Of a DNA stretch of 64,000 bases, positions 1 to 64,000 are shown piece by piece (within the stretch, counting starts at the first letter, position 1; every line of letters starts with the position of its first letter). Both the position numbers and the translations under genes were made by a program. Location of the stretch: NCBI GenBank assembly GCA_947085205.1, contig CAMTVO010000014.1, positions 32,001 to 96,000 of the forward strand. The letters are read 5' to 3'. The notes below the pieces were generated by a model, which worked only from the letters and a program-made list of their open reading frames with translations, did no database searches and was not told where the DNA came from. Origin of the DNA: an uncultured Nitrospiraceae bacterium. Lineage in GTDB: Bacteria > Nitrospirota > Thermodesulfovibrionia > Thermodesulfovibrionales > Dissulfurispiraceae.

Positions 1-865
1 CGCGCAATGATCTCAACAGGTCTTTTATCACTTCTCTCGTTACATCCTCAATAATGTCAGGGACGTTGCTTGATATTGCCTCTTTCACAGAATCCTGTAT
101 TGTTAAAGAAATATCGCTGCTTATTATACTGGAAACCTTTTCTTCAATGGTCTGTTTTATTATTTCGTATATCTCTTCCTTTGCAGGTAATTCTACTTCC
201 TTTAACTCGTAACTCTTAACTCCTAACTCCTCACCGCCTTTCAACGCCTCGGCGAGCTCTTCTGCAAATCCCTTTGTATCCTCAGATAAAGCAGCCTTAG
301 CTTCATATTCCTCATCCGCCATTACCTCTTCGGCCTTTTCTTCTGCAATAGGAATTTCTTCGTCCCATTTCGGCTCTTCCCGAGTTTGCGGAGTAGCCGA
401 TACTGCTAATTCCACTGTAGCTTCAGGGGCATCTTCTGTTGCGGCCAACAACTCCTCTTCTATCGCCTCTTCCGGCTCCGTCTTCTTTGACTGCTCAAAG
501 CCGACAAGCAGTGCTTTCACTTTGCTTATCAACTCCTGCGACTCGAATGGTTTAATGATAAAGTCGTCTGCAAAAACAGATTTTGCATATTCTTCGTCGA
601 AAGGTTCAAAGGCACCTGCAAGTAAAATTACAGGAATAGCTGCAGTAGCCATATCATTTTTAATCTTTTCGCACAACTGATACCCGTTCAATTTAGGCAT
701 CTCGATGTCGGCAAGAATTATGTCGGGTTTAAAAGACTCCATTGCATTTAATGCCTGCTCGCCGTCATTAAATGCCCTTATTTCGAAATTTTCCGACGTA
801 AGGACAAGCTCAACCACCTTCTGTATGGTGAGGCTATCGTCTGCTAATAATAGTTTATAGGGCAT
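1..865 (-). CDS. RomR-like response regulator (receiver domain, acidic linker, helical C-terminus); truncated at the window edge
   Basis: Not in the ORF track; read manually from the ATG at 865: MPYKLLLADDSLTIQKVV...ADIEMPKLNGYQLCEKIK...PVILLAGAFEPFDEE...DDFIIKPFESQEL, followed by a Glu-rich linker. Resembles the Myxococcus RomR receiver domain. Confidence 0.8.
   Translation of the reverse strand, partial: MPYKLLLADDSLTIQKVVELVLTSENFEIRAFNDGEQALNAMESFKPDIILADIEMPKLNGYQLCEKIKNDMATAAIPVILLAGAFEPFDEEYAKSVFADDFIIKPFESQELISKVKALLVGFEQSKKTEPEEAIEEELLAATEDAPEATVELAVSATPQTREEPKWDEEIPIAEEKAEEVMADEEYEAKAALSEDTKGFAEELAEALKGGEELGVKSYELKEVELPAKEEIYEIIKQTIEEKVSSIISSDISLTIQDSVKEAISSNVPDIIEDVTREVIKDLLRSLR
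203..230. repeat. In-frame heptamer array (TAACTCN)x4 inside the RomR-like gene
   Basis: taactcg-taactct-taactcc-taactcc; encodes ELGVKSYEL. Confidence 0.8.
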
Positions 866-878
866 AATTAACCTCTTT

Positions 879-984
879 CGTTATAGCGTTTATTGCGTTG
901 AGCGTTATAGCGTAAAGCGTTGAGCAATATAAGGAAATAAATAATTTACGCATAACTCTATAACTCTATAACTCTATAACGCTA
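879..984. repeat. Inverted pair of 7/8-mer arrays (GCGTTATA-like, then TAACTCTA)
   Basis: Left arm 879-925, right arm 952-984, AT-rich spacer between them. Confidence 0.85.
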
Positions 985-988
985 CTTG

Positions 989-1360
989 TCAAGACTTTTT
1001 CTTACTCCTGTAGTCTTCTATAGCCTTTCTCAACGCATCGGCGCCCAGATTCGAACAGTGCATTTTCTGAGGCGGTAGACCTCCCAATTCCTGAGCCACC
1101 GCCTCCTTTGATATAGCAAGGGCATCATCGAGAGTCTTCCCTTTGACCATTTCTGTAACCATGCTGCTTACTGCAATGGCAGCGCCGCATCCGAATGTCC
1201 TGAACTTTGCGTCTACTATCCTGTCGTTTTCGACCTTTATGAATATCTGCATCGCATCCCCGCATATCGGGTTGCCTTCCATGCCGACGCCGTCTGCATC
1301 AGTGATTTCGCCCACATTTCTCGGATTCATAAAATGGTCCATTACCTTTTCAGAATACAT
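989..1360 (-). CDS. iscU: Fe-S scaffold protein IscU/NifU-N
   Basis: YSEKVMDHFMNPRNVG, GNPICGD, FGCGAA, LPPQKMHCS. Confidence 0.95.
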   Translation of the reverse strand: MYSEKVMDHFMNPRNVGEITDADGVGMEGNPICGDAMQIFIKVENDRIVDAKFRTFGCGAAIAVSSMVTEMVKGKTLDDALAISKEAVAQELGGLPPQKMHCSNLGADALRKAIEDYRSKKKS

Positions 1361-1372
1361 TTTTATCCTCCT

Positions 1373-2584
1373 TTATCCTGTATAACATTTTTCTCCTTCG
1401 CCGTGCTCTTCAAATCCTTTTTGGCCCCATCCCTTTGCAAATGGGGACATCTCCCTCAGCCTGCTGATTATCTGCGGAAACTCATTGACAAAGCAGTCCA
1501 CATCTTCATTTGTATTGCTCATTCCGACGCTGAATACGATAGAGCCCTGCGCAAGCGCAGAAGGGATTCCGAGAGATAATAGCACCGGAGAAGATTTAAG
1601 CGCCCTCGAAGAACAGGCAGAGCCGCTGGCTGCATATATGCCCTTCATCGAGAGCATCAAGAGCATAGCCTCTCCCTCGATAAATTCGACTACGAAACTC
1701 GCATGATGCGGCAGTCTGTTTTCCGGATGTCCCGTGAGATATACGTTGGGTATTTTAAGCGCGTTTTCTATTATTCTGTCGCGAAGCCTTTTGCAGTGCT
1801 CGATTCTATTGCTCAGCTCGCTCTTTGCAAGTTCGGCAGCCTTGCCCATTCCGGCTATTGCAGGGACATTTTCAGTGCCTGCCCTCCTGCCGCCTTCCTG
1901 AATGCCTCCGTAAATGAGGGGAACTATTCTCAAGCCTTCCCTGACATAAAGCGCTCCTGCTCCTTTCGGACCGTAAAACTGGTGCGCCGCCATGCTCAGG
2001 AGGTCAACGCCTAACTCCTTCACATCTACCGGGATATTTCCTGTTGTTGCGACCGCATCCGTGTGGAATAAGATATTCCTTTCCTTTGCTATTGCCGCTA
2101 ATTTCTTTATAGGCTCTATTGAGCCGATTTCGCTGCTTGCATGCGCCACGGAAATGAGAATCGTCTCTTTTGTAATAGAACTTTTTAAAACCTCCGGGTC
2201 GACAAGCCCATATTTATCTACAGGAAGATAGGTAACCACAAAACCGCTCTTTTCCAAAAATCGCGCTGAATTAAGGATAGAGTGGTGCTCTACTTTCGAC
2301 ACTATCACATGTTTACCCTGATTCTGCTTTGCAAGGGCTATTCCCCTGAGTGCGAAATTGTTTGCCTCAGCGCCGCTTGCAGTAAAGACAATTGCAGAAG
2401 GCTTTGCATTAATGAGCAAGGCAACCTGTTCTCTTGCTTTTTCTATGGCATCCCTCGCCCTTATTCCGAGGTCATAGACGCTGAGAGGATTTCCGAAATC
2501 TTCCTTGAAATGAGGCATCATTGCATTCAGCGCTTCCGGATGCAATGGATTTGTTGCCACATGGTCAAAATAGCACTTTCCCAT
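1373..2584 (-). CDS. iscS: Cysteine desulfurase IscS/NifS
   Basis: YFDHVAT, EHHSI, HTDAV, HQFYGPKG, RRAGTEN, SGSACSS. The expected PLP-binding Lys of the (S/A)HK motif appears as Gln (AAHQFYGPKG). Confidence 0.9.
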   Translation of the reverse strand: MGKCYFDHVATNPLHPEALNAMMPHFKEDFGNPLSVYDLGIRARDAIEKAREQVALLINAKPSAIVFTASGAEANNFALRGIALAKQNQGKHVIVSKVEHHSILNSARFLEKSGFVVTYLPVDKYGLVDPEVLKSSITKETILISVAHASSEIGSIEPIKKLAAIAKERNILFHTDAVATTGNIPVDVKELGVDLLSMAAHQFYGPKGAGALYVREGLRIVPLIYGGIQEGGRRAGTENVPAIAGMGKAAELAKSELSNRIEHCKRLRDRIIENALKIPNVYLTGHPENRLPHHASFVVEFIEGEAMLLMLSMKGIYAASGSACSSRALKSSPVLLSLGIPSALAQGSIVFSVGMSNTNEDVDCFVNEFPQIISRLREMSPFAKGWGQKGFEEHGEGEKCYTG

Positions 2585-2600
2585 AATAGCTCCTTAAAAT

Positions 2601-2670
2601 TAGGCGATAGGTCATAGACTATAGGCAATAGGTTTTTGTTTTTTACCTATAGCCTATTGCCCATTGCCTG
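2601..2670. repeat. Inverted pair of heptamer arrays (GGCRATA / CCTATTG) overlapping the tusA 3' end
   Basis: taggcgataggtcatagactataggcaatagg ... cctatagcctattgcccattgcct. Confidence 0.85.
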
Positions 2671-2910
2671 TTTTTTTACATAAAACTTGTAATAATCCTC
2701 ATCCTCGTCCATCCCTATAAACTCATTTCCTGTCCTTTCGCACCATTGTGGTATATCTTCGAGGGCGCCATCATAATCAGTAAGTATCTCAAGCACCTGT
2801 CCCTTCTCAAGCCCCTTTATCATCTCGTCCAGTTTGAGAAGATGCATGGGACACATCATATAAACAATATCGGCGGTTACGTCCGCCTTTACATCATGAA
2901 CGAATTTCAT
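2647..2910 (-). CDS. tusA: TusA/SirA-family sulfur carrier
   Basis: CPMH (CPxP-like), GQVLEILTD, DIPQWC. Confidence 0.85.
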   Translation of the reverse strand: MKFVHDVKADVTADIVYMMCPMHLLKLDEMIKGLEKGQVLEILTDYDGALEDIPQWCERTGNEFIGMDEDEDYYKFYVKKQAMGNRL

Positions 2911-2938
2911 ACGTTAAAAGTTTCAAAGAATCATATTA

Positions 2939-3400
2939 TTAAAGTGTCAGCGTTTTATATCTTGACTCTTTGAGTCTCTGGCTCTTTGATATAAACTCTC
3001 CTGTTATGAGATTCTTCAGTGTTATGGTATTCAAAAACGCCTCGATCTGCTCACCCAATACCTTCCACAACAGATGGGTCACGCAACTGTCAACCCTCAC
3101 ACAGCCTCCTTCAGGATCGAGACATGAAGTTAGGGCAACAGGGCCTTCCAGTTCGTTTAAAATCGAGGCAATGCTTACATTTTCAGGACTTTTGTCTAAG
3201 ATATAACCGCCTCCGGGGCCTTTTATGCTTTTTATAAGTCCGGCCTTCCTGAGTTTATTGAGTATCTGCTCAAGGTATGCAACAGAGACATCCTGTTTTT
3301 CGGAAATTTCCTTAATGGTTACCGGAGTTTCAGGATAGCCCTTTGCAATCTCATACATGGCCCTGACGCCATACTGTCCTTTTGTCGATAATCTCAGCAT
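2939..3400 (-). CDS. iscR: Rrf2-family Fe-S regulator IscR
   Basis: STKGQYGVRAM, YLEQI, KGPGGGY, C-x6-C-x5-C-x2-H; heads the isc operon. Confidence 0.9.
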   Translation of the reverse strand: MLRLSTKGQYGVRAMYEIAKGYPETPVTIKEISEKQDVSVAYLEQILNKLRKAGLIKSIKGPGGGYILDKSPENVSIASILNELEGPVALTSCLDPEGGCVRVDSCVTHLLWKVLGEQIEAFLNTITLKNLITGEFISKSQRLKESRYKTLTL

Positions 3401-3406
3401 GAATTT

Positions 3407-3439
3407 ATGCTATAAAACCTTACTGTTTTTGTCAAGTAT
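3407..3439 (-). promoter_or_regulatory. Sigma70 promoter (TTGACA-17-TAGCAT) overlapped by an IscR type-1-like operator
   Basis: Minus strand reads ATACTTGACAAAAACAGTAAGGTTTTATAGCAT; the -10 element lies 6 nt before the ATG. Confidence 0.8.
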
Positions 3440-3445
3440 TATGAT

Positions 3446-3478
3446 AAAAAACAGGCGATAGGCTATTGCCTATCGCCT
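3446..3478 (-). terminator. Intrinsic terminator after mlaC, built from GGCRATA-type heptamers
   Basis: AGGCGATAGGC-4 nt-GCCTATCGCCT (11 bp stem) followed by GTTTTTT on the minus strand. Confidence 0.75.
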
Positions 3479-4159
3479 CTACTTTGCCTTTTCCTCAAAA
3501 AGCTCTTCTTCCTGTTTGTCCTTCATCTTCTTGACAAGCTCTTCGTAGGAATCCCGCAGAATGATCTTATTAAATTGTGTCCTGTAATTGCTTACGAGGC
3601 TTACGCCTTCTATCACCACATCATATACTTCCCATTTGCCATTCTTTTTGAGGAGCCTGTAATGTATAGGTATTTCAACATTTCTCTTTGTGATTACCTT
3701 GCTTTTTACAACAGAGTATTCGCCCTCTATATCCTCACCCACATACAAAATCTTTTCGTCTTCATAGGCCTCAATCTTTTTAATATATGACCTTTCAAGA
3801 AGGTCGGCATATAACGGCACAAACTCTTTTCTTTCCTCTGGCGTCCTTTTTCTCCAATGAAGGGCGAGGGACCTCTTTGCCATTTCCTCAAAATCAAATC
3901 TCTCGGAAATAGTCTTGCGGATTGCAGTCCTTCGCTCCTTTGTTTTTTCCGGCTTCTTCAGTTCCTTGTTTCTTAAGATATCAAGAACCTTATCAACGGT
4001 CTGCTTTACCTGATTTGTAGGCTCACCAGCATAGGCATCAGAAGCAGTGAATAGTGAATAGTGAATAGTGAACAGCAGAAGCATAACGAGTAACGAGTAA
4101 TGAGTAACAAGTTTTTTGAAATCTGAAATCTGAAATCTGAAATCTGAAATTTTTCCCAT
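3479..4159 (-). CDS. mlaC: MlaC/Ttg2D phospholipid shuttle protein
   Basis: FDFEEMAKRSLALHW, WEVYDVVIEGVSLVSNYRTQF. Confidence 0.9.
   Translation of the reverse strand: MGKISDFRFQISDFKKLVTHYSLLVMLLLFTIHYSLFTASDAYAGEPTNQVKQTVDKVLDILRNKELKKPEKTKERRTAIRKTISERFDFEEMAKRSLALHWRKRTPEERKEFVPLYADLLERSYIKKIEAYEDEKILYVGEDIEGEYSVVKSKVITKRNVEIPIHYRLLKKNGKWEVYDVVIEGVSLVSNYRTQFNKIILRDSYEELVKKMKDKQEEELFEEKAK
4046..4151. repeat. Three consecutive heptamer arrays (AGTGAAT, TAACGAG, TGAAATC) encoding the MlaC signal peptide
   Basis: 4, 4 and 5 copies; encode ISDFRFQISDF, LVTHYSLLV and LFTIHYSLFT. Confidence 0.9.
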
Positions 4160-4169
4160 AATCGCCTCT

Positions 4170-5579
4170 CTATCTTATCTCTTTCAAATCCAATCCTGTT
4201 GCATACAAAAGATTTGCGAATGATATCCTATGATTATATATAGAGCGTAGATTATCTGCCTTCATCTGTGAGTAAGCTACCGCTGCATCAGCCACATCCT
4301 TTGCATCGCCTATCCCGAGGTCGAAGTTAGCCACTGCCGCAACAAGCCACTTCCTTGCATTTCTGTATGCCTTTTCTGTCTCTATGATATTCTTCCTTGC
4401 CTCTTCCAGATCGAGATATGCCTTTCTCACCTGAAACGGTATGGCATCGTCGGCGAATTTCTTCTTCTCCAGCAATTTATAATATTCAGCCTGAGCCTCC
4501 TTCACCCTTCCCCCTGTTATTCCGAAATCGATAGACCACTTAAGCCCCATAAATGCAGCGCTGTAGGCATGGTTAAAGTAATCGTAAATATACGGGTTAT
4601 CCACCTTATCCCTGTTTGTTGCACCTGCTACAGATGCCTTCAGTCCTACAAATAACTGAGGATAGTAGTTGCTCTTCTCCACACCGATAAGGGCATTCCT
4701 CGCATTCAAACCCTCTTTAAGCTGGATAAATTCAGGTCTGAGTTCCACAGCATTTTTCAAATAGTTATTCAGCTCCTCGGGGATTCTGCTTTCCGGCGTG
4801 AGAAAAGTGTCTGCAGTATCGAATTCGGTTCCTCTTGGAAACCCCATGCTTGTTACAAGGGCATCTGTTGCAAGGGCAATTCCCTTTTCTGCCTCGTTGA
4901 TGTTTTTGTCAACCGCTCCTAAAAATGTCCTGAGTTTGAATAGATTGAGTTCGTCCGCCCACGGAGAGTCTATTTCTATCTGTTTCTCCGCCTTTTTTAT
5001 CGATTCGACAAGTTCGTCCTTGACTTCCAGAGCAAGGTTTCGCATATCCTTTGCAAGGAGAAGGCCGTAATAAAGTTCCTTTGTTCTTAAAACTATATCA
5101 GATGTCTTCTTATCCACACCTGCCTTTGCCACTTTTATGCCGCTCGAGGCAGCCTCTCTATAACTGCTTATCTTGCCGAATGTGTATATGGGCTGGATTA
5201 ATGTGACCTCTGTACTGCCGAATATCCCGTTGACAGTTGTTCCTACAGATGTATTAACATTTGGGCTTATCTGCTCCCTCTTTGCCCTTGGAGACGGCCC
5301 TGTAATTGCGAGTACCTCTATCTGAGGATAGACTGCCGAGTCTGCCTGGAGCTTTTTTGACTTATACGCTTCCTCTTCGTATCGTGATTCGCCTATCTCG
5401 GGGCTGACCTCGATAGCCTTTTTTATGCACTGCTCGATATTTAAAACAATCTTTCCACTATCTTGAGCATATGCAGGAATGGCTAAATTAGTAGACAGTA
5501 AGCAGTAGACAGTAGACAGTAAAAAAAGAAAAATTTTTTTTGACTGCTGACTCCTGACTGCTGACTGCTGACACTTCAT
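4170..5579 (-). CDS. TolC-family outer membrane protein
   Basis: Signal peptide and two OEP repeats (YPQI...QPIYTFG; YYPQL...NLLYATG). Confidence 0.85.
   Translation of the reverse strand: MKCQQSAVRSQQSKKIFLFLLSTVYCLLSTNLAIPAYAQDSGKIVLNIEQCIKKAIEVSPEIGESRYEEEAYKSKKLQADSAVYPQIEVLAITGPSPRAKREQISPNVNTSVGTTVNGIFGSTEVTLIQPIYTFGKISSYREAASSGIKVAKAGVDKKTSDIVLRTKELYYGLLLAKDMRNLALEVKDELVESIKKAEKQIEIDSPWADELNLFKLRTFLGAVDKNINEAEKGIALATDALVTSMGFPRGTEFDTADTFLTPESRIPEELNNYLKNAVELRPEFIQLKEGLNARNALIGVEKSNYYPQLFVGLKASVAGATNRDKVDNPYIYDYFNHAYSAAFMGLKWSIDFGITGGRVKEAQAEYYKLLEKKKFADDAIPFQVRKAYLDLEEARKNIIETEKAYRNARKWLVAAVANFDLGIGDAKDVADAAVAYSQMKADNLRSIYNHRISFANLLYATGLDLKEIR
5490..5575. repeat. Heptamer arrays (AGTAGAC, TGACTGC) in the TolC N-terminus
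   Basis: Encode CQQSAVRSQQS and LLSTVYCLLST. Confidence 0.9.
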
Positions 5580-5588
5580 ACTTTCCTC

Positions 5589-6032
5589 CTAAACCTCACC
5601 GAATACATATTTTTGCAGCAATTCTTCTATATCAATAGCTGATTCTGTCTCCCTTATTTTACCGCCGTCCGAAATGATTTTTTCAGAACCGCCTGGTGTT
5701 ATCTGTAAATATTTTTCACCTATAAGTCCCTTTGTCTTTACAGATGCTATAGCATCCTCCTGCAGCTTGACACTGCTGTATATTGTTATTTCAACCAACG
5801 CCCCGTAGTCCTTGCTTAACCTTACGCCTTTTACCTTCCCTATATCAACACCTGCCATTTCAACCACTGCGCCAGGTTTAATCCCCCCTGCCTTTTCAAA
5901 TTCAGCATATACTGTATAACTGTTCTTCCCTATTATTTCAAGTTCACCAAGCTTTATGGATAAATAGCCGAGGGAGATAATACCTATTAAAACAAAGAAA
6001 CCGACAGCCAATTCTACGTCAATTTTTTTCAT
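5589..6032 (-). CDS. mlaD: MCE-domain protein MlaD
   Basis: GGIKPGAVVEMAGVDIGKV, TKGLIGEKYLQITPG. Confidence 0.92.
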   Translation of the reverse strand: MKKIDVELAVGFFVLIGIISLGYLSIKLGELEIIGKNSYTVYAEFEKAGGIKPGAVVEMAGVDIGKVKGVRLSKDYGALVEITIYSSVKLQEDAIASVKTKGLIGEKYLQITPGGSEKIISDGGKIRETESAIDIEELLQKYVFGEV

Positions 6033-6077
6033 AAACTCTCCTGCTTTGCCGGAATGCGGAAAATGCGGTTTCTTTAA

Positions 6078-6827
6078 TCAATCCATTACTCCTATTGGCC
6101 CCTCAATGCCGCCTGTTATAAACTGTCGTACCACCGGATTGTTTGACCTCTTAATTTCATCAGGAGTACCAGCATCTATTATAATGCCATTATACAACAT
6201 GGCAACACTGTTTGCTACCTCAAATATCTTCGGCACATCATGACTTATTACCACACCTGTATACCCATATTTTTCATGGGTGCTTGTTATAAGTTTCTGC
6301 ATAGAACTCGATAGAATCGGGTCAAGACCTGTGGTTGGCTCATCAAAAAGCACAATGGATGGCTCTGTAATAAGCGCCCTTGCAAGGGCGACCCTCTTTT
6401 TCATGCCTCCGCTCAGTTCTGCTGTGTACTTGTTCTCCACTCCTTTCAGACCAACATCAGCCAGTGCATGCATAACCCTATCCTGTATTTCCATCTTACT
6501 TAACCTTGTTTTTTCCATAAGTTGGAAAGCGACATTTCCATATACATTAAGGGAATCAAAAAGCGCACCTCCCTGAAAGAGCACTCCAAATTTTTCTCTT
6601 ATTATATCCAGCTCCTTTGGTTCAAGCCCTGTAATATCCACACCGTCAACTAACACCTTCCCCTTATCAGGCATGAGGAGACCTATAATATGTTTTATCA
6701 GCACACTTTTACCGCAGCCGCTCTTTCCCATTATGGTTATAATTTCTTTGTCATGGATTGTCAAATTTACACCCTTGAGGACTTCCTGACCGTTAAAAGA
6801 TTTATGAAGGTCAATGATTTCTATCAT
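6078..6827 (-). CDS. mlaF: ABC ATPase MlaF
   Basis: GKSGCGKS, FQGGALFDSL, LSGGMKKRVALARA, DEPTTGLDP. Confidence 0.92.
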   Translation of the reverse strand: MIEIIDLHKSFNGQEVLKGVNLTIHDKEIITIMGKSGCGKSVLIKHIIGLLMPDKGKVLVDGVDITGLEPKELDIIREKFGVLFQGGALFDSLNVYGNVAFQLMEKTRLSKMEIQDRVMHALADVGLKGVENKYTAELSGGMKKRVALARALITEPSIVLFDEPTTGLDPILSSSMQKLITSTHEKYGYTGVVISHDVPKIFEVANSVAMLYNGIIIDAGTPDEIKRSNNPVVRQFITGGIEGPIGVMD

Positions 6828-6836
6828 TTAATCCTC

Positions 6837-7607
6837 TCATAAAAGGACTGAGCCGAGGAAGTAATCCCAGACAAGGATTAATATGGATGATATCACTACA
6901 GCCTCTGTTGTGGCCTTGCTGACCCCTTCTGCGCCATAACCTGTATAAAAACCCTTATAGCAGCATACCCATGACACGATAACGCCGAAACTGAGGGATT
7001 TATAAAGTCCGATCATTACATCCTCCATATCCACATAATCCTTCATAAGCGAGAAATATGTTCCTGAATTAATCCCGAGTATCTCCACTCCCACCACATA
7101 TCCACCATATATGCCGATTACATCAAAAATGGCTGTAAGCAAGGGAAAGACTATTATGGCAGCAGCTATGCTTGGCACAATGAGATAACGCATGGGATTG
7201 AGTCCCATTGCTGTAAGGGCGTCTATCTGCTCGGTAATCCTCATCATGCCTATCTCTGCAGTCAATGCCGAACCTGCCCTGCCTGTAACCATCAGGGCAG
7301 AAAGGACAGGCCCCAATTCCCTGATAAGGCTGAGTGCAATGCCAGGACCTAATAATGCATCTGAGCCGAACTTTCTTAGGATATAATATAATTGCAGGGC
7401 GAGGACCATACCGGTAAAAGCGCCTGTAAGGAGAATTACAGCCATGGATTTATTTCCAAAGAATCTTATCTGCCTCAAAAGCAATTTGAATTTAAATGGT
7501 GGAATGAAGATAAAATAAAAGGAGTTTAACAGAAAGAGGAACATGTGGCCCATTCTTCTCAAGATTGAGAGTGCCCACGAACCTAATATCCTCAATAATT
7601 TTTCCAT
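6837..7607 (-). CDS. mlaE: ABC permease MlaE
   Basis: RELGPVLSALMVTGRAGSALTAEIGMMRITEQIDAL. Confidence 0.95.
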   Translation of the reverse strand: MEKLLRILGSWALSILRRMGHMFLFLLNSFYFIFIPPFKFKLLLRQIRFFGNKSMAVILLTGAFTGMVLALQLYYILRKFGSDALLGPGIALSLIRELGPVLSALMVTGRAGSALTAEIGMMRITEQIDALTAMGLNPMRYLIVPSIAAAIIVFPLLTAIFDVIGIYGGYVVGVEILGINSGTYFSLMKDYVDMEDVMIGLYKSLSFGVIVSWVCCYKGFYTGYGAEGVSKATTEAVVISSILILVWDYFLGSVLL

Positions 7608-7643
7608 TTAAATACACTTCCGTCCGTTTATTCTTAGCCTTTA

Positions 7644-7672
7644 ATAATAAAAAAAGCGCGTAGTGTTGTCAA
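7644..7672 (-). promoter_or_regulatory. Sigma70 promoter for mlaE
   Basis: TTGACA-17 nt-TATTAT on the minus strand. Confidence 0.7.
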
Positions 7673-7732
7673 TTAAATTTGCTTTAAAGCAATGACCTTT
7701 ATATCCAAAGTCAGTGGTAAGGGTTATAATTC

Positions 7733-7772
7733 GCTCATGGCTCATAGTTTTATAGTTTTTTGCTATGAGCCA
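7733..7772. repeat. GCTCATR / TATGAGC inverted heptamer pair overlapping the pyrD stop
   Basis: gctcatggctcatag ... ctatgagcca. Confidence 0.7.
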
Positions 7773-8701
7773 ATTTTCAGGCTTCCGATGATTTCATTAA
7801 TATCAGAAAGCCCTTCCTCTTTAAGAAATCTCTCAAGACCTTCTATTATTTCAATTGTTGCAGTAGGATTTACAAAATTAGCGGTTCCGACAGCAACAGC
7901 TTTTGCTCCTGCTATCAAGAATTCGAGGGCATCATTGGCGTCCATTATTCCGCCCATTCCGATAATCGGTATCTTTACAGCCTTATAGACTTCCCACACC
8001 ATCCTAACTGCAACAGGCCTGATTGCAGGTCCTGAAAGCCCACCGGTGACATTTGCAAGCGCCGGCTTGCGTTTTTTAATATCAACTACCATTCCGGTTA
8101 TTGTGTTTATCAAAGAAACCGCATCAGCGCCTGAATTTTCTGCAACTTTTGCCATAAATCCAACATTGGTAACATTAGGAGAGAGTTTTACTATCAGGGG
8201 GAGTTTTATTGCCTTCCTGACAGCAGTTACGGCCTGTTCCATTATTTTTGGGTCTGTGCCGAATACTATCCATCCTGCCTGCTTGTTCGGGCAAGAGATA
8301 TTCATTTCAAGGGCATGGACTCCTTCAGCGCTGCTTAATTCCTCTGCTGCCTGAACATATTCATCTATGCTGTCTCCAAAGAAATTTGCAATGACAGGAG
8401 TCTTGAACTTTTTCAGAAATGGGAGTTTCTCCTCTACGAAAGCCTTAACTCCTATATTCTGAAGACCAATGGCATTGAGCATTCCTGCTGGCGTTTCGAT
8501 AACCCTCGGTGTTGGATTTCCTTGTCTTGGCGCAACAGAAAGCCCCTTGACCACGATTGCGCCAAGCCTGCTTAAATCAAGAAATTCAGAATATTCCTCG
8601 CCATATCCGAATGTCCCTGATGCAGTCATCACAGGATTTTTGAGCCTTAATCCAGCGATGTCTATCTCAAGATTTATTTTCTTTTCTTTACTTAAATCCA
8701 T
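7763..8701 (-). CDS. pyrD: Dihydroorotate dehydrogenase B, catalytic subunit
   Basis: ASGTFGYG, NAIGLQN, NISCPN, KLSPNV, GGLSGPAI. Confidence 0.95.
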   Translation of the reverse strand: MDLSKEKKINLEIDIAGLRLKNPVMTASGTFGYGEEYSEFLDLSRLGAIVVKGLSVAPRQGNPTPRVIETPAGMLNAIGLQNIGVKAFVEEKLPFLKKFKTPVIANFFGDSIDEYVQAAEELSSAEGVHALEMNISCPNKQAGWIVFGTDPKIMEQAVTAVRKAIKLPLIVKLSPNVTNVGFMAKVAENSGADAVSLINTITGMVVDIKKRKPALANVTGGLSGPAIRPVAVRMVWEVYKAVKIPIIGMGGIMDANDALEFLIAGAKAVAVGTANFVNPTATIEIIEGLERFLKEEGLSDINEIIGSLKIGS

Positions 8702-9567
8702 TACTCCAACACTCCATCACTCCATACAATGTCTTCTATATCAAAGACCGGCCCCTCTTTACATACCCTTTTATAAGTAAACAGCGAATGGTGAGCGGTG
8801 AGCAGTTGAGATTCGTTTTTATTACTGCTTCCTGCTTCCTGCTCACTGCTTACCGTCTTCACCACACATCCCAGACATGCACCGACTCCGCATGCCATGT
8901 GTTCCTCCAGAGAAACATAACACTTTATATCTTTGTCTGCGACAACTTTGGAAAGTTCTTTCAGCATTGGTGTAGGGCCGCAAGCATAAATCGGTAATGC
9001 GTAATGCGTAATGCGTGATGGGTTAAGAAAATCGCTTAAAGAATCTGTTATCAAACCCTTCTTGCCTTCAGAGCCGTCATCCGTTGCTATAAACAATTCC
9101 TTTGAAAATGTTTTTGCCTCATTTAGCATTACCAGTTCTTGTTTATTCCTTGCGCCATAAAAAAGATATGCCTTGCTTTTAAATTTCTCCAGAAGATGCA
9201 ATAAAGAGGCAATACCAATTCCGCCGGCAACCGCTATGAAATCCCCATGAGGTTCCGGATAGCTGTTACCGAGCGGCCCGATTACATTGATTACATCGCC
9301 GCCTTTAAGATTAGATAAACATGATGTGCCTTTCCCCCTAATCCTGTAAAGAAACCGGAGCGTGTTATCTTCATATCCGAAAATACTAAATGGTCTTTTT
9401 AAGAGAGGGTCGTAAGTGTCGCCTGCCTGAAGCATATAAAATTGTCCCGGCTCCGGAATCTTTACAGTAGACAACGGACTAAGGCTTAATAATTTGAAGC
9501 GCTTGTTTAAAGAGATATTGTCGGTTACATCTGCTTTGAAATATTTATTAGACAAAGCTGATCTCAA
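8701..9567 (-). CDS. pyrK: Dihydroorotate dehydrogenase electron-transfer subunit
   Basis: [25 protein letters not shown]...CKEGPVF. Confidence 0.93.
8776..8856. repeat. Inverted heptamer pair inserted in frame in the pyrK Fe-S loop
   Basis: ggtgagc-type arm 8776-8810, ttcctgc-type arm 8822-8856. Confidence 0.8.
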
Positions 9568-10021
9568 TGATTTCGTATTCTATAGTCCTTGCAGGAGCCT
9601 TTACAACTGCAATATCGCCCACTTCTTTGCCTATCAATGCCCTCCCGACAGGCGAGATTATGGAAATCTTTCCGCTCTTGACATCAGCCTCGTCAGGGCC
9701 TACAAGGGTGAATTCATACTCATTGTCTGCCTCGACATCAACTACCTTAACCTTTGCTCCAAATGCTACATTTGACTGGTTTATCTTTGCAGGGTCTATG
9801 ACATCTGCAGTTGCAAGCTTTCCCTGAAGCTCCTGTATGCGTCCTTCTATAAAGGACTGCCTCTCCTTTGCGGCATGATACTCGGCATTCTCTGACAAAT
9901 CCCCATGCGCCCTTGCCTCGGCTATATCCTGTATGTTCTTCGGCCTCTCGACCTTTAGAAGTCTGTCAAGCTCGTCCTTAAGCTTCCGATAACCTTCAGG
10001 TGTCATTGGAACACGGTTCAT
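9548..10021 (-). CDS. greA: Transcription elongation factor GreA
   Basis: [30 protein letters not shown]. Confidence 0.97.
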
Positions 10022-10042
10022 TATCGATGCATCCCTTCTTTT

Positions 10043-10118
10043 GAAGTAGGAACTGAGAAGTAAAAACTGGGAAACAAAAGTTCCGTTTTCAACTTCTAAC
10101 TTCCAACTTCATACTTCT
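10043..10118. repeat. Inverted heptamer pair (GAAGTAR / YAACTTC) upstream of greA
   Basis: gaagtaggaactgagaagtaaaaactgg ... caacttctaacttccaacttcatacttc. Confidence 0.8.
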
Positions 10119-10165
10119 TAATAAAATAACACTTTTATAATGATTTTTTCAAAAAGGAAAGATTC

Positions 10166-10600
10166 TTACGCGTTTTCCGCTTCTTTAGAGAGAGATTGCA
10201 CAGGCGCCCTGAAAGAATAGCGGTCATCTTCAAGGATTATCTGTACCGCCTTTAATTTGGCGATATTAACGATTAGCGGAGCCTTTAGATTTGCATTCAA
10301 TGCATTCTCAGAAACATTTAAAATTACAAGGACAGCAGTATCTCCCGCATCCTTAATTTCGAGAAACTCCTCAACATCATCTTCGACAGTGAGAGAATAA
10401 TCATGGAAAAAGCTGAAAGGCTCAGTAACTATGAAAGCCACTTCAGGGTCTTCAACTGCATGAAGCCATTTTATAGGGTCTTTATAGTCAAGGAGGATAT
10501 ATCGCTTTAAGTGTGGGAAACCCGGAATTCCCAAAGGAAAACTGATTATCTTATCCTCTTCAATGTCTATCTCGCCGAACCTTGTAGTATTTATTTTCAT
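10166..10600 (-). CDS. fliW: Flagellar assembly factor FliW
   Basis: TTRFGEI, FPLGIPGF, ANLKAPL. Confidence 0.93.
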   Translation of the reverse strand: MKINTTRFGEIDIEEDKIISFPLGIPGFPHLKRYILLDYKDPIKWLHAVEDPEVAFIVTEPFSFFHDYSLTVEDDVEEFLEIKDAGDTAVLVILNVSENALNANLKAPLIVNIAKLKAVQIILEDDRYSFRAPVQSLSKEAENA

Positions 10601-10617
10601 CTTCGCCCCGCTATTGT

Positions 10618-10845
10618 CTATTTGTCTTTCAATCCCAAGAAATCTTTAAGTTTGTCCATATCGAGCTTTGCTGCCTCAACATTTAGCTGTCTGAGTTTTT
10701 CATAGAGCTCTTCTCTGTAAATAGGCAGTTCCCTCGGCGCTTCTATGCCGATTTTTACAAACCCGTTTCCTATTTCAACAATCTTTATCCGTATATTGTC
10801 GCCGATGTTTATTGTCTGATTTGTTTTTCTGGTTAGAACAAGCAT
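10618..10845 (-). CDS. csrA: Carbon storage regulator CsrA
   Basis: MLVLTRK...VKIGIEAP...IYREE. Confidence 0.95.
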
Positions 10846-10886
10846 TTTATCCTATCATTGGCCTATTATTTGCCTCATATCAGGCA

Positions 10887-12329
10887 TCACCTTATAAAGT
10901 CGAAAAGGCTTGTTCTAAGAAAATCAGACGATATGGTTCTCAAGCTCTGAAGCACAGTCTGTCTCTGAGTCATTTCTGATATAACCTTTGCAATATCGGC
11001 ATCCTGGTCATTGGAAAGGTATGTATTAATATCGTATTCCCTGTCGTCCTGATAGTTGCCTTCGGCTTGCAGTTTGTTAAGGTTAGCTCCCACTTCTGCT
11101 TGTGACTGGAACACCTTTTCCGCTACCTTGCCGATATAGTCTATTGCCTTTTGAATACGGCCGTTATCGTTCATTTCAAGAGATACCTTCAGAAAATGAA
11201 TCGCACGCAGTATATTATTTTCGTTCAGATAGTTGTTATTGAAGCTGTAATAATTGGGATTTGTTATGTCGGTAATATAGTTGTAATTTGCAATGCGGTC
11301 TCTCCCAAGAGTCATATTCTGTATTCCCTGTGGGTCGTATGCAAGTCTGTTAAGCCCGGCGCCTGCTCCGTCGGTCGTAGTTACAGTTATCTTAATTTTA
11401 TCGGATTGACCCACCGGGCTCGATGCGATAATAAGTCTGTAATCAGGGCTTCCTGCTGTCCCGAAATTCACGATGTTTGCTTTTACTTTTATTCCAGGCT
11501 GATTGTTGATTGCATCACGAATATTGTTAAGAGAGGCATTGGCAGCAATCACAACATCTACCGGTGTTGTATTATTTTCACCTACTGTTATAGTTAAAGT
11601 TCCTCCATTGGTAGTAAAACCGGCTGCAGAAGAATCAGCCACTGCTGCTGACAGTTGCAGCGCTGATAAGGGATCTGCATCCGGTGGAGTTTTGCGTTCT
11701 CCGGTAAGCGGGTCGTTTGCGGTATCGAAGTCTCTATTATGCGGCGGTAAAATAGCATTTGACGGGTCTGCTGCATTTACACGTGCAAAGCTGAACAAGC
11801 TGTTTGCCGGCATATTTAATCCAATCTCCGCTCCAGCGCTTATACTGATTTTGAAAATATTTGCATCCACAACAAATTCGCCGGTATTAATATCAATAGG
11901 AGCAATGTTTGATTTATAACCGGAAAATATATATTTGTCTCCTACTTTTGTATTGGCAATATCAATGGCAGTTTTCAAAAGAATATCTACTTCCTTTGAA
12001 ATCATCACCTTCGAATTGGGGTCGGTAGTCCCTGTCGCGCCTTGCAATGCCAGTTCTTTTACCCTTATCAGGGCGCTGTTCAGATTGGACATGGAAGAAT
12101 CCAGCGCCTCAAAAGAGCTCTTTGCAGAATTTATCGCTTTTTTGTATTCGCCTATTGCTGAAATTTGCGTCTTATAACCGACAATCCTCGACATGACAGT
12201 CGGGTCGTCCGACGGCCTGTTTATTTTCTTGCCTGTAGAAATCTGTTCATTGGAAATGAATATAGACTCCAGATTTTTCCTCATATCAGATAGAAATCTG
12301 TCGTAAAACATCTTATTCGTAATTCTCAT
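10887..12329 (-). CDS. flgL: Hook-associated protein FlgL
   Basis: STGKKINRPSDDP, YIFSG, C-terminal SLFDFI. Confidence 0.92.
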   Translation of the reverse strand: MRITNKMFYDRFLSDMRKNLESIFISNEQISTGKKINRPSDDPTVMSRIVGYKTQISAIGEYKKAINSAKSSFEALDSSMSNLNSALIRVKELALQGATGTTDPNSKVMISKEVDILLKTAIDIANTKVGDKYIFSGYKSNIAPIDINTGEFVVDANIFKISISAGAEIGLNMPANSLFSFARVNAADPSNAILPPHNRDFDTANDPLTGERKTPPDADPLSALQLSAAVADSSAAGFTTNGGTLTITVGENNTTPVDVVIAANASLNNIRDAINNQPGIKVKANIVNFGTAGSPDYRLIIASSPVGQSDKIKITVTTTDGAGAGLNRLAYDPQGIQNMTLGRDRIANYNYITDITNPNYYSFNNNYLNENNILRAIHFLKVSLEMNDNGRIQKAIDYIGKVAEKVFQSQAEVGANLNKLQAEGNYQDDREYDINTYLSNDQDADIAKVISEMTQRQTVLQSLRTISSDFLRTSLFDFIR

Positions 12330-12331
12330 GT

Positions 12332-14068
12332 CTATCTTCTTCCTGTCATGGCAATAAGCGTTTCGAGGAGTTCATCTGCAACGCTTATCAGCTTTGCCGA
12401 AGCCTGAAAAGCTTTTTGGTACTTAATCAGATTGGCGGCTTCTTCGTCCAGACTGACGCCCGAAACCTCCTGCCTTCTTCTTTCAAGCTCTTCAACGAGC
12501 GTGCTCTGAAATTTCATGTTTATTTTCGAGGAGCTTGCATCAACGCCGACATCAGAAACCATGGAGCGATAAAAATCGATAGGGATAGCGCCAGCAATAA
12601 TCCTCTGATTAATTAAATCTGCTATCAACCTTGCATTTCTGTTATCTCCTACACCTCCTGAGGGATCAGAAGGATCGGTCTGAGCCGCAGCCACCTTCTG
12701 AGGGTCGGTTATCGCTGTAGCCATATACTTAGCGGCATTGGAATTAAAGCTTATACCGAATTGTTCGGTGACTGTAGTTACTAAATCGCTCTGGTTGCCG
12801 TCTATTCTGATTTTTATTCCGCTGAACTCCAATGTCCTGTAATCAGGGATTGTAGAAGTATCAGATGAAAGAGTCACTGATAAAGGGTTAATCGTTGTCC
12901 ATGTAGTTCCATCAGTAGATTCCTGAACACGCCAATAAATATCGGTTGCGCCTGCCTCTTCTTGCTGATAGCCTGCACCGCCTACGGTGTTATAGTCTAT
13001 CCGGTACATTTTACCGAGATTGACTACGCTGATATTTGTAAAATCTATTCCTGCAACCGTTCCTCCAACTGCAGGGCTTGAATCCGTTATTGAATAAAGC
13101 TGCCGAAAGAAGTCATTTCCAGTTGAGTTATCCAGCCCGTATCCCTGCCTGTGATAATAGTTGACGGTAAAAGAGAGGTCTATAGCAAAGGCATTGAGCC
13201 TGTTCATTATGGAAAGTATATTCGTTTCCCTTAAGTCGAGGTTTGCCTTCAGTTCTCCGCCTGTTATATAGCTGTTTATCTCCCTCACTTCGCTCTCCAG
13301 ATCCACATAAAAATGCATTGCATTTGCCGTGTCTGTAGTAACGCTCATTTTATAAGTCTTTCCGCCGTCGACAAGCGGAGTGCCGCCGATTAGAACCGAA
13401 TACCTGCCAACATTATCCTCGAATGTCGAAACCTTAACTATCTCGTTTAATTTTTCAATGAGAAGGTCTCTTTGATCCTTTAAATCAAGCGCTCCAGGAA
13501 CCGCTGCAATCTTATCGTTTAAATAAGCAATCTTGGCTGCAATGCTGTTTACCTCATTCACAAGGCTCTGGCTGCTCTTAAATATTTCAGTTCGTCCATC
13601 GTCGAGCATTGTATACGCCCCGCTTATGCGGCTGCTCATATATTCAGCCTTTTTTATCAATAAAGTCCTCTGCGCATATCCTTCCGGATTTTGAGCAACT
13701 TCCTGCCATGCATTAAAGAAATCTGTAATGGCTGTGCTAATGCCGGTGTCGGATGCCTCGTTGAATATATTCTCTATTTTGACAACACCCTTCTCATATG
13801 CATTCCAATAAGAAAGGTTCGATTTTTCGGTTCTTAACTGCAAGGTTAAAAAGGCGTCGTACATCCTTTTTACCTCTGTAATCCTGACGCCTCTTCCGGT
13901 TGTTCCTACAGCGGTTATATCTCCTGTAGGAATATTTTCGAGAACAACATCCTGTCTCGTATAGCCGGGAGTTGCGGAATTGGCTACATTGTGAGCTATT
14001 GTATCGAGCGCCCTTCTATTCATTAAGAGAGCGGTTTTGCCGATATCAAACAGGCCGAAACCGCCCAT
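12332..14068 (-). CDS. flgK: Hook-associated protein FlgK
   Basis: HNVANSATPGYTRQ; SGVSLDEEAANLIKYQ. Confidence 0.95.
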   Translation of the reverse strand: MGGFGLFDIGKTALLMNRRALDTIAHNVANSATPGYTRQDVVLENIPTGDITAVGTTGRGVRITEVKRMYDAFLTLQLRTEKSNLSYWNAYEKGVVKIENIFNEASDTGISTAITDFFNAWQEVAQNPEGYAQRTLLIKKAEYMSSRISGAYTMLDDGRTEIFKSSQSLVNEVNSIAAKIAYLNDKIAAVPGALDLKDQRDLLIEKLNEIVKVSTFEDNVGRYSVLIGGTPLVDGGKTYKMSVTTDTANAMHFYVDLESEVREINSYITGGELKANLDLRETNILSIMNRLNAFAIDLSFTVNYYHRQGYGLDNSTGNDFFRQLYSITDSSPAVGGTVAGIDFTNISVVNLGKMYRIDYNTVGGAGYQQEEAGATDIYWRVQESTDGTTWTTINPLSVTLSSDTSTIPDYRTLEFSGIKIRIDGNQSDLVTTVTEQFGISFNSNAAKYMATAITDPQKVAAAQTDPSDPSGGVGDNRNARLIADLINQRIIAGAIPIDFYRSMVSDVGVDASSSKINMKFQSTLVEELERRRQEVSGVSLDEEAANLIKYQKAFQASAKLISVADELLETLIAMTGRR

Positions 14069-14505
14069 TATGCCTCCACCGATATTTTCTGGCGTGGAGC
14101 GACATCAAAAGTATTAAGAAAATTGTACGAAGTCTTTATGTAATACAGCGACTTTTCTATAAGTATGCTGTTAAATCTATTGAGCTCCGATATGCTGTTG
14201 ATTATGGATTTAAATTTTGACGCTATATCGGTAAGCCTCTCTCTGTAACCGTTTTCCGCCATTTCAGCGACTTCAGATATGGTCTTGTTTTTAAAACCGA
14301 TGGATTCAAGTATCTTTTCTCGCGTTTCGTCGCACACCTTTATCATAGTCGTTACAGCCTCTTTTTCGCCCAACAGCGATTCGAGCGCTCTCGGGTCAAG
14401 GCTTACTATTACATCCTTTTCCTTCTGCAAGAGTTCGACCAGTTGAGTGCACAGGGAAAACTCCTTTTCCAGCACATCGATTAAGTCTTCATATAATTGA
14501 GTCAA
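14068..14505 (-). CDS. flgN: Chaperone FlgN
   Basis: Helical protein with NRFNSILI; located between flgM and flgK. Confidence 0.8.
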   Translation of the reverse strand: MTQLYEDLIDVLEKEFSLCTQLVELLQKEKDVIVSLDPRALESLLGEKEAVTTMIKVCDETREKILESIGFKNKTISEVAEMAENGYRERLTDIASKFKSIINSISELNRFNSILIEKSLYYIKTSYNFLNTFDVAPRQKISVEA

Positions 14506-14782
14506 TGATAGCCTCCTTTAGAAGTTTGCCTGCTACCGCCTCGCCTCTGACATTATAGATGCCGGCGTTGATAGCATTTTTTATCTCATCTACACGGTCC
14601 GTCCTTATCTCAGGTAGTTTGCTGACCTCCACCTGCAGCCTGCCAATCTCTTTGGCCTTTTCAGAGACCGTTACATGGTCCTTGGATAAAACCTCCTCCG
14701 ACCTTTCCCCTGCCTTTTCCTTTGCCTTGTCGGGCTTCTGAAAATTCGGCCCTACAACATCAATCTTGTCTGTTATTCTCAT
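14489..14782 (-). CDS. flgM: Anti-sigma28 factor FlgM
   Basis: DHVTVS, IRTDRVDEIKNAINAGIY. Confidence 0.88.
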   Translation of the reverse strand: MRITDKIDVVGPNFQKPDKAKEKAGERSEEVLSKDHVTVSEKAKEIGRLQVEVSKLPEIRTDRVDEIKNAINAGIYNVRGEAVAGKLLKEAIIDSII

Positions 14783-14823
14783 CTCTCAAATCCTCCTTTT
14801 GCGTTTATTGCGCTATAACTATT

Positions 14824-14850
14824 ATATCGGAGGATTTAACTAAAAATTAA
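14824..14850 (-). promoter_or_regulatory. Probable sigma28 promoter for flgM
   Basis: TTAA-15 nt-TCCGATAT, an imperfect match to TAAA-N15-GCCGATAA. Confidence 0.55.
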
Positions 14851-15593
14851 CCAATCATGCCTGCCGGGTCCACCGGAATCCCGTTTTTCCTTAACTCGAA
14901 ATGAAGATGATGGCCTGTCGACCTTCCGGTTGAGCCTGACAGCGCAATTACTTTCCTTTCGTCTACGGTGTCTCCTGTTTTTACAAGATTTATTGAATTG
15001 TGCGCATAAAGACTGCTCAGTCCATTTTCATGTTCAACAATCACAGTGTTGCCGTAACCTGCTGAAAAACCGCTGAAAACAACCCTACCTGGCGCTGACG
15101 ATATTACCGGAGAGCCTTCCGGCATAGCTATATCCACTCCGTTATGGTGTTTAAGCCGTCCGTCGATAGGGTCGTGCCTTAGGCCATACCCTGAGGTTAT
15201 TTTAGCTTCCGCAGGAAGTCTCAACTTTAGTTCAGAGCTTAGAGTTACCCCCCAATTCCCCCCCTTAGTAATGAGGGGATTAGAGGGGGGGGTAATTGGC
15301 TCGTTACTACCGGAAAATGGAGTTCTCAAAAAGAAATCGCCTATGCCTATCCCTCTGTCTGCTAAGGATTTGGCCATTTCAGAGGTTATGTAAGGCATAT
15401 AAGTAGAAATAGTCCTGTCTTTACCGAAAGATGTCTGTTCCATCATTATCTTCAGGAACTCGTTCAAAAAAACGGTTTCCACCTGTTTTGCCATTGCCTT
15501 CGGGTCAGACGAGTTCTGAGTTCGGAGTTCGGAGTTGAGAGCTTTTAACTCCTGACCGCTGACCGCTGACTGCTGACTGCCGACTATCTTCAC
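14847..15593 (-). CDS. FlgJ-like rod-binding domain fused to an M23 peptidase
   Basis: Follows flgI; AKQVETVFLNEFLK N-terminal domain; HNGVD and STGHHLHFE M23 motifs. Confidence 0.8.
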   Translation of the reverse strand: MKIVGSQQSAVSGQELKALNSELRTQNSSDPKAMAKQVETVFLNEFLKIMMEQTSFGKDRTISTYMPYITSEMAKSLADRGIGIGDFFLRTPFSGSNEPITPPSNPLITKGGNWGVTLSSELKLRLPAEAKITSGYGLRHDPIDGRLKHHNGVDIAMPEGSPVISSAPGRVVFSGFSAGYGNTVIVEHENGLSSLYAHNSINLVKTGDTVDERKVIALSGSTGRSTGHHLHFELRKNGIPVDPAGMIG

Positions 15594-16729
15594 ATTATCA
15601 CCAATTCTGCCTTCAAGCTTCCGGCAGCTTTAATTGCTTGCAATATCGCCACCATATCCTTGGGTGTTACGCCTAAGACATTAAACGCTTTAACCAGTTC
15701 ACCGATTGTTGCCCCTTTCACCTCCACCATGGGCGCCTTTTTCTCCTCTGCCTTTATTTCTACTTTTGGGACAATTACTGTTTCAGCTGTGGGAGGGGCA
15801 AAAGGAGGAGGTTGAACAACCTCGTATTCAACCTTAATCTCTATGGCAAGTCCCCCATGCGCAAGGGCGATTGGACTGATTTTTACATTTTCACCTATGA
15901 CAACTGTACCTGTCCTCTCATTGATAACAACCCTTGCAGGCATATCCACATCTACATTTATAAGTTCGATTTTCGACATCAAATCAACTACCCTGTTTGT
16001 ATAGGTATCCGGAACTTTTATGGAAATAACCGAAGGGCCTTCAGCCTTAGCGAAACTTCCACCGAGAATGTCGTTTATTCCATCGGTTATTTTCTTGGCA
16101 GTCGTAATGTCCTGAACGGTCAATAAAAGGTCTAATCTCTGTTTCTCGTTTAACTGCACAGGGACCTCTTTTTCGACAATAGCGCCATTAGGGATAGCGC
16201 CGACATTCGGATGATTCTTGATTACCTGTGCACCTGTTCCACCAGCCACAAATCCGCCAATAGATACAGGGCCTTGTGCAACAGCATAAACATTACCATC
16301 TGGCCCCTTTAGAGGCGCCATTAAAAGCGTCCCACCCTGAAGGCTCTTTGCATCGCCGATGGACGATACCTGAACGTCGACCTTAGAGCCCGGCTTTACC
16401 ATTGTAGGCAGTTTTGCAGTAACTATTACCGCAGCTATGTTCTTTGTCTTTCCCTTTATATCTGCGGCATTCACGCTGATTCCCATTCTTGTAAGCATAT
16501 TTGCAAACGGCTGGAATATGTATGTCCCGTCCTTATCGCCGGTGCCGTTGAGTCCGACAACAATTCCGTATCCGATAAGTTCGTTCTCCCTTATTCCGGA
16601 AAATGCGGCGATATCCTTAATCCTCTCGGCATGAACGACAGTGAACAGTGAACAGTTAATAGTGAATAGTAAAAAACAGAAAAAAACAGTTCGTTGCATT
16701 TTTTTAAGATACTCAGTTTTCCGGTTCAT
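15590..16729 (-). CDS. flgI: P-ring protein FlgI
   Basis: RIKDI, GYGIVVGLNGTGD, GDAKSLQGGTLL. Confidence 0.97.
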   Translation of the reverse strand: MNRKTEYLKKMQRTVFFCFLLFTINCSLFTVVHAERIKDIAAFSGIRENELIGYGIVVGLNGTGDKDGTYIFQPFANMLTRMGISVNAADIKGKTKNIAAVIVTAKLPTMVKPGSKVDVQVSSIGDAKSLQGGTLLMAPLKGPDGNVYAVAQGPVSIGGFVAGGTGAQVIKNHPNVGAIPNGAIVEKEVPVQLNEKQRLDLLLTVQDITTAKKITDGINDILGGSFAKAEGPSVISIKVPDTYTNRVVDLMSKIELINVDVDMPARVVINERTGTVVIGENVKISPIALAHGGLAIEIKVEYEVVQPPPFAPPTAETVIVPKVEIKAEEKKAPMVEVKGATIGELVKAFNVLGVTPKDMVAILQAIKAAGSLKAELVIM

Positions 16730-16784
16730 CCCTTATACTCCTTTCTATTACTGTTCACTAAGCACTTTACACTATTCACTGCCG

Positions 16785-17513
16785 TTAAAACGGCCATACC
16801 TTGTCCAAAAATCTCACAAGCCAGCCCTGCGACTGCTTGTCATCCAAAACACCGTCGCCGACAAAGTATATCTGGGCGTCTGCTATATACTGTGACAGGA
16901 CTGTATTATTCGGCGATATATCATCAGGCCTCACAATGCCCTTCAATACGAGTATCTCTTTTTCATTGTTCACGACTACCTCTTTTCTCGACTCGAGCAC
17001 CAGATTGGAATTGGGCAGAACCTCCACAACCTTTGCCGTTACAGTGCCTGTAAGTTTTCCCTCTCTCGTGGTATCGCCTTTTCCTTTAAAGTCAGACTTC
17101 CCCTTTCCCTCGACAGACGGAGAAAACACATTTGCCCCTTTGTAAAATCCGCCTAACATAGGGAGTTTATCTACGCCAAAGTCAGTATTCATCCCAAAAA
17201 AATTGTCCAGTCCGTAATCAGCGGATGAATCACGGCTGGCATTGGTGGTAGCCTTTTTAGAAGCGGTCGATTTTTCATTGATTAATATTGTCACAAGGTC
17301 ATTTACCCTCTTAGCCCTTCTGTCCTCAAAAAGCGAAGCGCTGTCCTTCCATAAAGAACCTTCTGATGAGGATGCCTCTTTTTCCTTTGTTTCGACATAT
17401 CTCGGCGGCATAGGAGCATTTTTTATATCGCGCGCGTCCTTGAGACCGGAACAACCAATTAATACAGTGAACAGTGAACAGTGAACAGTGAACAGTAATA
17501 TAGTGCGAATCAT
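16785..17513 (-). CDS. flgH: L-ring lipoprotein FlgH
   Basis: Lipobox LIGC, VVEVLPNSNL, GIVRPDDI, C-terminal WPF. Confidence 0.95.
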   Translation of the reverse strand: MIRTILLFTVHCSLFTVLIGCSGLKDARDIKNAPMPPRYVETKEKEASSSEGSLWKDSASLFEDRRAKRVNDLVTILINEKSTASKKATTNASRDSSADYGLDNFFGMNTDFGVDKLPMLGGFYKGANVFSPSVEGKGKSDFKGKGDTTREGKLTGTVTAKVVEVLPNSNLVLESRKEVVVNNEKEILVLKGIVRPDDISPNNTVLSQYIADAQIYFVGDGVLDDKQSQGWLVRFLDKVWPF

Positions 17514-18265
17514 ATCTTTACCCTCACTGTATCAGGCGATGTAAGAATTCCGCTCACCTCTTTTTTGGACACATCGCATGAAACCTTTGCCGTACCGCCC
17601 ATTACGGCGTCATTTTTGAGCGATCCCTGAGTTGTTATAACCACGTTGCCTCCTTCGACCACAACATTAACCCTCTGTCCCCTTTTAATGCTCAACTGGG
17701 TTGTTAGATGATCGCTCCTTAAAATAACCCCTTGTCCTATGTTCGTCTTAAGCGCTTTTCCTTCCAAATCGTTCATGCTCAACACTGCGCCTGCCGGCAG
17801 TCTCGAACTCTTCTGCTTTACGATATAAAAATCGTCAGCGCTCAGCGTAGTTCCTTTTACAAGAGGCCTTGAGGTTATGAACACATCCACAAGCACATTG
17901 TAAGATGCTTCGACAATTATACTTTTCGTCTCAATCTTCCTGTTTTTAAGACCGACTGAAAAATGAGCCTTATTGCGTCCTGCATATCCGTTCATAACTG
18001 CATTGGCAACCGTATACCCATCCGGGCTTTTTAAGACATCCGCCCCTGAGATTACTCTCAGTCCATTAACTTCGACATCTCCTGAAACAGACTTCTTCAG
18101 TTCATTCAATACTGCCTTTTTAACCGCATCCATCAATTCGACTTGAGCATAGGACTCGGTTATAGTAAGCAGTAAGCAGTAAGCAGTAAGCAGTAATATA
18201 GCAACAAGTAACGAATAACGAGTTTTTTGACTTCCGACTCTTGATGCTTGACGCTCGACGCTCAT
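17510..18265 (-). CDS. flgA: P-ring chaperone FlgA
   Basis: SAF-like domain with IKRGQRV; located between flgG and flgH. Confidence 0.85.
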   Translation of the reverse strand: MSVERQASRVGSQKTRYSLLVAILLLTAYCLLLTITESYAQVELMDAVKKAVLNELKKSVSGDVEVNGLRVISGADVLKSPDGYTVANAVMNGYAGRNKAHFSVGLKNRKIETKSIIVEASYNVLVDVFITSRPLVKGTTLSADDFYIVKQKSSRLPAGAVLSMNDLEGKALKTNIGQGVILRSDHLTTQLSIKRGQRVNVVVEGGNVVITTQGSLKNDAVMGGTAKVSCDVSKKEVSGILTSPDTVRVKI

Positions 18266-18269
18266 TTTA

Positions 18270-19058
18270 TTATCTCCTCAGTGCACTGGCAGTCTGGAGC
18301 ATTTCATCAGACGCCTGCACCGCCTTTGAGTTAAGGTCAAATGCCCTTTGAGCGATTATGAGATTAGCCAGCTCTTCAACAACATTGACATTTGACATCT
18401 CCACAAAGCCTTGATTTATAGAGCCTCGGCCTTCAGTGCCGGGTGTGCCGGTGGCAGCCTCTCCTGAAGCATCGGTGGCGAGGAAGAGATTCTTGCCCAA
18501 TGCAAGAAGACCTGCTGGGTTTACGAATCGCGCTGTCTCTATCGTGCCTATTTCAACAGGCGTAGTGCTTCCTGCCTGCAATACAGTTACTCGACCGTCG
18601 GAGCCTACGGTGATTTTAGTTGTGTCGGCAGGAATGGTAATAGCAGGCTCAAGGGGATAACCGTCGGAGTTTACAATCCTACCGTCCCTGTCGAGTTTTA
18701 ATGCTCCGGCCCTCGTGTATGCTATTGTTCCGTCAGGCCTTGTAACCTGAAAAAAGCCGTCGCCTTCTATAACAAGGTCGAGGTCATTACCGGTATTTAT
18801 AAAGTCGCCTTGCGTAAAGAGCTTCTGGACAGCAACAGGCTTAACTCCGAGACCAATCTGTATTCCAGACGGTATCTGGACTCCTTCTCCTGATGGTGCG
18901 CCGGGAGCCTTTATTGTCTGATAAAGCAAATCCTGAAAATCCGCTCTGCTCCTTTTAAAGCCTACTGTGTTCACATTTGCAAGATTGTTTGCTATAACAT
19001 CCACATTTAAGCTCTGTGCATGCATGCCTGTTGCTGCGGTAAAAAGCGATCTTATCAT
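18270..19058 (-). CDS. flgG: Distal rod protein FlgG
   Basis: [30 protein letters not shown]. Confidence 0.97.
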
Positions 19059-19067
19059 CTTACCCCC

Positions 19068-19787
19068 TTATATTTTTGCAATCTCAGAAACAGCCCTCTG
19101 GGAAAGCTCCTCGAAGCTCTTAATAACCTTCTGGGCTGTTTCGTATTGCCTCAATGCAGTTATTATGCCGACCATTTCACGAATCGGATTCACATTCGAC
19201 ATCTCGATGCCGCCCTGAATTATCTCGCCTTTAGATGCGCCTGCTTCATTTCCGGAAAAGAGAGAATCTCCGGCATGCTCTATGTTATTCAGATTTATCA
19301 GTTTGAGCTTGGCTGCTATATTGCCGTTCATGTATATATTGCCGTCAGGAGCGATGTTGACGCTTTTACCCTCGATTCTTATGGGTTTATTCGCCGTATC
19401 CAGCGCTTTCTGTCCGTTTGCTGTAACCAGAAATCCGTCTTTATTCATGCTGAAAGAGCCGTTCCTGGTGTAATAGGTCTTGTCATGCCCCTCAATTGCA
19501 AAAAAGCCCTCGCCTTTAATTGCAAGGTCGAGCGGATTGCCGGTAGTCTTTATATTCCCTTCAGAGGTATCGATATGGTACTTACCGTAATAAGCCATAG
19601 CCCTCGCATCGGGATAGACAGCTTTCTGTTCCTGCGGTACGCCTTCCAATAATGGATACAGACGGGAAGAAAACGATGTCCTCTTATAGCCCGCTGTGCT
19701 GACATTCGCCAAATTATTGGCGACACTGTCCAGTTCTCGACTTCTCAGCACCGCCCCTGTCATTGCTATGTATATGCCTTTGTACAT
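19068..19787 (-). CDS. flgF: Rod protein FlgF
   Basis: ANNLAN, TGNPLDLAI, YTRNG, EMSNVN. Confidence 0.9.
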   Translation of the reverse strand: MYKGIYIAMTGAVLRSRELDSVANNLANVSTAGYKRTSFSSRLYPLLEGVPQEQKAVYPDARAMAYYGKYHIDTSEGNIKTTGNPLDLAIKGEGFFAIEGHDKTYYTRNGSFSMNKDGFLVTANGQKALDTANKPIRIEGKSVNIAPDGNIYMNGNIAAKLKLINLNNIEHAGDSLFSGNEAGASKGEIIQGGIEMSNVNPIREMVGIITALRQYETAQKVIKSFEELSQRAVSEIAKI

Positions 19788-19843
19788 TCAACCGTCCTTC
19801 TTTTAAGAGTTTTATTTAAAATTTTATTTAATATTTAATAACA

Positions 19844-19859
19844 AGCAATATTGATGCCA
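19844..19859 (-). promoter_or_regulatory. Sigma54 promoter for flgF
   Basis: TGGCAT-CAATA-TTGCT. Confidence 0.85.
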
Positions 19860-19864
19860 GAATT

Positions 19865-19950
19865 GCGTTATAACGTGCAGCGTTGAGAGTTATAGTGAAA
19901 ATAATAAAAAAACGCCATGACGCAATAAACGCTATAACTCATGACGCTAT
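19865..19950. repeat. Inverted GCGTTATA / TAACGCTA-type array pair
   Basis: Same family as the pair at 879-984. Confidence 0.75.
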
Positions 19951-19982
19951 CTGGTGGGAAAATTTTTCCTGAGGTAGGAAAA

Positions 19983-20165
19983 TTATACCTCTATGTCTAT
20001 TCCTTCTCTTTTTTCTTCGCCTGATTTTTTGGGGAGTTCTTTCTCTTCTTTGGGAGGCTTCTTTGCCTTGCGCTCTACTCTCGTCTTCGGAAACACATGT
20101 TCCGCTCCTATGCCGCGTATGCCTGCGACCCTGTAAAGCTCTCTTATGCCGTCATCGTCTGCCAT
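19983..20165 (-). CDS. 60-aa hypothetical protein under a sigma28 promoter
   Basis: Perfect FliA promoter immediately upstream; charged protein ending in GIDIEV. Confidence 0.7.
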   Translation of the reverse strand: MADDDGIRELYRVAGIRGIGAEHVFPKTRVERKAKKPPKEEKELPKKSGEEKREGIDIEV

Positions 20166-20176
20166 CTTAATTTTTT

Positions 20177-20203
20177 TTATCGGCAGGAACTTGATTTTCT
20201 TTA
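20177..20203 (-). promoter_or_regulatory. Sigma28 (FliA) promoter
   Basis: TAAA-15 nt-GCCGATAA, exact consensus. Confidence 0.9.
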
Positions 20204-20204
20204 G

Positions 20205-21047
20205 CTACTCCAAAAGCTTGGCCTTTTGTTCTGTATACGCTTTCTTTATAGTCTCCTGAATTCCGCTGAATTTTTCTTCAGACATGCCTAACCGTTCAAG
20301 TTCGATATTGGATACATTTACAGGCCGCCGCAAGCCGATACCGAGATTTAAACAAACAGCATCGGCAATCTTGATCATCTCGCAAAGTGTTTCAAAATTA
20401 CTGTCTTCAAAGGCAGGAAATGTTTCTAAGTGATGATACTCTATAACCACTTCGAGGTTTTTGGGCAGCTTCCACTTTCTTGCAATAAGACCCCCAACAT
20501 TGCAGTGGTTAAACCCAAGCATCTCATCCTCAACCTCTATAAAAGACAGTCCCTCTTCATAAACCTTTTCAATAACTACAGAATACGACTCAGACATGCT
20601 GTTGTTGAGAACAGTTTTTCCAACATCGTGAATCAACCCTGCAACAAGCGCTTCCTCAGCCTGCACCATCTTTGTCTCTGCAGCAAGGATAGATGCAGCA
20701 ATAGACACGCCAAGGCTGTGTTCCCAGAGTCTCTGCTCGAAGAGACCGAACTTCCTGTGCAAGTCCTTCAATGAGGCGGCAACCACAAGATTTTTCATGG
20801 TATTAAAGCCAATAAGAATTATTGCAGTGGATATTGTGTCTATGCTCTTGCCCCTGCCGTAATACGGCGAGTTGGCAATCCTCAGAAGCCTTGTGGAAAA
20901 TGCCTGGTCTTTGGAAATAATCTTTTCGAGCTCGTTTATAGATGAGTAATCGTCATTCATAAGCTGTAAGACCTTCATTGCAACAGGAGGAAGGCTTGGA
21001 ATGTCAACGGTCTCTAAAATAATTTTTTCTAATATCTCTTCTTTCAT
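20205..21047 (-). CDS. HDOD-domain protein
   Basis: IPSLP, DQAFSTRLLRIANS, WEHS, AGLIHDVGK, WKLP. Confidence 0.9.
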   Translation of the reverse strand: MKEEILEKIILETVDIPSLPPVAMKVLQLMNDDYSSINELEKIISKDQAFSTRLLRIANSPYYGRGKSIDTISTAIILIGFNTMKNLVVAASLKDLHRKFGLFEQRLWEHSLGVSIAASILAAETKMVQAEEALVAGLIHDVGKTVLNNSMSESYSVVIEKVYEEGLSFIEVEDEMLGFNHCNVGGLIARKWKLPKNLEVVIEYHHLETFPAFEDSNFETLCEMIKIADAVCLNLGIGLRRPVNVSNIELERLGMSEEKFSGIQETIKKAYTEQKAKLLE

Positions 21048-22306
21048 GCCGTCCCCTCATACCTCATATACTCTTCCCCTGCCTTAAGCTGAGCATCGAG
21101 CCTCACATCATTGAGGTGCTTAAAATATGTGCTTGCGACACTCACAATACTTGGGTCGAGGCTATTGTTTTTAGCCATGCCTTCTATTATTCTCAAAGCC
21201 TCCTTTCCACTCATCCCTTTTCTGTAAGGTCTGTCCTCTGTTATTGCAGTAAAGACATCAGCTACTGCCATAATCCTTGAGCCAATTGGCAACTTATTGC
21301 CCTTTATATGGAACGGATAGCCGTCACCATCCATCCGTTCATGGTGAAAGGATGCCCATGTATTAATTATATCAAACCCTTTCACAGATTCCAGTATTCT
21401 GAAGGAATGATAAACATGACTTTTCATTATATTGAATTCTTCCACTGAAAGTTTTGCAGGTTTTTCGAGTATTTCTGCCGGAACAGCCAATTTGCCGACG
21501 TCGTGGAGATAACCTGCAACAGACATCATCCGACACTCCATCTCTGAAAAACCTATCATCTGTGCCAGTAATGTAGCCACTGCACTTACACCTGCTGAAT
21601 GAACTGCTGTAAATGAACTTCTATAATCCACAATATTACTGAAAAGTTTAGCAATACTTAGAAGGCCTTCCATATCCAGCTCTATATCAGGCAGAACATT
21701 TCTATCTAAAATTATCTGGTCAATCTCCGGCGATGTTGCATCAAACCAGAAAGATTCTTTAGCTGATAGGTTCTCAAAGAGATCTACAAGCTCAGGCATA
21801 AATATTTTATTTGAGCGGGATTTGACTACATTCACTATGCTTTTGCTCTGACTCAGCACCTCCTGATGTTTATCAATAAGCACTTCTATCCTGTCAGCAA
21901 GATAGATGATATGGCCGCCAATAGGGACGTCTTCTCCATTAAACCTGCGACCTTCGCCTTCTGCCCATGGGATATGATGGTAACGAATAAGCTTAGAAAC
22001 AGATGGAAATATGTCAAAGTCCTTAATAAGCAAATATCCCCTTTCAGCATGCAGGTAAGGGTTTTTAATCTCAAATTCGAGGGAATCAATCTTTTCATGC
22101 TCTGAAAAAACACCAATGTCATGAATTGCTGATGCTAAAAATATATCATTTATCTCCTGTCGTGAAAGCCCTGATTCCTTTGCTATCTCACTGGCAATTA
22201 CAGCCACCCTCAGATGGTGATTGGCAACTTTTGGATTAACAAAATCCAGTGCCCTTGAAAAGGAAAGGATCAGGTCAGATAGTTTTATTCTTATGTTACC
22301 AATCAT
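21044..22306 (-). CDS. Tandem-HD, HD-GYP phosphodiesterase
   Basis: HDIG, then HDVGK, HHERMDGDGYP, DVFTAITEDRPYR. Confidence 0.9.
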   Translation of the reverse strand: MIGNIRIKLSDLILSFSRALDFVNPKVANHHLRVAVIASEIAKESGLSRQEINDIFLASAIHDIGVFSEHEKIDSLEFEIKNPYLHAERGYLLIKDFDIFPSVSKLIRYHHIPWAEGEGRRFNGEDVPIGGHIIYLADRIEVLIDKHQEVLSQSKSIVNVVKSRSNKIFMPELVDLFENLSAKESFWFDATSPEIDQIILDRNVLPDIELDMEGLLSIAKLFSNIVDYRSSFTAVHSAGVSAVATLLAQMIGFSEMECRMMSVAGYLHDVGKLAVPAEILEKPAKLSVEEFNIMKSHVYHSFRILESVKGFDIINTWASFHHERMDGDGYPFHIKGNKLPIGSRIMAVADVFTAITEDRPYRKGMSGKEALRIIEGMAKNNSLDPSIVSVASTYFKHLNDVRLDAQLKAGEEYMRYEGTA

Positions 22307-22338
22307 AACTTTGTATCATCACTCCATTACTCCATTAT

Positions 22339-24312
22339 TTACGCCTCAGCCTCGAGCTTCGTCAGTATGGAGATTATCTCATCAACCAATCTCACTGATT
22401 CTGTCACACGAAGCTTTATTGATTCCCTGTCTCCTTTTTTCGCAGCTTCGTAAGCCTTCAATCCGAGTTCATGCAGTCTGCTGTGAGGCGACTCGAGATC
22501 TCTGAATAAACTGCGATTTCCGAACAACTCTCTTCCCTCTCCGTAATACCATGCGCCCATCCTCGATTTATCTGCATGCAGCTCATCAGGACCGACTGAT
22601 ATTTCCTTTGCATCAAGGAGGTTCAGAATCCTGTGAAGCCACAAAACATAATCTGCCTTAAGCACACCTATTCTCATTTTAGGGTCGTTAAAACCATCCA
22701 GCAAGCTTAAAAATTCCTTTGCATCGGTGCTGAATTTATTAAAGGACAATGCCATGTCCTTGACTGTCTTAGAGCTCCCCTTTGCATCTTCCGCAATGTT
22801 GGTTAAGTTGCTCGATATTTCGGTTGCAGTAGCCGACTGTTCCTCCGTAGCGGTGACCACCTGATGAATCATGTCTGAGACCTTTTCAAAACTTTCGTAT
22901 ATTTGCATAAATGCGCCTTCCAGACGTCGCGCAATCTCACCTGTAACTTTAGACTTTTCAACTGCCACATCCATTATATCTGTGGCATCAACCGTGCCTG
23001 CATGTATAGAGCTCAAAATATTGTTTATCTCGGATGTTGCGTTTGCAGTCCTCTGCGCAAGCTTCCTCACCTCGTCAGCAACTACCGCAAATCCCCTTCC
23101 CTGCTCCCCTGCCCTTGCAGCCTCTATTGCGGCATTCAGGGCGAGGAGGTTTGTCTGGTCCGCTATATCCTTTATCATTACCACTATCTCGTCTATTTTC
23201 TTTGAAAATTCGGACAGATCCTTTACCTTGCCCGATGCCTTTTCTATCTGCGTATTCACTTCGTCTATGGAAGATACCGTTTCATTGATCATCCCCTTAC
23301 CTTGAGACGATGCTGTTTTTGCGCGCTCTGCCGCCTGCGATGCGATATTTATATTGCGCGCTATGTCGCCTATGGTAGACGACATCTCCTCTGTTGCAGT
23401 TGCAGCAGTAGTTGTGCGTTCAAGGTCTTTATCAACCCTCTGCGATACATCCTTGCCGTAAAGGGTAAGGTTGACGGCATCCTTTAGGATATGAACCGTC
23501 TTGCCCGCCACATCCCTCATAACATGCCTCATTGCCTTTATTATGCTCGTTACATCTTCCGCCACCTTCCCGAACTCGTCGGCGGTCTTTGATTCAATCC
23601 TGACTGTAAGGTCGCCTTTTGCAACCTTCCCTGCAGATGCGCTGATATCGTGCAGGACACTGATGACATACCTGTTGACAAACCAGAAAGAGAACGCAAA
23701 AGCTATAGAGAATACCACGAGAACAATTACTGCCACAGAGACTGTGGTCGTCTTGATTTCTCTCTTAATAGTATCCATGCTATTGACAAATTCTTTTCTT
23801 GAGTCTTCTATAATTTCGTCCATCATTCCTAAAAATATCTTTGACCTTTCCGCTTGCACGGTCCCGACTATTTTTAGCATATCGTTGATTCTTTCCGATT
23901 TGATTAAGGCAATCACTTCACCTTTAATGGTCTGCAAAAAAGGCGCTATCGCCTTTTCCATTTCTACGGTTTTATCCTTATACCTGCCTTTTTTTAATTC
24001 TTCGGTATTTCTTAAAATTTTATCCGAAAGAGAGACGATAACGCCCTCCTGCGCTTCCCATACATCTGGGTCTTTTGCCAAGCTCATCCTCAAAAATGCA
24101 GCCCTTATTCCGTTAATATCTGCCTTGATCTGGGTTATCAGTTGAATGTCGTTGCTCATAGTATTCATGGAATCGTATTTCGATTTGATGCTCATGAAAT
24201 TGACGCCTATCAATCCTAATATCCCGAATATCAGGGCAGTCATAAAGATATAGCCCATCAACACCTTCTTCTTCAGGCCAATTGACAGTACTAAAGAAAA
24301 CAAACCCTTCAT
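22339..24312 (-). CDS. Methyl-accepting chemotaxis protein with a C-terminal CZB-like domain
   Basis: Two TM segments, [36 protein letters not shown]-terminal MGAWYYGEG...PHSRLH. Confidence 0.92.
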
Positions 24313-24325
24313 TTTTCCTCCATTA

Positions 24326-25378
24326 CTATACCGAATTTATTATCTCGCCGGCCATTTCTTCTATGGCCAATATCTTGTCAGCTATGCCTGCATCCACGAC
24401 CGCCTTCGGCATTCCATACACAACACATGTATCTTCGTTTTGTGCAAATATCCTGCCGCCCGTCTTTTTCACTTCAATAAGTCCTTTGCATCCATCATTT
24501 CCCATGCCTGTTAGTATTACGCCGAGCGCCCTGCCGGGGAAAAATTCTGACACAGAAAACATCAGCGCATCGACAGATGGGCGATAAATAAACTCCTCTT
24601 TATTCTCAGAAATGGTAACAACAGTCTCTATACCCCTCGGTCTTCTCACCCTCATATGTCCTCTTCCGGGCGCTATAAGAGCAACTCCCGGCTTCAGAGG
24701 TTCTCCCTCTTCTGCCTCTTTTACCGTAATCTGACTGAGTTGATTGAGCCTCTCGGCAAATGGCCCGGTGAAGTTTGGCGGCATGTGTTGGGCTATTACT
24801 ATAGGGGTAGGAAAGTCCTTGGGCAATTTAGGAATTATCTCCTGGAGCGCCTTCGGCCCGCCTGTAGAAGTCCCTATGGACACTATGCCGACCCTTCTTT
24901 CGCCTGTTGTCCTGACAGGCATGGATTTAGGAATCTCTATCGTTCTTGGCGCAGTTGTAGGCCTGATGCGCTTCCTAATAATTCCTGCTCTGGCTATATG
25001 CTTTATCTTGTCAATCAATATCTCCCTTATCTTCACAATGTTTACAGAAAGGTCAGATAGGTTTTTGGGGATAAAATCCACTGCACCGAGGTCAAAGGCA
25101 TCCAGTGTAACCTTTGCTCCTTCTACGGTCAGGGAGCTGACCATAATTACAGGAACAGGATTTTTCTCCATTATATGCTTCAGGGCAGTAATGCCGTCCA
25201 TCCTCGGCATTTCAACATCCATGGTCACAATATCAGGCCTTAGTTTTTCTATCAGCTCAATTGCTTCAAGACCGTCCCTTGCCTTACCGACAATCTGGAT
25301 TTCAGGGTCAGAGGAAAGCATACTGGACAGGGCATTCCTCATAAATGCAGAATCATCTACAATAAGAACCTTTACCAT
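24326..25378 (-). CDS. cheB: Chemotaxis methylesterase CheB
   Basis: Receiver domain plus [19 protein letters not shown]. Confidence 0.97.
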
Positions 25379-25380
25379 TT

Positions 25381-27834
25381 TTATACCCTAAACCAACCTG
25401 CCGTTGAATTTAATTCGGTTGCAAGTCTTGAAAGGTCTTCTGATGCACGCTTTATCTCAACAATGGAGTTGCTCAACTGTCTTGTTATTACTGCAATGCT
25501 TTCCATATTATGCGAAACCTCTTCGGAAGCGGACGATTGTTCTTCTGTTGCCGCTGCAATCCTCTGTACCATATCCGCAACCTGCTCCACGTATGTGACG
25601 ATTTCGTCTATGGACTTTAATGTGCTATCTACATTGCCAATCACTTTTCCTACAGAATCTCTGTTGTCTTTCATTGAATTTACAGAATCCTTAACCTCTG
25701 TCTGCATCGTCATTACGGTGTTTGCAATGTCATCTGTAGCTGCTGTAGTCCTTTCAGCAAGCTGCCTGACACTATCAGCCACAACTGCAAATCCCCTTCC
25801 ATGCTCCCCTGCCCTTGCCGCCTCTATGGCTGCATTCAATGCAAGGAGATTGGTCTGGTCGGCAATCTCTTTGATTAAGCTTATAATATCGTTTATCTCT
25901 TCTGATTTTTTACCGAGGGACTCCACCTTTTTAGAGGATTCATTAATCGTATTCGCAAACTTCTGAAGTTCCTGCACGGTAATATGCATCGCACCTTTAC
26001 CCTGCAGTGCAATCTTCTTCATTTTCTGAGCAGTCTCTGCTGTGTGTGAGGCGCTTTTTGCAACATCTAATGTGGTCTGAGACATCTCTGTCATTGCAGT
26101 TGCTGATTGCTCTATCTGCATGCTCTGCTCATTCGAGCCTTTTTCAAGCGTCGTAGATGTAGCAGACAGTTCCTCCGAGCTGCTCGCCAGCGTTCCTGTA
26201 GATGTCTTAACCTTTCCGACTATATCCCGTAGGTTTTCTACCATCTTGCACATTGACTGTTGAACCATTCCAATTTCATCCTTGCTGTGTTCATCCTTGG
26301 AGCATGTAAGGTTACCCTGCGCAATCTGCTCAGCTCCCCAGATAAGTTCATTTAAAGGCTTTGAAACAGAACGATAAACCCATGTGCCAAAGGCAATCCC
26401 GAATACAATTGCTCCGATTCCTATGGCGATAATCAGAATCGTGCTGAACCTTACCATCTTGTTTACAGTACCGATGGCCTTTTCCTGCTCGCCCTGGGCT
26501 GTCGTTACGGTTTCCTTGCCCTTTGCTGCCTGCTTCAATACTATCTCCCTCAATCTCTCCGTGGCCTGCAAGGCCTTTTCTTTCATAGAAATCTGATGAC
26601 GAATCTTTGCGATTATGCCGTCTTTTGCAAATAAAAGGCTCCGCACTGAACTTAGCGCAGACTGTGTATTGTGAAGTATCTTGATCTCTTCCCTTGCATC
26701 GAGTTTCAAGAGAAATTTTTCGAGACTCTTACCTGTAGAGTCTATCTTCTCGTATATCTTCTTAATCTCAGCATCAACAACATCGACCTCTTTTAGAGAA
26801 TTAACAGTGAAAAGCCTTGCAGTCAGACCTTCTACGGATAAACCAAGCAAGATGAGTTCCGAATTTCCCGCCATCACGTTTGTTGCAATATTAGCCTGAG
26901 TAAAGACACCTCCCTGTTTTTTTGTCTCAACTCCATATCTATCGCTTGCAGAAACGACCTCCTGCTCTATGGTCAGCAAAAGAGCCGAAAGCTTCTCGCT
27001 AACTTCTTTATTTATAGCTTCAAAGCGGTTTTTGGTTTCTTCATTCGCCTGTCCTAAGATGGCTGTCTGGAGTTTGGTAAGCTCTTCTATTTTCTCTCCA
27101 AGCGTCTTGACATCAGAGTAAATAGTCTTGGAGTCTTTTGAATATTCGTTCTGGAGCGCCTTATTTATGGCAGAGTTAATCTTGCCTCTGGCAATGATTA
27201 CTGTCTTTTTGTCCTGAGCCTTCTGTATCTCAAAGACAGCAAGCTGGAGGTCTTTCAGTGTTGCCTTCAACAGTTCTATATTCCTGAGTTTCGATGAAAT
27301 ACCCTTTGTATCCTCCAGAGATGTCACAAAGGCTGCCGAACGATTGAGCTGAAGCCCCTTTATCTTTGTATCCAGTTCCTTCAATCTGTTCGATGCTTCC
27401 TTCAACTTCTTTGTAATTGTTTTGTTTGCTGTGCCGGCATCTTCTTCTGCATTGAGTCTTCCCTCTGTTATATCAAAAAGTTCCTTTGCTATACGGCTTA
27501 ATTCATTGTGGGTCTCCATCTTTGCGCCTCCGGACAGGGCTTCCAATGCGTCCTGAATGCTTTTAACCTCTGACAGAGATTTTTCCGCTTCGGTGCGGTA
27601 GGTCTTATATTCCTCCACATTTGTAGAAGCGCTCACATTGACAAGGTCGGCAGTAGTGCCCTGAATGGTTCTCTGAAATTCAACCGTCCTCAGCTGAAAC
27701 GGAGTGCTCCGCTCTGTAAGATAAAAAAGCTTGCTCTTTACAAATCCCATGCCTATCACGCTCGTTGCAGCAACAGCGCCGATTATTATAAGCACTGCTA
27801 TTACGTTCCATGTAAGTTTAGTCTTAATTGTCAT
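25381..27834 (-). CDS. Methyl-accepting chemotaxis protein with a large helical periplasmic domain
   Basis: Two TM segments about 430 aa apart, HAMP, MA hairpin motif. Confidence 0.92.
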
Positions 27835-27865
27835 AAACGTCCCCCTCGCTTCTATCTAATTGCCT

Positions 27866-27892
27866 GGAAGTGCAGGAATATCCTGCACTTCC
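27866..27892. terminator. 12-bp hairpin between the binding-protein gene and the MCP gene
   Basis: GGAAGTGCAGGA-ATA-TCCTGCACTTCC; no clear U-tract. Confidence 0.55.
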
Positions 27893-27917
27893 TAAGTTTA
27901 TGTCCAAACAGCCTTTG

Positions 27918-28679
27918 CTATTTTATATGCTTCTGTCCTTCGCCCTTGATAAAGTCTATGAGCTTCTGTACATTTGGAGATGGTTTGCCTTTAGTAACAA
28001 GGATTATTGGTCTTGCCACTTCAGGGGTCTCAGGAGACTTTATAGTAGCATCCACTACCGCTGCCGGACCAATCCCCACTGCTTCAGGATTTGATGTAAT
28101 ATTCTGCCTTACGTCTTCTGCAGTGGTTGCTTCAAGAACATCCTTTGTCTGGGATTCTCCATCAAGCATGTTTTTTATAAATAAACTGTTAGTACCGGGA
28201 ATAAGCTTACCCCACACCACTATTATAGGCATGTCTTTGCCGCCCACATCTTTCCAGTTGGCTATTTTGCCGGTGAATATACCTTTTAACTGCTCCTTTG
28301 AAAGCTTTGAGACAGGGTTATCTTTATGCACGAGTACAATAATCTTATCTTTTCCAATGGTTACCTGCTGAAGTGATGCAGGGTCCTTAACCTCTGCCCC
28401 CTCTTTTTTCATAAGATTCATCCAGTCATCAAAGGTAAGACCTGCTGCTGCTGCATCAACAGCGCCTTTTTCCAAATCCATTAAGGCAATCTTAGGCCCT
28501 GAAGCAATAATGGTAAGCCTTACCCCTATAGCCCTCTCAAATGGCTCCTTTATAGGCTTTAACACATTCTCTGTCGGTGCGGCCCCTGCCCCAATCTTTA
28601 CCTCGTCTGCAAAGACGGCGAGGCTAAAGGTCAACAGAAAAACAAATGCAACTGCTAAAATCAGTCTAAATCTCTTCAT
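27918..28679 (-). CDS. PstS-like (PBP2) periplasmic substrate-binding protein
   Basis: Signal peptide; NPVSKLSKEQLKGIFTGKIANWKDVGG. Confidence 0.85.
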   Translation of the reverse strand: MKRFRLILAVAFVFLLTFSLAVFADEVKIGAGAAPTENVLKPIKEPFERAIGVRLTIIASGPKIALMDLEKGAVDAAAAGLTFDDWMNLMKKEGAEVKDPASLQQVTIGKDKIIVLVHKDNPVSKLSKEQLKGIFTGKIANWKDVGGKDMPIIVVWGKLIPGTNSLFIKNMLDGESQTKDVLEATTAEDVRQNITSNPEAVGIGPAAVVDATIKSPETPEVARPIILVTKGKPSPNVQKLIDFIKGEGQKHIK

Positions 28680-28725
28680 CTTGTCCTCCAGATAAAAAAA
28701 TTGTATCCACCATAAGGTGGATTTG

Positions 28726-29007
28726 TTATCTACGCTTCCGTTTTACTTGTGCAGTATGAACTTCTGTATTGTTCCTATGGGCAATAAGTTCCTCATGAAT
28801 CATGTCTGTCTTCTGCTTTAGCCCAGATATATCCTTTTTCATATCCTGCTGCTGGTCAATTACAAAACCAATGTTCTTCTGAAATTCTTCCAAAAGAATC
28901 CCGGTGTGTCTCCTGAATTCTTCTTTTATCTCCTTAAATTCTTCCTTTACCTCTTGGTTAAATTCTTCAAAGTCCTTTTTCGTAACATAATCATCCATAA
29001 AAATCAT
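28726..29007 (-). CDS. Hypothetical coiled-coil protein
   Basis: Fills the gap after the cheW-cheZ gene; followed by the hairpin ATCCACC-ATAA-GGTGGAT at 28705-28722. Confidence 0.65.
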   Translation of the reverse strand: MIFMDDYVTKKDFEEFNQEVKEEFKEIKEEFRRHTGILLEEFQKNIGFVIDQQQDMKKDISGLKQKTDMIHEELIAHRNNTEVHTAQVKRKRR

Positions 29008-29014
29008 CCCCTTT

Positions 29015-30190
29015 TTAGAATCCGAAGTCCTTCAGAAGGTCATCCACATCTGCCTGTGAGACCTCTTCAGGAGTTACTTCTGCCTTTAGTCCATGTTCTA
29101 TCTTTACACCAAAGGTTGCTATCAGTTTTACAAGCTCCTCCTCTATGTCGCCTACAAGCTTAATCACCTTCTTTATTGTCTGGCCCGTAATGTCCTGAAA
29201 GGACTGCGCGGTAAGTATCTCTGTAAAGTCGTCTTCAAGCCTGTTCTTGAAATTCTTTAAATATGCAACCGATTCTTCCGGTTCTTTCAGGTTTCTTATG
29301 TGTGTGGCAAGGTCGTCCATGCCGATTATATATTTTTCTACAATACCCATAGTCTTGTTTGCTGCATCTTCTGTCTTTTCTATAACAAACTGGAGTTTGT
29401 CAACAGCATTGGGCATATCTGTTACTGCCATATCCTTAAGTCGAGGGTCTATGGCCTCCTTAAAGCTCTTTATAGCGTCGTGAAGCTTCCTCGTAACCTT
29501 CCCGACCTCTTTAAAGAGGTCGCTCTGGCCTTTATTCATTATGTTCTGGATAGTGCTGTCCGCCTTTTCGTAATCCTGCGTTGCAATGGCATTCATAAAA
29601 CTGATCATATCGTCAAAAAGGGCGTATCTCGGATCATTAGCGCTTATACCCCTTTTCTCAAAAAAGTCCTTTGCATCCATTACTTCTTTAACAACCATCT
29701 CTCCGCCCATTCCTTCTATCTTCTTTACCACCTCAACCTTATCCCCGATTTCCTTTACCTCAAAGACCTCGTCTTCAAAGATACTCATGTCCTCCACAGG
29801 AATAAGCTTCCTTGTGTCTAAAAGCACTACAAGCTTATCGCCAACCTTTGCGACGCCTGAGACAATATCGGATGCATTAAAGTCGGTAGGAGGCTCTATC
29901 TCCGACTCCTCTATCGTAATAACTCCTGTTATACTGTCAACCAGAACTCCAAAGGTAATACGGCCGCTGGTGACAACGATTACCTTTTCTCCGACTGTTC
30001 CGCCATTTAAACCCGCGAGCCTCTTAAGATCCACCACAGGTATTATTCTCCCCCTGAGATTTGCAATTCCCTCGATATAACCCGGCGACTGAGGCAGTTT
30101 CGTAAGAGACGGAAAATTTATAATCTCCTGAACCTTCAGAATCGGTATTGTGTATTCATTGTTATTCATTGTAAAGCCTATATACTGCAT
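29015..30190 (-). CDS. CheW-CheZ fusion protein
   Basis: N-terminal CheW (GIANLRGRIIPVVDL, GVLVD); C-terminal CheZ (TEDAANKTM, AQSFQDITGQ, SQADVDDLLKDFGF). Confidence 0.88.
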   Translation of the reverse strand: MQYIGFTMNNNEYTIPILKVQEIINFPSLTKLPQSPGYIEGIANLRGRIIPVVDLKRLAGLNGGTVGEKVIVVTSGRITFGVLVDSITGVITIEESEIEPPTDFNASDIVSGVAKVGDKLVVLLDTRKLIPVEDMSIFEDEVFEVKEIGDKVEVVKKIEGMGGEMVVKEVMDAKDFFEKRGISANDPRYALFDDMISFMNAIATQDYEKADSTIQNIMNKGQSDLFKEVGKVTRKLHDAIKSFKEAIDPRLKDMAVTDMPNAVDKLQFVIEKTEDAANKTMGIVEKYIIGMDDLATHIRNLKEPEESVAYLKNFKNRLEDDFTEILTAQSFQDITGQTIKKVIKLVGDIEEELVKLIATFGVKIEHGLKAEVTPEEVSQADVDDLLKDFGF

Positions 30191-30213
30191 ATATACCCTC
30201 CGTAAACGTAAAA

Positions 30214-31959
30214 TTATTTACTGCTCGTTTTAAATATGCTCCTCGAAACAACCGCAAGGTCAAGGATTAACACAACCTTTCCATCGCCTGTAATAGTAGC
30301 TCCAAGAATGCCGCAGGCTTCGGACTCTATACCGTTAATTGTCTTAATGACTACCTCCTCCTGACCTAACAACTCATCCACAGAAATGCAGAACCTCCTG
30401 TCTCCAACAGTGGCGACAAGGACATAATTGTTGTCATGTTCAACTTCAGACCTTCTTCTTACTCCTAAGACCTCTGACATCTCAAACAGTGGCAATACCC
30501 TGCCCCTTATGGTCAGCACCTTCTGCCCTGTTACATCCTTGATGTCGCTCTTTTTGACCCTGAGCGTCTCTTCTATCATTGACTGCGGTATTGCATAAAA
30601 CTCGTCTCCGATTCTCACCATCATTGCCTGAAGTATTGCGAGCGTCAGAGGCAGGCTTATTCTGAATGTGCTTCCGACATCCCTTTTGGTCATTACTTCG
30701 ACATATCCGTTCAGCTTTGCCACATTTGTTTTTACCACGTCCATTCCGACTCCGCGGCCGCTCAGTTCTGTAGAGACCTCTTTTGTAGAAAAGCCGGGCA
30801 GGAATATGAGATTGATTGCAGCATCGTCCGGCATCCTCTGCGCTTCATCTTCGGATATGAGGCCCTTTCCAATAGCCTTTCTCTTTACGGCCTCGACATC
30901 GATGCCTTTGCCGTCGTCGGATACCTCTATGACAATCTGGGTTCCCTTCTGATAGGCGCTTAAGATTATTCTCCCCTTCTTGGGCTTGCCTTTCATTTCC
31001 CGATCTTCCGCATACTCGATTGCGTGGTCTATGGAGTTTCTTATGATATGCACAAGCGGATCGCCGATATTCTCTATCACCGTCTTATCCACTTCGGTAT
31101 CCTCTCCGAACATTTCAAGATCTATATCCTTGCCGAGATTTCTCGACATGTCTCTTACCATTCTGGGGAACTTGCCGAAGACCTTCTGGATGGGCTGCAT
31201 CCTCATCTTCATTACGGCAAGCTGAAGATCTGACGTCATCCTGTCCAGAAAACCGGTGGTCTCAAGGAGACTTTCCACCTGCGGGTCCCCGGAATAGTTA
31301 AGTTCGAGTTTCGCGGCAAGGTTCAAGAGCCTGTTTCTGACAAGGACTATTTCCCCGGCCAGGTCCATTACCTTATCTATCCTCGATACGTCAACCCTCA
31401 GCGTTGAGACTACTTCCTTCTCCTTTGTTATCTGCTGCACCTGCTCTTCTGCCGCAGGCTGTGGCTGAGGTTTGGGTTTAGGCTCAGGTTTCGGTGGCGG
31501 CATAATCTCGACACGGGGTTCGGGTTTAGGTTCAATCTTTATTTCAACCTTCTCAGGCGCCCCTCCTGCTAATGCCGTCTCCTGCGCAGAATCAAGCTCC
31601 CTTAAAAGGTCCGATGTATCTTCTTCTATGCCGTCTTTCAGCTTTATATGAAATATCAGAAGCCTCAGTGTATCCACGCTCTTGAGTATTACATCCATCA
31701 ATTCCCTCGAAAGCGCTATCTCGCCGTCGCGCAGCCTCTTCATTATGCTCTCTGCCCTGTGGGCAACATCAACTATCAGCTGAAAACCAAGGAAACCGGC
31801 TGCACCTTTAAGGGTATGCATTCCGCGGAATATCTCATTGAGGATATCTTTGTCATATCCTTTGGTCTCCAACTCCACAAACATGGGGTCGATCTTTTCC
31901 AGAGTCTCTTCAGCCTCTGTAACAAATTCGCTTATAATCTCATCCATCTCATCAGCCAT
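30214..31959 (-). CDS. cheA: Chemotaxis kinase CheA (no P2 domain)
   Basis: FRGMHTLKG, HIIRNSIDH, DDGKG, GRGVGMDVV, C-terminal CheW domain. Confidence 0.96.
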   Translation of the reverse strand: MADEMDEIISEFVTEAEETLEKIDPMFVELETKGYDKDILNEIFRGMHTLKGAAGFLGFQLIVDVAHRAESIMKRLRDGEIALSRELMDVILKSVDTLRLLIFHIKLKDGIEEDTSDLLRELDSAQETALAGGAPEKVEIKIEPKPEPRVEIMPPPKPEPKPKPQPQPAAEEQVQQITKEKEVVSTLRVDVSRIDKVMDLAGEIVLVRNRLLNLAAKLELNYSGDPQVESLLETTGFLDRMTSDLQLAVMKMRMQPIQKVFGKFPRMVRDMSRNLGKDIDLEMFGEDTEVDKTVIENIGDPLVHIIRNSIDHAIEYAEDREMKGKPKKGRIILSAYQKGTQIVIEVSDDGKGIDVEAVKRKAIGKGLISEDEAQRMPDDAAINLIFLPGFSTKEVSTELSGRGVGMDVVKTNVAKLNGYVEVMTKRDVGSTFRISLPLTLAILQAMMVRIGDEFYAIPQSMIEETLRVKKSDIKDVTGQKVLTIRGRVLPLFEMSEVLGVRRRSEVEHDNNYVLVATVGDRRFCISVDELLGQEEVVIKTINGIESEACGILGATITGDGKVVLILDLAVVSRSIFKTSSK

Positions 31960-31961
31960 TT

Positions 31962-32369
31962 TTATCCCCCTGCCTTCAAAGATGTTTTCTTGTCCGCTAT
32001 CTTTTCGAGTTTCTCTTTCAGCACCTCGGCTGTAAACGGCTTGACGATATAATTATCAACGCCTGCCTTAATCGCTTCAATAACCTTCTCCTTCTCAGCC
32101 TCGGCAGTTACCATGAGAAACGGTATATCCTTCAACGGTTCAGCCTCCTGCCTGATAGTTCTGAGGAGGTCTATACCCTCCATATTAGGCATGTTCCAGT
32201 CAGATACAACAAGCCCGTAATTTCCGCTCCTAAGCTTGTTAAGCGCCTGTGTGCCATCCTCTGCCTCATCTATATTTTCAAAACCTATCTGTTTTAATAG
32301 GTTTTTGATTATCCTTCTCATAGTCGGGAAGTCGTCAACCACAAGCACCTTGATGCCAAAATTAAACAT
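31962..32369 (-). CDS. cheY: CheY
   Basis: [31 protein letters not shown]; start moved to the ATG at 32369. Confidence 0.93.
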
Positions 32370-32754
32370 TACCCTCACCTCCAGAGCTAAATATCTTTTT
32401 AAGAATCTTTTTTATGCTGTCATTTATCTGGTCTGCGTTCGTAGGTTTGACTAAATAATCATCGGCGCCTGCCTCAAACGCCCTTTTTTTCTCATCCTCA
32501 TCCGCCTCGGTAGTAACCATAACAATAGGAATGCTGCTTAGAATCGGGTCTGATTTCAAGTTTTTTGTAAACTCTATGCCGTCCATATAAGGCATATTCA
32601 TATCGGTAAGAATAAAATTGATATTCTCTGTTCCGACTTTTTCCATTGCATCAAGTCCGTTTTCTGCTGTTACCACCTCGTATCCCTTCCCCTTGAGATA
32701 TAAACTTAGCAGCTTTCTTGTAGTTTTGTCATCGTCAACAACCAATATCTTCAT
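32362..32754 (-). CDS. Single-domain response regulator (CheY-like)
   Basis: VVDD, TDMNMP, MVTT, YLVKP. Confidence 0.9.
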
Positions 32755-32773
32755 CTATAACCTCCTGAGACCT

Positions 32774-33604
32774 TTATACCTTCTGATAGACAATAACTTT
32801 ATTAATAACAACAGGTCTGAAAGCCCTCGTCACATTGTGAAGACTCTCAGACGTACCCACAAACAAATAACCGTTAGGCCTTAATGCATCGTATAAGTTG
32901 GAAACAGCCTTCTGTTTTGCCTTATCATCAAAGTATATGAGAACATTCCTGCAGAATATTACATCGGCTCCGCGCATTGTCCTGACATCTTTATCATCGA
33001 TGAGGTTAATCCTCATAAATTTGGTTATGGATTTTACGCTATGTGATATGGAATACTGCTGATTGGCATTAGTGAAATATTTTTTTAAATATGCATCCGG
33101 GATATTTCTGATCGCATAAGAACCATAGACGCCTGACTTTGCAGAGCTCAAAACAGATTCGCTTATATCCGAGGCATATATCTCTTTTCTAATCATGGTA
33201 GCTTCAGGCTTCTCAAGGAGTATCATTGCAATCGTATAAGCCTCTTCTCCTGTTGAAGCAGCTGCAGACCATATCTTTATGTCTTTGCGGCCTGCTTTGG
33301 CATTTTCAGCTAACATACGGTTAAAGATCTCTCCTCCAAAAACATCGAACTGCTGCGGCTCCCTGAAAAAAAAGGTCTCATTTGTGGTAACTAAATTAAA
33401 CAATATGTCCTGTTCATTCTTATCCGCGCTGTATTTCAGGATGTAAAGGTAATCCTCGTATCCTTTCAGGTTCTTTTCCTGAACTCTTCTTCCGAGCCTG
33501 TTTTCCAGAAAATATTTCTTGTTGTCCGGAATGAAGATGCCGCTCCTCTCGTATATAAAATCCCTCAGTTGTTTGAAAATATCGTCTGTCATCAATAAAC
33601 TCAT
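32774..33604 (-). CDS. cheR: Chemotaxis methyltransferase CheR
   Basis: TTNETFFFRE, IWSAAASTGEEAY, FCRNVLIYF. Confidence 0.97.
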   Translation of the reverse strand: MSLLMTDDIFKQLRDFIYERSGIFIPDNKKYFLENRLGRRVQEKNLKGYEDYLYILKYSADKNEQDILFNLVTTNETFFFREPQQFDVFGGEIFNRMLAENAKAGRKDIKIWSAAASTGEEAYTIAMILLEKPEATMIRKEIYASDISESVLSSAKSGVYGSYAIRNIPDAYLKKYFTNANQQYSISHSVKSITKFMRINLIDDKDVRTMRGADVIFCRNVLIYFDDKAKQKAVSNLYDALRPNGYLFVGTSESLHNVTRAFRPVVINKVIVYQKV

Positions 33605-35448
33605 AGAGAGTTTAATGCCTCCTTTATCTTATCTCTCACATCAGCATTCGGATGCTCCTCGTGAGCAGCCAATGCCTCATATGCGGCACTTCCGCCTATC
33701 TCCTTGATAGCATCTATTGCGGACATGACAACAGGGATAAATTCGTCGTGCAGCATCGTGCTTATCATGCTTATGGCCTTTTCCCTTTCGCAGGAAAACG
33801 CTATCGCCTTAATGGTATAAAACCTTACCCATGGGTCGTCATCCTGAAGCGCATTGAAAAGCTCCGCTGAGCAGTATCTCGCTTCTCCGAGTCCTACGAC
33901 AGAGGCCTTTCTTATATCGGCGTCTGCGTCTCCTAAAAACCAGATAAGCCTCGATACCGCTTTGTCCGTGCCGAGCCGGCCAAGGCCGTATATTGCGGCA
34001 ATCTTCACCTTTTTATTCGGGTCGTCGGCAAGGCTTAGAAGAATATCCACATCAAACACGGTCTTTGCTATCACTTCCCTTACTGTATCGCGATACCTCG
34101 AAATATTCGACAGAAATGCTCCGGCGTCTATCTTTATCAGGGCCTCAACAATCTTTTCAATAACATCGTAATATTTCTCGACCTCCAATAAATCCATCAG
34201 CGGCTTAAATGCATCCTGCGACTGTATGTTTCCGAGAGCCTCTATGGCAGAGCGTCTGACATGGGCATCCACATCCTTTACTGAAATCTCAAGCAGATAC
34301 TCTGTAGGTGCTGGCTCTCTTATTTCCCCGAGGGCTTCTGCAGACGCCCTCCGGAGGTCCCTGCTGATGTCTGTCAGATAGTTGAGCAATCTCGATACGG
34401 CCTTTTTGCTCCTTGTAGTTCCGAGTATTTCTATGGCGAATGATTTTCCCCTGTATTTCATGTCGGGAGACTCCAGAAGCTTCAGCAGCTCTTCTTCAGA
34501 ATCCATAGCGCTTACAGCGTCCATTAACAAGGTTATTCTTTCTTCGCTTTCGGGCAATGATGGATCAAGAGAGCCGGCAATATCAACTATCACAGGAACT
34601 GCCTCTCTGCAATTGAAGGAAACAATGCCCTTCAATGCTATTTCCTTTTCCTCCCAATCACCCTCTTTGAGCATCTTTATGAGGTGTCCTGACAAATCAG
34701 CCATTTCAGGGGTAATTCCTATCTGAATCAGGCTTTTTATGGCTGCATTTCCTTCATCTTCCGATGCCTTCGGCAAATATGACAGAAGCGCATCCACAGC
34801 CTTTTCAGAGCCGAGTTTTCCAAGTGTTTCGATAGCAGCGAAACGGACTGCTTCAGATGAATTAGAAAGCAGGGATGCTATATCGCTTACAGCCTCCTCA
34901 GCCTTTAACTCTCCGAGTGCATCCAGGGCAGAAAAACACACCCACTCTTCATCTTTAAGGGCCTTTATTAATTCTGGAATAGCCTCCCTGTACCCCAATA
35001 AGCCAAGGCTTTTTGCAGCAGTAGCCCTTACATTTGCATTCGGGTCTTTAAGAAAAGGTACAATTTTAGAGGGCTCAACTCCTTTCTTTATATCCCCCAT
35101 AAGGTCAATAGCAAACTTCCTTACATCATCATCCTTGTCCTCTAATAATGGATAAAGAAGGGGAATCACAATTTCTCCCAGCGCCGTAAGAATAATCAAA
35201 GCAGTATTTCTGAGATAGGAGTTTTCCCTCAATAACGGCAATACCATGTAACCGACAACCTCTCCGCCTATGGTAATGAGAGAGCGCATAGAAGCGTCCT
35301 GAACGCCTGCATTTTCATCGCTCAGCGCCTTAATAAGCGGGAATATCGCCCGCTCGTCACCTTCCGATAACTCTTCCGCTGCCCTCCTTCTGAGAGAAGG
35401 ATCTTTATCGCTGAGTCTCTGAATCAGCTTTTTAATATTCTTGACCAT
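33601..35448 (-). CDS. HEAT/PBS-lyase repeat protein in the chemotaxis operon
   Basis: Many L.D.D..VR..A...LG repeats. Confidence 0.9.
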   Translation of the reverse strand: MVKNIKKLIQRLSDKDPSLRRRAAEELSEGDERAIFPLIKALSDENAGVQDASMRSLITIGGEVVGYMVLPLLRENSYLRNTALIILTALGEIVIPLLYPLLEDKDDDVRKFAIDLMGDIKKGVEPSKIVPFLKDPNANVRATAAKSLGLLGYREAIPELIKALKDEEWVCFSALDALGELKAEEAVSDIASLLSNSSEAVRFAAIETLGKLGSEKAVDALLSYLPKASEDEGNAAIKSLIQIGITPEMADLSGHLIKMLKEGDWEEKEIALKGIVSFNCREAVPVIVDIAGSLDPSLPESEERITLLMDAVSAMDSEEELLKLLESPDMKYRGKSFAIEILGTTRSKKAVSRLLNYLTDISRDLRRASAEALGEIREPAPTEYLLEISVKDVDAHVRRSAIEALGNIQSQDAFKPLMDLLEVEKYYDVIEKIVEALIKIDAGAFLSNISRYRDTVREVIAKTVFDVDILLSLADDPNKKVKIAAIYGLGRLGTDKAVSRLIWFLGDADADIRKASVVGLGEARYCSAELFNALQDDDPWVRFYTIKAIAFSCEREKAISMISTMLHDEFIPVVMSAIDAIKEIGGSAAYEALAAHEEHPNADVRDKIKEALNSL

Positions 35449-35495
35449 TTAATACCCCCTAAAGACAGTAGCAAGCAATGAAATAAAACTTAATT

Positions 35496-35524
35496 ATTAT
35501 AATGCCTTGCTAAGACTAATTCAA
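35496..35524 (-). promoter_or_regulatory. Sigma70 promoter for the chemotaxis operon
   Basis: TTGAAT-17 nt-TATAAT. Confidence 0.75.
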
Positions 35525-35557
35525 TGTAACATACTTGTTAAACTTAACCGCACGTCC

Positions 35558-36313
35558 TTATGCGTTCCCATCCCTGAATTGCTCCATTTTATTTCTAAGT
35601 TTAATAAGGACCTTTCCATGCAGCTGACAAACCCTCGACTCGCTTATGTCCAGAATCTTTCCTATCTCCTTCATTGTGAGTTCTTCAAAATAATAAAGCG
35701 TTACCACAAGCCTTTCCTTCTCCGGGAGTCCATCTATGGCATTTCCAAGTGCAGACCTCAATTCCTTCAGGTTCAATTCATCCAGCATGTCCCTCTCGTC
35801 CTCCCTCGATATGCATTCAAGGATGTCGAGGGTTTCTCCGTCTTTGCCGACGCCTAAATCCTCGAGGCATATCATATTCATGGTGTTGACTGTAGAAAGG
35901 GTCTTATAAAGTTCATCAAGTGTTATATTCAGCTTCTCGGCAACCTCCTCATCAGTGGCTATCCTGTTAAGGCTTTTTTCGAGCTCTGAATAAGTATTCC
36001 TTACCTCTTCCAGCTTCTTCCTTGCATCCTTTGATGCCCACTGCATGGAGCGAATCTCGTCAATTATTGCTCCCCTTATCCTGAAGTCCGCAAAGGTGCT
36101 GAGAGTAGCGTTCATAGAAGGGTCGTATCTTTCTATTGCCTCTAAAAGCCCGACTATTCCGGCTGATACTAAATCTTCTATACTCAACTCAGGAGGCAGG
36201 TAGAACGCATATTTGCCTGCATAATACTTTATCCTCGGCAGGAACTGTTCGACTATCTTTTCTTTTTGCTTCTGGGATATTCTTTGTTTTCGGGCTAATT
36301 TCTTCATCAGCAT
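35558..36313 (-). CDS. fliA: Flagellar sigma factor FliA (sigma28)
   Basis: DLVSAGIVGL, RIRGAIIDEIR, EELTMKEIG, SESRVCQLH. Confidence 0.95.
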   Translation of the reverse strand: MLMKKLARKQRISQKQKEKIVEQFLPRIKYYAGKYAFYLPPELSIEDLVSAGIVGLLEAIERYDPSMNATLSTFADFRIRGAIIDEIRSMQWASKDARKKLEEVRNTYSELEKSLNRIATDEEVAEKLNITLDELYKTLSTVNTMNMICLEDLGVGKDGETLDILECISREDERDMLDELNLKELRSALGNAIDGLPEKERLVVTLYYFEELTMKEIGKILDISESRVCQLHGKVLIKLRNKMEQFRDGNA

Positions 36314-36398
36314 TATAGCGTTTTTACAAATTCTAACATTTTATCTCTTTCAACTCAACGCTATAACTCTATAACGCTATAACGCCTCACGCTGTGCA

Positions 36399-37217
36399 TT
36401 ATCCCACTCTCAGCGCCTTTTTCAAAAAGAACTGTATATTGCCCTTTACTTCATCGAGCGGGTTATCGAGCACTTTTTTGGCTATGGCTGCAAGTTTTTT
36501 TGTAAAGTTGCTGTTCGGATACATGGCTATAAAGCCTTTCTGAGCGATAATCGCATCCTTTACATGCTGGTCAAAGGGCAGATAGCCGAGATAATCTATG
36601 GAAAGATTCAGGAACTTATCCGCCACTATTGCCAGTTTTCTGAAGGTGTCGAAAGCCTCTTTCTCGGAGCGCGCCGTATTTACGAGAATCCTGAAATGTC
36701 TTTCGCTGAAATCCCGTGAAAGCACCTTTATCAAGGCATAGGCGTCCGCTATGGATGTAGGCTCCGGCGTTACGATAACTATCGTCTCCTGAGCGGCGCT
36801 GCAAAAGAACAGCACATTGTCGGATATGCCTGCGCCGGTGTCGATGAGAAATATATCGAAAGACATATCGAAGTCATCCAGCTCCGAAACGAGCTTAAGC
36901 CTGTGCCTGTCCGTTAGATTCGTAAGCTCCCTGATGCCTGAGCTTGCCGGAAGAATCATTATCCCCAACGGCCCTGTAACGATAATATCCTTTATCCTCT
37001 TTTCTCCTAACAGCACATGCTTTAGATTGTATTTAGGCGCTATCCCGAATAAAACATCTATATTGCTCAGCCCGAGGTCTGCATCGAGTATAAGCACCCT
37101 TTTGTTAAGGCTTGCATAGAAGAGAGCGAGATTGGCGACAAAGTTCGTCTTTCCGACTCCTCCTTTTCCGCTCGAGACTGCTATTATTCTGGGACCTCCA
37201 TTATTGTTAATAGTCAT
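36399..37217 (-). CDS. flhG: MinD-like ATPase FlhG/FleN
   Basis: SGKGGVGKT, DADLGLSN, DTGAGI, PEPTSIADAY. Confidence 0.95.
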   Translation of the reverse strand: MTINNNGGPRIIAVSSGKGGVGKTNFVANLALFYASLNKRVLILDADLGLSNIDVLFGIAPKYNLKHVLLGEKRIKDIIVTGPLGIMILPASSGIRELTNLTDRHRLKLVSELDDFDMSFDIFLIDTGAGISDNVLFFCSAAQETIVIVTPEPTSIADAYALIKVLSRDFSERHFRILVNTARSEKEAFDTFRKLAIVADKFLNLSIDYLGYLPFDQHVKDAIIAQKGFIAMYPNSNFTKKLAAIAKKVLDNPLDEVKGNIQFFLKKALRVG

Positions 37218-38260
37218 TAAACACCTCCGACTATAATGCCTGCAAGAAATTCGGGTGTAGGAATCCTTATGTCATCAGGGACATCCGGGCCTGTGGCTAC
37301 AAAGGAAAGCGGACGGCTTGTAAGAAGTGAAAGATTATAAAGGCTTCCAAACTGCGTAGCCATATCCAGCTTTGTAAAGCCTATCGAGTCAATCATATCG
37401 GAATTGCAGCTCTGCCATGCCTTAAGGGCAGCATGTGTATCCATAGAGGCATCCATCAGGAAGCATTTCTTTACGGGGAAGCCTGACGGGAATATCTCTT
37501 TTATGTCTTTTAGTATCTCCTTGTATTCGTAGCCCGGCGTATCAATAAGTATAGGCCCTCTACCCATCTCCCTGTACACAATCTTAGGCAAATCGCTTAC
37601 CTTTCTTATAACTTTCAAAGGAGACTTCAACTGCTTCGAGAGCTCCTTCATATATGCTATGGAGCCTATCCTGTTGTCATCGAGAGAAATGAGATTCACA
37701 TTCTTCTTCTTCGATGTGAGCAAATGGGCTACCTTTGACATTGTTGTAGTTTTACCCACGCCGGGAGGGCCGAAGAATATAATTCCGCTTTCCTCTGCCG
37801 GCAGCATTCCCTGTATCTTCAGGTCATTCTTGATAACACCCTTTAGGCTGTCCAGAGAATCCTGAGCCCTTTCGAGCAAGATTATGGCGAATTGCATATC
37901 AACGCCCTGCTTTATAAGAAGGTTGAATAAGCCCTTTTTATCCTTTCCAACCCTGAGGCTCGGCACTATGGGTTTTAATGTCTCTTTGAGAAAACCCATC
38001 TCATCCCTGAGTCCTCTTATCTCTTTCAGTATCTCCTCAAACTCAAAAGATACGGTCTTAGCAGCGGTAGATATGTTTGTTGATACATCTCCGGATTCAT
38101 CGATGGCGGCAGTTACCTCAACAGCATCCTTGTTGACTATGCCGAACAGCCCTGTCTTAACAGACTTGCTCGAAAGAATTATCGCATCGGGTCCGAGTTC
38201 CTTTTTCACCGTCTCAAGGGCTTCCTTAAAGCTCTTGCCGACAAATTTCTTAATCTTCAT
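37217..38260 (-). CDS. flhF: SRP-family GTPase FlhF
   Basis: ELGPDAIILS, GPPGVGKTTT, DTPG, TKLD. Confidence 0.92.
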   Translation of the reverse strand: MKIKKFVGKSFKEALETVKKELGPDAIILSSKSVKTGLFGIVNKDAVEVTAAIDESGDVSTNISTAAKTVSFEFEEILKEIRGLRDEMGFLKETLKPIVPSLRVGKDKKGLFNLLIKQGVDMQFAIILLERAQDSLDSLKGVIKNDLKIQGMLPAEESGIIFFGPPGVGKTTTMSKVAHLLTSKKKNVNLISLDDNRIGSIAYMKELSKQLKSPLKVIRKVSDLPKIVYREMGRGPILIDTPGYEYKEILKDIKEIFPSGFPVKKCFLMDASMDTHAALKAWQSCNSDMIDSIGFTKLDMATQFGSLYNLSLLTSRPLSFVATGPDVPDDIRIPTPEFLAGIIVGGV

Positions 38261-38293
38261 TTAGCCGCCCTCCTTGAACAATTTTTAAACAAT

Positions 38294-40339
38294 CTATTCA
38301 ACCTTCACCGTTCCTATGGAATAGACCTTTGTATTCGGCGCTATCTCTCCATGAGAGACAACCATAATGCTGTTGGAAACGCGCTCTGTCAGTTTTTTCA
38401 CGAATCTCCTTATCGCAGGAGAACATATAAGCACAGGCTGATACCCTTTCATAACGCCCTCTTCAAAATTCTTCCTTATGCCATCGATGACTTTTTCTGT
38501 TGTAACCGGATCGAGAGCAAGATACGAGCCCTGCGGCGTGGTCTGCACCGCTTCAATGATCAGCCTCTCCGTCCTCGGGTCTATCAGCATCACGGATATA
38601 GAGCCGTCGGGATTCTGTATCTGTTTTGTTATGCTCCTGGCCAACGACTGCCGCACATACTCGGTAAGAAAATCCGGGTCTTTTGTGATACTCGCATAAT
38701 CGGATAATGTCTCAAGAATTGTCTGGAGGTCTCTTATACAGACCCTTTCCCTCAGCAGGTTCTGCAGCGCCTTCTGTACAGCGCTTAAATTCAGCAATCC
38801 AGGAATCAAATCTTCCACTACCTTCGGATGCGTCTTTGAGAGGTTATCGAGCAATTTCTGGGCATCCTGCTTACCTAACAGCTCATGCGCATGATTTCTT
38901 ATAACCTCAGTAAGATGAGTTGTAATAACAGACGGGACATCCACGACAGTGTAGCCCGCAAGCTGCGCCCTGTCCATATCCCTCTCATCTATCCATAAGG
39001 CAGGCAGCCCGAAGGTCGGGTCTTTAGTCGGCAATCCTTCTATTTTAGTCTTCTCGGCTCCTGAAGAAATAGCAAGATACTTATTGACCATTACCTCAGC
39101 GGATGATACCTCTATACCTTTTATGAGGATGGAGTATTGCATCGGCTTCAAAGACAAATTGTCTTTTATATGAACAGGAGGCACTATAAATCCCATCTCG
39201 GTCACTATCTGCTTTCTTATTGCCTTAATCCTCGCCAAAAGCGGGCCTCTTTCTTCCACAAGAGGAATAAGTCCGTAGCCGATTTCTAAAGAGAGCGGAT
39301 CAAGGGGCAATAATGACTCAAGGGTTTCAGCAGGCCTTGCCTCCTCAACCGGTGCAGGAGCAGCCTCCTCCTCTTTCTTGGCTGCCTTGCTTAAGAAATA
39401 AGCGCCTGTACCGGTAATAGCGGCAAGCGTCAGGAAAGACAGATGCGGCAGTCCCGGAATAAGACCGAAAAAGGCGAGTATGCCTGCTGTTGTTCCCATC
39501 ACCTTTGGATTCACAAATAACTGCTTAACCGCCTCAGCGCCTAAATTTGCCTCTGATGCCGCGCGTGTCACAACAAGACCTGCTGCCGTTGATGTAACAA
39601 GGGCAGGTATCTGGGCAACGAGTCCGTCGCCCACTGTAAGTATTGTATAGGTCTTTGCAGCCTCGGCTATTGGCATACCCTTTTGCAGGACTCCGATAAG
39701 AAAACCGCCTATGATATTGATGACCATTATGACTATCCCTGCTATGGCATCGCCCCTCACAAATTTGCTCGCACCGTCCATTGCTCCGTAAAAGTCGGCC
39801 TCCCTGCTTATCTCCTGCCTCCTCCTCCTCGCCTCCGACTCATCCACCAGTCCTGCATTTAGGTCTGCGTCTATGCTCATCTGTTTGCCCGGCATTGCAT
39901 CGAGCGTAAACCTTGCCGAAACCTCTGCAATCCTTCCGGCGCCTTTTGTTATGACTATGAAATTAATCAGAATCAGTATTGAAAATATTATAAAGCCGAC
40001 CACAAAATTACCGCCGACAACAAATTCACCGAAGGACTTGATGACCTTTCCTGCTGCCTCGGTGCCTTCGTGTCCCCTCATGAGTATCAGCCTTGTGGAT
40101 GCTATGTTCAGAGAAAGCCTGAGGAGTGTCGCTATCAAAATAATAGAAGGGAACACAGAAAAATCGAGGGGTTTATAGATATAGGCAGAGACAAGAATTA
40201 TCACAATAGCGAGTGTAATGCTGAAAGACAGCGACAGGTCGAGCAGTATTGGCGGAATAGGTATTATCATTAATCCGAGTATTAATACAACGCCCAATGC
40301 AAGCACAAAGTCGCTATGTCTCAAAAGCCTGTCAAGCAT
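38294..40339 (-). CDS. flhA: Export gate protein FlhA
   Basis: RIAEVSARFTLDAMPGKQMSIDADL, FYGAMDGASKFV. Confidence 0.98.
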   Translation of the reverse strand: MLDRLLRHSDFVLALGVVLILGLMIIPIPPILLDLSLSFSITLAIVIILVSAYIYKPLDFSVFPSIILIATLLRLSLNIASTRLILMRGHEGTEAAGKVIKSFGEFVVGGNFVVGFIIFSILILINFIVITKGAGRIAEVSARFTLDAMPGKQMSIDADLNAGLVDESEARRRRQEISREADFYGAMDGASKFVRGDAIAGIVIMVINIIGGFLIGVLQKGMPIAEAAKTYTILTVGDGLVAQIPALVTSTAAGLVVTRAASEANLGAEAVKQLFVNPKVMGTTAGILAFFGLIPGLPHLSFLTLAAITGTGAYFLSKAAKKEEEAAPAPVEEARPAETLESLLPLDPLSLEIGYGLIPLVEERGPLLARIKAIRKQIVTEMGFIVPPVHIKDNLSLKPMQYSILIKGIEVSSAEVMVNKYLAISSGAEKTKIEGLPTKDPTFGLPALWIDERDMDRAQLAGYTVVDVPSVITTHLTEVIRNHAHELLGKQDAQKLLDNLSKTHPKVVEDLIPGLLNLSAVQKALQNLLRERVCIRDLQTILETLSDYASITKDPDFLTEYVRQSLARSITKQIQNPDGSISVMLIDPRTERLIIEAVQTTPQGSYLALDPVTTEKVIDGIRKNFEEGVMKGYQPVLICSPAIRRFVKKLTERVSNSIMVVSHGEIAPNTKVYSIGTVKVE

Positions 40340-40348
40340 AAATCTCTC

Positions 40349-41407
40349 CTAAACTCCTTTACTCTTTAACTTATACACATTTGCCAGTATGGTTGCCACT
40401 GCCCTGTAAAGCATTTCCGGAATCTCCTGACCTATATTCAACTTAAACAATGTTCTTGCGAGAGGCTTGTCCTCAAATACAGGAACACCGCTCTTTTGCG
40501 CAATCTCCTTTATCTTTTCTGCAATAAGATTTGCGCCCTTTGCAACAATCGTGGGCGCGCCCATCTTAGGTGAATCGTATTTTAAGGCGACTGCAAAGTG
40601 CGTAGGGTTTGTTATAACCACATCCGCCTTTGGAACCTCCTGCATCATCCTTTTCCTCGCCATCTCTTTCTGCAGGCTCTTTATCCTTGCCTTAACGATC
40701 GGGTTGCCTTCCACTTCTTTGTATTCTTCTTTTATTTCTTGTTTGGTCATTCTCAGGTTCCGGTTATACTGCCATCTCTGATAAGCAAAATCCGCTACAG
40801 CAAAAACGGTCAGGACAACAGCCGAGATGAGCAGAAGCTTTCGTATCTGGTTAAATGAAAATCCGGTAATAGCCTGTATATCCATATCGACAAGGAGCGG
40901 CAGGTTCGCAAGCTCCTTTTTAATTAGCAGATACAGTATCAGACCGAGGACAATAACCTTTAATACTCCTTTTAGGGCTTCAAAGACCGTATTAAGCGCG
41001 AAAAATCTCTTAATACCCTTGATTGGACTAATCTTTTTAAGATCCGGACTCAACGGCGCAGCAGATATTAAAAAGCCTGTCTGGAGGAAATGTACAATGG
41101 CAATGACCAGCAGCATAGTTCCCAGAAGAGGCGCCATCATTGCTACTACCTGAAAGGTATCGGCCTTGATTACATTTACAAAAGAAACCTCGTTCAATGA
41201 AATCTCAAATCCGCGCTTTAACGAAGCCCTCATGTAAGTCAGAAGTGTCGTGAACATAACACCGCCGAATGAGAAGTATAAAAAAACCACCCATAAAGGA
41301 ACTATCCCGGTGAATTCCCTACTTCTCGGAATTTCGCCTTTTTCTCTTGCCTTCTGACGCTTTCGCGGCGTCGCTTGTTCCGTTTTCTCTTCAAACTGCT
41401 CAGGCAT
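40349..41407 (-). CDS. flhB: Export protein FlhB
   Basis: EKTEQAT, NPTH autocleavage motif. Confidence 0.97.
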   Translation of the reverse strand: MPEQFEEKTEQATPRKRQKAREKGEIPRSREFTGIVPLWVVFLYFSFGGVMFTTLLTYMRASLKRGFEISLNEVSFVNVIKADTFQVVAMMAPLLGTMLLVIAIVHFLQTGFLISAAPLSPDLKKISPIKGIKRFFALNTVFEALKGVLKVIVLGLILYLLIKKELANLPLLVDMDIQAITGFSFNQIRKLLLISAVVLTVFAVADFAYQRWQYNRNLRMTKQEIKEEYKEVEGNPIVKARIKSLQKEMARKRMMQEVPKADVVITNPTHFAVALKYDSPKMGAPTIVAKGANLIAEKIKEIAQKSGVPVFEDKPLARTLFKLNIGQEIPEMLYRAVATILANVYKLKSKGV

Positions 41408-41410
41408 CGG

Positions 41411-42160
41411 TTACCTCGCCAAGCCTATGGTAAATACCATTATCGCGTCCTTCACATTTATAAAGGCCTTTGAAACAACCATTATTACAAGCGGCAATGA
41501 CAATGCCATAAAAATAATCCCTCCGGCAATAAGCAGTGGAAAACTTATAAAGAATATGTTCGCCTGCGGCAATGCCCTCGAAAGAAAACCCAGCGCAAGA
41601 TTAATCAGCGCCTGCACAAGGATTACCGGCGCCGCTATCTTAAAAGCAAGCGGGAAGAAAATGGAGTTGAGTTTTATAATCGAATCGAATATGCCGGTAT
41701 ACTGAATGCTTCCTATATCAAAGCTCCGCACAATGCCATCGATAAAATAATGATGCATATCGAGGACAAAAAATATCCCCATTGCAAAAAGGCTGTAGAA
41801 AAGACTAAGAGGACCAAGCTGCTCTCCAAACATAGGATTGAAAACAGCAGCCATACCGAGTCCCATCGCCAAGCTCATCCACTGTGCGGCCATTTCGACA
41901 GCGCCGAGGATTATCCTCGCAGTCAAACCTATAGCGGAGCCTATATAAAAAGCCTCAAAGACAGACCTCACAGGATTATCCGTATTCACATTCACAACAG
42001 GCAAAAGAAGCAATGTAAGCGCAATTGCAAGAGCAGCCCTTACCATAACAGGCGTCATCCTTGCGCCGATAAAAGGGATAAATGAAAGCATAACAGCGAT
42101 CCTTATGAATATCGGGATAAACTTTTCAGAATATGTGGTTATCAGGTTATAAAGTTCCAT
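41411..42160 (-). CDS. fliR: FliR
   Basis: Hydrophobic protein with LSRALPQANIF. Confidence 0.92.
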   Translation of the reverse strand: MELYNLITTYSEKFIPIFIRIAVMLSFIPFIGARMTPVMVRAALAIALTLLLLPVVNVNTDNPVRSVFEAFYIGSAIGLTARIILGAVEMAAQWMSLAMGLGMAAVFNPMFGEQLGPLSLFYSLFAMGIFFVLDMHHYFIDGIVRSFDIGSIQYTGIFDSIIKLNSIFFPLAFKIAAPVILVQALINLALGFLSRALPQANIFFISFPLLIAGGIIFMALSLPLVIMVVSKAFINVKDAIMVFTIGLAR

Positions 42161-42165
42161 ACCAT

Positions 42166-42244
42166 TAGTTTATAGTTCATAGCTATCTTTATAGTGTTTA
42201 TTTTTATCTTTACCATGAGCAATGAGCCATCAGCCATGAGCTAT
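42166..42244. repeat. Inverted heptamer pair between fliQ and fliR
   Basis: tagtttatagttcatagct ... ccatgagcaatgagccatcagccatgagcta. Confidence 0.8.
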
Positions 42245-42247
42245 TAT

Positions 42248-42517
42248 TCACCTCACATACATCGGTATGTTCTCGAATATGCTCCTCGTAAATCCGACCA
42301 GCACCTTAACCATCCAGGGCAGCGCCACCAGCAGCGTCACAAAAACTGCTATTATCTTAGGCACAAAGGTCATAGTCATCTCCTGAAGCTGTGTGATTGC
42401 CTGAAAAATGCTTATCACCATTCCGACAATAAGGCTGACAAGCAATACAGGGCCTCCGACCAGCAGGATAGTCTCGAAGGTCTGCCTTGATACCTGATTT
42501 AATAATTCCATTGTCAT
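42248..42517 (-). CDS. fliQ: FliQ
   Basis: QAITQLQEMTMTFVPK; start at 42517 overlaps the fliP stop (ATGA). Confidence 0.95.
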   Translation of the reverse strand: MTMELLNQVSRQTFETILLVGGPVLLVSLIVGMVISIFQAITQLQEMTMTFVPKIIAVFVTLLVALPWMVKVLVGFTRSIFENIPMYVR

Positions 42518-43608
42518 CTGACGAACCCTCCGATAAGCGAACCTATCAATAAATCCCATCCGTCCACAAGTACGAACAGGAGCAATTTAAAGGGCATGGA
42601 AATCATAATGGGCGGAAGCATCATCATACCCATCGAAAGAAGGATACTCGCTACAATCATATCGATTACAAGAAATGGAAGAAAAATAAGAAAGCCTATT
42701 TCGAATGCCCTTTTCAGTTCTCCTATGGAGAATGCCGGAATAACAACCCTCATTGGAAGATCCATCGGTGTTGCAGGCCTCTCAAGCTTCGACATCCTTA
42801 AAAAAAGCGCAAGGTCTTTTTCCCTCGTCTGCTTCAGCATGAACTCCTTCAAGGGGACTCCGGCCCTGTTAAGCGCCTCCTCAGCATTTATCTGCTTTTT
42901 TGTATAAGGCTGGTAGGCATCGGTGTAGATTCTGTCTACAACCGGAGACATGATAAAAAGGGTAATAAAAAGCGACAGGCCTATTATTACCTGTGTGGGA
43001 GGAACCTGCGGTGTTCCGAGCGCCTGCCTAAGAAACGAGAGCACAACCACTATCCTTGTAAAACATGTAGTCATAACAAGAATTGCAGGCAGTATGGAAA
43101 TCAGCGTAAGAAACAAAAGGAGTTCGAGCGGAGTCGTTAATCCCAAAAAGCTGCCGCCCGCAGGCGGAGGCGGAGCAGGAGCGGCAAAAGAGAAAGAAGG
43201 CAATAGGCAATAGGCGATAGGCAGAAAAGTAACGAGTAACGAGTACCGGGTAACGAGTTTTTTCAAATTTTGAATCTTTGATTTAAAATCTTTTATTCCT
43301 GACTCCTGACTCCTGACTCCTAACTCTTGCTTTAAAGCTTCTTCCACGTCCGATGGGTTAGGCTTGCTGAGAAGGGATATGCTTTCATCCGCAACGCCCA
43401 ATACAAGATATTCTTTTAAGACCTTGACTATTGCAACTCCCTTTTTAGGACCAAAAGGCTGGTATTGAATAATTTCTATCATTCCCTTTTGGGGTAATAT
43501 CCTCTGTTTCAAAAATCTCAGAAGCAGATACAGACCCCCTAAAACTATCAAAAGTGCAAGTGTAACTTTTATTAATTCAATGCCCAAGTTTTCCTCCCAA
43601 TACTCCAT
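42514..43608 (-). CDS. fliP: FliO-FliP fusion with a repeat-derived linker
   Basis: aa 1-95 FliO-like (TM, GPKKGVAIVKV..YLVLGV); C-terminal FliP (FTRIVVVL, MGMMMLPP, LVDGW). Confidence 0.9.
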   Translation of the reverse strand: MEYWEENLGIELIKVTLALLIVLGGLYLLLRFLKQRILPQKGMIEIIQYQPFGPKKGVAIVKVLKEYLVLGVADESISLLSKPNPSDVEEALKQELGVRSQESGIKDFKSKIQNLKKLVTRYSLLVTFLPIAYCLLPSFSFAAPAPPPPAGGSFLGLTTPLELLLFLTLISILPAILVMTTCFTRIVVVLSFLRQALGTPQVPPTQVIIGLSLFITLFIMSPVVDRIYTDAYQPYTKKQINAEEALNRAGVPLKEFMLKQTREKDLALFLRMSKLERPATPMDLPMRVVIPAFSIGELKRAFEIGFLIFLPFLVIDMIVASILLSMGMMMLPPIMISMPFKLLLFVLVDGWDLLIGSLIGGFVR

Positions 43609-43618
43609 TGCTCCATCA

Positions 43619-43948
43619 CTATCTCAATTGCCTTACTCTTTCTGTAGGGCTGACAATATCCGTAAGTCTTATGCCGAACTTCTCGTTTACAACAACAACC
43701 TCTCCCCTGCCTATAAGCCTGTCGTTAACATATACCTCCATCGGCTCGCCGGCAAGTTTTTCAAGGGCGATAACAGATCCCTGTCCTAACTGGAGAAGTT
43801 CCTGAACTAAAATCTTCGTTCTGCCGATAACTACTGTAAGCTCCAGAGGGACATCAAGGATAAAATTTATGTCCCTCTGCGCCACCTGAGGCGACTGCGA
43901 TTCTCCCTGAAATTCCTGCACATCCAAATTTTTAACCTCGTCTGCCAT
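43619..43948 (-). CDS. fliN: C-ring protein FliN
   Basis: LDVPLELTV, GEVVVVNEKFGIR. Confidence 0.95.
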   Translation of the reverse strand: MADEVKNLDVQEFQGESQSPQVAQRDINFILDVPLELTVVIGRTKILVQELLQLGQGSVIALEKLAGEPMEVYVNDRLIGRGEVVVVNEKFGIRLTDIVSPTERVRQLR

Positions 43949-43964
43949 TTTATTCCTCCAATTT

Positions 43965-44040
43965 GGCTGTTAGCTCATTATTCATCGCTCATGGCTTAAA
44001 GTTTTTTATACTCTTTTTTTTGCTATGAGCTATGAGCTAT
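43965..44040. repeat. Inverted GCTCAT / TATGAGC array pair between fliM and fliN
   Basis: The fliM stop TAG lies inside the right arm. Confidence 0.8.
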
Positions 44041-44999
44041 GTTACCTTTGTTATTTTTAATGCATACGAGCCTTTATAAATGCCAAACCTGCCTTTAAAC
44101 TTCGGCGTTTCCTCGGCAAGTATATCTATATCCTCATCCACCCTTTTATCGAGAGTTATTACATCACCGACTTTCAAATCGATTACATCCTGAACAGTAA
44201 CCTTTGAGGCGCCGAGATTGCCTGTCAAGATGAGCGGAATCCCTCTCAGCCTTTCCTTCAGTCTCTCGAGCCATTTTATGTCCAACTCATCCCTGTCTGC
44301 GGAAAATGCGCTGTAAAGTTTTTCTTTAATAGGCTCTACAGTGCCGTATGGAATACAAAGAAACGCCCTGCACTGCTTGCCTTCTATTTCAAGCACAAAT
44401 TCAACCTTTATCACGACATCAACCGGTGTCACGATAGTCACGAACTGCGGGTTCATCTCAGAGCGTACATATGTAGGAACTATCGGATAGACAGGTTTCC
44501 ATGCCTCTTCCATATCGCTGAAAAACATCATTACGACCTTGTATATTATCTTCTGCTCTATGGGCGTAAACTCCCTTCCCTCAGGCTTGTAATAGCTTTT
44601 ACCGGTACCGCCAAAGAAGAATTCGATAAGACTGAAAATCATCGGGGCATCAAACACCAGAAGACCGAATCCCCTAAGGGGCTCCATCTTGAATACATTA
44701 ATGCTCGAAGGGAAAGGAACTCCACGCATAAAATCATAGAATTTCGTGATACTGACATTCACATTCGTTACATCAACCATGCGCCTGACAGCGGCAGACA
44801 GGGAAAGGCGGAAATTCCTGGCAAGCCTTTCATTAGCGATGTCCAGCGAAGGCATCCTGCCCCTGACAATCTTTTCCTGTCCGGTAAAGTCATAGGGTTT
44901 TACGCCGGAGACCTCTTCTACTTTTTCTGTCTCTACAGCGCCTTCAGATATGCCTTTTAGCAGCGCATCAACTTCTTCTTGCGAAAGGATATCTTCCAA
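44037..44999 (-). CDS. fliM: C-ring protein FliM (TTG start)
   Basis: ILSQEEVDALL, YDF, REFTPIE, EMNPQF. Confidence 0.96.
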   Translation of the reverse strand: MEDILSQEEVDALLKGISEGAVETEKVEEVSGVKPYDFTGQEKIVRGRMPSLDIANERLARNFRLSLSAAVRRMVDVTNVNVSITKFYDFMRGVPFPSSINVFKMEPLRGFGLLVFDAPMIFSLIEFFFGGTGKSYYKPEGREFTPIEQKIIYKVVMMFFSDMEEAWKPVYPIVPTYVRSEMNPQFVTIVTPVDVVIKVEFVLEIEGKQCRAFLCIPYGTVEPIKEKLYSAFSADRDELDIKWLERLKERLRGIPLILTGNLGASKVTVQDVIDLKVGDVITLDKRVDEDIDILAEETPKFKGRFGIYKGSYALKITKVT

Positions 45000-45014
45000 T
45001 TAAACCTCCAAATC

Positions 45015-45087
45015 AGGCTATAGGCAAGAGGCCATAGGCTATAGGGAGTGTTAAGAAATTCTCTTCTTGCCTATTGCCAATTGCCTG
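45015..45087. repeat. Inverted GGCNATA / TATTGCC array pair between fliL and fliM
   Basis: aggctataggcaagaggccataggctatagg ... ttgcctattgccaattgcct. Confidence 0.85.
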
Positions 45088-45090
45088 TTC

Positions 45091-45582
45091 TTACTGCATT
45101 ACAAAGTCTGTAAGATAGACATTTTTTACAGAGCTTTCTCCCAGTATTTGGTTAATCCTTATATTTATCTCATCTTTAAGCTGCAGCTTGCCCTCAGGAG
45201 AAATAAGCGCATCAGATGTCTTAGCAGTAAGAAGCGTAATAATCGCATCCCTTATTTGAGGGCTCTTTGTCTTTGCCTTTTCCATAACCGCAGGTCCTGC
45301 AAGCTCAAGCTGCAAAGATAACTTTAAAAATCTTGTCCCTGCAGGGTCGCTGAGGTTGACAACAAACGGCTCAAGGGCAAATGTCACTCCCTCTTCAGCC
45401 TTTGCTGCTTCTTTTTTATCAGCTTTATCCCCGTATTTTGTAAAAAAGAAGAACGCTCCTGCGCCGCCGGCAATCACAGCAACTGCAATAATGATAATCA
45501 GAATCAAATTCTTTCCCTTTTTCTTTTTAGTCTCCTGTCCCTCTTCTTCCCCTTCTAACATCTTTTCTTTTTCATCAATCAT
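45091..45582 (-). CDS. fliL: FliL
   Basis: Single TM, FVVNL, IRDAII, VYLTDFVMQ. Confidence 0.93.
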   Translation of the reverse strand: MIDEKEKMLEGEEEGQETKKKKGKNLILIIIIAVAVIAGGAGAFFFFTKYGDKADKKEAAKAEEGVTFALEPFVVNLSDPAGTRFLKLSLQLELAGPAVMEKAKTKSPQIRDAIITLLTAKTSDALISPEGKLQLKDEINIRINQILGESSVKNVYLTDFVMQ

Positions 45583-45669
45583 AGAAACCCTCCTGTAATT
45601 AGTTCGTAAACCCCGTTAGAAAAAAACTTTCTAACGGGGTAAAAATAAATTGTGAACGGTGAACTACAT

Positions 45670-45685
45670 TTCAAAGAATGTGCCA
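45670..45685 (-). promoter_or_regulatory. Sigma54 promoter for fliL
   Basis: TGGCAC-ATTCT-TTGAA. Confidence 0.7.
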
Positions 45686-45829
45686 AGAAATAACTATTTG
45701 AATTACAATCGATTTTAAAGAGATGGGTCAAAAACTTGACGGTTAGATGCCTATGTCAAGGCATCTAACCGTCAAGTTATCAACTATGAACAGTGAGTTC
45801 TAAATTAAATTTAACCTAAGGCAAAAAGA

Positions 45830-45859
45830 CTGGATTCCCCGATTAAATCGGGGAATGAC
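45830..45859. repeat. REP-like palindrome CTGGATTCCCCGATTAAATCGGGGAATGAC
   Basis: 11-bp inverted arms; related copies at 50794-50880. Confidence 0.75.
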
Positions 45860-45910
45860 AAAGTATAAGAATCGCTCAATTTAGGTTTAAGCCATAAGCT
45901 ATGAGCTATT

Positions 45911-47599
45911 TTACCTCTTTATCGCCATCAGCTCATTCAACAAATCATCTGTGGTTGTAATAACCCTCGTATTCGCCTGAAAGCCCCTCTGATACGCAAT
46001 CATCTTCACAAACTCTTCTGCAAGGTCAACATTGGATGTCTCGAGAGAACCAGCCATAACCCTTCCCCTTCCCGATGTATTAGGAGAGCCTATGATCGGA
46101 CTGCCTGAAGCAGCCGATTCAGTATAAAGGTTTCTTCCCTGTTTTGAAAGCTGGGTGGAGGCTATAAACCTTGCAAGATAAATCTCTGCAATCTTTAATG
46201 TCTGTCCGTTGGTAAATGAGCCGACCATCGTGCCTGTATTATCAATTATAAGGCTCTTCAAACTTCCTGATGAATATCCGTCCTGTTGCTGGAATATGAC
46301 AGAGGAGGCAGAGCCATATTGGGTAGTCTTATCCTGACCGCTTCCGCCTGCTGATGTGCCTGTTCCGAAGTCAAAGCTTATCGCCTGCCCCTGTGTCACG
46401 CCTCCTGCAAAGTCAAATGCCTGGCCCGTTGTCTGTCCATACTGCTGAATATCTCTGACAAGCTTTCCGTTTGTGTCGAACTCAAGATAGCCCTGCCCTC
46501 CAACCTGTATCTGCCCTTGAGTACTGTCTGCAGACTGTGTAATAGCATACCAGTGCCATCTGTTTCCTGTGGTTGTCTCTGCGCCGGCGCCATCGAGGTC
46601 AACAGATTCAGCGGTCTTTCTAAAATATACGGTAACAAGATGTCCGTAACCGAGTGAGTCATAAACAGTGATCGATGTAGTAAAATCAGATGTATTTGCT
46701 GCATTCAGAGGGTCGAACCCTACTGCTGCATAATCAGCCGTAAATGAAGCGGCTGCCGCAGAAGGTCTAACAGACCTGAAACCCAGGATCTGTTCTATTG
46801 TTGTGTTTGTGTCTGCCAATTCAGGAGTAAAAGCGCCGGCAGCTTTGGATATTACAAATTTCGGAGGTCTGCCATCAGTGCCGGCCGTATAGCCAACAGT
46901 AAAATTCCTATCAGCTAAAGGTATCGGCTCAGCATTCAGGGCGCCTTGAACTGCAGTTGCAAGTCCTGAACCATCGTAAGTGCCTGTAGCAATACTTACA
47001 GTATAATCGGTCCCTCCTATGTCAACCACGAGGGTTCTATTCGATGCGTCGATAGTAAATGAATCTGCAGTTCCTGAAAGAGGGTCTTTGGAGGTTGTAG
47101 CTGAATTAAGGTTCGCTGATACCTCAACATTAGCGGTCTGCTTTGGCGGGCTGTTAAGAGATGCTATATTTATAGTGCTTACCTGCCCAGCCTGAGTTCC
47201 TGTCAACAGTTTGCCTTGCAAGCGCAATCCATCGGGATTGACAATATTGCCGCTGCTGTCAAGATTAAACTGACCTGCCCTCGTGTAGTACTGGGCACCG
47301 GAAATGTCCGTCAGAATAAAAAATCCGTCTCCCTCTATTGCCATATCGAGCGGATTGGACGAACTCTCGAGGCTCCCCTGATTAAATATCGCCTGAACAT
47401 TACTGATGAATGTGCCCCTTCCTACCTGAAAGGCAGCTCCGCCTCCTAAAGAAGAGCTCAAAACATCCGCAAATACAGTCCTGCTGCCTTTAAACCCGAT
47501 GGTATTTGAGTTTGCTATATTGTCGCCTACAACAGAAAGCGCCTGTCCGTTTGTGCTAAGTCCACTTACTCCTGTAAAAAGTGATGTCAACATTCCCAT
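45911..47599 (-). CDS. flgE: Flagellar hook protein FlgE (long paralog)
   Basis: GDNIANSNTIGFK, YTRAGQF, LETSNVDLAEEF. Confidence 0.95.
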   Translation of the reverse strand: MGMLTSLFTGVSGLSTNGQALSVVGDNIANSNTIGFKGSRTVFADVLSSSLGGGAAFQVGRGTFISNVQAIFNQGSLESSSNPLDMAIEGDGFFILTDISGAQYYTRAGQFNLDSSGNIVNPDGLRLQGKLLTGTQAGQVSTINIASLNSPPKQTANVEVSANLNSATTSKDPLSGTADSFTIDASNRTLVVDIGGTDYTVSIATGTYDGSGLATAVQGALNAEPIPLADRNFTVGYTAGTDGRPPKFVISKAAGAFTPELADTNTTIEQILGFRSVRPSAAAASFTADYAAVGFDPLNAANTSDFTTSITVYDSLGYGHLVTVYFRKTAESVDLDGAGAETTTGNRWHWYAITQSADSTQGQIQVGGQGYLEFDTNGKLVRDIQQYGQTTGQAFDFAGGVTQGQAISFDFGTGTSAGGSGQDKTTQYGSASSVIFQQQDGYSSGSLKSLIIDNTGTMVGSFTNGQTLKIAEIYLARFIASTQLSKQGRNLYTESAASGSPIIGSPNTSGRGRVMAGSLETSNVDLAEEFVKMIAYQRGFQANTRVITTTDDLLNELMAIKR

Positions 47600-47620
47600 A
47601 GTAAAACCCTCCTTATTGTG

Positions 47621-48937
47621 TTAGATATTTATCAGTTTATCGAGCATTTCTTTTGCTGTCGACATGACCATACCATTGGCCTGAAATGCCCTCTGCATCA
47701 TTATCATGGTAATAAACTCCTCTGCTAAATCAATATTGCTCATTTCAAGGGAGTTCGCAAAAACATTTCCCGCGCCTCCGGTTCCAGCCGCTGCAATTGT
47801 CTGCTGCCCGGAGAATGAAGACTCGGCAAACAGATTATCTCCCCTTTTAGTAAGCTCGGTAGGCGCGCCGAATTTTGCAAGCGCGAGTTGGGCAACGGCT
47901 TTATCCTGTCCGTTTGAGTATTTGCCGTAAAGTATGCCGCTCTGAGCCAATCTAAAGCTTACAAGACCGCCCTCAGGATAGCCGTCGACTTTTTGAAATA
48001 CGGTAGAATATGGAGAACCATATTGTGCAGAACCGGTAAAATCTATGGTTACCGGCTGAGAAGTTGCCGCATTCCATGCAGGGTCCCATGTCAGTGTAAC
48101 GCTTGCAGGGGCTGTGGGACTTGTGAGATTGCCGCTTGTATCAAATGCAAGGCTTATTATCTGCTCTCGATAATCGACGATGGTTTTACCGGCATTCCAT
48201 ATTATATGGGCATCCCATGCTGCGCCGACATCAGGGGTAATGCTTGTCTTTTTAAAATATATCTCCACAGGATGGGCATTGCCTGCACTGTCATAAACAC
48301 TCATTGCAGCGCTGTAGTTATAAGTGTTCGCCGCAGGCCCCTTTGTAGTATTTAGAGGGTCCAGAAGGGTTCCAGACGCAAAAATAGGTTCATTCGGGTC
48401 TGCATTTAGGTTCAACTGAATTTCTGCCGCAGATGTTGGCCTGGCATTCATTACAGGAAGTCCCTCGGCATTCAACGGTTGCATCTGTATATCGCCGAGA
48501 GTTTGCGTAATATTGCCTGCGCTGTCTGCCTGATACGCCTGAAGCCTCAACCCGTCAGGGTTTACCAAGTACAATCTCCTATCAAAGCCGAACTGTCCCG
48601 CCCTTGTATAAAATAGATTTCCTGCCGCCCCTGTAACCGCATCGAACTCCCTGACCATAAAAAATCCGTCTCCGTCGATTGCAAAATCGAGCGGATTATT
48701 AGTGGGCTGAAAAGCGCCCTGTGTAAACATGGTTCTCACCTCATTTGGCCTCACGCCTCTTCCCACCTGCCTCGATGCGTCTTCCCCAAGAGATGCGAGC
48801 ACATCGCTGAATAAGGTGCGGCTGCCTTTGAAGCCTATAGTGTTTGTATTGGCTACATTGTTGCCTATAACAGACATGCCGAATGAGGTTGTATTAAGAC
48901 CGCTTACACTTGTGTATATCGCTGATGACAGACTCAA
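47621..48937 (-). CDS. flgE: Flagellar hook protein FlgE (short paralog, TTG start)
   Basis: GNNVANTNTIGFK, YTRAGQF, LEMSNIDLAEEF. Confidence 0.92.
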   Translation of the reverse strand: MSLSSAIYTSVSGLNTTSFGMSVIGNNVANTNTIGFKGSRTLFSDVLASLGEDASRQVGRGVRPNEVRTMFTQGAFQPTNNPLDFAIDGDGFFMVREFDAVTGAAGNLFYTRAGQFGFDRRLYLVNPDGLRLQAYQADSAGNITQTLGDIQMQPLNAEGLPVMNARPTSAAEIQLNLNADPNEPIFASGTLLDPLNTTKGPAANTYNYSAAMSVYDSAGNAHPVEIYFKKTSITPDVGAAWDAHIIWNAGKTIVDYREQIISLAFDTSGNLTSPTAPASVTLTWDPAWNAATSQPVTIDFTGSAQYGSPYSTVFQKVDGYPEGGLVSFRLAQSGILYGKYSNGQDKAVAQLALAKFGAPTELTKRGDNLFAESSFSGQQTIAAAGTGGAGNVFANSLEMSNIDLAEEFITMIMMQRAFQANGMVMSTAKEMLDKLINI

Positions 48938-48948
48938 GATAAACCTCC

Positions 48949-49380
48949 CTAAATTGAGACATCAATTTTTCTAATTTCGTTAAACTTTATTTCCTTAGAA
49001 CCGTTCTTTACGTTTCCATACATATCTCTTTCCTGATAAACGATTGAAAAGGCAGGTTCTCCTTTCATATCTACGCTTACACCTATGACCACGCCCGTAA
49101 CGCCCGTGGTATCAGTTAATTTTTTTCCAAGCAGGTCTAAAGAAAGGTATCTCTCCAGATTTTTGTTCATATTGCCCATCTGCTCAAGACTGCTGAATGT
49201 TGCCAGTTGGGATATGAATTCAGTATCCTTCATCGGATTAAGAGGGTCCTGATTTTTCAACTGGGCTATCAAGAGATTCAAAAAATCATTCTTGCCGAGC
49301 TCATTTTTGGATTTTACTGCATTATTGTCAGTGTAGGTTTTATACGCCGGGTCATTCAAAATTGGTGCTATAGATGCCAT
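48949..49380 (-). CDS. flgD: Hook cap FlgD
   Basis: FLNLLIAQLKNQDPLNP, QLATFSSLEQ. Confidence 0.95.
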   Translation of the reverse strand: MASIAPILNDPAYKTYTDNNAVKSKNELGKNDFLNLLIAQLKNQDPLNPMKDTEFISQLATFSSLEQMGNMNKNLERYLSLDLLGKKLTDTTGVTGVVIGVSVDMKGEPAFSIVYQERDMYGNVKNGSKEIKFNEIRKIDVSI

Positions 49381-49393
49381 AACTTACCTCCTG

Positions 49394-50635
49394 TTATGCA
49401 AAATAATCAAAAAACCGATGTTTCTGCTGTTTATTCTGTTTCTGCTGATGCTGATTTGCATCTTCCTGCTGCTGCCTCTTGCCGCTGTCTGAATAATAAT
49501 CCTCCTTTACATCAACGAAGAAATCGCTAACCTTGATGCCTGAATTCTCAAGAGATGCCTTTATCTGCGGCATAGCTGCTGAAAACAAATCCCTTACAAC
49601 ATTGGAGTCAACCCTGAAATCGGCTCTCAGCACACCGCTATTGTCTATCCTCAGTTTTATCTGTATGCTTCCAAGGTCAGGCGGTTCAAGTCTTATTATT
49701 AAATGCTTGTCTCCTGCGCCGAGCGTCTTCATAATCGGTTCGCTGATTTCGTTCAGTCTGCTTGCATGCACCATTTCCTTTACTACAGTCTCGCCTTTAT
49801 TGCTTGCCGCATGCTGAACATGCGTAACACCGGCAGGCATTTCCTTATTATTATTCCCTGACGAAAAAGACTTCTCTCCTGCATCCATATCCGTTCCGAC
49901 ATCTCCGACTTTCATCACAGCAGCATTATTTTCAGCCCCTATGGATACCTTAATCTGCATCTTCAAATCCTTATCGCCTCCTTCGATGTTAGACAAAGGC
50001 GCAGCAACCTTAAACTGCTTTAATTGTTCAACTGCAGCATTATTTGCAATGCCGTCTTTAGACAAGCCTCTAATTTCCTGAATATTATTTTTTAAAGAAC
50101 TGACTTGATCTTCAACAAAAGAGGTTTTAAAGTCTTGCAACAAATAATTTCCGTTGCCATTTGCATGCACCTTCCCCTTACCCACCTCCCCTTGAGGGAA
50201 GGGGATTATATGTGCACCCTCTCCCCTTGCGGGAGAGGGTGTGGGGGAGGAGGCAGACTGCCTGCTGTCATTGCTAAAAACTAAGGGCTGCGGCAGTATC
50301 GCAGTCTGTGCGTTCAGCGCAGAAGCCGTCATCTGCTGAATGATACTCATAATGTTTTCATCCGTTAAACTCTGACCGCTGCTCTCCACTGACATGCCTT
50401 TCAGGAATTCGCTGCCGTTAACCGGCTGCCCGTCTTTATTTGCGAACAAACCGCTGTCAGCGCTCATCATTGCATTATTAAGTCCCGAAAATATTGCGGC
50501 AAGAATCGCTATAAAGCTTCCGGCTTCCGCTAAATTTTGTCCGTCCTGCATATTCTGGGGAAAAATCGAACCGGATTTCACATTGCCGGCTGCATTAACT
50601 GAATTCATATTTACCTGAAACAGATTATTAAGCAT
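49394..50635 (-). CDS. fliK: Hook-length control protein FliK
   Basis: IRLEPPDLGSIQI C-terminal domain; located upstream of flgD. Confidence 0.88.
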   Translation of the reverse strand: MLNNLFQVNMNSVNAAGNVKSGSIFPQNMQDGQNLAEAGSFIAILAAIFSGLNNAMMSADSGLFANKDGQPVNGSEFLKGMSVESSGQSLTDENIMSIIQQMTASALNAQTAILPQPLVFSNDSRQSASSPTPSPARGEGAHIIPFPQGEVGKGKVHANGNGNYLLQDFKTSFVEDQVSSLKNNIQEIRGLSKDGIANNAAVEQLKQFKVAAPLSNIEGGDKDLKMQIKVSIGAENNAAVMKVGDVGTDMDAGEKSFSSGNNNKEMPAGVTHVQHAASNKGETVVKEMVHASRLNEISEPIMKTLGAGDKHLIIRLEPPDLGSIQIKLRIDNSGVLRADFRVDSNVVRDLFSAAMPQIKASLENSGIKVSDFFVDVKEDYYSDSGKRQQQEDANQHQQKQNKQQKHRFFDYFA

Positions 50636-50668
50636 CCAGAACCCTCCAGATAGATTTGGAAAGTAATA

Positions 50669-50684
50669 CGCAATAGATATGCCA
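50669..50684 (-). promoter_or_regulatory. Sigma54 promoter for fliK
   Basis: TGGCAT-ATCTA-TTGCG. Confidence 0.85.
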
Positions 50685-50943
50685 AGATTGCGTAAAGCGT
50701 AAAGTATTAACCCGAAAAATGCAATTGAACGCTAATCATGAGCAGGCATGGGCGGATAAAAGGCTTTACCATCGCCACCTTAATTGCTTCAGACTGGATT
50801 GTCCGGTCAATCCCCCGGTCAAGCCGGAGGAGGACAATGACAGACTTACAGGGGTATCCTAAAATTTGTCATTCCCCGACCCCTCCCCCCTGACTTGATC
50901 AGGGGAAGGGGGTGCATTTTGGGGATTACTGGGAAGTTTTTTC

Positions 50944-51477
50944 CTACTGGGAAGTTTTTTCCTGCAGAACTTTCCCTTTTATAAGGAGCTTTTTTGAAAG
51001 TGATGCAGCTATGTCGCTTTCAATTTGGGCGAGTATCTTGCCTGCAATTTTAGGTTTGAGGGAATTAAGTATTATTACCGCTGTATCTTCGTCGAGTTTC
51101 TCTAATCTTCTTGCAGCCTCTTCAGACGGCATCGACTCGTACATCTTTGCAACTTTGAGCAGGCCTTCCTGAATCTTAATATCTAAAGCCTTCTGCGCTT
51201 CTTCTATCTCCTTTTTCAGTTTTTTATATTCCTCGATTTTCTTTTGAATGTCATCCCTGAGCACCTTCAGTCTTTCCTCCTCCAGAGACTTCTGCGGAAA
51301 TTGTATGGTTTGTTGCTGCTGCTTTTGCTGAGGAGGCTGCTGAGCATGAACCAAAGAGTGAAGAGTGAACAGTGAAAAGTGAAGAGTGAACAAAAAAATA
51401 ATAATGGATAACGAGCAAGAATCGCCGAGTCTATCCAGGAAATTAGAAATATGTTTACTCCTCAACTCATAACTCAT
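50944..51477 (-). CDS. MotE/FlbB/YlxF-like protein (MgtE N-terminal-like domain)
   Basis: Signal or TM segment, coiled coil, KMYESMPSEEAARRL...KIAGKIL; follows fliJ. Confidence 0.75.
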   Translation of the reverse strand: MSYELRSKHISNFLDRLGDSCSLSIIIFLFTLHFSLFTLHSLVHAQQPPQQKQQQQTIQFPQKSLEEERLKVLRDDIQKKIEEYKKLKKEIEEAQKALDIKIQEGLLKVAKMYESMPSEEAARRLEKLDEDTAVIILNSLKPKIAGKILAQIESDIAASLSKKLLIKGKVLQEKTSQ

Positions 51478-51914
51478 AACTGCCTCTTTCTATGGTGTCC
51501 TGTAGCAGCATGCTCGTCTGTCCTTATCTGCTCCTTCCTCTTAGACTCTTTTTTAGACGCAGACTTTTGTTTTTCATCAAGCTTCTCGAATATCTTTTTC
51601 TCTTTTGATGCCTCAACCAGATGCTTCCTTGCATTCTCTACCTGTTTCTCTTTTTCTGAAATAACCTTTTTCTGATGCTGTATCTTAATCAATAAATGTT
51701 CCAGATATTCGCTCAGCTTTTTTATCTCTTCAATATTAACCAACTCATCAGTGCTGCACTCTAATTTTTTGCCGGTTAAATTGTACTTATCTTCCAAGTC
51801 ATAAAGCCTTTTTTCTTCTGCTGCAAGCTCTTTGAGGAGTATTGCAAAGCGGTTTTTTGCCTCATCCTCCTTCCACCTCTTGAGGTTTAAAAGACTTTTA
51901 AGCGGAGTCCGCAT
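51474..51914 (-). CDS. fliJ: Export chaperone FliJ
   Basis: LKSLLNLKRWKED, KIFEKL, EQIRTDE; start set at the ATG at 51914. Confidence 0.85.
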   Translation of the reverse strand: MRTPLKSLLNLKRWKEDEAKNRFAILLKELAAEEKRLYDLEDKYNLTGKKLECSTDELVNIEEIKKLSEYLEHLLIKIQHQKKVISEKEKQVENARKHLVEASKEKKIFEKLDEKQKSASKKESKRKEQIRTDEHAATGHHRKRQL

Positions 51915-53238
51915 ATATTTTATACAACTCATTTAATCCATCTTCAAAGGTAACCCTGTTTTCTATGTCCTGTTTCAGAAATGACCTTATCCTGTCCATC
52001 ATCTTTATTGCATAATCGAGTTTCGGATTCGTGCCTTCTTTGTATGCGCCTATGGTAATAACATCCTCATATCTCTTATAAATCGCCATTATGTCGAGCG
52101 TCTTTTCGACATGCGTCTTATGCCTGTCGTCGGTTATATCCTTCATTAATCTGCTTATGCTCTGAAGCACATCTATTGCAGGATAGTGGTTGTGATTCGC
52201 AAGCTCTCTCGACAAAACTATGTGTCCGTCTAAAACAGACCTCGCCGCATCTGCAATAGGCTCATTCATGTCGTCGCCTTCGACAAGAACTGTATAAAGT
52301 CCTGTAATTGTGCCTTCTCTATCGCAGGTGCCGGCCCTCTCAAGGAGTTTTGGAAGCAGATTAAAAACCGACGGAGGATAGCCCTTTGTCGTAGGCGGCT
52401 CTCCTGTTGCAAGACCTATCTCTCTCTGCGCCATCGCAAACCTTGTGAGAGAATCCATCATAAAAAGAACGTTTCTTCCGTGAGACCTGAAATATTCGGC
52501 AATTGCAGTGGCGACAAACGCTCCTCTTATCCTTATCAGCGGCGAGGTATCCGACGTGGCGACAACGATTACAGACCTTCTGAGTCCTTCATCACCGAGG
52601 TCTTTTTCTATAAATTCCCTTACCTCCCTGCCTCTTTCGCCTATAAGCGCTATAACATTGACATCAGCAGTGGTATTCCTTGCCATCATACCTAACAGGA
52701 CGCTCTTGCCGATGCCGCTTCCTGCCATTATGCCTATCCTCTGACCTTTGCCGCAGGTTAGCATCGTATTGACAGCCTTTATTCCGAGGTCGAGAGGTTC
52801 TGAAATGCGACGCCTGTACAATGGGTTGATAGGCTCATTGTATATGGGATAAAGCTGCCCTGTTATATAACCTTTGCCGTCTATAGGATTGCCCAGGCCG
52901 TCAAGAATCCTTCCTAAAAGCCTCTCGCCGACCCTTACATATCGCTGCCTTCCTTTTGCTATTATTCTTGAGCCGGGGCCGATACCCCTGATATCTCCGA
53001 GGGGCATCAAAAGTATCTTGTCCTCTTTAAAACCTACAACTTCTGCCTCAATAAATTCGGAGTTCAGAGTTTGAAGTTCTGTCTGGATAAGGCATACATC
53101 GCCTATATTCGCACGGGGACCAAGTCCCTCAATAACAAGACCGACCCCTTTGTTTACCCTTCCATAAACCTTGACAGGGTCGGTCTCCCTTATAAACTCT
53201 CTACACTTCTCTATCAGTTGCTGTGCTGAGTGCATCAT
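51898..53238 (-). CDS. fliI: Export ATPase FliI
   Basis: AGSGIGKS, IGERGREV, DSLTRFAMAQRE. Confidence 0.97.
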   Translation of the reverse strand: MMHSAQQLIEKCREFIRETDPVKVYGRVNKGVGLVIEGLGPRANIGDVCLIQTELQTLNSEFIEAEVVGFKEDKILLMPLGDIRGIGPGSRIIAKGRQRYVRVGERLLGRILDGLGNPIDGKGYITGQLYPIYNEPINPLYRRRISEPLDLGIKAVNTMLTCGKGQRIGIMAGSGIGKSVLLGMMARNTTADVNVIALIGERGREVREFIEKDLGDEGLRRSVIVVATSDTSPLIRIRGAFVATAIAEYFRSHGRNVLFMMDSLTRFAMAQREIGLATGEPPTTKGYPPSVFNLLPKLLERAGTCDREGTITGLYTVLVEGDDMNEPIADAARSVLDGHIVLSRELANHNHYPAIDVLQSISRLMKDITDDRHKTHVEKTLDIMAIYKRYEDVITIGAYKEGTNPKLDYAIKMMDRIRSFLKQDIENRVTFEDGLNELYKIYADSA

Positions 53239-53851
53239 AGACTTCCTTTATCTGTTCTTCTATCCGCGCATCTACTTCACCGGTACGTGTTTCTATATAA
53301 CAGCCGCCGGGAGGGATTGTCGTCTGCGGCTCTACAGCGATATTCTTCAAGCCGGATTGTTCCTTTAATAAATTCATATTTGCAATGATAACTTCATAAT
53401 CGAGCGGATTTACCTTTATGACTATACTCTCCTCGCTCTCCTCAACCTTTTTTATTGCATCCCGCGCTATATACATAACAATGTTTTTATCAAGCTCTAC
53501 TTCTTTGTGGATAATCTTTCTTGCAATTTCCATCGAGAGGTCTATAATCTGAGACAACAGTTCGTTAAGTCTCTTCGTCTTAAATCCCTCCAGTTCCTTA
53601 ATAATCCCCTCAATGCGTTTGATCTTCAACGCGCTCTCTTTTTCGCCGTCATTTGTTCCCTTTTCGTAGCCTGAGGCATATCCCTTTTCATAGCCTTCGT
53701 TCTCGAATATCTTTACTTTCGCCTGAATGTCCTCTTCTTTTATTTCCTGCTTCCTGATGACATTTTTATGTGATAAGTCCTCTTCAAACTGTACAGGCTT
53801 GTAAGGTTGAACAGAATCTATGCCGTTGTTAGACGATGACTTCTTCTCCAC
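53201..53851 (-). CDS. fliH: FliH
   Basis: GxxxG repeats (GYEKGYASGYEKG), VNPLD, GGCYIET. Confidence 0.9.
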   Translation of the reverse strand: MEKKSSSNNGIDSVQPYKPVQFEEDLSHKNVIRKQEIKEEDIQAKVKIFENEGYEKGYASGYEKGTNDGEKESALKIKRIEGIIKELEGFKTKRLNELLSQIIDLSMEIARKIIHKEVELDKNIVMYIARDAIKKVEESEESIVIKVNPLDYEVIIANMNLLKEQSGLKNIAVEPQTTIPPGGCYIETRTGEVDARIEEQIKEVYDALSTATDREV

Positions 53852-54809
53852 CCTTGCCCCCTATGACAATCTTGCCCTCTTCTTCGAGTCTCCTCGCCAC
53901 CCTCACTATATTCATCTGAGCCTTCTCAACATCGGAAACCCTCACAGCGCCTTTTGACTCCATCTCTTCTTTCAATATCAGGACCGCCCTCTGGGACATA
54001 TTTTTGAATATCTTTGCTTTAAGTTCATCGGATGCCATCTTCAATGCGAGCGCAAGGTCGTCGGTAGTTATCTCCTTAAGCACCATCTGTATACCCCTGT
54101 CGTCGATATGGATGAGGTCGTCAAAGGTGAACATGAGTTTTCTTATCTCGTCGGCAAGTATCTGGTCTTTTTCTTCTATGTTTTTCAATATCAAGTCTTC
54201 GGATGACCTGTCCATCTGGTTCAGTATTTCGGCTACTGTTCTGATTCCGCCGATCTTTCTGCCCTTTGTATAGCTCTGAAGTTGCGACTGGAGGACATCT
54301 TCCAGCTCTCCTAATATTGCCGGAGAAATCTGGTCGAGGCTCGCTATCCGCAATGAAACGTCTATTTTGATATGCTCAGGGAGCTTTGCAAGCACCTCCG
54401 CACCCTGAGTAGGTTCGAGATGCGCAAGGACAATGGCGATAGTCTGGGGATGTTCCCGGGTAAGCATACTGGCTACAGCACCTGAATCGAGCCACCTCAG
54501 TATGTCGAATGCGCTTGCGCCGCTCTCTATCTTATCCATTAATTTTTTTGCCTGATCCTCGCCAAAAGCCTTCATCAGTATTTTCTTAATGTACTCCTCG
54601 TCCACTGCGAGCATGGCGGTTTCTGCTTTATCATAAAAATCCTTAACCACTACCTTTGCCTCATCCGGAGAAAGCTTTACCTTTGCCATCATAGGAACAA
54701 TCCTTGCTAATTCAAGTGGGTCAAAATGTTTGAAGATTTGTGTAGCAGCTTCTTCTCCTATTACGGAAAGAAATGCAGCAACCTTTTCCACGCCGCTGAG
54801 CTTTCTCAT
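53829..54809 (-). CDS. fliG: FliG
   Basis: EHPQ, MFTFDDL, NMSQRA. Confidence 0.97.
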   Translation of the reverse strand: MRKLSGVEKVAAFLSVIGEEAATQIFKHFDPLELARIVPMMAKVKLSPDEAKVVVKDFYDKAETAMLAVDEEYIKKILMKAFGEDQAKKLMDKIESGASAFDILRWLDSGAVASMLTREHPQTIAIVLAHLEPTQGAEVLAKLPEHIKIDVSLRIASLDQISPAILGELEDVLQSQLQSYTKGRKIGGIRTVAEILNQMDRSSEDLILKNIEEKDQILADEIRKLMFTFDDLIHIDDRGIQMVLKEITTDDLALALKMASDELKAKIFKNMSQRAVLILKEEMESKGAVRVSDVEKAQMNIVRVARRLEEEGKIVIGGKGGEEVIV

Positions 54810-54813
54810 TGCG

Positions 54814-56331
54814 CTATTCCGACAACCACTCCTTCAGTATCATTGAAGCGCGTCTGGGGTCTTTCTTCACCATCATAAGCACATCTTCCTTCATGACCTC
54901 TTCAGGCGCTATTTCGGCGCCGGGCGCCGGAAAAGGCGCGGCAGGCATGCCCCCTTCCGGCATTTTCCTTACTATAGGAGCCTTCAGCGCCTCTATAATA
55001 GGCTTGATTACAAAAAGGATAAGAAGCGCTATCGCAACGAGAGGTATAATGTATTTCAACAAAGACATTGCAAGCTTTATGAAATCTATCTTCTCAGGAG
55101 GAAACTCTTCAATGGCTGTTTCAAAAGGAACGTTCTCGATAATCACCAGATCACCTCTTTCCTTATTATAGCCTATAGCAGCCATGACTATCTCTTTATA
55201 CTTTTTAATGTCTTCCTCTGTTCTCGCTACATAAACTTTCTTGTCCTTTTCTTTCTTGTATGTGCCGTCAACAAGAACCGCGACAGAAATACTCTTAACC
55301 TCGCCCCTCGGCTGTATTATCTTACTGACGCTCCTGCTGACCTCATAATTTATGTTTTCGGACTGTTTTTGGGATGATGAAGGAAAACCTGCCGCCTGTG
55401 CCGGCTGCTGTCCGGGCTGATTCGAAAGCACGCCGGGAATGCCGCCGGTTACAGCGCCTGTCGATTTTTCCTGAGTCCGCTGTTCGCTCCTGACCGCAAT
55501 GGTATCTGGGTCGAACTTCTCTTCTGTCTTTTCGACCCGTGTAAAATCTATCTTTGCGGCAACCCTGACAATAGCCTTTCCTCTGCCTATAATGCCCTCA
55601 AGCATGCTCTGGAGTTTGCTTTCATAGTCTCTGTCGACGGATTTCTGGTATTCTATCTGTTTTGAATCCGCAATAACATCCGTATCAGAAGGCCTTGAAA
55701 GTAGGTTTCCCATGTTATCTATAACAGTCACATTCTGGGGCTGCATGCCCTGAACGCTGCTGGATACAAGATGGACAATGCCTCCTATCTGTCCTTGATT
55801 CAATACCCTCCCGGGCCTGAGCTTCAAAACAACCGAGGCCGTAGGCTTGTCCTCTTTCTCTGTAAAGATTGTCTTTTCGGGAATGGCGATATGAACCCTC
55901 GCCTGTTCGACTTCAGAAAGCTGCCTTATCGTCCTCGTCAGCTCCCCTTGAATCGCCCTGATGTAATTCAATCTCTGGACGAATTCCGTAATGCCTATCT
56001 GTGTCTTATCAAATATCTCAAAACCGACCCCTCCGCCCTGCGGAATGCCCTGAGCGGCTAATTCGAGCCTCAGTTCATAAACCTTATTGCTCGGCACATA
56101 AATAATATTGCCCTCCACTTTATAAGGAACCTTCATCTCTTTTAATTTTGCAATTACCTGTCCTGCATCCTCCTGCGACAGGGCGCTGTAAAGCGCCCGG
56201 TAATCAACTCTTTCACTCCAGAGCATTATTCCCGCCATGAGGGCAAAGCTCAATAATATGACAAAGACAAGAGAGAGCTTCCTTTTTAAAGGCCATGCCT
56301 TCAACTGTTCAATCATGTCTGCTAATGCCAT
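54814..56331 (-). CDS. fliF: MS-ring protein FliF
   Basis: VGFEIFD, RAIQGELTRTI, ARVHIAIP. Confidence 0.97.
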   Translation of the reverse strand: MALADMIEQLKAWPLKRKLSLVFVILLSFALMAGIMLWSERVDYRALYSALSQEDAGQVIAKLKEMKVPYKVEGNIIYVPSNKVYELRLELAAQGIPQGGGVGFEIFDKTQIGITEFVQRLNYIRAIQGELTRTIRQLSEVEQARVHIAIPEKTIFTEKEDKPTASVVLKLRPGRVLNQGQIGGIVHLVSSSVQGMQPQNVTVIDNMGNLLSRPSDTDVIADSKQIEYQKSVDRDYESKLQSMLEGIIGRGKAIVRVAAKIDFTRVEKTEEKFDPDTIAVRSEQRTQEKSTGAVTGGIPGVLSNQPGQQPAQAAGFPSSSQKQSENINYEVSRSVSKIIQPRGEVKSISVAVLVDGTYKKEKDKKVYVARTEEDIKKYKEIVMAAIGYNKERGDLVIIENVPFETAIEEFPPEKIDFIKLAMSLLKYIIPLVAIALLILFVIKPIIEALKAPIVRKMPEGGMPAAPFPAPGAEIAPEEVMKEDVLMMVKKDPRRASMILKEWLSE

Positions 56332-56335
56332 TATC

Positions 56336-56629
56336 TTATACCTGCATCCTCATTATTTCTTCGTAGGCAGTGAGCAGCTTGTTTCTCACCTGAAGCAGGG
56401 TCTGCAATGATACATCAGCCTTTTCCATCTCAATCACTACTGTATGAATGTCCTTTACCTCTCCCTTTGCAAAATTATGAATAGCCTTTTCAGCCTCGTT
56501 CTGTATCTCTGATACCTCTTTCAATGCGCCTTTAATCGCATCCTCAAAGGACGCGCCGCTTTTACCGGCTGCTTTTGAAGACTGTGCGATGCCCTGAGTT
56601 ATATCCCCTATTTTCTTTATATCGTCCAT
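56336..56629 (-). CDS. fliE: FliE
   Basis: VRNKLLTAYEEIMRMQV. Confidence 0.96.
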   Translation of the reverse strand: MDDIKKIGDITQGIAQSSKAAGKSGASFEDAIKGALKEVSEIQNEAEKAIHNFAKGEVKDIHTVVIEMEKADVSLQTLLQVRNKLLTAYEEIMRMQV

Positions 56630-56647
56630 AATAACACCTCCCTAAAA

Positions 56648-56727
56648 CGTGATGTGTGAAGCGTAATCCGTGATGAGTTAAAGTAATAAATTTTTTACTC
56701 ATTACTAATCACGCATTACGGATTACG
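56648..56727. repeat. Inverted CGTRATG / CATTACG array pair between flgC and fliE
   Basis: cgtgatgtgtgaagcgtaatccgtgatg ... ttactcattactaatcacgcattacggattacg. Confidence 0.85.
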
Positions 56728-56729
56728 AT

Positions 56730-57137
56730 TTACACTTTCGTTATTTCCAGTGTCTTCATAAACATTTCTTTATACGAATTAATAATGGTTAAGTTAGCTT
56801 CATACGCCCTTGTGGCGGCTATAAGGTTAACGGTTTCCTCTATTGTGTTGATATTCGGATAACTGACATATCCGTTTTTATCCGCGTCGGGATGCGACGG
56901 GTCATGGACCATCCTAAAAGGCCTTTGGTCCTCTACAATCTTAGGTATATTGACGCCTACGGCACTCTCGTTAAATAAGTACGACTCAAAAACCACATCC
57001 TTTCTCCTGTAAGGCCCGCCTTCAGGAGTCCGCGTGGAGTTTACATTGGCGATGTTTGAAGCTATGACATTCATTCTTATCTTCTGAGCCTCGAGGGCTG
57101 TTGCGCTAATCTTCAGTGGCATAAACATTTCCTTCAT
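56730..57137 (-). CDS. flgC: Rod protein FlgC
   Basis: NIANVNSTR, GGPYRRK, DPSHPDAD, RAYEAN; GGAGG lies upstream of 57137. Confidence 0.96.
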   Translation of the reverse strand: MKEMFMPLKISATALEAQKIRMNVIASNIANVNSTRTPEGGPYRRKDVVFESYLFNESAVGVNIPKIVEDQRPFRMVHDPSHPDADKNGYVSYPNINTIEETVNLIAATRAYEANLTIINSYKEMFMKTLEITKV

Positions 57138-57180
57138 AACAACCTCCATCTGTGTTTTTAACTTAATACTCCAATCCTTC

Positions 57181-57528
57181 TTACCTGCCTCCTTTTATCA
57201 CATCCTTAATCATCCTCATTTTCTTTGTCATCAACTGGGTTGCGGCATTGTATATTAATGTATTTTCCGCAACCTTTGCCATCTCAATGTCAAGATTTAC
57301 GGTATTTCCGTCCCTGTTGGGCATGGTAGTAACAGTTTCGTAAATTTCATAGTCATGCCCTTTGCCTATTGCCTCCTCTACAGCTTTGTTAAGCTCTCTC
57401 TGAAAAGATATATCCTTTGCTTTATACCCAGGCGTGTCGGCATTGGCTATATTTGATGCAAGCACCTTCTGTCTGAATGCCGCCACATCCATCATCTTTT
57501 CAAGAACCTTCATGGTATTGTCAGGCAT
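57181..57528 (-). CDS. flgB: Rod protein FlgB
   Basis: NIANADTPGYK, DGNTVNLDIE; exact start uncertain (57528 or 57513). Confidence 0.93.
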   Translation of the reverse strand: MPDNTMKVLEKMMDVAAFRQKVLASNIANADTPGYKAKDISFQRELNKAVEEAIGKGHDYEIYETVTTMPNRDGNTVNLDIEMAKVAENTLIYNAATQLMTKKMRMIKDVIKGGR

Positions 57529-57540
57529 ATGACCCTCCTG

Positions 57541-57556
57541 TGCAATTTTCATTCCA
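57541..57556 (-). promoter_or_regulatory. Sigma54 promoter for flgB
   Basis: TGGAAT-GAAAA-TTGCA. Confidence 0.7.
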
Positions 57557-57613
57557 GATTTACCTTTTGTAACCGTTCACCAGCCTCACCTGAAATGGCA
57601 TAGTAAACGCTTA

Positions 57614-58930
57614 CTACCTTTTTATGTCATCGTCCGAAATGTTATATTCCTTTATCTTGTTCCGTATCGTCCTGACGCTTATGCCGAGCAACTGAGCCGT
57701 TTTTGTCCTGTTGCCGCCGGTTTCACGGAGCGTATTGATAATCAGGTCCATCTCCATATTCTTCATCCTGCTCTGGCTGCCTATACCGCTTAACTCTAAA
57801 CTCTGAACCCCTAACTCTAAACTCTTATCTCTGAACTCCTCAGCCGGAGGCAGTAGAACCTCAGAGCGCAATATTACGGCTGTTCTGTAAAGGAAATTTT
57901 CGAGTTCCCTTACATTGCCATCCCAGCTCTTCTTCTTGATATACGACTGAAGCTCCTCAGAAATCTGAAACACCTTTCCCATCTTTTGGGATAATTTCTT
58001 TATAAAAAATTCCGCCAGCGGTATTATGTCTTCACTCCTCTCCCTCAAAGGAGGCAGCCTTATCGGAAATACATTCAGGCGATAATAGAGGTCTTCCCTG
58101 AATTTCCCATTTTTGACCTGTGATAAAAGGTCTTTGTTTGTGGTGGCGATAATTCTTACATCCACAGGAACAGGAGAGCGCCCTCCTATCCTGTCAATCT
58201 CCCTCTCCTGTATAGCCCTGAGGAGTTTTGCCTGAAGATGAAATGCCATCTCGCTTATCTCATCGAGCAGGAGCGTGCCTTTGTCCGCAAGCTCGAATTT
58301 CCCGAGCCGCCTGTCCGCTGCGCCCGTAAAGGCTCCCTTTTCATGGCCGAACAACTCTGCCTCAAGCAGGCTTTCCGATATGGCAGCGCAATTTATAGCG
58401 ACAAAGGGTTTGTCTGCCCTCAGGCTGTTTTTATGGATAATCCTTGCAACAACCTCCTTGCCTGTACCGCTTTCTCCTGATAACAGTACAGTTATATCGC
58501 TCTTTGCCACTTCCCTTATTATGGACATCAGGTGTTTCATTGCAGTAGATTCTGCGACTATATCCGCCTCCTCCGACGGTAGCATCCTGTCGATAACCCA
58601 TTTAAGCGATTCGAATGAAAACGGCTTCATTATATAATCGGTCGCTCCAAGTTTCATGGCATCTACGGCATTTTCTACCGTCCCGTAGCCTGTTATCACA
58701 ATTACAGGAACGAATATCCCTTTTTTCCTTATCTCCTGAAGAAACTCTATGCCGTTCATCTTAGGCATCTTCATGTCTGTTATTATGAGAGAGAAGTCCG
58801 AGAGGTTAAGCTCCGACAGCACATCCACCGGATTGTGGTACACGGCAGGCTTAAAGCCAAACCTCTTCAACGACTCCTTTATCGCCAGAGCCATGTCCAC
58901 TTCATCGTCAACTATTAAAACCTGTTTCAC
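57614..58930 (-). CDS. Sigma54-dependent response regulator (FleR/FlrC-like)
   Basis: Receiver domain, [14 protein letters not shown], Fis-type HTH; upstream of flgB. Confidence 0.9.
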   Translation of the reverse strand: MKQVLIVDDEVDMALAIKESLKRFGFKPAVYHNPVDVLSELNLSDFSLIITDMKMPKMNGIEFLQEIRKKGIFVPVIVITGYGTVENAVDAMKLGATDYIMKPFSFESLKWVIDRMLPSEEADIVAESTAMKHLMSIIREVAKSDITVLLSGESGTGKEVVARIIHKNSLRADKPFVAINCAAISESLLEAELFGHEKGAFTGAADRRLGKFELADKGTLLLDEISEMAFHLQAKLLRAIQEREIDRIGGRSPVPVDVRIIATTNKDLLSQVKNGKFREDLYYRLNVFPIRLPPLRERSEDIIPLAEFFIKKLSQKMGKVFQISEELQSYIKKKSWDGNVRELENFLYRTAVILRSEVLLPPAEEFRDKSLELGVQSLELSGIGSQSRMKNMEMDLIINTLRETGGNRTKTAQLLGISVRTIRNKIKEYNISDDDIKR

Positions 58931-58960
58931 CTTAAAATACCTCTTTCCCCCTCCCCCTCG

Positions 58961-60097
58961 CTATAACGCTTTACGCTCTACGCTCAACGGCAGTTTAATA
59001 ACAAACTCCGTCCCTTTCCCGACCTCGCTTACAACATCTATTGTTCCTCTATGAGCCTTTATTATACCTGCGGTTATCGACATTCCGAGACCTGTGCCCC
59101 TGTCCTTTGTAGAAAAGAAGGGCTCGAACATCCTCCGCCTCGTATCTTCATCCATACCGCTGCCTATATCACGTATATAAATCCCAACTTCCCCTGACTT
59201 CTGACTTCTGACTTCTGACTTCTGCACCAAGATTTCTATCTTCCCTCCATCCGGCATTGCGTGAACAGAGTTGAGCAGCATGTTTATAAGCGCCTGTCTC
59301 ATAAGTCCCTTATCTACATACAACCAGCGCTTTTCATCCTCGCTGAGAGAAAGCTGTATATCGCTGTTTGCAAACAGTTCCTTAAACTCATTGCAGGTTT
59401 CCCTGATTAAATCATTTAAGCAATAATACTCAAGTTTCGGTTTTATTTCTTTGGTAAACCTGAGCATATTATCGAGCGTATTGACAAGCGCCCTCACAGA
59501 GTTTGATATTCTGTTTGCGTAGTCGCCGTACTCTGTAGCTTTCAGGTCATTAGAAAGAAGACTCGCAAAAAGCTCTATGCTGCCGAGCGGATTTCTTATC
59601 TCGTGGGCAATCTTCATAACAAGCTCTCCCATTGCGGTCAGTCTCCTGTTCCGCTCATTCTCCGACTCAAGCTGTTTAAGCCTCGTAATATCTTTGAATA
59701 TCAGCACATGGCCAATGATATTTCCAGATTTGTCCTTCACATCCGACCGGGATACGAGGGCATAAAATGGCTTGCCGTTATGCGGCGCTATTACATCTTC
59801 ATGGATTTCTGCTTGTATAGAAGCGCCGCCTATTACATCATCGGCATTAATGCCTAAAAGACTGCTTGCCGCATCATTTATAATCCTTATTACTCCATCC
59901 CTGTCAAAAAATACCACACCGACGTCAATGCTATCGAGAATACTGTTGAGCAACTGTTTTTTGTGTTCAACCTCTTCGGTCAGCAAGCGGACATTATCTT
60001 CAAGCGCGCTGTAATACTGTACAAGCGTGGCAGACGCTGAATTAAAGGTCTCTATCGCCTTATTTAAGAGATCTACATTCTGGTCGCTTTTTGTCAT
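58961..60097 (-). CDS. Cytoplasmic PAS histidine kinase (FleS/FlrB-like)
   Basis: PAS domain, AHEIRNPL, FEPFFSTK, GTGLG; start set at the ATG at 60097. Confidence 0.9.
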   Translation of the reverse strand: MTKSDQNVDLLNKAIETFNSASATLVQYYSALEDNVRLLTEEVEHKKQLLNSILDSIDVGVVFFDRDGVIRIINDAASSLLGINADDVIGGASIQAEIHEDVIAPHNGKPFYALVSRSDVKDKSGNIIGHVLIFKDITRLKQLESENERNRRLTAMGELVMKIAHEIRNPLGSIELFASLLSNDLKATEYGDYANRISNSVRALVNTLDNMLRFTKEIKPKLEYYCLNDLIRETCNEFKELFANSDIQLSLSEDEKRWLYVDKGLMRQALINMLLNSVHAMPDGGKIEILVQKSEVRSQKSGEVGIYIRDIGSGMDEDTRRRMFEPFFSTKDRGTGLGMSITAGIIKAHRGTIDVVSEVGKGTEFVIKLPLSVERKAL

Positions 60098-60104
60098 AAA
60101 TAAA

Positions 60105-61736
60105 TTACTTTCCCCCCGAAATAATTGCCGCAGCCTCTGCAATCTCTTCGCCTCCGCTTTCAGCCTTTTTCAGATAATCTCTGTTTTTGGCAAGCTTTCC
60201 GTACTGGTACTGTGCCCATTGAAGACTCTTAGGATCTTTTACATCATAGTCCAGCGCTCTTTTGTAATAAGTCTTTGCCTTTGCATAATCCCTCGATATA
60301 TACAGGCAATCTCCTGCCTTTACCGAAGACAGTCCGTCTCCCCTGTCGGATGCCGCAATATAATATCTCATCGCGCTCCGCTTGTCCCCTGTCTTCCAGT
60401 ATAAGTCGCCGAGTTTTGCGGCAATTCTGTAGTCCTTTGCAGCCTTTACAATCTTTGTAAGATATTCTCTTGCAGGCGCATATTTTCCCTGCCTTTCCAT
60501 GATGTCCGCAATCATATATGAAGCCCTGTATAAATAACGGCTGTCGAGGGTAAGAGGAGTAAGAATCTTCTCCGCCTCAGAATACTTGCCTTCCGTTATC
60601 AGCATCTCCGACATGTACAGAGATGCATCTCCCTTTAAAGAACCTTTTAATGCCTTTCTGAGCAGAAGCGCCCCCTCAATTTTTTTGCCGTTTGTTATTA
60701 AGTAACGGGAAGCGTCCAAAATAAAAGGAGCGTCTGCATCGAGATATGGGGCGAATTTTTTAACATACTCTACGGCGTTCGGATCCTTCAAACTTATAAT
60801 GCCCTTAAGCCTTTTTTCTATCTCCGCAGACCTCAGTTTCACGCTCTTTAAATAGGAAAGATATTTCATCGCATTATTAGCATCGCCCTTTTTGTCGTAC
60901 AAAGATACAATCCTCAGTTTGAATTCATCTCCCGGTTCGTAAGGAGACAATTGCAGACCAAGCCTCAAAGCATCGTCCAGCTTTCCTTCTGTTTCATAAA
61001 TATTCATTAAGACCTTCTGTGTCCTAAGCCTTTCGATGCTCGAAACCGGTTTGTCTATTATATTTTTACAAATTCTTTCTGCTTCCTTGAATTTCCGAGC
61101 ATTAAAAAAAATCTGAACCTTATCAACTCTGAAGTCGCTTTCCTTTAAAACCAAATCAGGAATTTTATTAATAGTATTTATTGCTTCTTTTGCAAATCCT
61201 TTCCAGCTATAAACCATTGCCAGTGCATAAAGAGCGCGGTGGTCTGTTTCCAGCATCCTCTTGGGCAGCCCTGCCAAAAGGGACTCTGCTCTCGCAATAT
61301 CGGCTCTTTTTAAAGCCGCTTCTGCCTTTCCGATATCCGCCTTTTCTTTCATGGCAGTTCCGACAGTCTCGAAGTGCTGTTCTGCCTCTTTTATTTTCTG
61401 CAAGTGCAAAGAGATATAGCCAAGCAAAAGATGCGCCTCATCCCTGTATTCCGGTATCTGGGACAAAGAAACAAAGCGATTGAGATTCTGGCGCGCCTCG
61501 TAGTAATTTTTCAGATAGTAATCGGACTTTCCCATCCCGAACAATGCCTTTTCCGACAGAGCGCTTTTAGGGGCCGAGAGAAAGACATCCCTGTAAGTTT
61601 CTTTTGCCTTTAGATAATTTTTTGCCTTTAGATGCCCTTCCGCTGTTTTTATCTTGTCTTCCGAGGCAAAGGCTGAAGTAAGCAGTAAGCAATAGGCAAT
61701 AGGCAGTAAGCAGTAAAAAAACAGTTTTTTATTCAT
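60105..61736 (-). CDS. Secreted TPR-repeat protein
   Basis: Signal peptide ending in AFA; TPR-like helices. Confidence 0.8.
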   Translation of the reverse strand: MNKKLFFYCLLPIAYCLLLTSAFASEDKIKTAEGHLKAKNYLKAKETYRDVFLSAPKSALSEKALFGMGKSDYYLKNYYEARQNLNRFVSLSQIPEYRDEAHLLLGYISLHLQKIKEAEQHFETVGTAMKEKADIGKAEAALKRADIARAESLLAGLPKRMLETDHRALYALAMVYSWKGFAKEAINTINKIPDLVLKESDFRVDKVQIFFNARKFKEAERICKNIIDKPVSSIERLRTQKVLMNIYETEGKLDDALRLGLQLSPYEPGDEFKLRIVSLYDKKGDANNAMKYLSYLKSVKLRSAEIEKRLKGIISLKDPNAVEYVKKFAPYLDADAPFILDASRYLITNGKKIEGALLLRKALKGSLKGDASLYMSEMLITEGKYSEAEKILTPLTLDSRYLYRASYMIADIMERQGKYAPAREYLTKIVKAAKDYRIAAKLGDLYWKTGDKRSAMRYYIAASDRGDGLSSVKAGDCLYISRDYAKAKTYYKRALDYDVKDPKSLQWAQYQYGKLAKNRDYLKKAESGGEEIAEAAAIISGGK

Positions 61737-61781
61737 CTTTTTATCAAAACCCCGGAATACATAAATATCCGTTTTCTATAA

Positions 61782-61797
61782 TGAAAGAAATGTGCCA
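61782..61797 (-). promoter_or_regulatory. Probable sigma54 promoter for TPR-fleS-fleR
   Basis: TGGCAC-ATTTC-TTTCA (imperfect -12 element). Confidence 0.6.
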
Positions 61798-61803
61798 ACC
61801 GAT

Positions 61804-61868
61804 TAGTTCATAGCTGATAGCTCATGGTTAATGGTTTTATCAAGCTATGAGCCATGAGCTATCAGCTA
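61804..61868. repeat. Inverted GCTSATA / TATGAGC array pair
   Basis: tagttcatagctgatagctcatgg ... gctatgagccatgagctatcagcta. Confidence 0.85.
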
Positions 61869-61922
61869 ATTAGTCAATTATCTGACTAAATAAGGCTAAA
61901 GAAAACAGCTTGAGTGTTAATT

Positions 61923-62909
61923 TTATGACAACCCTAATCTCTTCATCTTCTCGATGAGGGTAGTACGGTTAATATTTAAGTACTTAGCAGCCTGACTCTT
62001 CACCCCATTCTGAAGCTCAAGGGCATGGAGTATAAGCCTCTTTTCGTATTCCTCGAGAGCTGCATTCATGTCTATCCCGCTCACGAATGGATTTATATCG
62101 TCATTTTCTATATCGGGCAGGTTCGGAATCTTTCTTCCGGTCATCTTTTCGGGCAGGTCGTAAGGCGTCACAACATCATCATCCTTGAGAACAAGAAGCC
62201 TCTCTATCGTATTTTCCAGTTCCCTGACATTGCCGGGCCAGTGGTAGCTCACAAACATCTTAAGCGTTTCGTCGGTCATCTTTATTGAATTTCTTCCAAT
62301 CCTCTTAGAATGCTTTTCTATAAAGTGGTCGCATAAAAGAGGGATGTCCTCAGACCTCTCTCTCAAAGGCGGTATATCTACCGGTATTACATGAAGCCTG
62401 TAAAATAGGTCTTCCCTAAACCTGCCCGCTGCAACAGCATCTTCAAGGTTCTGATTGGTTGCCGCTATTATTCTTACATCGACATTTACAGTCTTTGTTC
62501 CTCCTATCCTTTCGAAAGACCTCTCCTGCAATACCCTGAGAAGTTTGACCTGAAGTATCGGCTGCGTTTCGCCTATCTCGTCAAGGAATATTGTGCCTCT
62601 GTCGGCAAGCTCAAACCTCCCGACCCTCGATGTTACGGCACCGGTAAACGCGCCCTTTTCATGCCCGAAAAGCTCTGATTCCAGAAGCTCCGTAGGGATT
62701 GCGCCGCAATTGACGGGAATAAACGGCTTAGCAGCCCTTGCGCTCCTGTAATGGATGTTTTTGGCTACAAGCTCCTTTCCTGTCCCGCTTTCTCCGAGAA
62801 TGAGGATAGTGCTGTCAGAATTTGAAACCTTTTCAATCAGTTCATATATGCGTTTAATGGCTTTAGAAGCGCCAATAATTTGAGGGAAGTTACCGTTACT
62901 ATCATCCAT
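61923..62909 (-). CDS. Sigma54 activator with AAA+ and HTH domains only (FleQ/FlrA-like master regulator)
   Basis: IIG...[35 protein letters not shown]; no N-terminal input domain. Confidence 0.88.
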
Positions 62910-62915
62910 GTCATA

Positions 62916-62944
62916 AATATGACACACGGAATACTAAAAGTCAA
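62916..62944 (-). promoter_or_regulatory. Sigma70 promoter for the activator gene (probably leaderless)
   Basis: TTGACT-17 nt-CATATT with an extended TG; 6 nt before the ATG at 62909. Confidence 0.65.
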
Positions 62945-62972
62945 TACAATTATCCATCACTCCAATACTCCA

Positions 62973-64000
62973 TTACTCCGTCTTTTCCAGATTGCCAATT
63001 CTTACCCCGATAAGGCGCACCTTTTTCTTCAATTCTATCCTCCCAAGGCACTGAAAGACAGCCCTCCTGATTACATCAACAGAGTCTGCCGGTTCATTAA
63101 GTGTTTTTGCCCTTGTCTGTATCCTGAAGTCGCTGAATTTCACCTTTACGGTAACTGTACGTCCCTTATAGCCTGAATGTTTCATATCATTGACAACCTC
63201 CCGAGTAAGCTCTGCAAGGCTTTTTGCTATGACCTGCCAGTTTTTTATGTCCTCTTGAAATGTCGTCTCCCTGCTTACAGACTTAGGCTCCCAATGAGTA
63301 ATGAGAGGGGTTTCATCTATGCCGCGTGATGCCTCATAAAGATAGTTTCCAAAGGACTTGCCGAAATGCTCGATAAGTATATCGAGCGGAATTGATGCGA
63401 GTCCTCCGATGATCTCAATCCCCATAGCTTTAAGATACGCCTCTGTCTTTGGGCCTACCCCCCATAGCTTTCTCACGGCTAACGGCCAGATGCGACTCTC
63501 TATGTCTTTTTCTGCGAGTATTGTCAGACCATCCGGCTTCTGCATGTCTGATGCTATTTTCGCAAGGAGCTTGTTCGGCGCAATGCCTATAGAGCATGTC
63601 AGCCCTGTCTTATCCTTTATTCTCTTTTTAATATCATTAACAATCTCCTCCGATGGTCTTTCGATTTGTGATATATCAAGAAATGCCTCATCAATTCCTA
63701 CGTCCTCCATTATGGGAGAGAACTCCCTTAGAATGTTTTTGATTATCCGGGAAACCCTTGAGTATTCCTCATAATCCACAGGAAGGAAAACCGCGTGAGG
63801 GCAGAGTTTATAAGCGGTCCTTAATGGCATTGCAGAATGTATTCCGAACCTCCTCGCCTCATAAGATGCAGTTGATACAACTCCTCTCTTCGTAGGGTCT
63901 CCGTTGCCTCCAATAACTACAGGCTTGCCTATGAGTTCAGGATGCCTCTTCTGCTCAACAGCAGCAAAAAAGGCATCCATGTCTATATGGAGAATGCGTC
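62973..64000 (-). CDS. dinB: DNA polymerase IV (5' end outside the window)
   Basis: RILHIDMDAFFAAVEQ, ASYEAR, IDEAFLD, KLLAKIASDMQKPDG. Confidence 0.96.
   Translation of the reverse strand, partial: RILHIDMDAFFAAVEQKRHPELIGKPVVIGGNGDPTKRGVVSTASYEARRFGIHSAMPLRTAYKLCPHAVFLPVDYEEYSRVSRIIKNILREFSPIMEDVGIDEAFLDISQIERPSEEIVNDIKKRIKDKTGLTCSIGIAPNKLLAKIASDMQKPDGLTILAEKDIESRIWPLAVRKLWGVGPKTEAYLKAMGIEIIGGLASIPLDILIEHFGKSFGNYLYEASRGIDETPLITHWEPKSVSRETTFQEDIKNWQVIAKSLAELTREVVNDMKHSGYKGRTVTVKVKFSDFRIQTRAKTLNEPADSVDVIRRAVFQCLGRIELKKKVRLIGVRIGNLEKTE

Follow-up and report, generated by a model that had tools for sequence, protein, structure and literature searches.

Introduction

Cyanobacterial STRR sequences are tandem heptamer repeats, and in the REP/REPIN-RAYT system the RAYT gene is flanked by its own REP with a conserved tetranucleotide foot. 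To our knowledge, the function of the very large protein family PF05635 is not known. In passages of PMC4990558, the IVS of Coxiella is described with inverted arms containing heptamer repeats around the gene of S23p (PF05635/TIGR02436). Excerpts of PMC4476775 report for P6b of the Nostoc trnL intron that stem-loop repeat classes were repeatedly swapped at one site, and mobile elements are suspected. Paired hepta- and octanucleotide arrays appear in passages on Geobacter metallireducens (PMC2700814), inverted pairs of GGGAATC in passages on Xanthomonas (PMC4692102) and TAACTGA repeats in passages on Beggiatoaceae (PMC4679880). The bacterial heptamer excess has previously been put down to polymerase slippage or regulation in the excerpts at hand. 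In the two main texts of this literature that were scanned for the term, 'four helix' has 0 occurrences, and the available passages contain neither filled/empty series nor copied spacers. Prokaryotic MITEs and Rickettsia palindromic elements are characterized in passages of PMC10969869 as short non-coding hairpins with lineage-specific bursts and in-frame insertions.

The window analysed here is a 64-kb stretch of DNA from an uncultured Nitrospiraceae bacterium. In the following, G denotes genomes of relatives, L further sequences, X sequencing runs, and C contigs of this genome.

Excess and distribution of the arrays

A sequence-only reading of the window had proposed a comparison of period-7 arrays with composition controls. 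In this comparison, 29 period-7 matches were detected in the window against 0.05 after shuffling (mean of 20 shuffles), and 368 against 3 in the whole genome. For period 8 the counts were 5 against 0.4 (window) and 109 against 2 (genome), and those for the periods 4, 5, 10, 11 and 13 were close to the shuffle level. A stricter array caller yielded 377 arrays in the genome (0 in the shuffle), 28 of them in the window. These counts confirm that the excess of heptamer and octamer arrays in the window and in the genome is real. The earlier estimate of about 35 loci in the window is close to the about 30 that can be drawn with lenient limits. The spacing, described earlier as roughly every 2 kb, is uneven. 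The region 18263-36357 contains zero strict arrays and just two weak loci, at 19865 and 22317.

According to our own gene calls, on which these classes rest, 177 of the 377 strict arrays are gene-internal, 65 N-terminal, 22 C-terminal and 113 intergenic. The array density is about 4.5 times as high in intergenic as in gene-internal sequence. The proposed preference for gene boundaries looks like tolerance, as arrays also occupy signal peptides and surface loops.

An assembly artefact as the source of the arrays was discarded, as contigs from other runs carry or bridge the elements (X2 over 43738-44227; X3 over 5232-5602; X6, from a different study, over 200-943). The runs X6, X7 and X8 contain less than 0.2 of the words, and a habitat claim is therefore not made. 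Long 'skip' joints between arrays of like units were rejected as repeat artefacts.

Arm pairing and loci of the window

An element consists of a G-rich repeat arm, a short A-rich spacer (median 21 nt, quartiles 14-34) and a C-rich mirror arm, and measures 50-150 bases. A reverse-complement partner within <=130 nt was found for only 112 of the 377 arrays; in the controls, 14 had one when the flank of a different array was used and 6 when a random site was used. A complement-only pairing control gave 36 arrays, but since mirror symmetry is common among the units, this control is not an independent one. G exceeded C in 41 of 54 5' arms and C exceeded G in 48 of 58 3' arms, which agrees with the claim that the G-richer arm comes first. 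The nine pairs named in the sequence-only reading are all present and fold arm on arm, with folding z values of -2.1 to -8.7 in seven of them, -1.3 at 19865-19950 and -0.2 at 42166-42244. The statement that intergenic arrays are mostly paired needs correction: of the 108 strict arrays in co-directional gaps, only 55 are paired. The architecture is conserved and the unit sequence is not, as had been stated, with 143 unit families over all arrays and 54 among the paired ones. The loci are:

203..231: single 7-mer arm, in frame in an ORF off the window start (response-regulator-like, by eye)
879..984: 8-mer arm pair 3' of nifU/iscU; spacer like the G018 element family; z -3.5
2601..2670: 7-mer arm pair 5' of the cysteine desulfurase gene; z -5.2
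4046..4150, minus strand: three arrays of different units with unmatched arms, forming the N-terminus and signal peptide of an MlaC/HpnM-like gene
5490..5572, minus strand: matched pair encoding the n- and h-region of a TolC-family signal peptide; z -4.4
7727..7770: short pair at the pyrD 3' end; z -5.0
8697..8725: single 8-mer arm where pyrK and pyrD meet
8776..8855, minus strand: complete pair in frame in pyrK, about 23 additional residues; G008 and G024 are without them
8994..9020, minus strand: single in-frame arm, C-rich, within pyrK
10043..10118: fliW-greA pair; z -6.2
15511..15585, minus strand: two non-identical arms at the N-terminus of an M23 peptidase gene
16638..16781, minus strand: pair around the ribosome site and start of flgI; the right arm encodes the FlgI signal peptide
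17464..17496, minus strand: single C/T-rich arm encoding the h-region of the FlgH signal peptide
18164..18263, minus strand: mismatched arms that make up the N-terminus of FlgA with its signal peptide
19865..19950: worn 8-mer pair 5' of flgF; z -1.3
22317..22337: single 8-mer arm past the stop of a chemoreceptor gene
36309..36385: 8-mer pair between a MinD-like gene and fliA
42161..42247: fliQ-fliR element of 87 nt; a related strain (run X6) has two bases instead; z -0.2 (42166-42244)
43198..43326, minus strand: three in-frame arrays within the linker of a fused fliO-fliP ORF
43965..44041: fliM-fliN pair
45015..45087: fliL-fliM pair; other arms at the orthologous site in G005
45885..45910: single arm past the flgE stop
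51354..51481, minus strand: mismatched arms that supply an exported protein with its N-terminus and signal peptide
56648..56727: flgC-fliE pair; z -4.5
57792..57838, minus strand: single in-frame arm, G-rich, within the linker of a sigma-54 regulator
58966..58989: single arm at the 3' end of a histidine kinase gene
59194..59224, minus strand: single arm in frame in a histidine kinase loop
61677..61716, minus strand: C/T-rich mosaic arm that codes for a TPR protein's signal peptide
61804..61868: pair 5' of the TPR gene; z -8.7
62959..62979: single 8-mer arm past the DNA polymerase IV stop

At the site 51354..51481, different units occur in six relatives. As predicted from the sequence, selfish repeats would form the signal peptides of eight exported proteins within 64 kb, and such repeat-built signal peptides would represent a direct route from junk DNA to a targeting sequence.

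The hairpins might be kept by selection as RNA signals, either as RNase III sites in the manner of rRNA intervening sequences or for translational control of a ribosome site that they enclose. The heptamer-containing IVS of Coxiella is cut out by RNase III according to passages of PMC4990558, some pairs enclose the start of the next gene, and at junctions G.U exceeded A.C (52:33, p 0.05). However, this ratio was 84:69 overall (p 0.26) and 18:28 for internal elements, and the sense strand folds better in 43 of 79 cases. Presence also varies between close relatives, no Rfam match was obtained in the window, L262 or L263, where all sites lie in or between protein genes and not in an rRNA helix, and the copying described below would be left unexplained. 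Selection for an RNA signal is thus rather improbable. Among the contigs of one RNA run, one spans 618-943 and extends into the element, and no RNA-only joint occurs among the matches listed. RNA splicing at 8776-8867 (run X8) was rejected: the joint was also present in the DNA run X6, with short sides, and is likely the allele of another organism.

Relation to four-helix-bundle cassettes

The sequence-only reading had stated that similar arrays flank small four-helix-bundle genes. This applies to two of the three TIGR02436 matches in this genome, which have inverted arms and are both located outside the window. No PF05635/TIGR02436 gene lies between arms in the window, and a scan of its 64 proteins revealed no cognate enzyme, as had been claimed. 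The protein of C65 matches the structure 2GSC at E 1e-14.

Inverted arms were found on 81 of 103 fetched family genes and in 42 of 204 shuffled pairings, cassette units were within a distance of <=1 in 2% of the pairs below 45% protein identity and in 43% of those above 65%, and array density rose with the number of family genes in 27 relatives (rho 0.51), whereby the density correlation, the unit-protein link and the odds ratio are overstated because kin are not independent. All eight relatives without a four-helix-bundle gene have <=0.5 arrays per 10 kb, and 10 of the 19 with a family gene are array-free in the sampled stretch. The arrays share part of their arm vocabulary with filled cassettes, with exact matches to a cassette arm unit for 18% of the arrays against 6% with shuffled letters (n=306 7-mer arrays). 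The units on the arms of the two resident cassettes are seldom encountered in the arrays of this genome, and the exact C65 unit occurs on C65 alone.

Four-helix-bundle remnants above control were not detected in the spacers of this genome, neither with a profile from which L075, L073 and L062 had been excluded nor in a flank scan (3058 flanks in all). L136-L138 and L065 were excluded from this flank scan and from the cassette-arm counts; the excluded sequences are divergent, DGR-type or partial. A GxxExxY gene, previously listed as possible cargo, was not found in this genome. The twin broken cassettes of G008 were rejected as an example of cassette movement; they lie in a larger duplication beside CRISPR arrays.

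Orthologous junctions

Orthologous junctions in relatives, where filled and empty sites had been expected, show filled, truncated, empty and absent states. At flgH-flgI, G007 contains a full four-helix-bundle gene between arms and the window an empty pair, and in both the left arm starts 2 nt past the stop with the same five bases. At fliL-fliM, G005 carries an arm, about 45 codons of a family gene and a cut into the right arm, which is a strong case of a truncated cassette. This fragment is 98% identical to the full-length P0001, and the search for its intact donor in species genomes retrieved distant relatives only (best-ranked 61%, maximum 74% identity). Probable N-terminal remnants at the same junction in G008 and L114 are weak (E 0.17 and 0.066), the best match being a family member among about 2000 proteins. 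A fliM span of 1280 nt in L081 was dismissed as a FliN cross-match. The hisA-hisF junction is filled in G021 and G001 and clean in this genome.

Run X6 is without the window element 42161-42247, and no clean duplication is visible at its empty site. In G018, a single type of element occupies six flagellar junctions, and L078 (88% identity) has this type at none of the six. Each of the two differences may be a gain or a loss. Junction occupancy was 41/84 against 43/205, and the unit differs in 39 of the 41 co-occupied junctions. This re-use of sites can equally be due to repeated independent insertion at few tolerant sites.

Where this genome has an empty site, the filled or truncated cassettes of relatives fit an explanation in which each pair marks a cassette that lost its gene and empty pairs are immobile. 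However, identical spacers occur at unrelated sites, and of 88 pairs, 23 are in-frame parts of genes, among them pyrK and pyrC, which a filled cassette would break. The near-identical empty copies contradict immobile footprints unless eight independent deletions made the same spacer, and this explanation is very unlikely. Of the earlier proposal of footprints or empty copies, the cassette link and the filled and empty states stand, but the gene-less hairpins are themselves copied.

Copying and overwriting of gene-less elements

A 95-nt element is present in frame in a moeA-like gene and in pyrC with one mismatch and unrelated flanks. Both copies have the same ends, and each is flanked left and right by an AT dinucleotide that might be taken for a target duplication. 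In moeA, the element accounts for about 31 codons where relatives have about 10, a comparison of orthologs (against clean insertion) at only about 75% protein identity; the element in lpxB is length-neutral. Host bases are replaced by the insertions.

A single core was found in eight copies, four along and four against transcription, with variable outer ends that end at different units; four of the eight are located on C1 (the pattern was drawn from the copies themselves), and the pattern occurs in 0 of 40 relatives. Matches in the spacer only numbered 19 against 2.6 shuffled at score 24 and 3 against 0 at score 30. The same inner core was detected inside two different outer arm types, and the same loops of pyrC, rimO and lpxB carry different elements in different genomes. 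In G018, four of six pattern matches lie within 2.7 kb (the pattern was drawn from those copies); in this genome, unit types showed no more local spread than in 300 permutations, whatever the distance (smallest p 0.16). Near-identical copies at unrelated sites and presence/absence between strains support the view that the arrays are mobile.

In-place slippage by seven bases combined with hairpin template switching would require no copying between sites. Passages of PMC4692102 and PMC4679880 cite slippage as a proposed cause of heptamer excess; many single arms without a partner are present in the genome, and in a pair of 99%-identical genomes the copy number changed inside an arm. Yet slippage cannot yield shared non-repeat spacers or a gene fragment between arms, and it leaves the near absence of arrays in genomes without the family unexplained. 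It likely acts on top of copying, and as the sole process it is extremely unlikely.

The elements might also be classical non-autonomous transposons like MITEs or REPINs, for which a DDE or Y1/RAYT transposase would act in trans. They fit the basic features of MITEs (<500 bp, non-coding, multicopy, inverted ends), have an AT-rich core and occur in lineage-specific bursts; one Y1 transposase is encoded here, and AT is found on both sides of the two youngest copies. Against this, host bases are replaced, the outer ends vary among the copies of one core, and neither a common terminal motif nor a constant target duplication was seen among the copies. At the Y1 gene (C5), which lies close to the end of a contig, inspection by eye revealed no heptamer arms. 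Y1 occurs in 19 of 27 relatives, is present in the array-free G009 and G039 and was not found in the array-rich G011; a search covering the Y1 family gave no gene with its own arms or tracking array density. Movement by a transposase is therefore unlikely.

A repeat-writing system had been suggested as well. One form of it would be RNA-templated writing or homing (DGR- or DRT10-like), with a four-helix-bundle protein acting like Avd together with a reverse transcriptase. Relatives of the G005 fragment match both PF05635 and PF22296, the Avd family. In DGR homing, replacement takes place at a homologous site, and the replacements observed here resemble it. DRT10 makes 7-nt tandem DNA, according to the excerpts at hand. 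However, no reverse transcriptase was found in this genome (89.7% complete); the enzyme occurs in nine of 27 relatives and does not match array density, with none in the array-rich G006, G013, G018 and G036, six in G003 and two in G017. In particular, G006 (98% complete, 9 contigs) points against such a system, as do copies in both orientations to transcription. The proposal is not upheld, and RNA-templated writing is highly improbable.

On balance, the arrays are probably, by a modest degree, cassette-derived mini-elements that are copied by short-homology overwriting. A heptamer-armed four-helix-bundle cassette likely loses its gene by internal deletion, leaving an empty hairpin; most empty elements would descend from cassettes in this way, although most spacers keep no gene trace. 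Spread without an own transposase likely occurs by short-homology copying over existing arrays or a few host bases, in which related heptamers may undergo ectopic gene conversion or template switching. Hairpin pairing would keep both arms matched, and the four-helix-bundle protein is a putative helper. The same overwriting would carry whole pairs as well as inner cores or single arms. The elements survive only where tolerated, in gaps, loops and signal peptides.

It is possible, albeit doubtful, that this is selfish DNA without a transposase, in which PF05635 proteins are hairpin chaperones and cassettes and their gene-less derivatives overwrite related arrays. This would explain the heptamer excess of many bacteria and the function of PF05635, with host signal peptides and loops as a by-product. 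The genome links heptamer excess and PF05635 to one testable copying process and offers young donor-copy pairs, a junction whose states range from filled and truncated to empty and absent, and positions at which one element has taken the place of another.

Comparison with known systems

REP/REPIN-RAYT systems differ from the elements described here, which comprise 54 unit families, have no common end motif that was seen and coexist with a Y1 gene without arms. DGR and DRT10 employ a reverse transcriptase with a template RNA, and this enzyme was not found in the 89.7%-complete genome. MITEs and Rickettsia palindromes are likewise short non-coding hairpins with lineage-specific bursts and in-frame insertions in unrelated genes; unlike in MITEs, the arms are tandem arrays without a fixed terminal repeat, insertion replaces host bases, and no partner transposase was found in the Y1 family searched.

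The repeats of Geobacter, Xanthomonas, Beggiatoaceae and STRR share tandem 7/8-mers of about four units, often in opposite-strand pairs, between and inside genes, but in the available passages those of the first three are read as regulatory or G-quadruplex sites. With over-represented tandem heptamers, the arrays belong to cyanobacterial STRR or heptameric long SSR, which is a descriptive class only. As in Nostoc P6b, one repeat-built stem-loop class replaces another at the same site; in contrast to that single locus with two classes, this occurs here genome-wide with more than 50 unit families, donor-like copies and a linked cassette.

Unlike the 23S rRNA IVS, the elements lie in mRNA operons and inside ORFs, are mostly gene-less and reach hundreds of copies. 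They nevertheless share the architecture of the cassettes, with inverted arms of tandem 6-8-mers and the G-rich arm first, and the ORF-bearing IVS contains the same protein family between heptamer arms.

Heptamer arrays in the window and the genome

In the studied genome G000 (1.89 Mb, 65 contigs, 89.7% complete), period-7 matches exceeded those in shuffled sequence both in the window (29 vs. 0.05) and genome-wide (368 vs. 3), as did period-8 matches (5 vs. 0.4 and 109 vs. 2). A strict array caller detected 377 arrays vs. none after shuffling, 28 of them in the window; for 112 of the 377, a reverse-complement partner lay no more than 130 nt away (14 and 6 in the controls). The G-richer arm usually came first (G>C in 41 of 54 5' arms, G<C in 48 of 58 3' arms). 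The arrays described in the sequence-only reading are thus confirmed, and all nine pairs named there fold arm on arm, two of them weakly. That intergenic arrays are mostly paired held only in part, as pairs occur, but 177 of the 377 strict arrays lie inside genes and only about half of those in co-directional gaps (55/108) have a partner. Slippage alone is the least probable of the explanations considered for these arrays.

The 88 distinct pairs (median spacer 21 nt) were located at co-directional junctions (48), inside genes (23), N-terminally (8), at convergent (5) or divergent (3) junctions and at an edge (1). By eye, many unit families of the genome are mirror-symmetric as circles, and the G-rich strand of many fits a loose Y-N-A-N-N-R-G pattern; therefore, 4-5 of 7 bases agree even between unlike arrays.

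The window (contig C14, 32001-96000) carries flagellar, chemotaxis and housekeeping genes, and no transposase, nuclease or reverse transcriptase was found among the 64 window proteins scanned. Every called gene lies on the minus strand. Other features were:

Further features of the window
45600-45890 and 50190-50850: REP-like palindromes of about 30-60 nt, which form another repeat family unrelated to the arrays; more than a dozen close copies of the stretch near 45830-45860 occur in the genome
29015-30190, minus strand: 391-aa protein with an N-terminal CheW match and a short CheZ match near its end; at its junction with gene 30214, relative G008 has, between cheA and the CheW fusion, an additional short ORF containing 21-nt repeats
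45911-48937, minus strand: two flgE-like hook genes in tandem (562 and 438 aa)
42514-43608, minus strand: fliO and fliP in one ORF matching both families, with a linker made of heptamer arrays; stop-to-stop frames in relatives G008, G005, G024 and G010 likewise continue through the linker

Four-helix-bundle cassettes

Three genes of G000 match the four-helix-bundle family TIGR02436. Two of them sit between operon genes, preceded by a G-rich and followed by a C-rich arm.

TIGR02436 genes of G000 (neighbours named by eye)
Contig C65: armed cassette between gmd/fcl-like genes; the protein matches PDB 2GSC
Contig C23: armed cassette between rfbH/rfbF-like genes
Contig C14, about 122175-122750: longer form (191 aa) without arms, directly preceding a type I restriction subunit gene

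A single arm lies in frame in each of the two genes flanking the C65 cassette (positions 650-672 and 2115-2161 of the fetched C65 stretch L262); the arm in the upstream gene is built from the cassette's own unit, whose exact form occurs nowhere else in the genome.

Of 103 family genes retrieved from relatives and from other phyla, 81 had matched inverted arms (shuffled pairing 42/204), and the arm unit tracked protein similarity. Identity to some cassette unit was found for 18% of the 7-mer arrays of G000 vs. 6% by chance. The family is present in 19 of 27 relatives, and array density in their sampled stretches rises with family gene count (rho 0.51, with kin not being independent). The eight relatives without the family had no more than 0.5 arrays per 10 kb sampled, and ten of the 19 bearing it had no array in the sampled stretch.

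In G008, three armed four-helix-bundle pseudogenes with an identical internal stop lie against CRISPR arrays (L067, L122, L126); in L126, an array borders directly on mid-gene sequence. Weak TIGR02436 matches without paired arms at L136 and L137 (G005, G024) have a reverse transcriptase gene about 0.9 kb away and are likely Avd genes of DGRs.

Orthologous junctions in several states

Between flgH and flgI, relative G007 has an arm (interrupted by a run of N), a whole four-helix-bundle gene, the flgI start and a right arm encoding the predicted FlgI signal peptide. The window (16638-16781) shares this layout but lacks the gene and uses another unit. Between fliL and fliM, G005 retains an arm, about 45 codons of a four-helix-bundle gene (98% identity to the full-length protein P0001) and two right-arm units. 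In G008 and locus L114, about 20 codons have a family member as top match among about 2000 proteins, albeit weakly (E 0.17 and 0.066). The window carries a plain pair here (45015-45087), and the gaps of G024, G010 and G011 measure 12-14 nt. The hisA-hisF junction holds a cassette in G021 and G001 and is clean in G000.

Filled, truncated and empty states were found. However, no four-helix-bundle gene trace was detected in any G000 spacer and the units of its resident cassettes are rare among its arrays, which counts against a simple account.

Copying and probable overwriting of empty elements

A 95-nt arm-spacer-arm unit occurs in frame in both a moeA-like gene and pyrC, with one mismatch and unrelated flanks. 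A second unit is found at three sites (97-100% identical). One core has eight copies, four along and four opposite to transcription, whose outer arms end at different units; its pattern was found in none of 40 relatives. Spacer-only matches at score 24 numbered 19 vs. 2.6 in shuffles, and unit types did not cluster along the contigs. Such near-identical empty copies at unrelated sites argue against pure footprints of lost cassettes, which are very unlikely; the proposed mobility is supported, and the mobile-element interpretation, extended here, stands in part. Movement of a MITE or REPIN by a transposase is unlikely, as fixed ends were not found, nor was a partner transposase in a search of the Y1 family, and Y1 transposase does not track array density.

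Elements also differ between relatives. G018 carries a single element type at six flagellar junctions, all lacking it in L078 (88% identity). In a contig of sequencing run X6 (about 92% identical), two bases replace window 42161-42247 and 109 bases replace 18 at 40346-40365. The pyrK element (8776-8855) adds about 23 residues that G008 and G024 lack.

Among 67 junctions compared, 20 are occupied in G000. Where a junction is occupied in G000, array-bearing relatives have an element at the orthologous junction in 41 of 84 cases, vs. 43 of 205 where it is not, and the unit differed at 39 of the 41 co-occupied junctions; in G010 and G017, both without the family, the figure was one of 74. Corresponding loops of pyrC, rimO and lpxB carry elements that differ from genome to genome. 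The element in moeA has about 31 codons in place of about 10 in five relatives, and that of lpxB is length-neutral, its right arm varying between genomes. One inner core lies within two different outer arm types, and unlike-unit arms occur at several window loci (4046-4150, 18164-18263, 51354-51481). Part of this pattern would also be expected if independent insertions recurred at tolerant sites.

Arms in coding regions

Eight exported window proteins have the hydrophobic part of their signal peptide, as predicted by eye, encoded by the C/T-rich arm: MlaC-like, TolC-family, FlgI, FlgH, FlgA, the FliP part of the FliO-FliP fusion, an unnamed protein and a TPR protein. Array-bearing relatives often have other units at these sites, and those G010 leaders that were compared are ordinary. 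Of the 88 5' arms, 78 contain a stop triplet in at least one frame, as do 49 of the 88 3' arms, which fits the reading frame acting as a filter. A function of the hairpins as RNA signal is quite unlikely; G.U exceeded A.C on the transcript strand at junctions (52 to 33, p 0.05), but hardly overall (84 to 69, p 0.26).

Proposed mechanism

On balance, the elements are best read as cassette-derived hairpins copied by short-homology overwriting. Internal deletion would remove the gene from a cassette (one clear case, two weak). Leftover hairpins, cores and single arms would then be copied to new places, the copying itself being documented. Variable ends, swaps and the replacement of host bases suggest that related heptamers probably recombine through short homology or serve in template switching. 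Selection may retain elements in gaps, loops and leaders. A putative role of the four-helix-bundle protein in driving such transposase-free overwriting is tentative and less likely than not. Writing by a reverse transcriptase is very unlikely, as none was found in G000 (89.7% complete) and the enzyme does not follow array density.

Comparison with known systems

Very small mobile repeats are reportedly the subject of a cyanobacterial paper. The window elements behave like MITEs and Rickettsia palindromic elements, as far as the available parts of those sources describe them, but fixed ends were not found, nor was a partner transposase among Y1-family genes. Paired arrays of this architecture were published, and in the parts available left unexplained, for Geobacter (PMC2700814) and Xanthomonas; in Beggiatoaceae, the arrays are described as direct repeats. 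The accessible portions of further publications describe whole stem-loop replacement at a single site, the Nostoc trnL P6b region, and heptamers next to the S23p gene in the Coxiella rRNA intervening sequence. DRT10, according to the excerpts available, produces 7-nt repeats but requires a reverse transcriptase, and none was found in G000. The literature searched, with most subscription journals outside its scope, contained no link of PF05635 cassettes to dispersed heptamer pairs and no demonstration of copied empty pairs. New here are the series of states at orthologous sites, the near-identical empty copies, the strain-level absence and the counted unit turnover.

Follow-up and report, generated by a model that had tools for sequence, protein, structure and literature searches.

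Heptamer repeats encode hydrophobic cores of predicted export signals in an uncultured Nitrospiraceae bacterium and have likely taken the place of older signals

Introduction

How do tandem heptamers come to spell the hydrophobic cores of export signals in unrelated genes of one bacterium? The question is raised by a window of 64,000 nt from an uncultured Nitrospiraceae bacterium (Nitrospirota; assembly GCA_947085205.1, contig CAMTVO010000014.1, positions 32,001-96,000), to whose positions all coordinates below refer. The initial annotation had described arrays of a 7-nt unit as encoding the signal peptides of eight exported proteins, and had proposed that these genes gained export from repeat DNA. 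Here period-7 arrays were detected with TRF, and the quoted peptides were checked in the minus-strand open reading frames (ORFs).

Results

Heptamer arrays in the export genes of the window

Period-7 arrays were found by TRF at all eight places described, with the peptides in frame. The names MlaC, TolC/OEP, FlgI, FlgH, FlgA, FliP and TPR are backed by NCBIfam or Pfam, whereas 'MotE-like' is the name given by the initial annotation only, because the sole domain support is a weak MgtE_N match (E 7.6e-6). The genes and arrays, all on the minus strand, are as follows.

3479..4159, minus: MlaC gene (Pfam PF05494), three different heptamer arrays in the signal peptide
4117..4150, minus: MlaC n-region array, 4.9 perfect copies of ATTTCAG, peptide ISDFRFQISDF (TRF)
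4084..4112, minus: MlaC array of GTTACTC, opening the hydrophobic stretch (LVTHYSLLV; TRF)
4046..4072, minus: MlaC h-region array of CTATTCA, without complementary partner (TRF; fold z +2.1)
4170..5579, minus: TolC-family outer-membrane efflux gene (TolC/OEP; PF02321)
5541..5572, minus: TolC purine-rich arm, forming the n-region (QQSAVRSQQS; TRF)
5490..5523, minus: TolC pyrimidine-rich arm, forming the h-region and pairing with 5541-5572 (fold z -3.5)
15590..16729, minus: FlgI gene (NF003676)
16638..16670, minus: FlgI h-region, a pyrimidine-rich arm of CTGTTCA/CTATTCA (TRF)
16745..16781, minus: degenerate purine-rich arm directly past the flgH stop, pairing with 16638-16670 (TRF; fold z -3.1)
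16785..17513, minus: FlgH lipoprotein gene (NCBIfam or Pfam)
17464..17496, minus: FlgH h-region, a perfect solitary CTGTTCA array ending three codons short of the lipobox Cys (TRF)
17510..18265, minus: FlgA gene (TIGR03170, PF13144)
18164..18196, minus: FlgA h-region, a perfect CTGCTTA-type array (TRF)
18236..18262, minus: FlgA n-region purine-rich array, not complementary to the h-region array (fold z 0.2)
42514..43608, minus: FliO-FliP fusion gene, both the linker and an internal signal-like segment bearing arrays (NCBIfam/Pfam)
43198..43258, minus: two FliP pyrimidine-rich arrays (43198-43223, 43228-43258) forming an internal hydrophobic segment before SFA-A (TRF)
43297..43326, minus: purine-rich array of the FliO-FliP linker (GVRSQES; TRF)
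50944..51477, minus: MgtE_N-like (MotE-like) gene, predicted exported (weak PF03448 match; orthologues with signal-like N-termini)
51354..51390, minus: MotE-like h-region, a pyrimidine-rich array (TRF)
51464..51481, minus: MotE-like short purine-rich array across the start codon (MSYEL; TRF)
60105..61736, minus: TPR protein gene (NCBIfam/Pfam)
61677..61716, minus: TPR h-region, a solitary mixed-unit array (TRF)

Seven of the arrays lie in N-terminal signals, as had been claimed for all eight, but that of FliP is internal (about residues 118-138) because the ORF 42514-43608 is a FliO-FliP fusion; the same single ORF is present in 11 relatives. By inspection together with a custom heuristic, Sec signal features (basic n-region, hydrophobic h-region, and AxA or lipobox) were recognized in 7 of the 8 proteins. 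The array segments are the sole N-terminal hydrophobic segments of these proteins, and the repeat contributes part to most of each hydrophobic core; judged from their sequence, the array-bearing N-termini would be working signals. The translation starts lie upstream of the arrays and not downstream, the placing that had been named as fatal to the signal-peptide reading: six of the seven ATGs have a Shine-Dalgarno-like motif in front of them, and the stretch between array and predicted cleavage site contains no ATG.

Enrichment of arrays in signal peptides

The genome contains 547 period-7 TRF rows (about 555 arrays), whereas two order-4 Markov simulations gave 39 and 40 rows. About two thirds of the arrays are in coding DNA, and their length is mostly 3-5 units. 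Array-encoded hydrophobic cores were found in the predicted signals of about 30 unrelated proteins. The density of pyrimidine-rich arrays was 1.31 per kb in predicted signal peptides and 1.63 in their last 20 codons, as against 0.03 in the first 30 codons of cytoplasmic proteins, 0 in the first 45 mature codons, 0.07 in internal membrane helices (4 arrays in 57 kb, two of them signal-like) and 0.98 in intergenic DNA for both orientations (about 0.5 each), these signals being called by a custom heuristic with many false positives in sampled output, which leaves the density and unit tests partly circular. At a TRF score of at least 50, predicted signals carried 0.93 arrays per kb and intergenic DNA 0.08. 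Stop-free hydrophobic units made up 24 of the 31 signal arrays and 39 of the 140 intergenic ones, a unit test that shares this circularity.

An assignment independent of the array was obtained from the Pfam/NCBIfam family of the downstream domain. Among 42 genes with a pyrimidine-rich N-terminal array, 21 encode exported proteins, 10 cytoplasmic and 11 unclear ones, while the 18 genes with only a purine-rich N-terminal array gave 0, 14 and 4, respectively (Fisher p 1e-5). Hydrophobic, T-rich DNA was considered as the sole cause and ruled out: codon-shuffling of array-free signal tails, which are 37% T, yielded arrays in 17 of 8920 cases, whereas the real tails of 290 predicted signals hold 28 pyrimidine-rich arrays, and internal membrane helices are nearly empty.

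The arrays could in principle be slippage switches toggling export genes, as in the opa precedent of phase variation, since a 7-nt unit changes the frame; moreover, 12 of the 31 signal arrays are perfect, and as a group these are less degenerate than intergenic arrays (p 0.008). Perfect copies are, however, about as frequent in coding purine-rich arrays (59/172), the eight window export arrays have merely 4-6 units, and all eight ORFs are in frame. Array-bearing targets include, by Pfam, the BamA, LptA, SurA and TolB families, and losing any of these usually has lethal or severe effects. We consider phase variation very improbable. Among the matches listed for seven contig sets against 3300-18400 and 42400-62000, none showed a 7-nt indel at a signal array, but contigs are prone to drop rare alleles, so that this observation speaks neither for nor against switching.

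Orthologues in repeat-bearing and repeat-poor genomes

Arrays precede the mature part in 34 of 80 orthologues from repeat-bearing genomes and in 3 of 103 from repeat-poor ones, 6 rows being left out of this count. For each of the eight proteins, orthologues without arrays show an ordinary signal or, in the case of the fused FliP, the same internal segment. In the TPR protein, the h-region array was not detected in 16 relatives. Since ordinary signal peptides are present in those orthologues of repeat-poor relatives that could be read, the heptamers have likely taken the place of older ordinary export signals and made them longer. The strong form of the initial proposal, in which repeat DNA newly conferred export on unrelated genes, has in its favour that the repeat spells the core and that the arm order suits an n-region followed by an h-region, but it is hardly credible given these orthologues and the fact that the eight protein families are exported throughout bacteria.

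Repeat units differ between genes and between lineages. Three different units (L227, L228, L229/L262) occur among relatives whose mature FlgI is 88-90% identical. Only 3 of the 24 inner branches of the FlgI tree are well supported, and the MlaC tree is also for the most part poorly resolved; with such a FlgI tree, independent gains can be neither counted nor separated from turnover of units in place.

Arm pairs and hairpins

The repeat family has the layout purine-rich arm, spacer, pyrimidine-rich arm. In agreement with the initial annotation, the heptapeptides encoded by the pyrimidine-rich strand are hydrophobic and those encoded by the purine-rich strand are polar. Neighbouring arrays are arranged purine-rich then pyrimidine-rich 68 times and in the reverse order 8 times, and the units agree at no fewer than 5 of 7 letters in 48 of these 68 pairs, compared with 475 of 2000 random pairs. 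This order fits the suggestion that an inverted pair is read through as n-region plus h-region, but a complementary partner is present for only 8 of 29 signal arrays and undetectable for 21. Likewise, the purine-rich arm serves as n-region in TolC and FlgA, but basic residues often come from the A-rich spacer, and the FlgI, FlgH and TPR ORFs have no purine-rich arm inside. The partnerless arrays include perfect, young-looking ones (FlgH, FlgA, MlaC), which are not well explained by simple decay of a cassette.

The TolC region folds better than its shuffles (z -3.5, 0 of 200 shuffles as good), as does that of FlgI (z -3.1), whose partner arm is upstream of the start codon, and more weakly that of the MotE-like gene (z -2.4). 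A hairpin in every signal was rejected, since the MlaC, FlgH, FlgA, FliP and TPR regions fold no better than shuffles. At the flgH-flgI junction, the upstream arm and the signal arm change unit together across genomes, and the junction's own partner ranked first or second in 11 of 15 array-bearing junctions compared with 4 of 20 others. Such arm pairs might be kept as regulatory mRNA hairpins through which envelope genes are controlled at initiation or by RNase III processing, and this co-variation and the enclosure of the flgI ribosome-binding site and start by the hairpin speak for such control. Repeat-poor relatives that have this operon nevertheless lack the flgI hairpin, and with five of the eight regions unremarkable in folding, a regulatory role is a poor candidate.

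Four-helix-bundle cassettes

Arrays flank both sides of 15 of the 22 four-helix-bundle (PF05635) loci, compared with 48 of 1803 genes of this genome, and the order of arms around four-helix-bundle genes is that of the repeat family, purine-rich before pyrimidine-rich. A PF05635 ORF lies between inverted arms at two other loci of this genome and at none of the eight window sites. At the flgH-flgI junction of the relative G007, the two arms enclose a PF05635 gene whose stop codon overlaps the ATG of flgI, and the FlgI h-region is encoded by the right arm; the same arrangement, with a hexamer arm in the signal of an NHL-propeller protein, was seen once more (L109). A four-helix-bundle gene at this junction was found only in G007 and in none of 36 loci compared. 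The examined cassettes sit between protein-coding genes and not in 23S rRNA. Of the 17 pattern-positive genomes, 15 have a four-helix-bundle gene, as do 11 of the 24 other (repeat-poor) genomes, a weak association among kin that are not independent. The GxxExxY/PDDEXK_3 partner gene (PF13366) was not found in this 90%-complete genome.

Alternatively, the arrays may have grown and turned over in place, by slippage or microhomology conversion in T-rich h-region DNA, with arms re-matched by template switching and no cassette involved. The 21 solitary signal arrays, the 187 heptamer units of the genome, which form a network of near neighbours, the T-rich signal tails and the occurrence of two or three unrelated arrays within several signals are all in agreement with such growth. 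On the other hand, equally hydrophobic internal membrane helices, though more constrained, are almost free of arrays, identical units recur in unrelated genes and genomes, and the FlgI arm of G007 is part of a complete arm-gene-arm unit. As a full account, growth in place is unlikely; for solitary arrays it can be compatible with an origin from cassettes.

Discussion

Of the initial interpretation, the strand polarity, the arm order and the start positions stand, while the gain of export does not. For the eight heptamer-coded cores (seven signals and one internal segment), we consider it fairly probable that they replaced older cores, arrived as the right arms of hairpin elements at gene junctions, and were kept as export signals. 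The repeats are probably what remains of the arms of a small mobile element with the shape of a hairpin. Start codons can lie between the arms, and the right arm is then read as an N-terminal peptide. Putative elements would land, or be remodelled, at gene junctions; the cargo gene or the left arm would be lost later. Selection would then act as a filter: stop-free hydrophobic units would persist in signal cores and polar units in n-regions and loops; folded domains and membrane helices would keep few units. The arrays are likely retained for their present role as the export signal. A ratchet may hold them while intergenic arrays decay, since loss of one 7-nt unit shifts the frame and loss of the whole array removes the core. 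Signal arrays would in this case be a by-product of repeat invasion and not a dedicated export device.

A bolder version can be offered only tentatively. Putatively mobile, heptamer-armed four-helix-bundle cassettes, with a polar left arm, an A-rich loop containing a start codon and a hydrophobic right arm, may be pre-adapted as signal peptides and may repeatedly overwrite the signals of envelope genes, including essential ones, signal cores becoming the densest long-term store of the repeat. If true, signal-peptide turnover could be driven by mobile elements, and an orphan protein family would become linked to the excess of heptamers in bacterial genomes, for which there is no explanation so far.

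Replacement of the older cores would mean that selfish repeat DNA can take over essential protein targeting many times within one genome, the repeat unit being swappable while the mature protein stays about 90% identical, and would give some of the many heptamer arrays of bacterial genomes an origin that can be tested. There is also a warning for annotation, as such N-termini resemble low-complexity junk. A start caller based on coding statistics trimmed away the signals of FlgH, FlgA and the MotE-like gene.

In the literature searched, which covered few subscription journals, no account was found of signal peptides encoded by heptamers, nor of the cassette anywhere but in rRNA. Small palindromic or heptamer elements lie in frame in protein-coding genes in the case of Rickettsia palindromic elements and cyanobacterial STRR/SDR repeats; these are long conserved elements or mainly intergenic repeats, and we know of no report of a signal-core bias for them.

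In Neisseria opa, a CTCTT coding repeat in the leader peptide is the on/off switch of one gene family (PMC3960869, PMC3899988). As described there, part of the signal peptide is encoded by a tandem unit whose length is not divisible by three, and the window arrays likewise lie within signal-peptide coding regions; the difference is that one family and one pentamer are replaced here by about 30 unrelated genes, many heptamers, 4-6 copies and essential targets. The dispersed heptamers of Beggiatoaceae, cyanobacteria, Bacteroidetes and Xanthomonas are mostly intergenic and of one unit (PMC4679880, PMC4692102), and the text of PMC4679880 makes no mention of 'signal peptide'. With these our arrays share genome-wide distribution, about four units per array and an orientation filtered by stop codons, and with Xanthomonas the convergent inverted pairs, but about two thirds of ours are in coding DNA. 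A close structural parallel to the cassettes is the 23S rRNA intervening sequence of Coxiella burnetii, with an S23p four-helix-bundle ORF and excision of the element by RNase III (PMC4990558). In both, terminal inverted repeats hold a PF05635 ORF in their loop, and tandem heptamers lie upstream of the ORF; unlike the rRNA element, the cassettes described here lie between protein genes, and one of their arms is translated.

Signal-peptide arrays in the window

The initial annotation had assigned heptamer arrays to the signal peptides of eight proteins. All eight arrays are present in frame at the claimed positions, and the quoted peptides were recovered from each. The family assignment holds for MlaC, TolC, FlgI, FlgH, FlgA, FliP and the TPR protein, while the name of the MotE-like protein is based on a weak MgtE_N match. 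The FliP array exists as described but does not form an N-terminal signal peptide, being internal to a FliO-FliP fusion. This fusion is a single ORF (window 42514-43608), as it is in 11 relatives including repeat-poor ones; whether or not they contain repeats, the fused forms retain a hydrophobic segment inside the protein that ends in an AxA-like motif.

For the seven N-terminal arrays, Shine-Dalgarno-like motifs precede 6 of the 7 ATGs, no ATG occurs between array and predicted cleavage site, and the start context of FlgH is kept in close relatives, which together argue against true starts downstream of the arrays.

In-frame arrays were also found in window proteins without Sec signals (8825-8851, 8994-9020, 15511-15585, 57792-57840 and 59194-59224), namely a PyrK-like protein, FlgJ/M23, an NtrC-like regulator and a histidine kinase, three of these names coming from inspection of the sequence only. 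In the PyrK-like gene, both arrays have a pyrimidine-rich coding strand. Elsewhere in the window (about 45600-45890, 50215-50850 and 58100-58350), many foreign contigs stack and terminate, which suggests that these regions are conserved or hold other dispersed repeats, and 493 bases (47961-48453) are missing from a contig of a related organism (run X6).

A genome-wide heptamer family

The 1.89-Mb genome yielded 547 period-7 TRF rows against 39-40 by chance. After merging, 555 arrays of period 7 or 14, mostly of 3-5 copies, were built from 187 units; with our own gene caller, 242 were internal to genes, 94 N-terminal, 35 C-terminal and 184 intergenic. Period-8 arrays were also in excess (205 TRF rows versus 54-63 simulated). 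Adjacent arrays follow the order purine-rich to pyrimidine-rich 68 times against 8 in reverse, and complementarity between their units is far commoner than in random pairs. Since this layout is identical when read from either strand, the arm encoding polar residues always precedes the hydrophobic one.

Enrichment in signal peptides

The arrays are biased in location, strand and unit. Arrays lie inside the predicted signals of 33 of the 290 genes (among 1840) called exported by a heuristic that includes hydrophobicity, a denominator inflated by the many false positives seen in a random sample. Pyrimidine-rich arrays occur at 1.31 per kb in predicted signals, rising to 1.63 when only the final 20 codons of the signal are counted. 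The corresponding values are 0.03 for the 30 codons that begin cytoplasmic proteins, 0.07 for internal membrane helices and 0 for the initial 45 codons of the mature part. Intergenic DNA carries 0.98 arrays per kb in both orientations together, and in short co-directional gaps the density is 1.67 with every class counted and 0.5 for pyrimidine-rich arrays alone. The contrast between signals and intergenic DNA was larger at stricter scores (0.93 versus 0.08), although well-preserved arrays are common in other coding DNA as well. Arrays end mostly 0-8 codons 5' of the predicted cleavage site. Stop-free hydrophobic units account for 24 of 31 in signals versus 39 of 140 in intergenic DNA, a partly circular comparison; the signal-borne units are a filtered subset of the family.

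Because the export heuristic relies on hydrophobicity, genes were relabelled according to which family the downstream domain belongs to, exported or cytoplasmic being our interpretation of family names. Among 73 genes with N-terminal arrays, 13 were set aside and 60 were kept, in which the ORF itself contains an array that is clearly purine- or pyrimidine-rich. A pyrimidine-rich array was present in 42 of these, of which 21 were exported (including BamA, LptA, SurA, TolB, secretin, TonB receptor, DacA and amidase), 10 were cytoplasmic and 11 were unclear. The other 18, which had a purine-rich array only, comprised 0 exported, 14 cytoplasmic and 4 unclear (p = 1e-5 versus the pyrimidine-rich set). 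In three of the 10 cytoplasmic pyrimidine-rich cases the array probably lies upstream of the true start. In an ATP synthase b subunit (L198:301-984, on contig C11 of the source genome), the usual membrane anchor is preceded by a long extra N-terminal region, which contains a hydrophobic stretch that is encoded by repeats, resembles a signal and ends in VFA.

Export is older than the repeats

Six of the eight proteins served as queries against forty genomes of the same family and order, TolC and FlgH being taken from the same loci. In repeat-bearing genomes (at least 5 matches to the degenerate unit pattern or its reverse, a count partly dependent on the signal arrays themselves), 34 of 80 orthologues have an array ahead of the mature part, versus 3 of 103 in the remaining genomes, with 6 rows skipped and kin not independent; for TPR orthologues the count is 0 of 16. 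In flgA of relative G006 (L176/L188), matches fall in two frames, outside its signal array. Array-free orthologues carry ordinary, usually shorter signals and arrays occur mainly in repeat-bearing genomes, indicating that export predates the repeats. For these eight proteins, the proposal that unrelated genes had newly gained export from heptamer DNA is contradicted by these ordinary signals. The signal-peptide arrays are real and non-random, and they are one aspect of a repeat invasion that spans the genome rather than de novo export.

Paired arms and four-helix-bundle cassettes

Array units differ even between relatives whose mature FlgI is 88-90% identical. At the flgH-flgI junction, a purine-rich arm 3' of the flgH stop pairs with the arm encoding the FlgI core, enclosing the ribosome-binding site and start. 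The two arms turn over in a matched manner: among 35 junctions, the own partner ranked first or second at 11 of 15 with arrays (permutation p < 1e-4) and at 4 of 20 without (p = 0.02). An earlier set of 22 junctions gave the same result; at least 9 of the 35 loci come from genomes that this set also covered. TolC, FlgI and, weakly, MotE folded better than shuffles, as did none of the other five of the eight regions; genome-wide, a partner arm lies within 184 bases of 8 of 29 signal arrays.

Similar arms flank four-helix-bundle genes (PF05635, S23p). In relative G007 such a gene lies between arms, its stop overlapping the flgI ATG, with the right arm forming the FlgI h-region and an N gap within the left arm. 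Of 31 such loci examined, 22 were usable (4 lacked a match and 5 were partial). Arrays occur on both sides of 15 of these 22 versus 48 of 1803 genes of the source genome, and the best partner was the locus's own downstream side for 11. A hexamer right arm encodes the h-region of an NHL-propeller protein at L109, and at L111 the n-region of a same-family protein contains a heptamer arm. Among the relatives' loci (L090-L118), flanking arrays have period 6, 7, 8 or 9. Both full-length copies in the source genome are flanked by inverted arrays:

C65:950-1343 (L029), four-helix-bundle gene between inverted arrays
C23:26276-26581 (L030), four-helix-bundle gene between inverted arrays

Arms were probably inserted or remodelled where genes meet, the start codon lying between them, and the cargo gene or left arm would later have been lost. 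Such insertion leaves perfect solitary arrays, for example that of FlgH, without explanation, and turnover of arrays in place is a real rival, which may operate alongside insertion. After insertion, selection would favour stop-free hydrophobic units, and arrays would be retained in signals because unit loss frameshifts the gene and array loss removes the core; phase variation by the arrays is unlikely.

Comparison with known systems

A literature search of limited coverage returned nothing on heptamer-encoded signals or on a cassette between protein genes. Dispersed and convergent heptamer arrays are described in earlier reports (PMC4679880, PMC4692102). Short repeats are overrepresented near protein termini, which was attributed to tolerance (PMC3315296); that paper does not contain the term 'signal peptide'. 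The leader of Neisseria opa is encoded by a repeat (PMC3960869, PMC3899988), and in the Coxiella rRNA intervening sequence heptamers lie upstream of an S23p ORF (PMC4990558).
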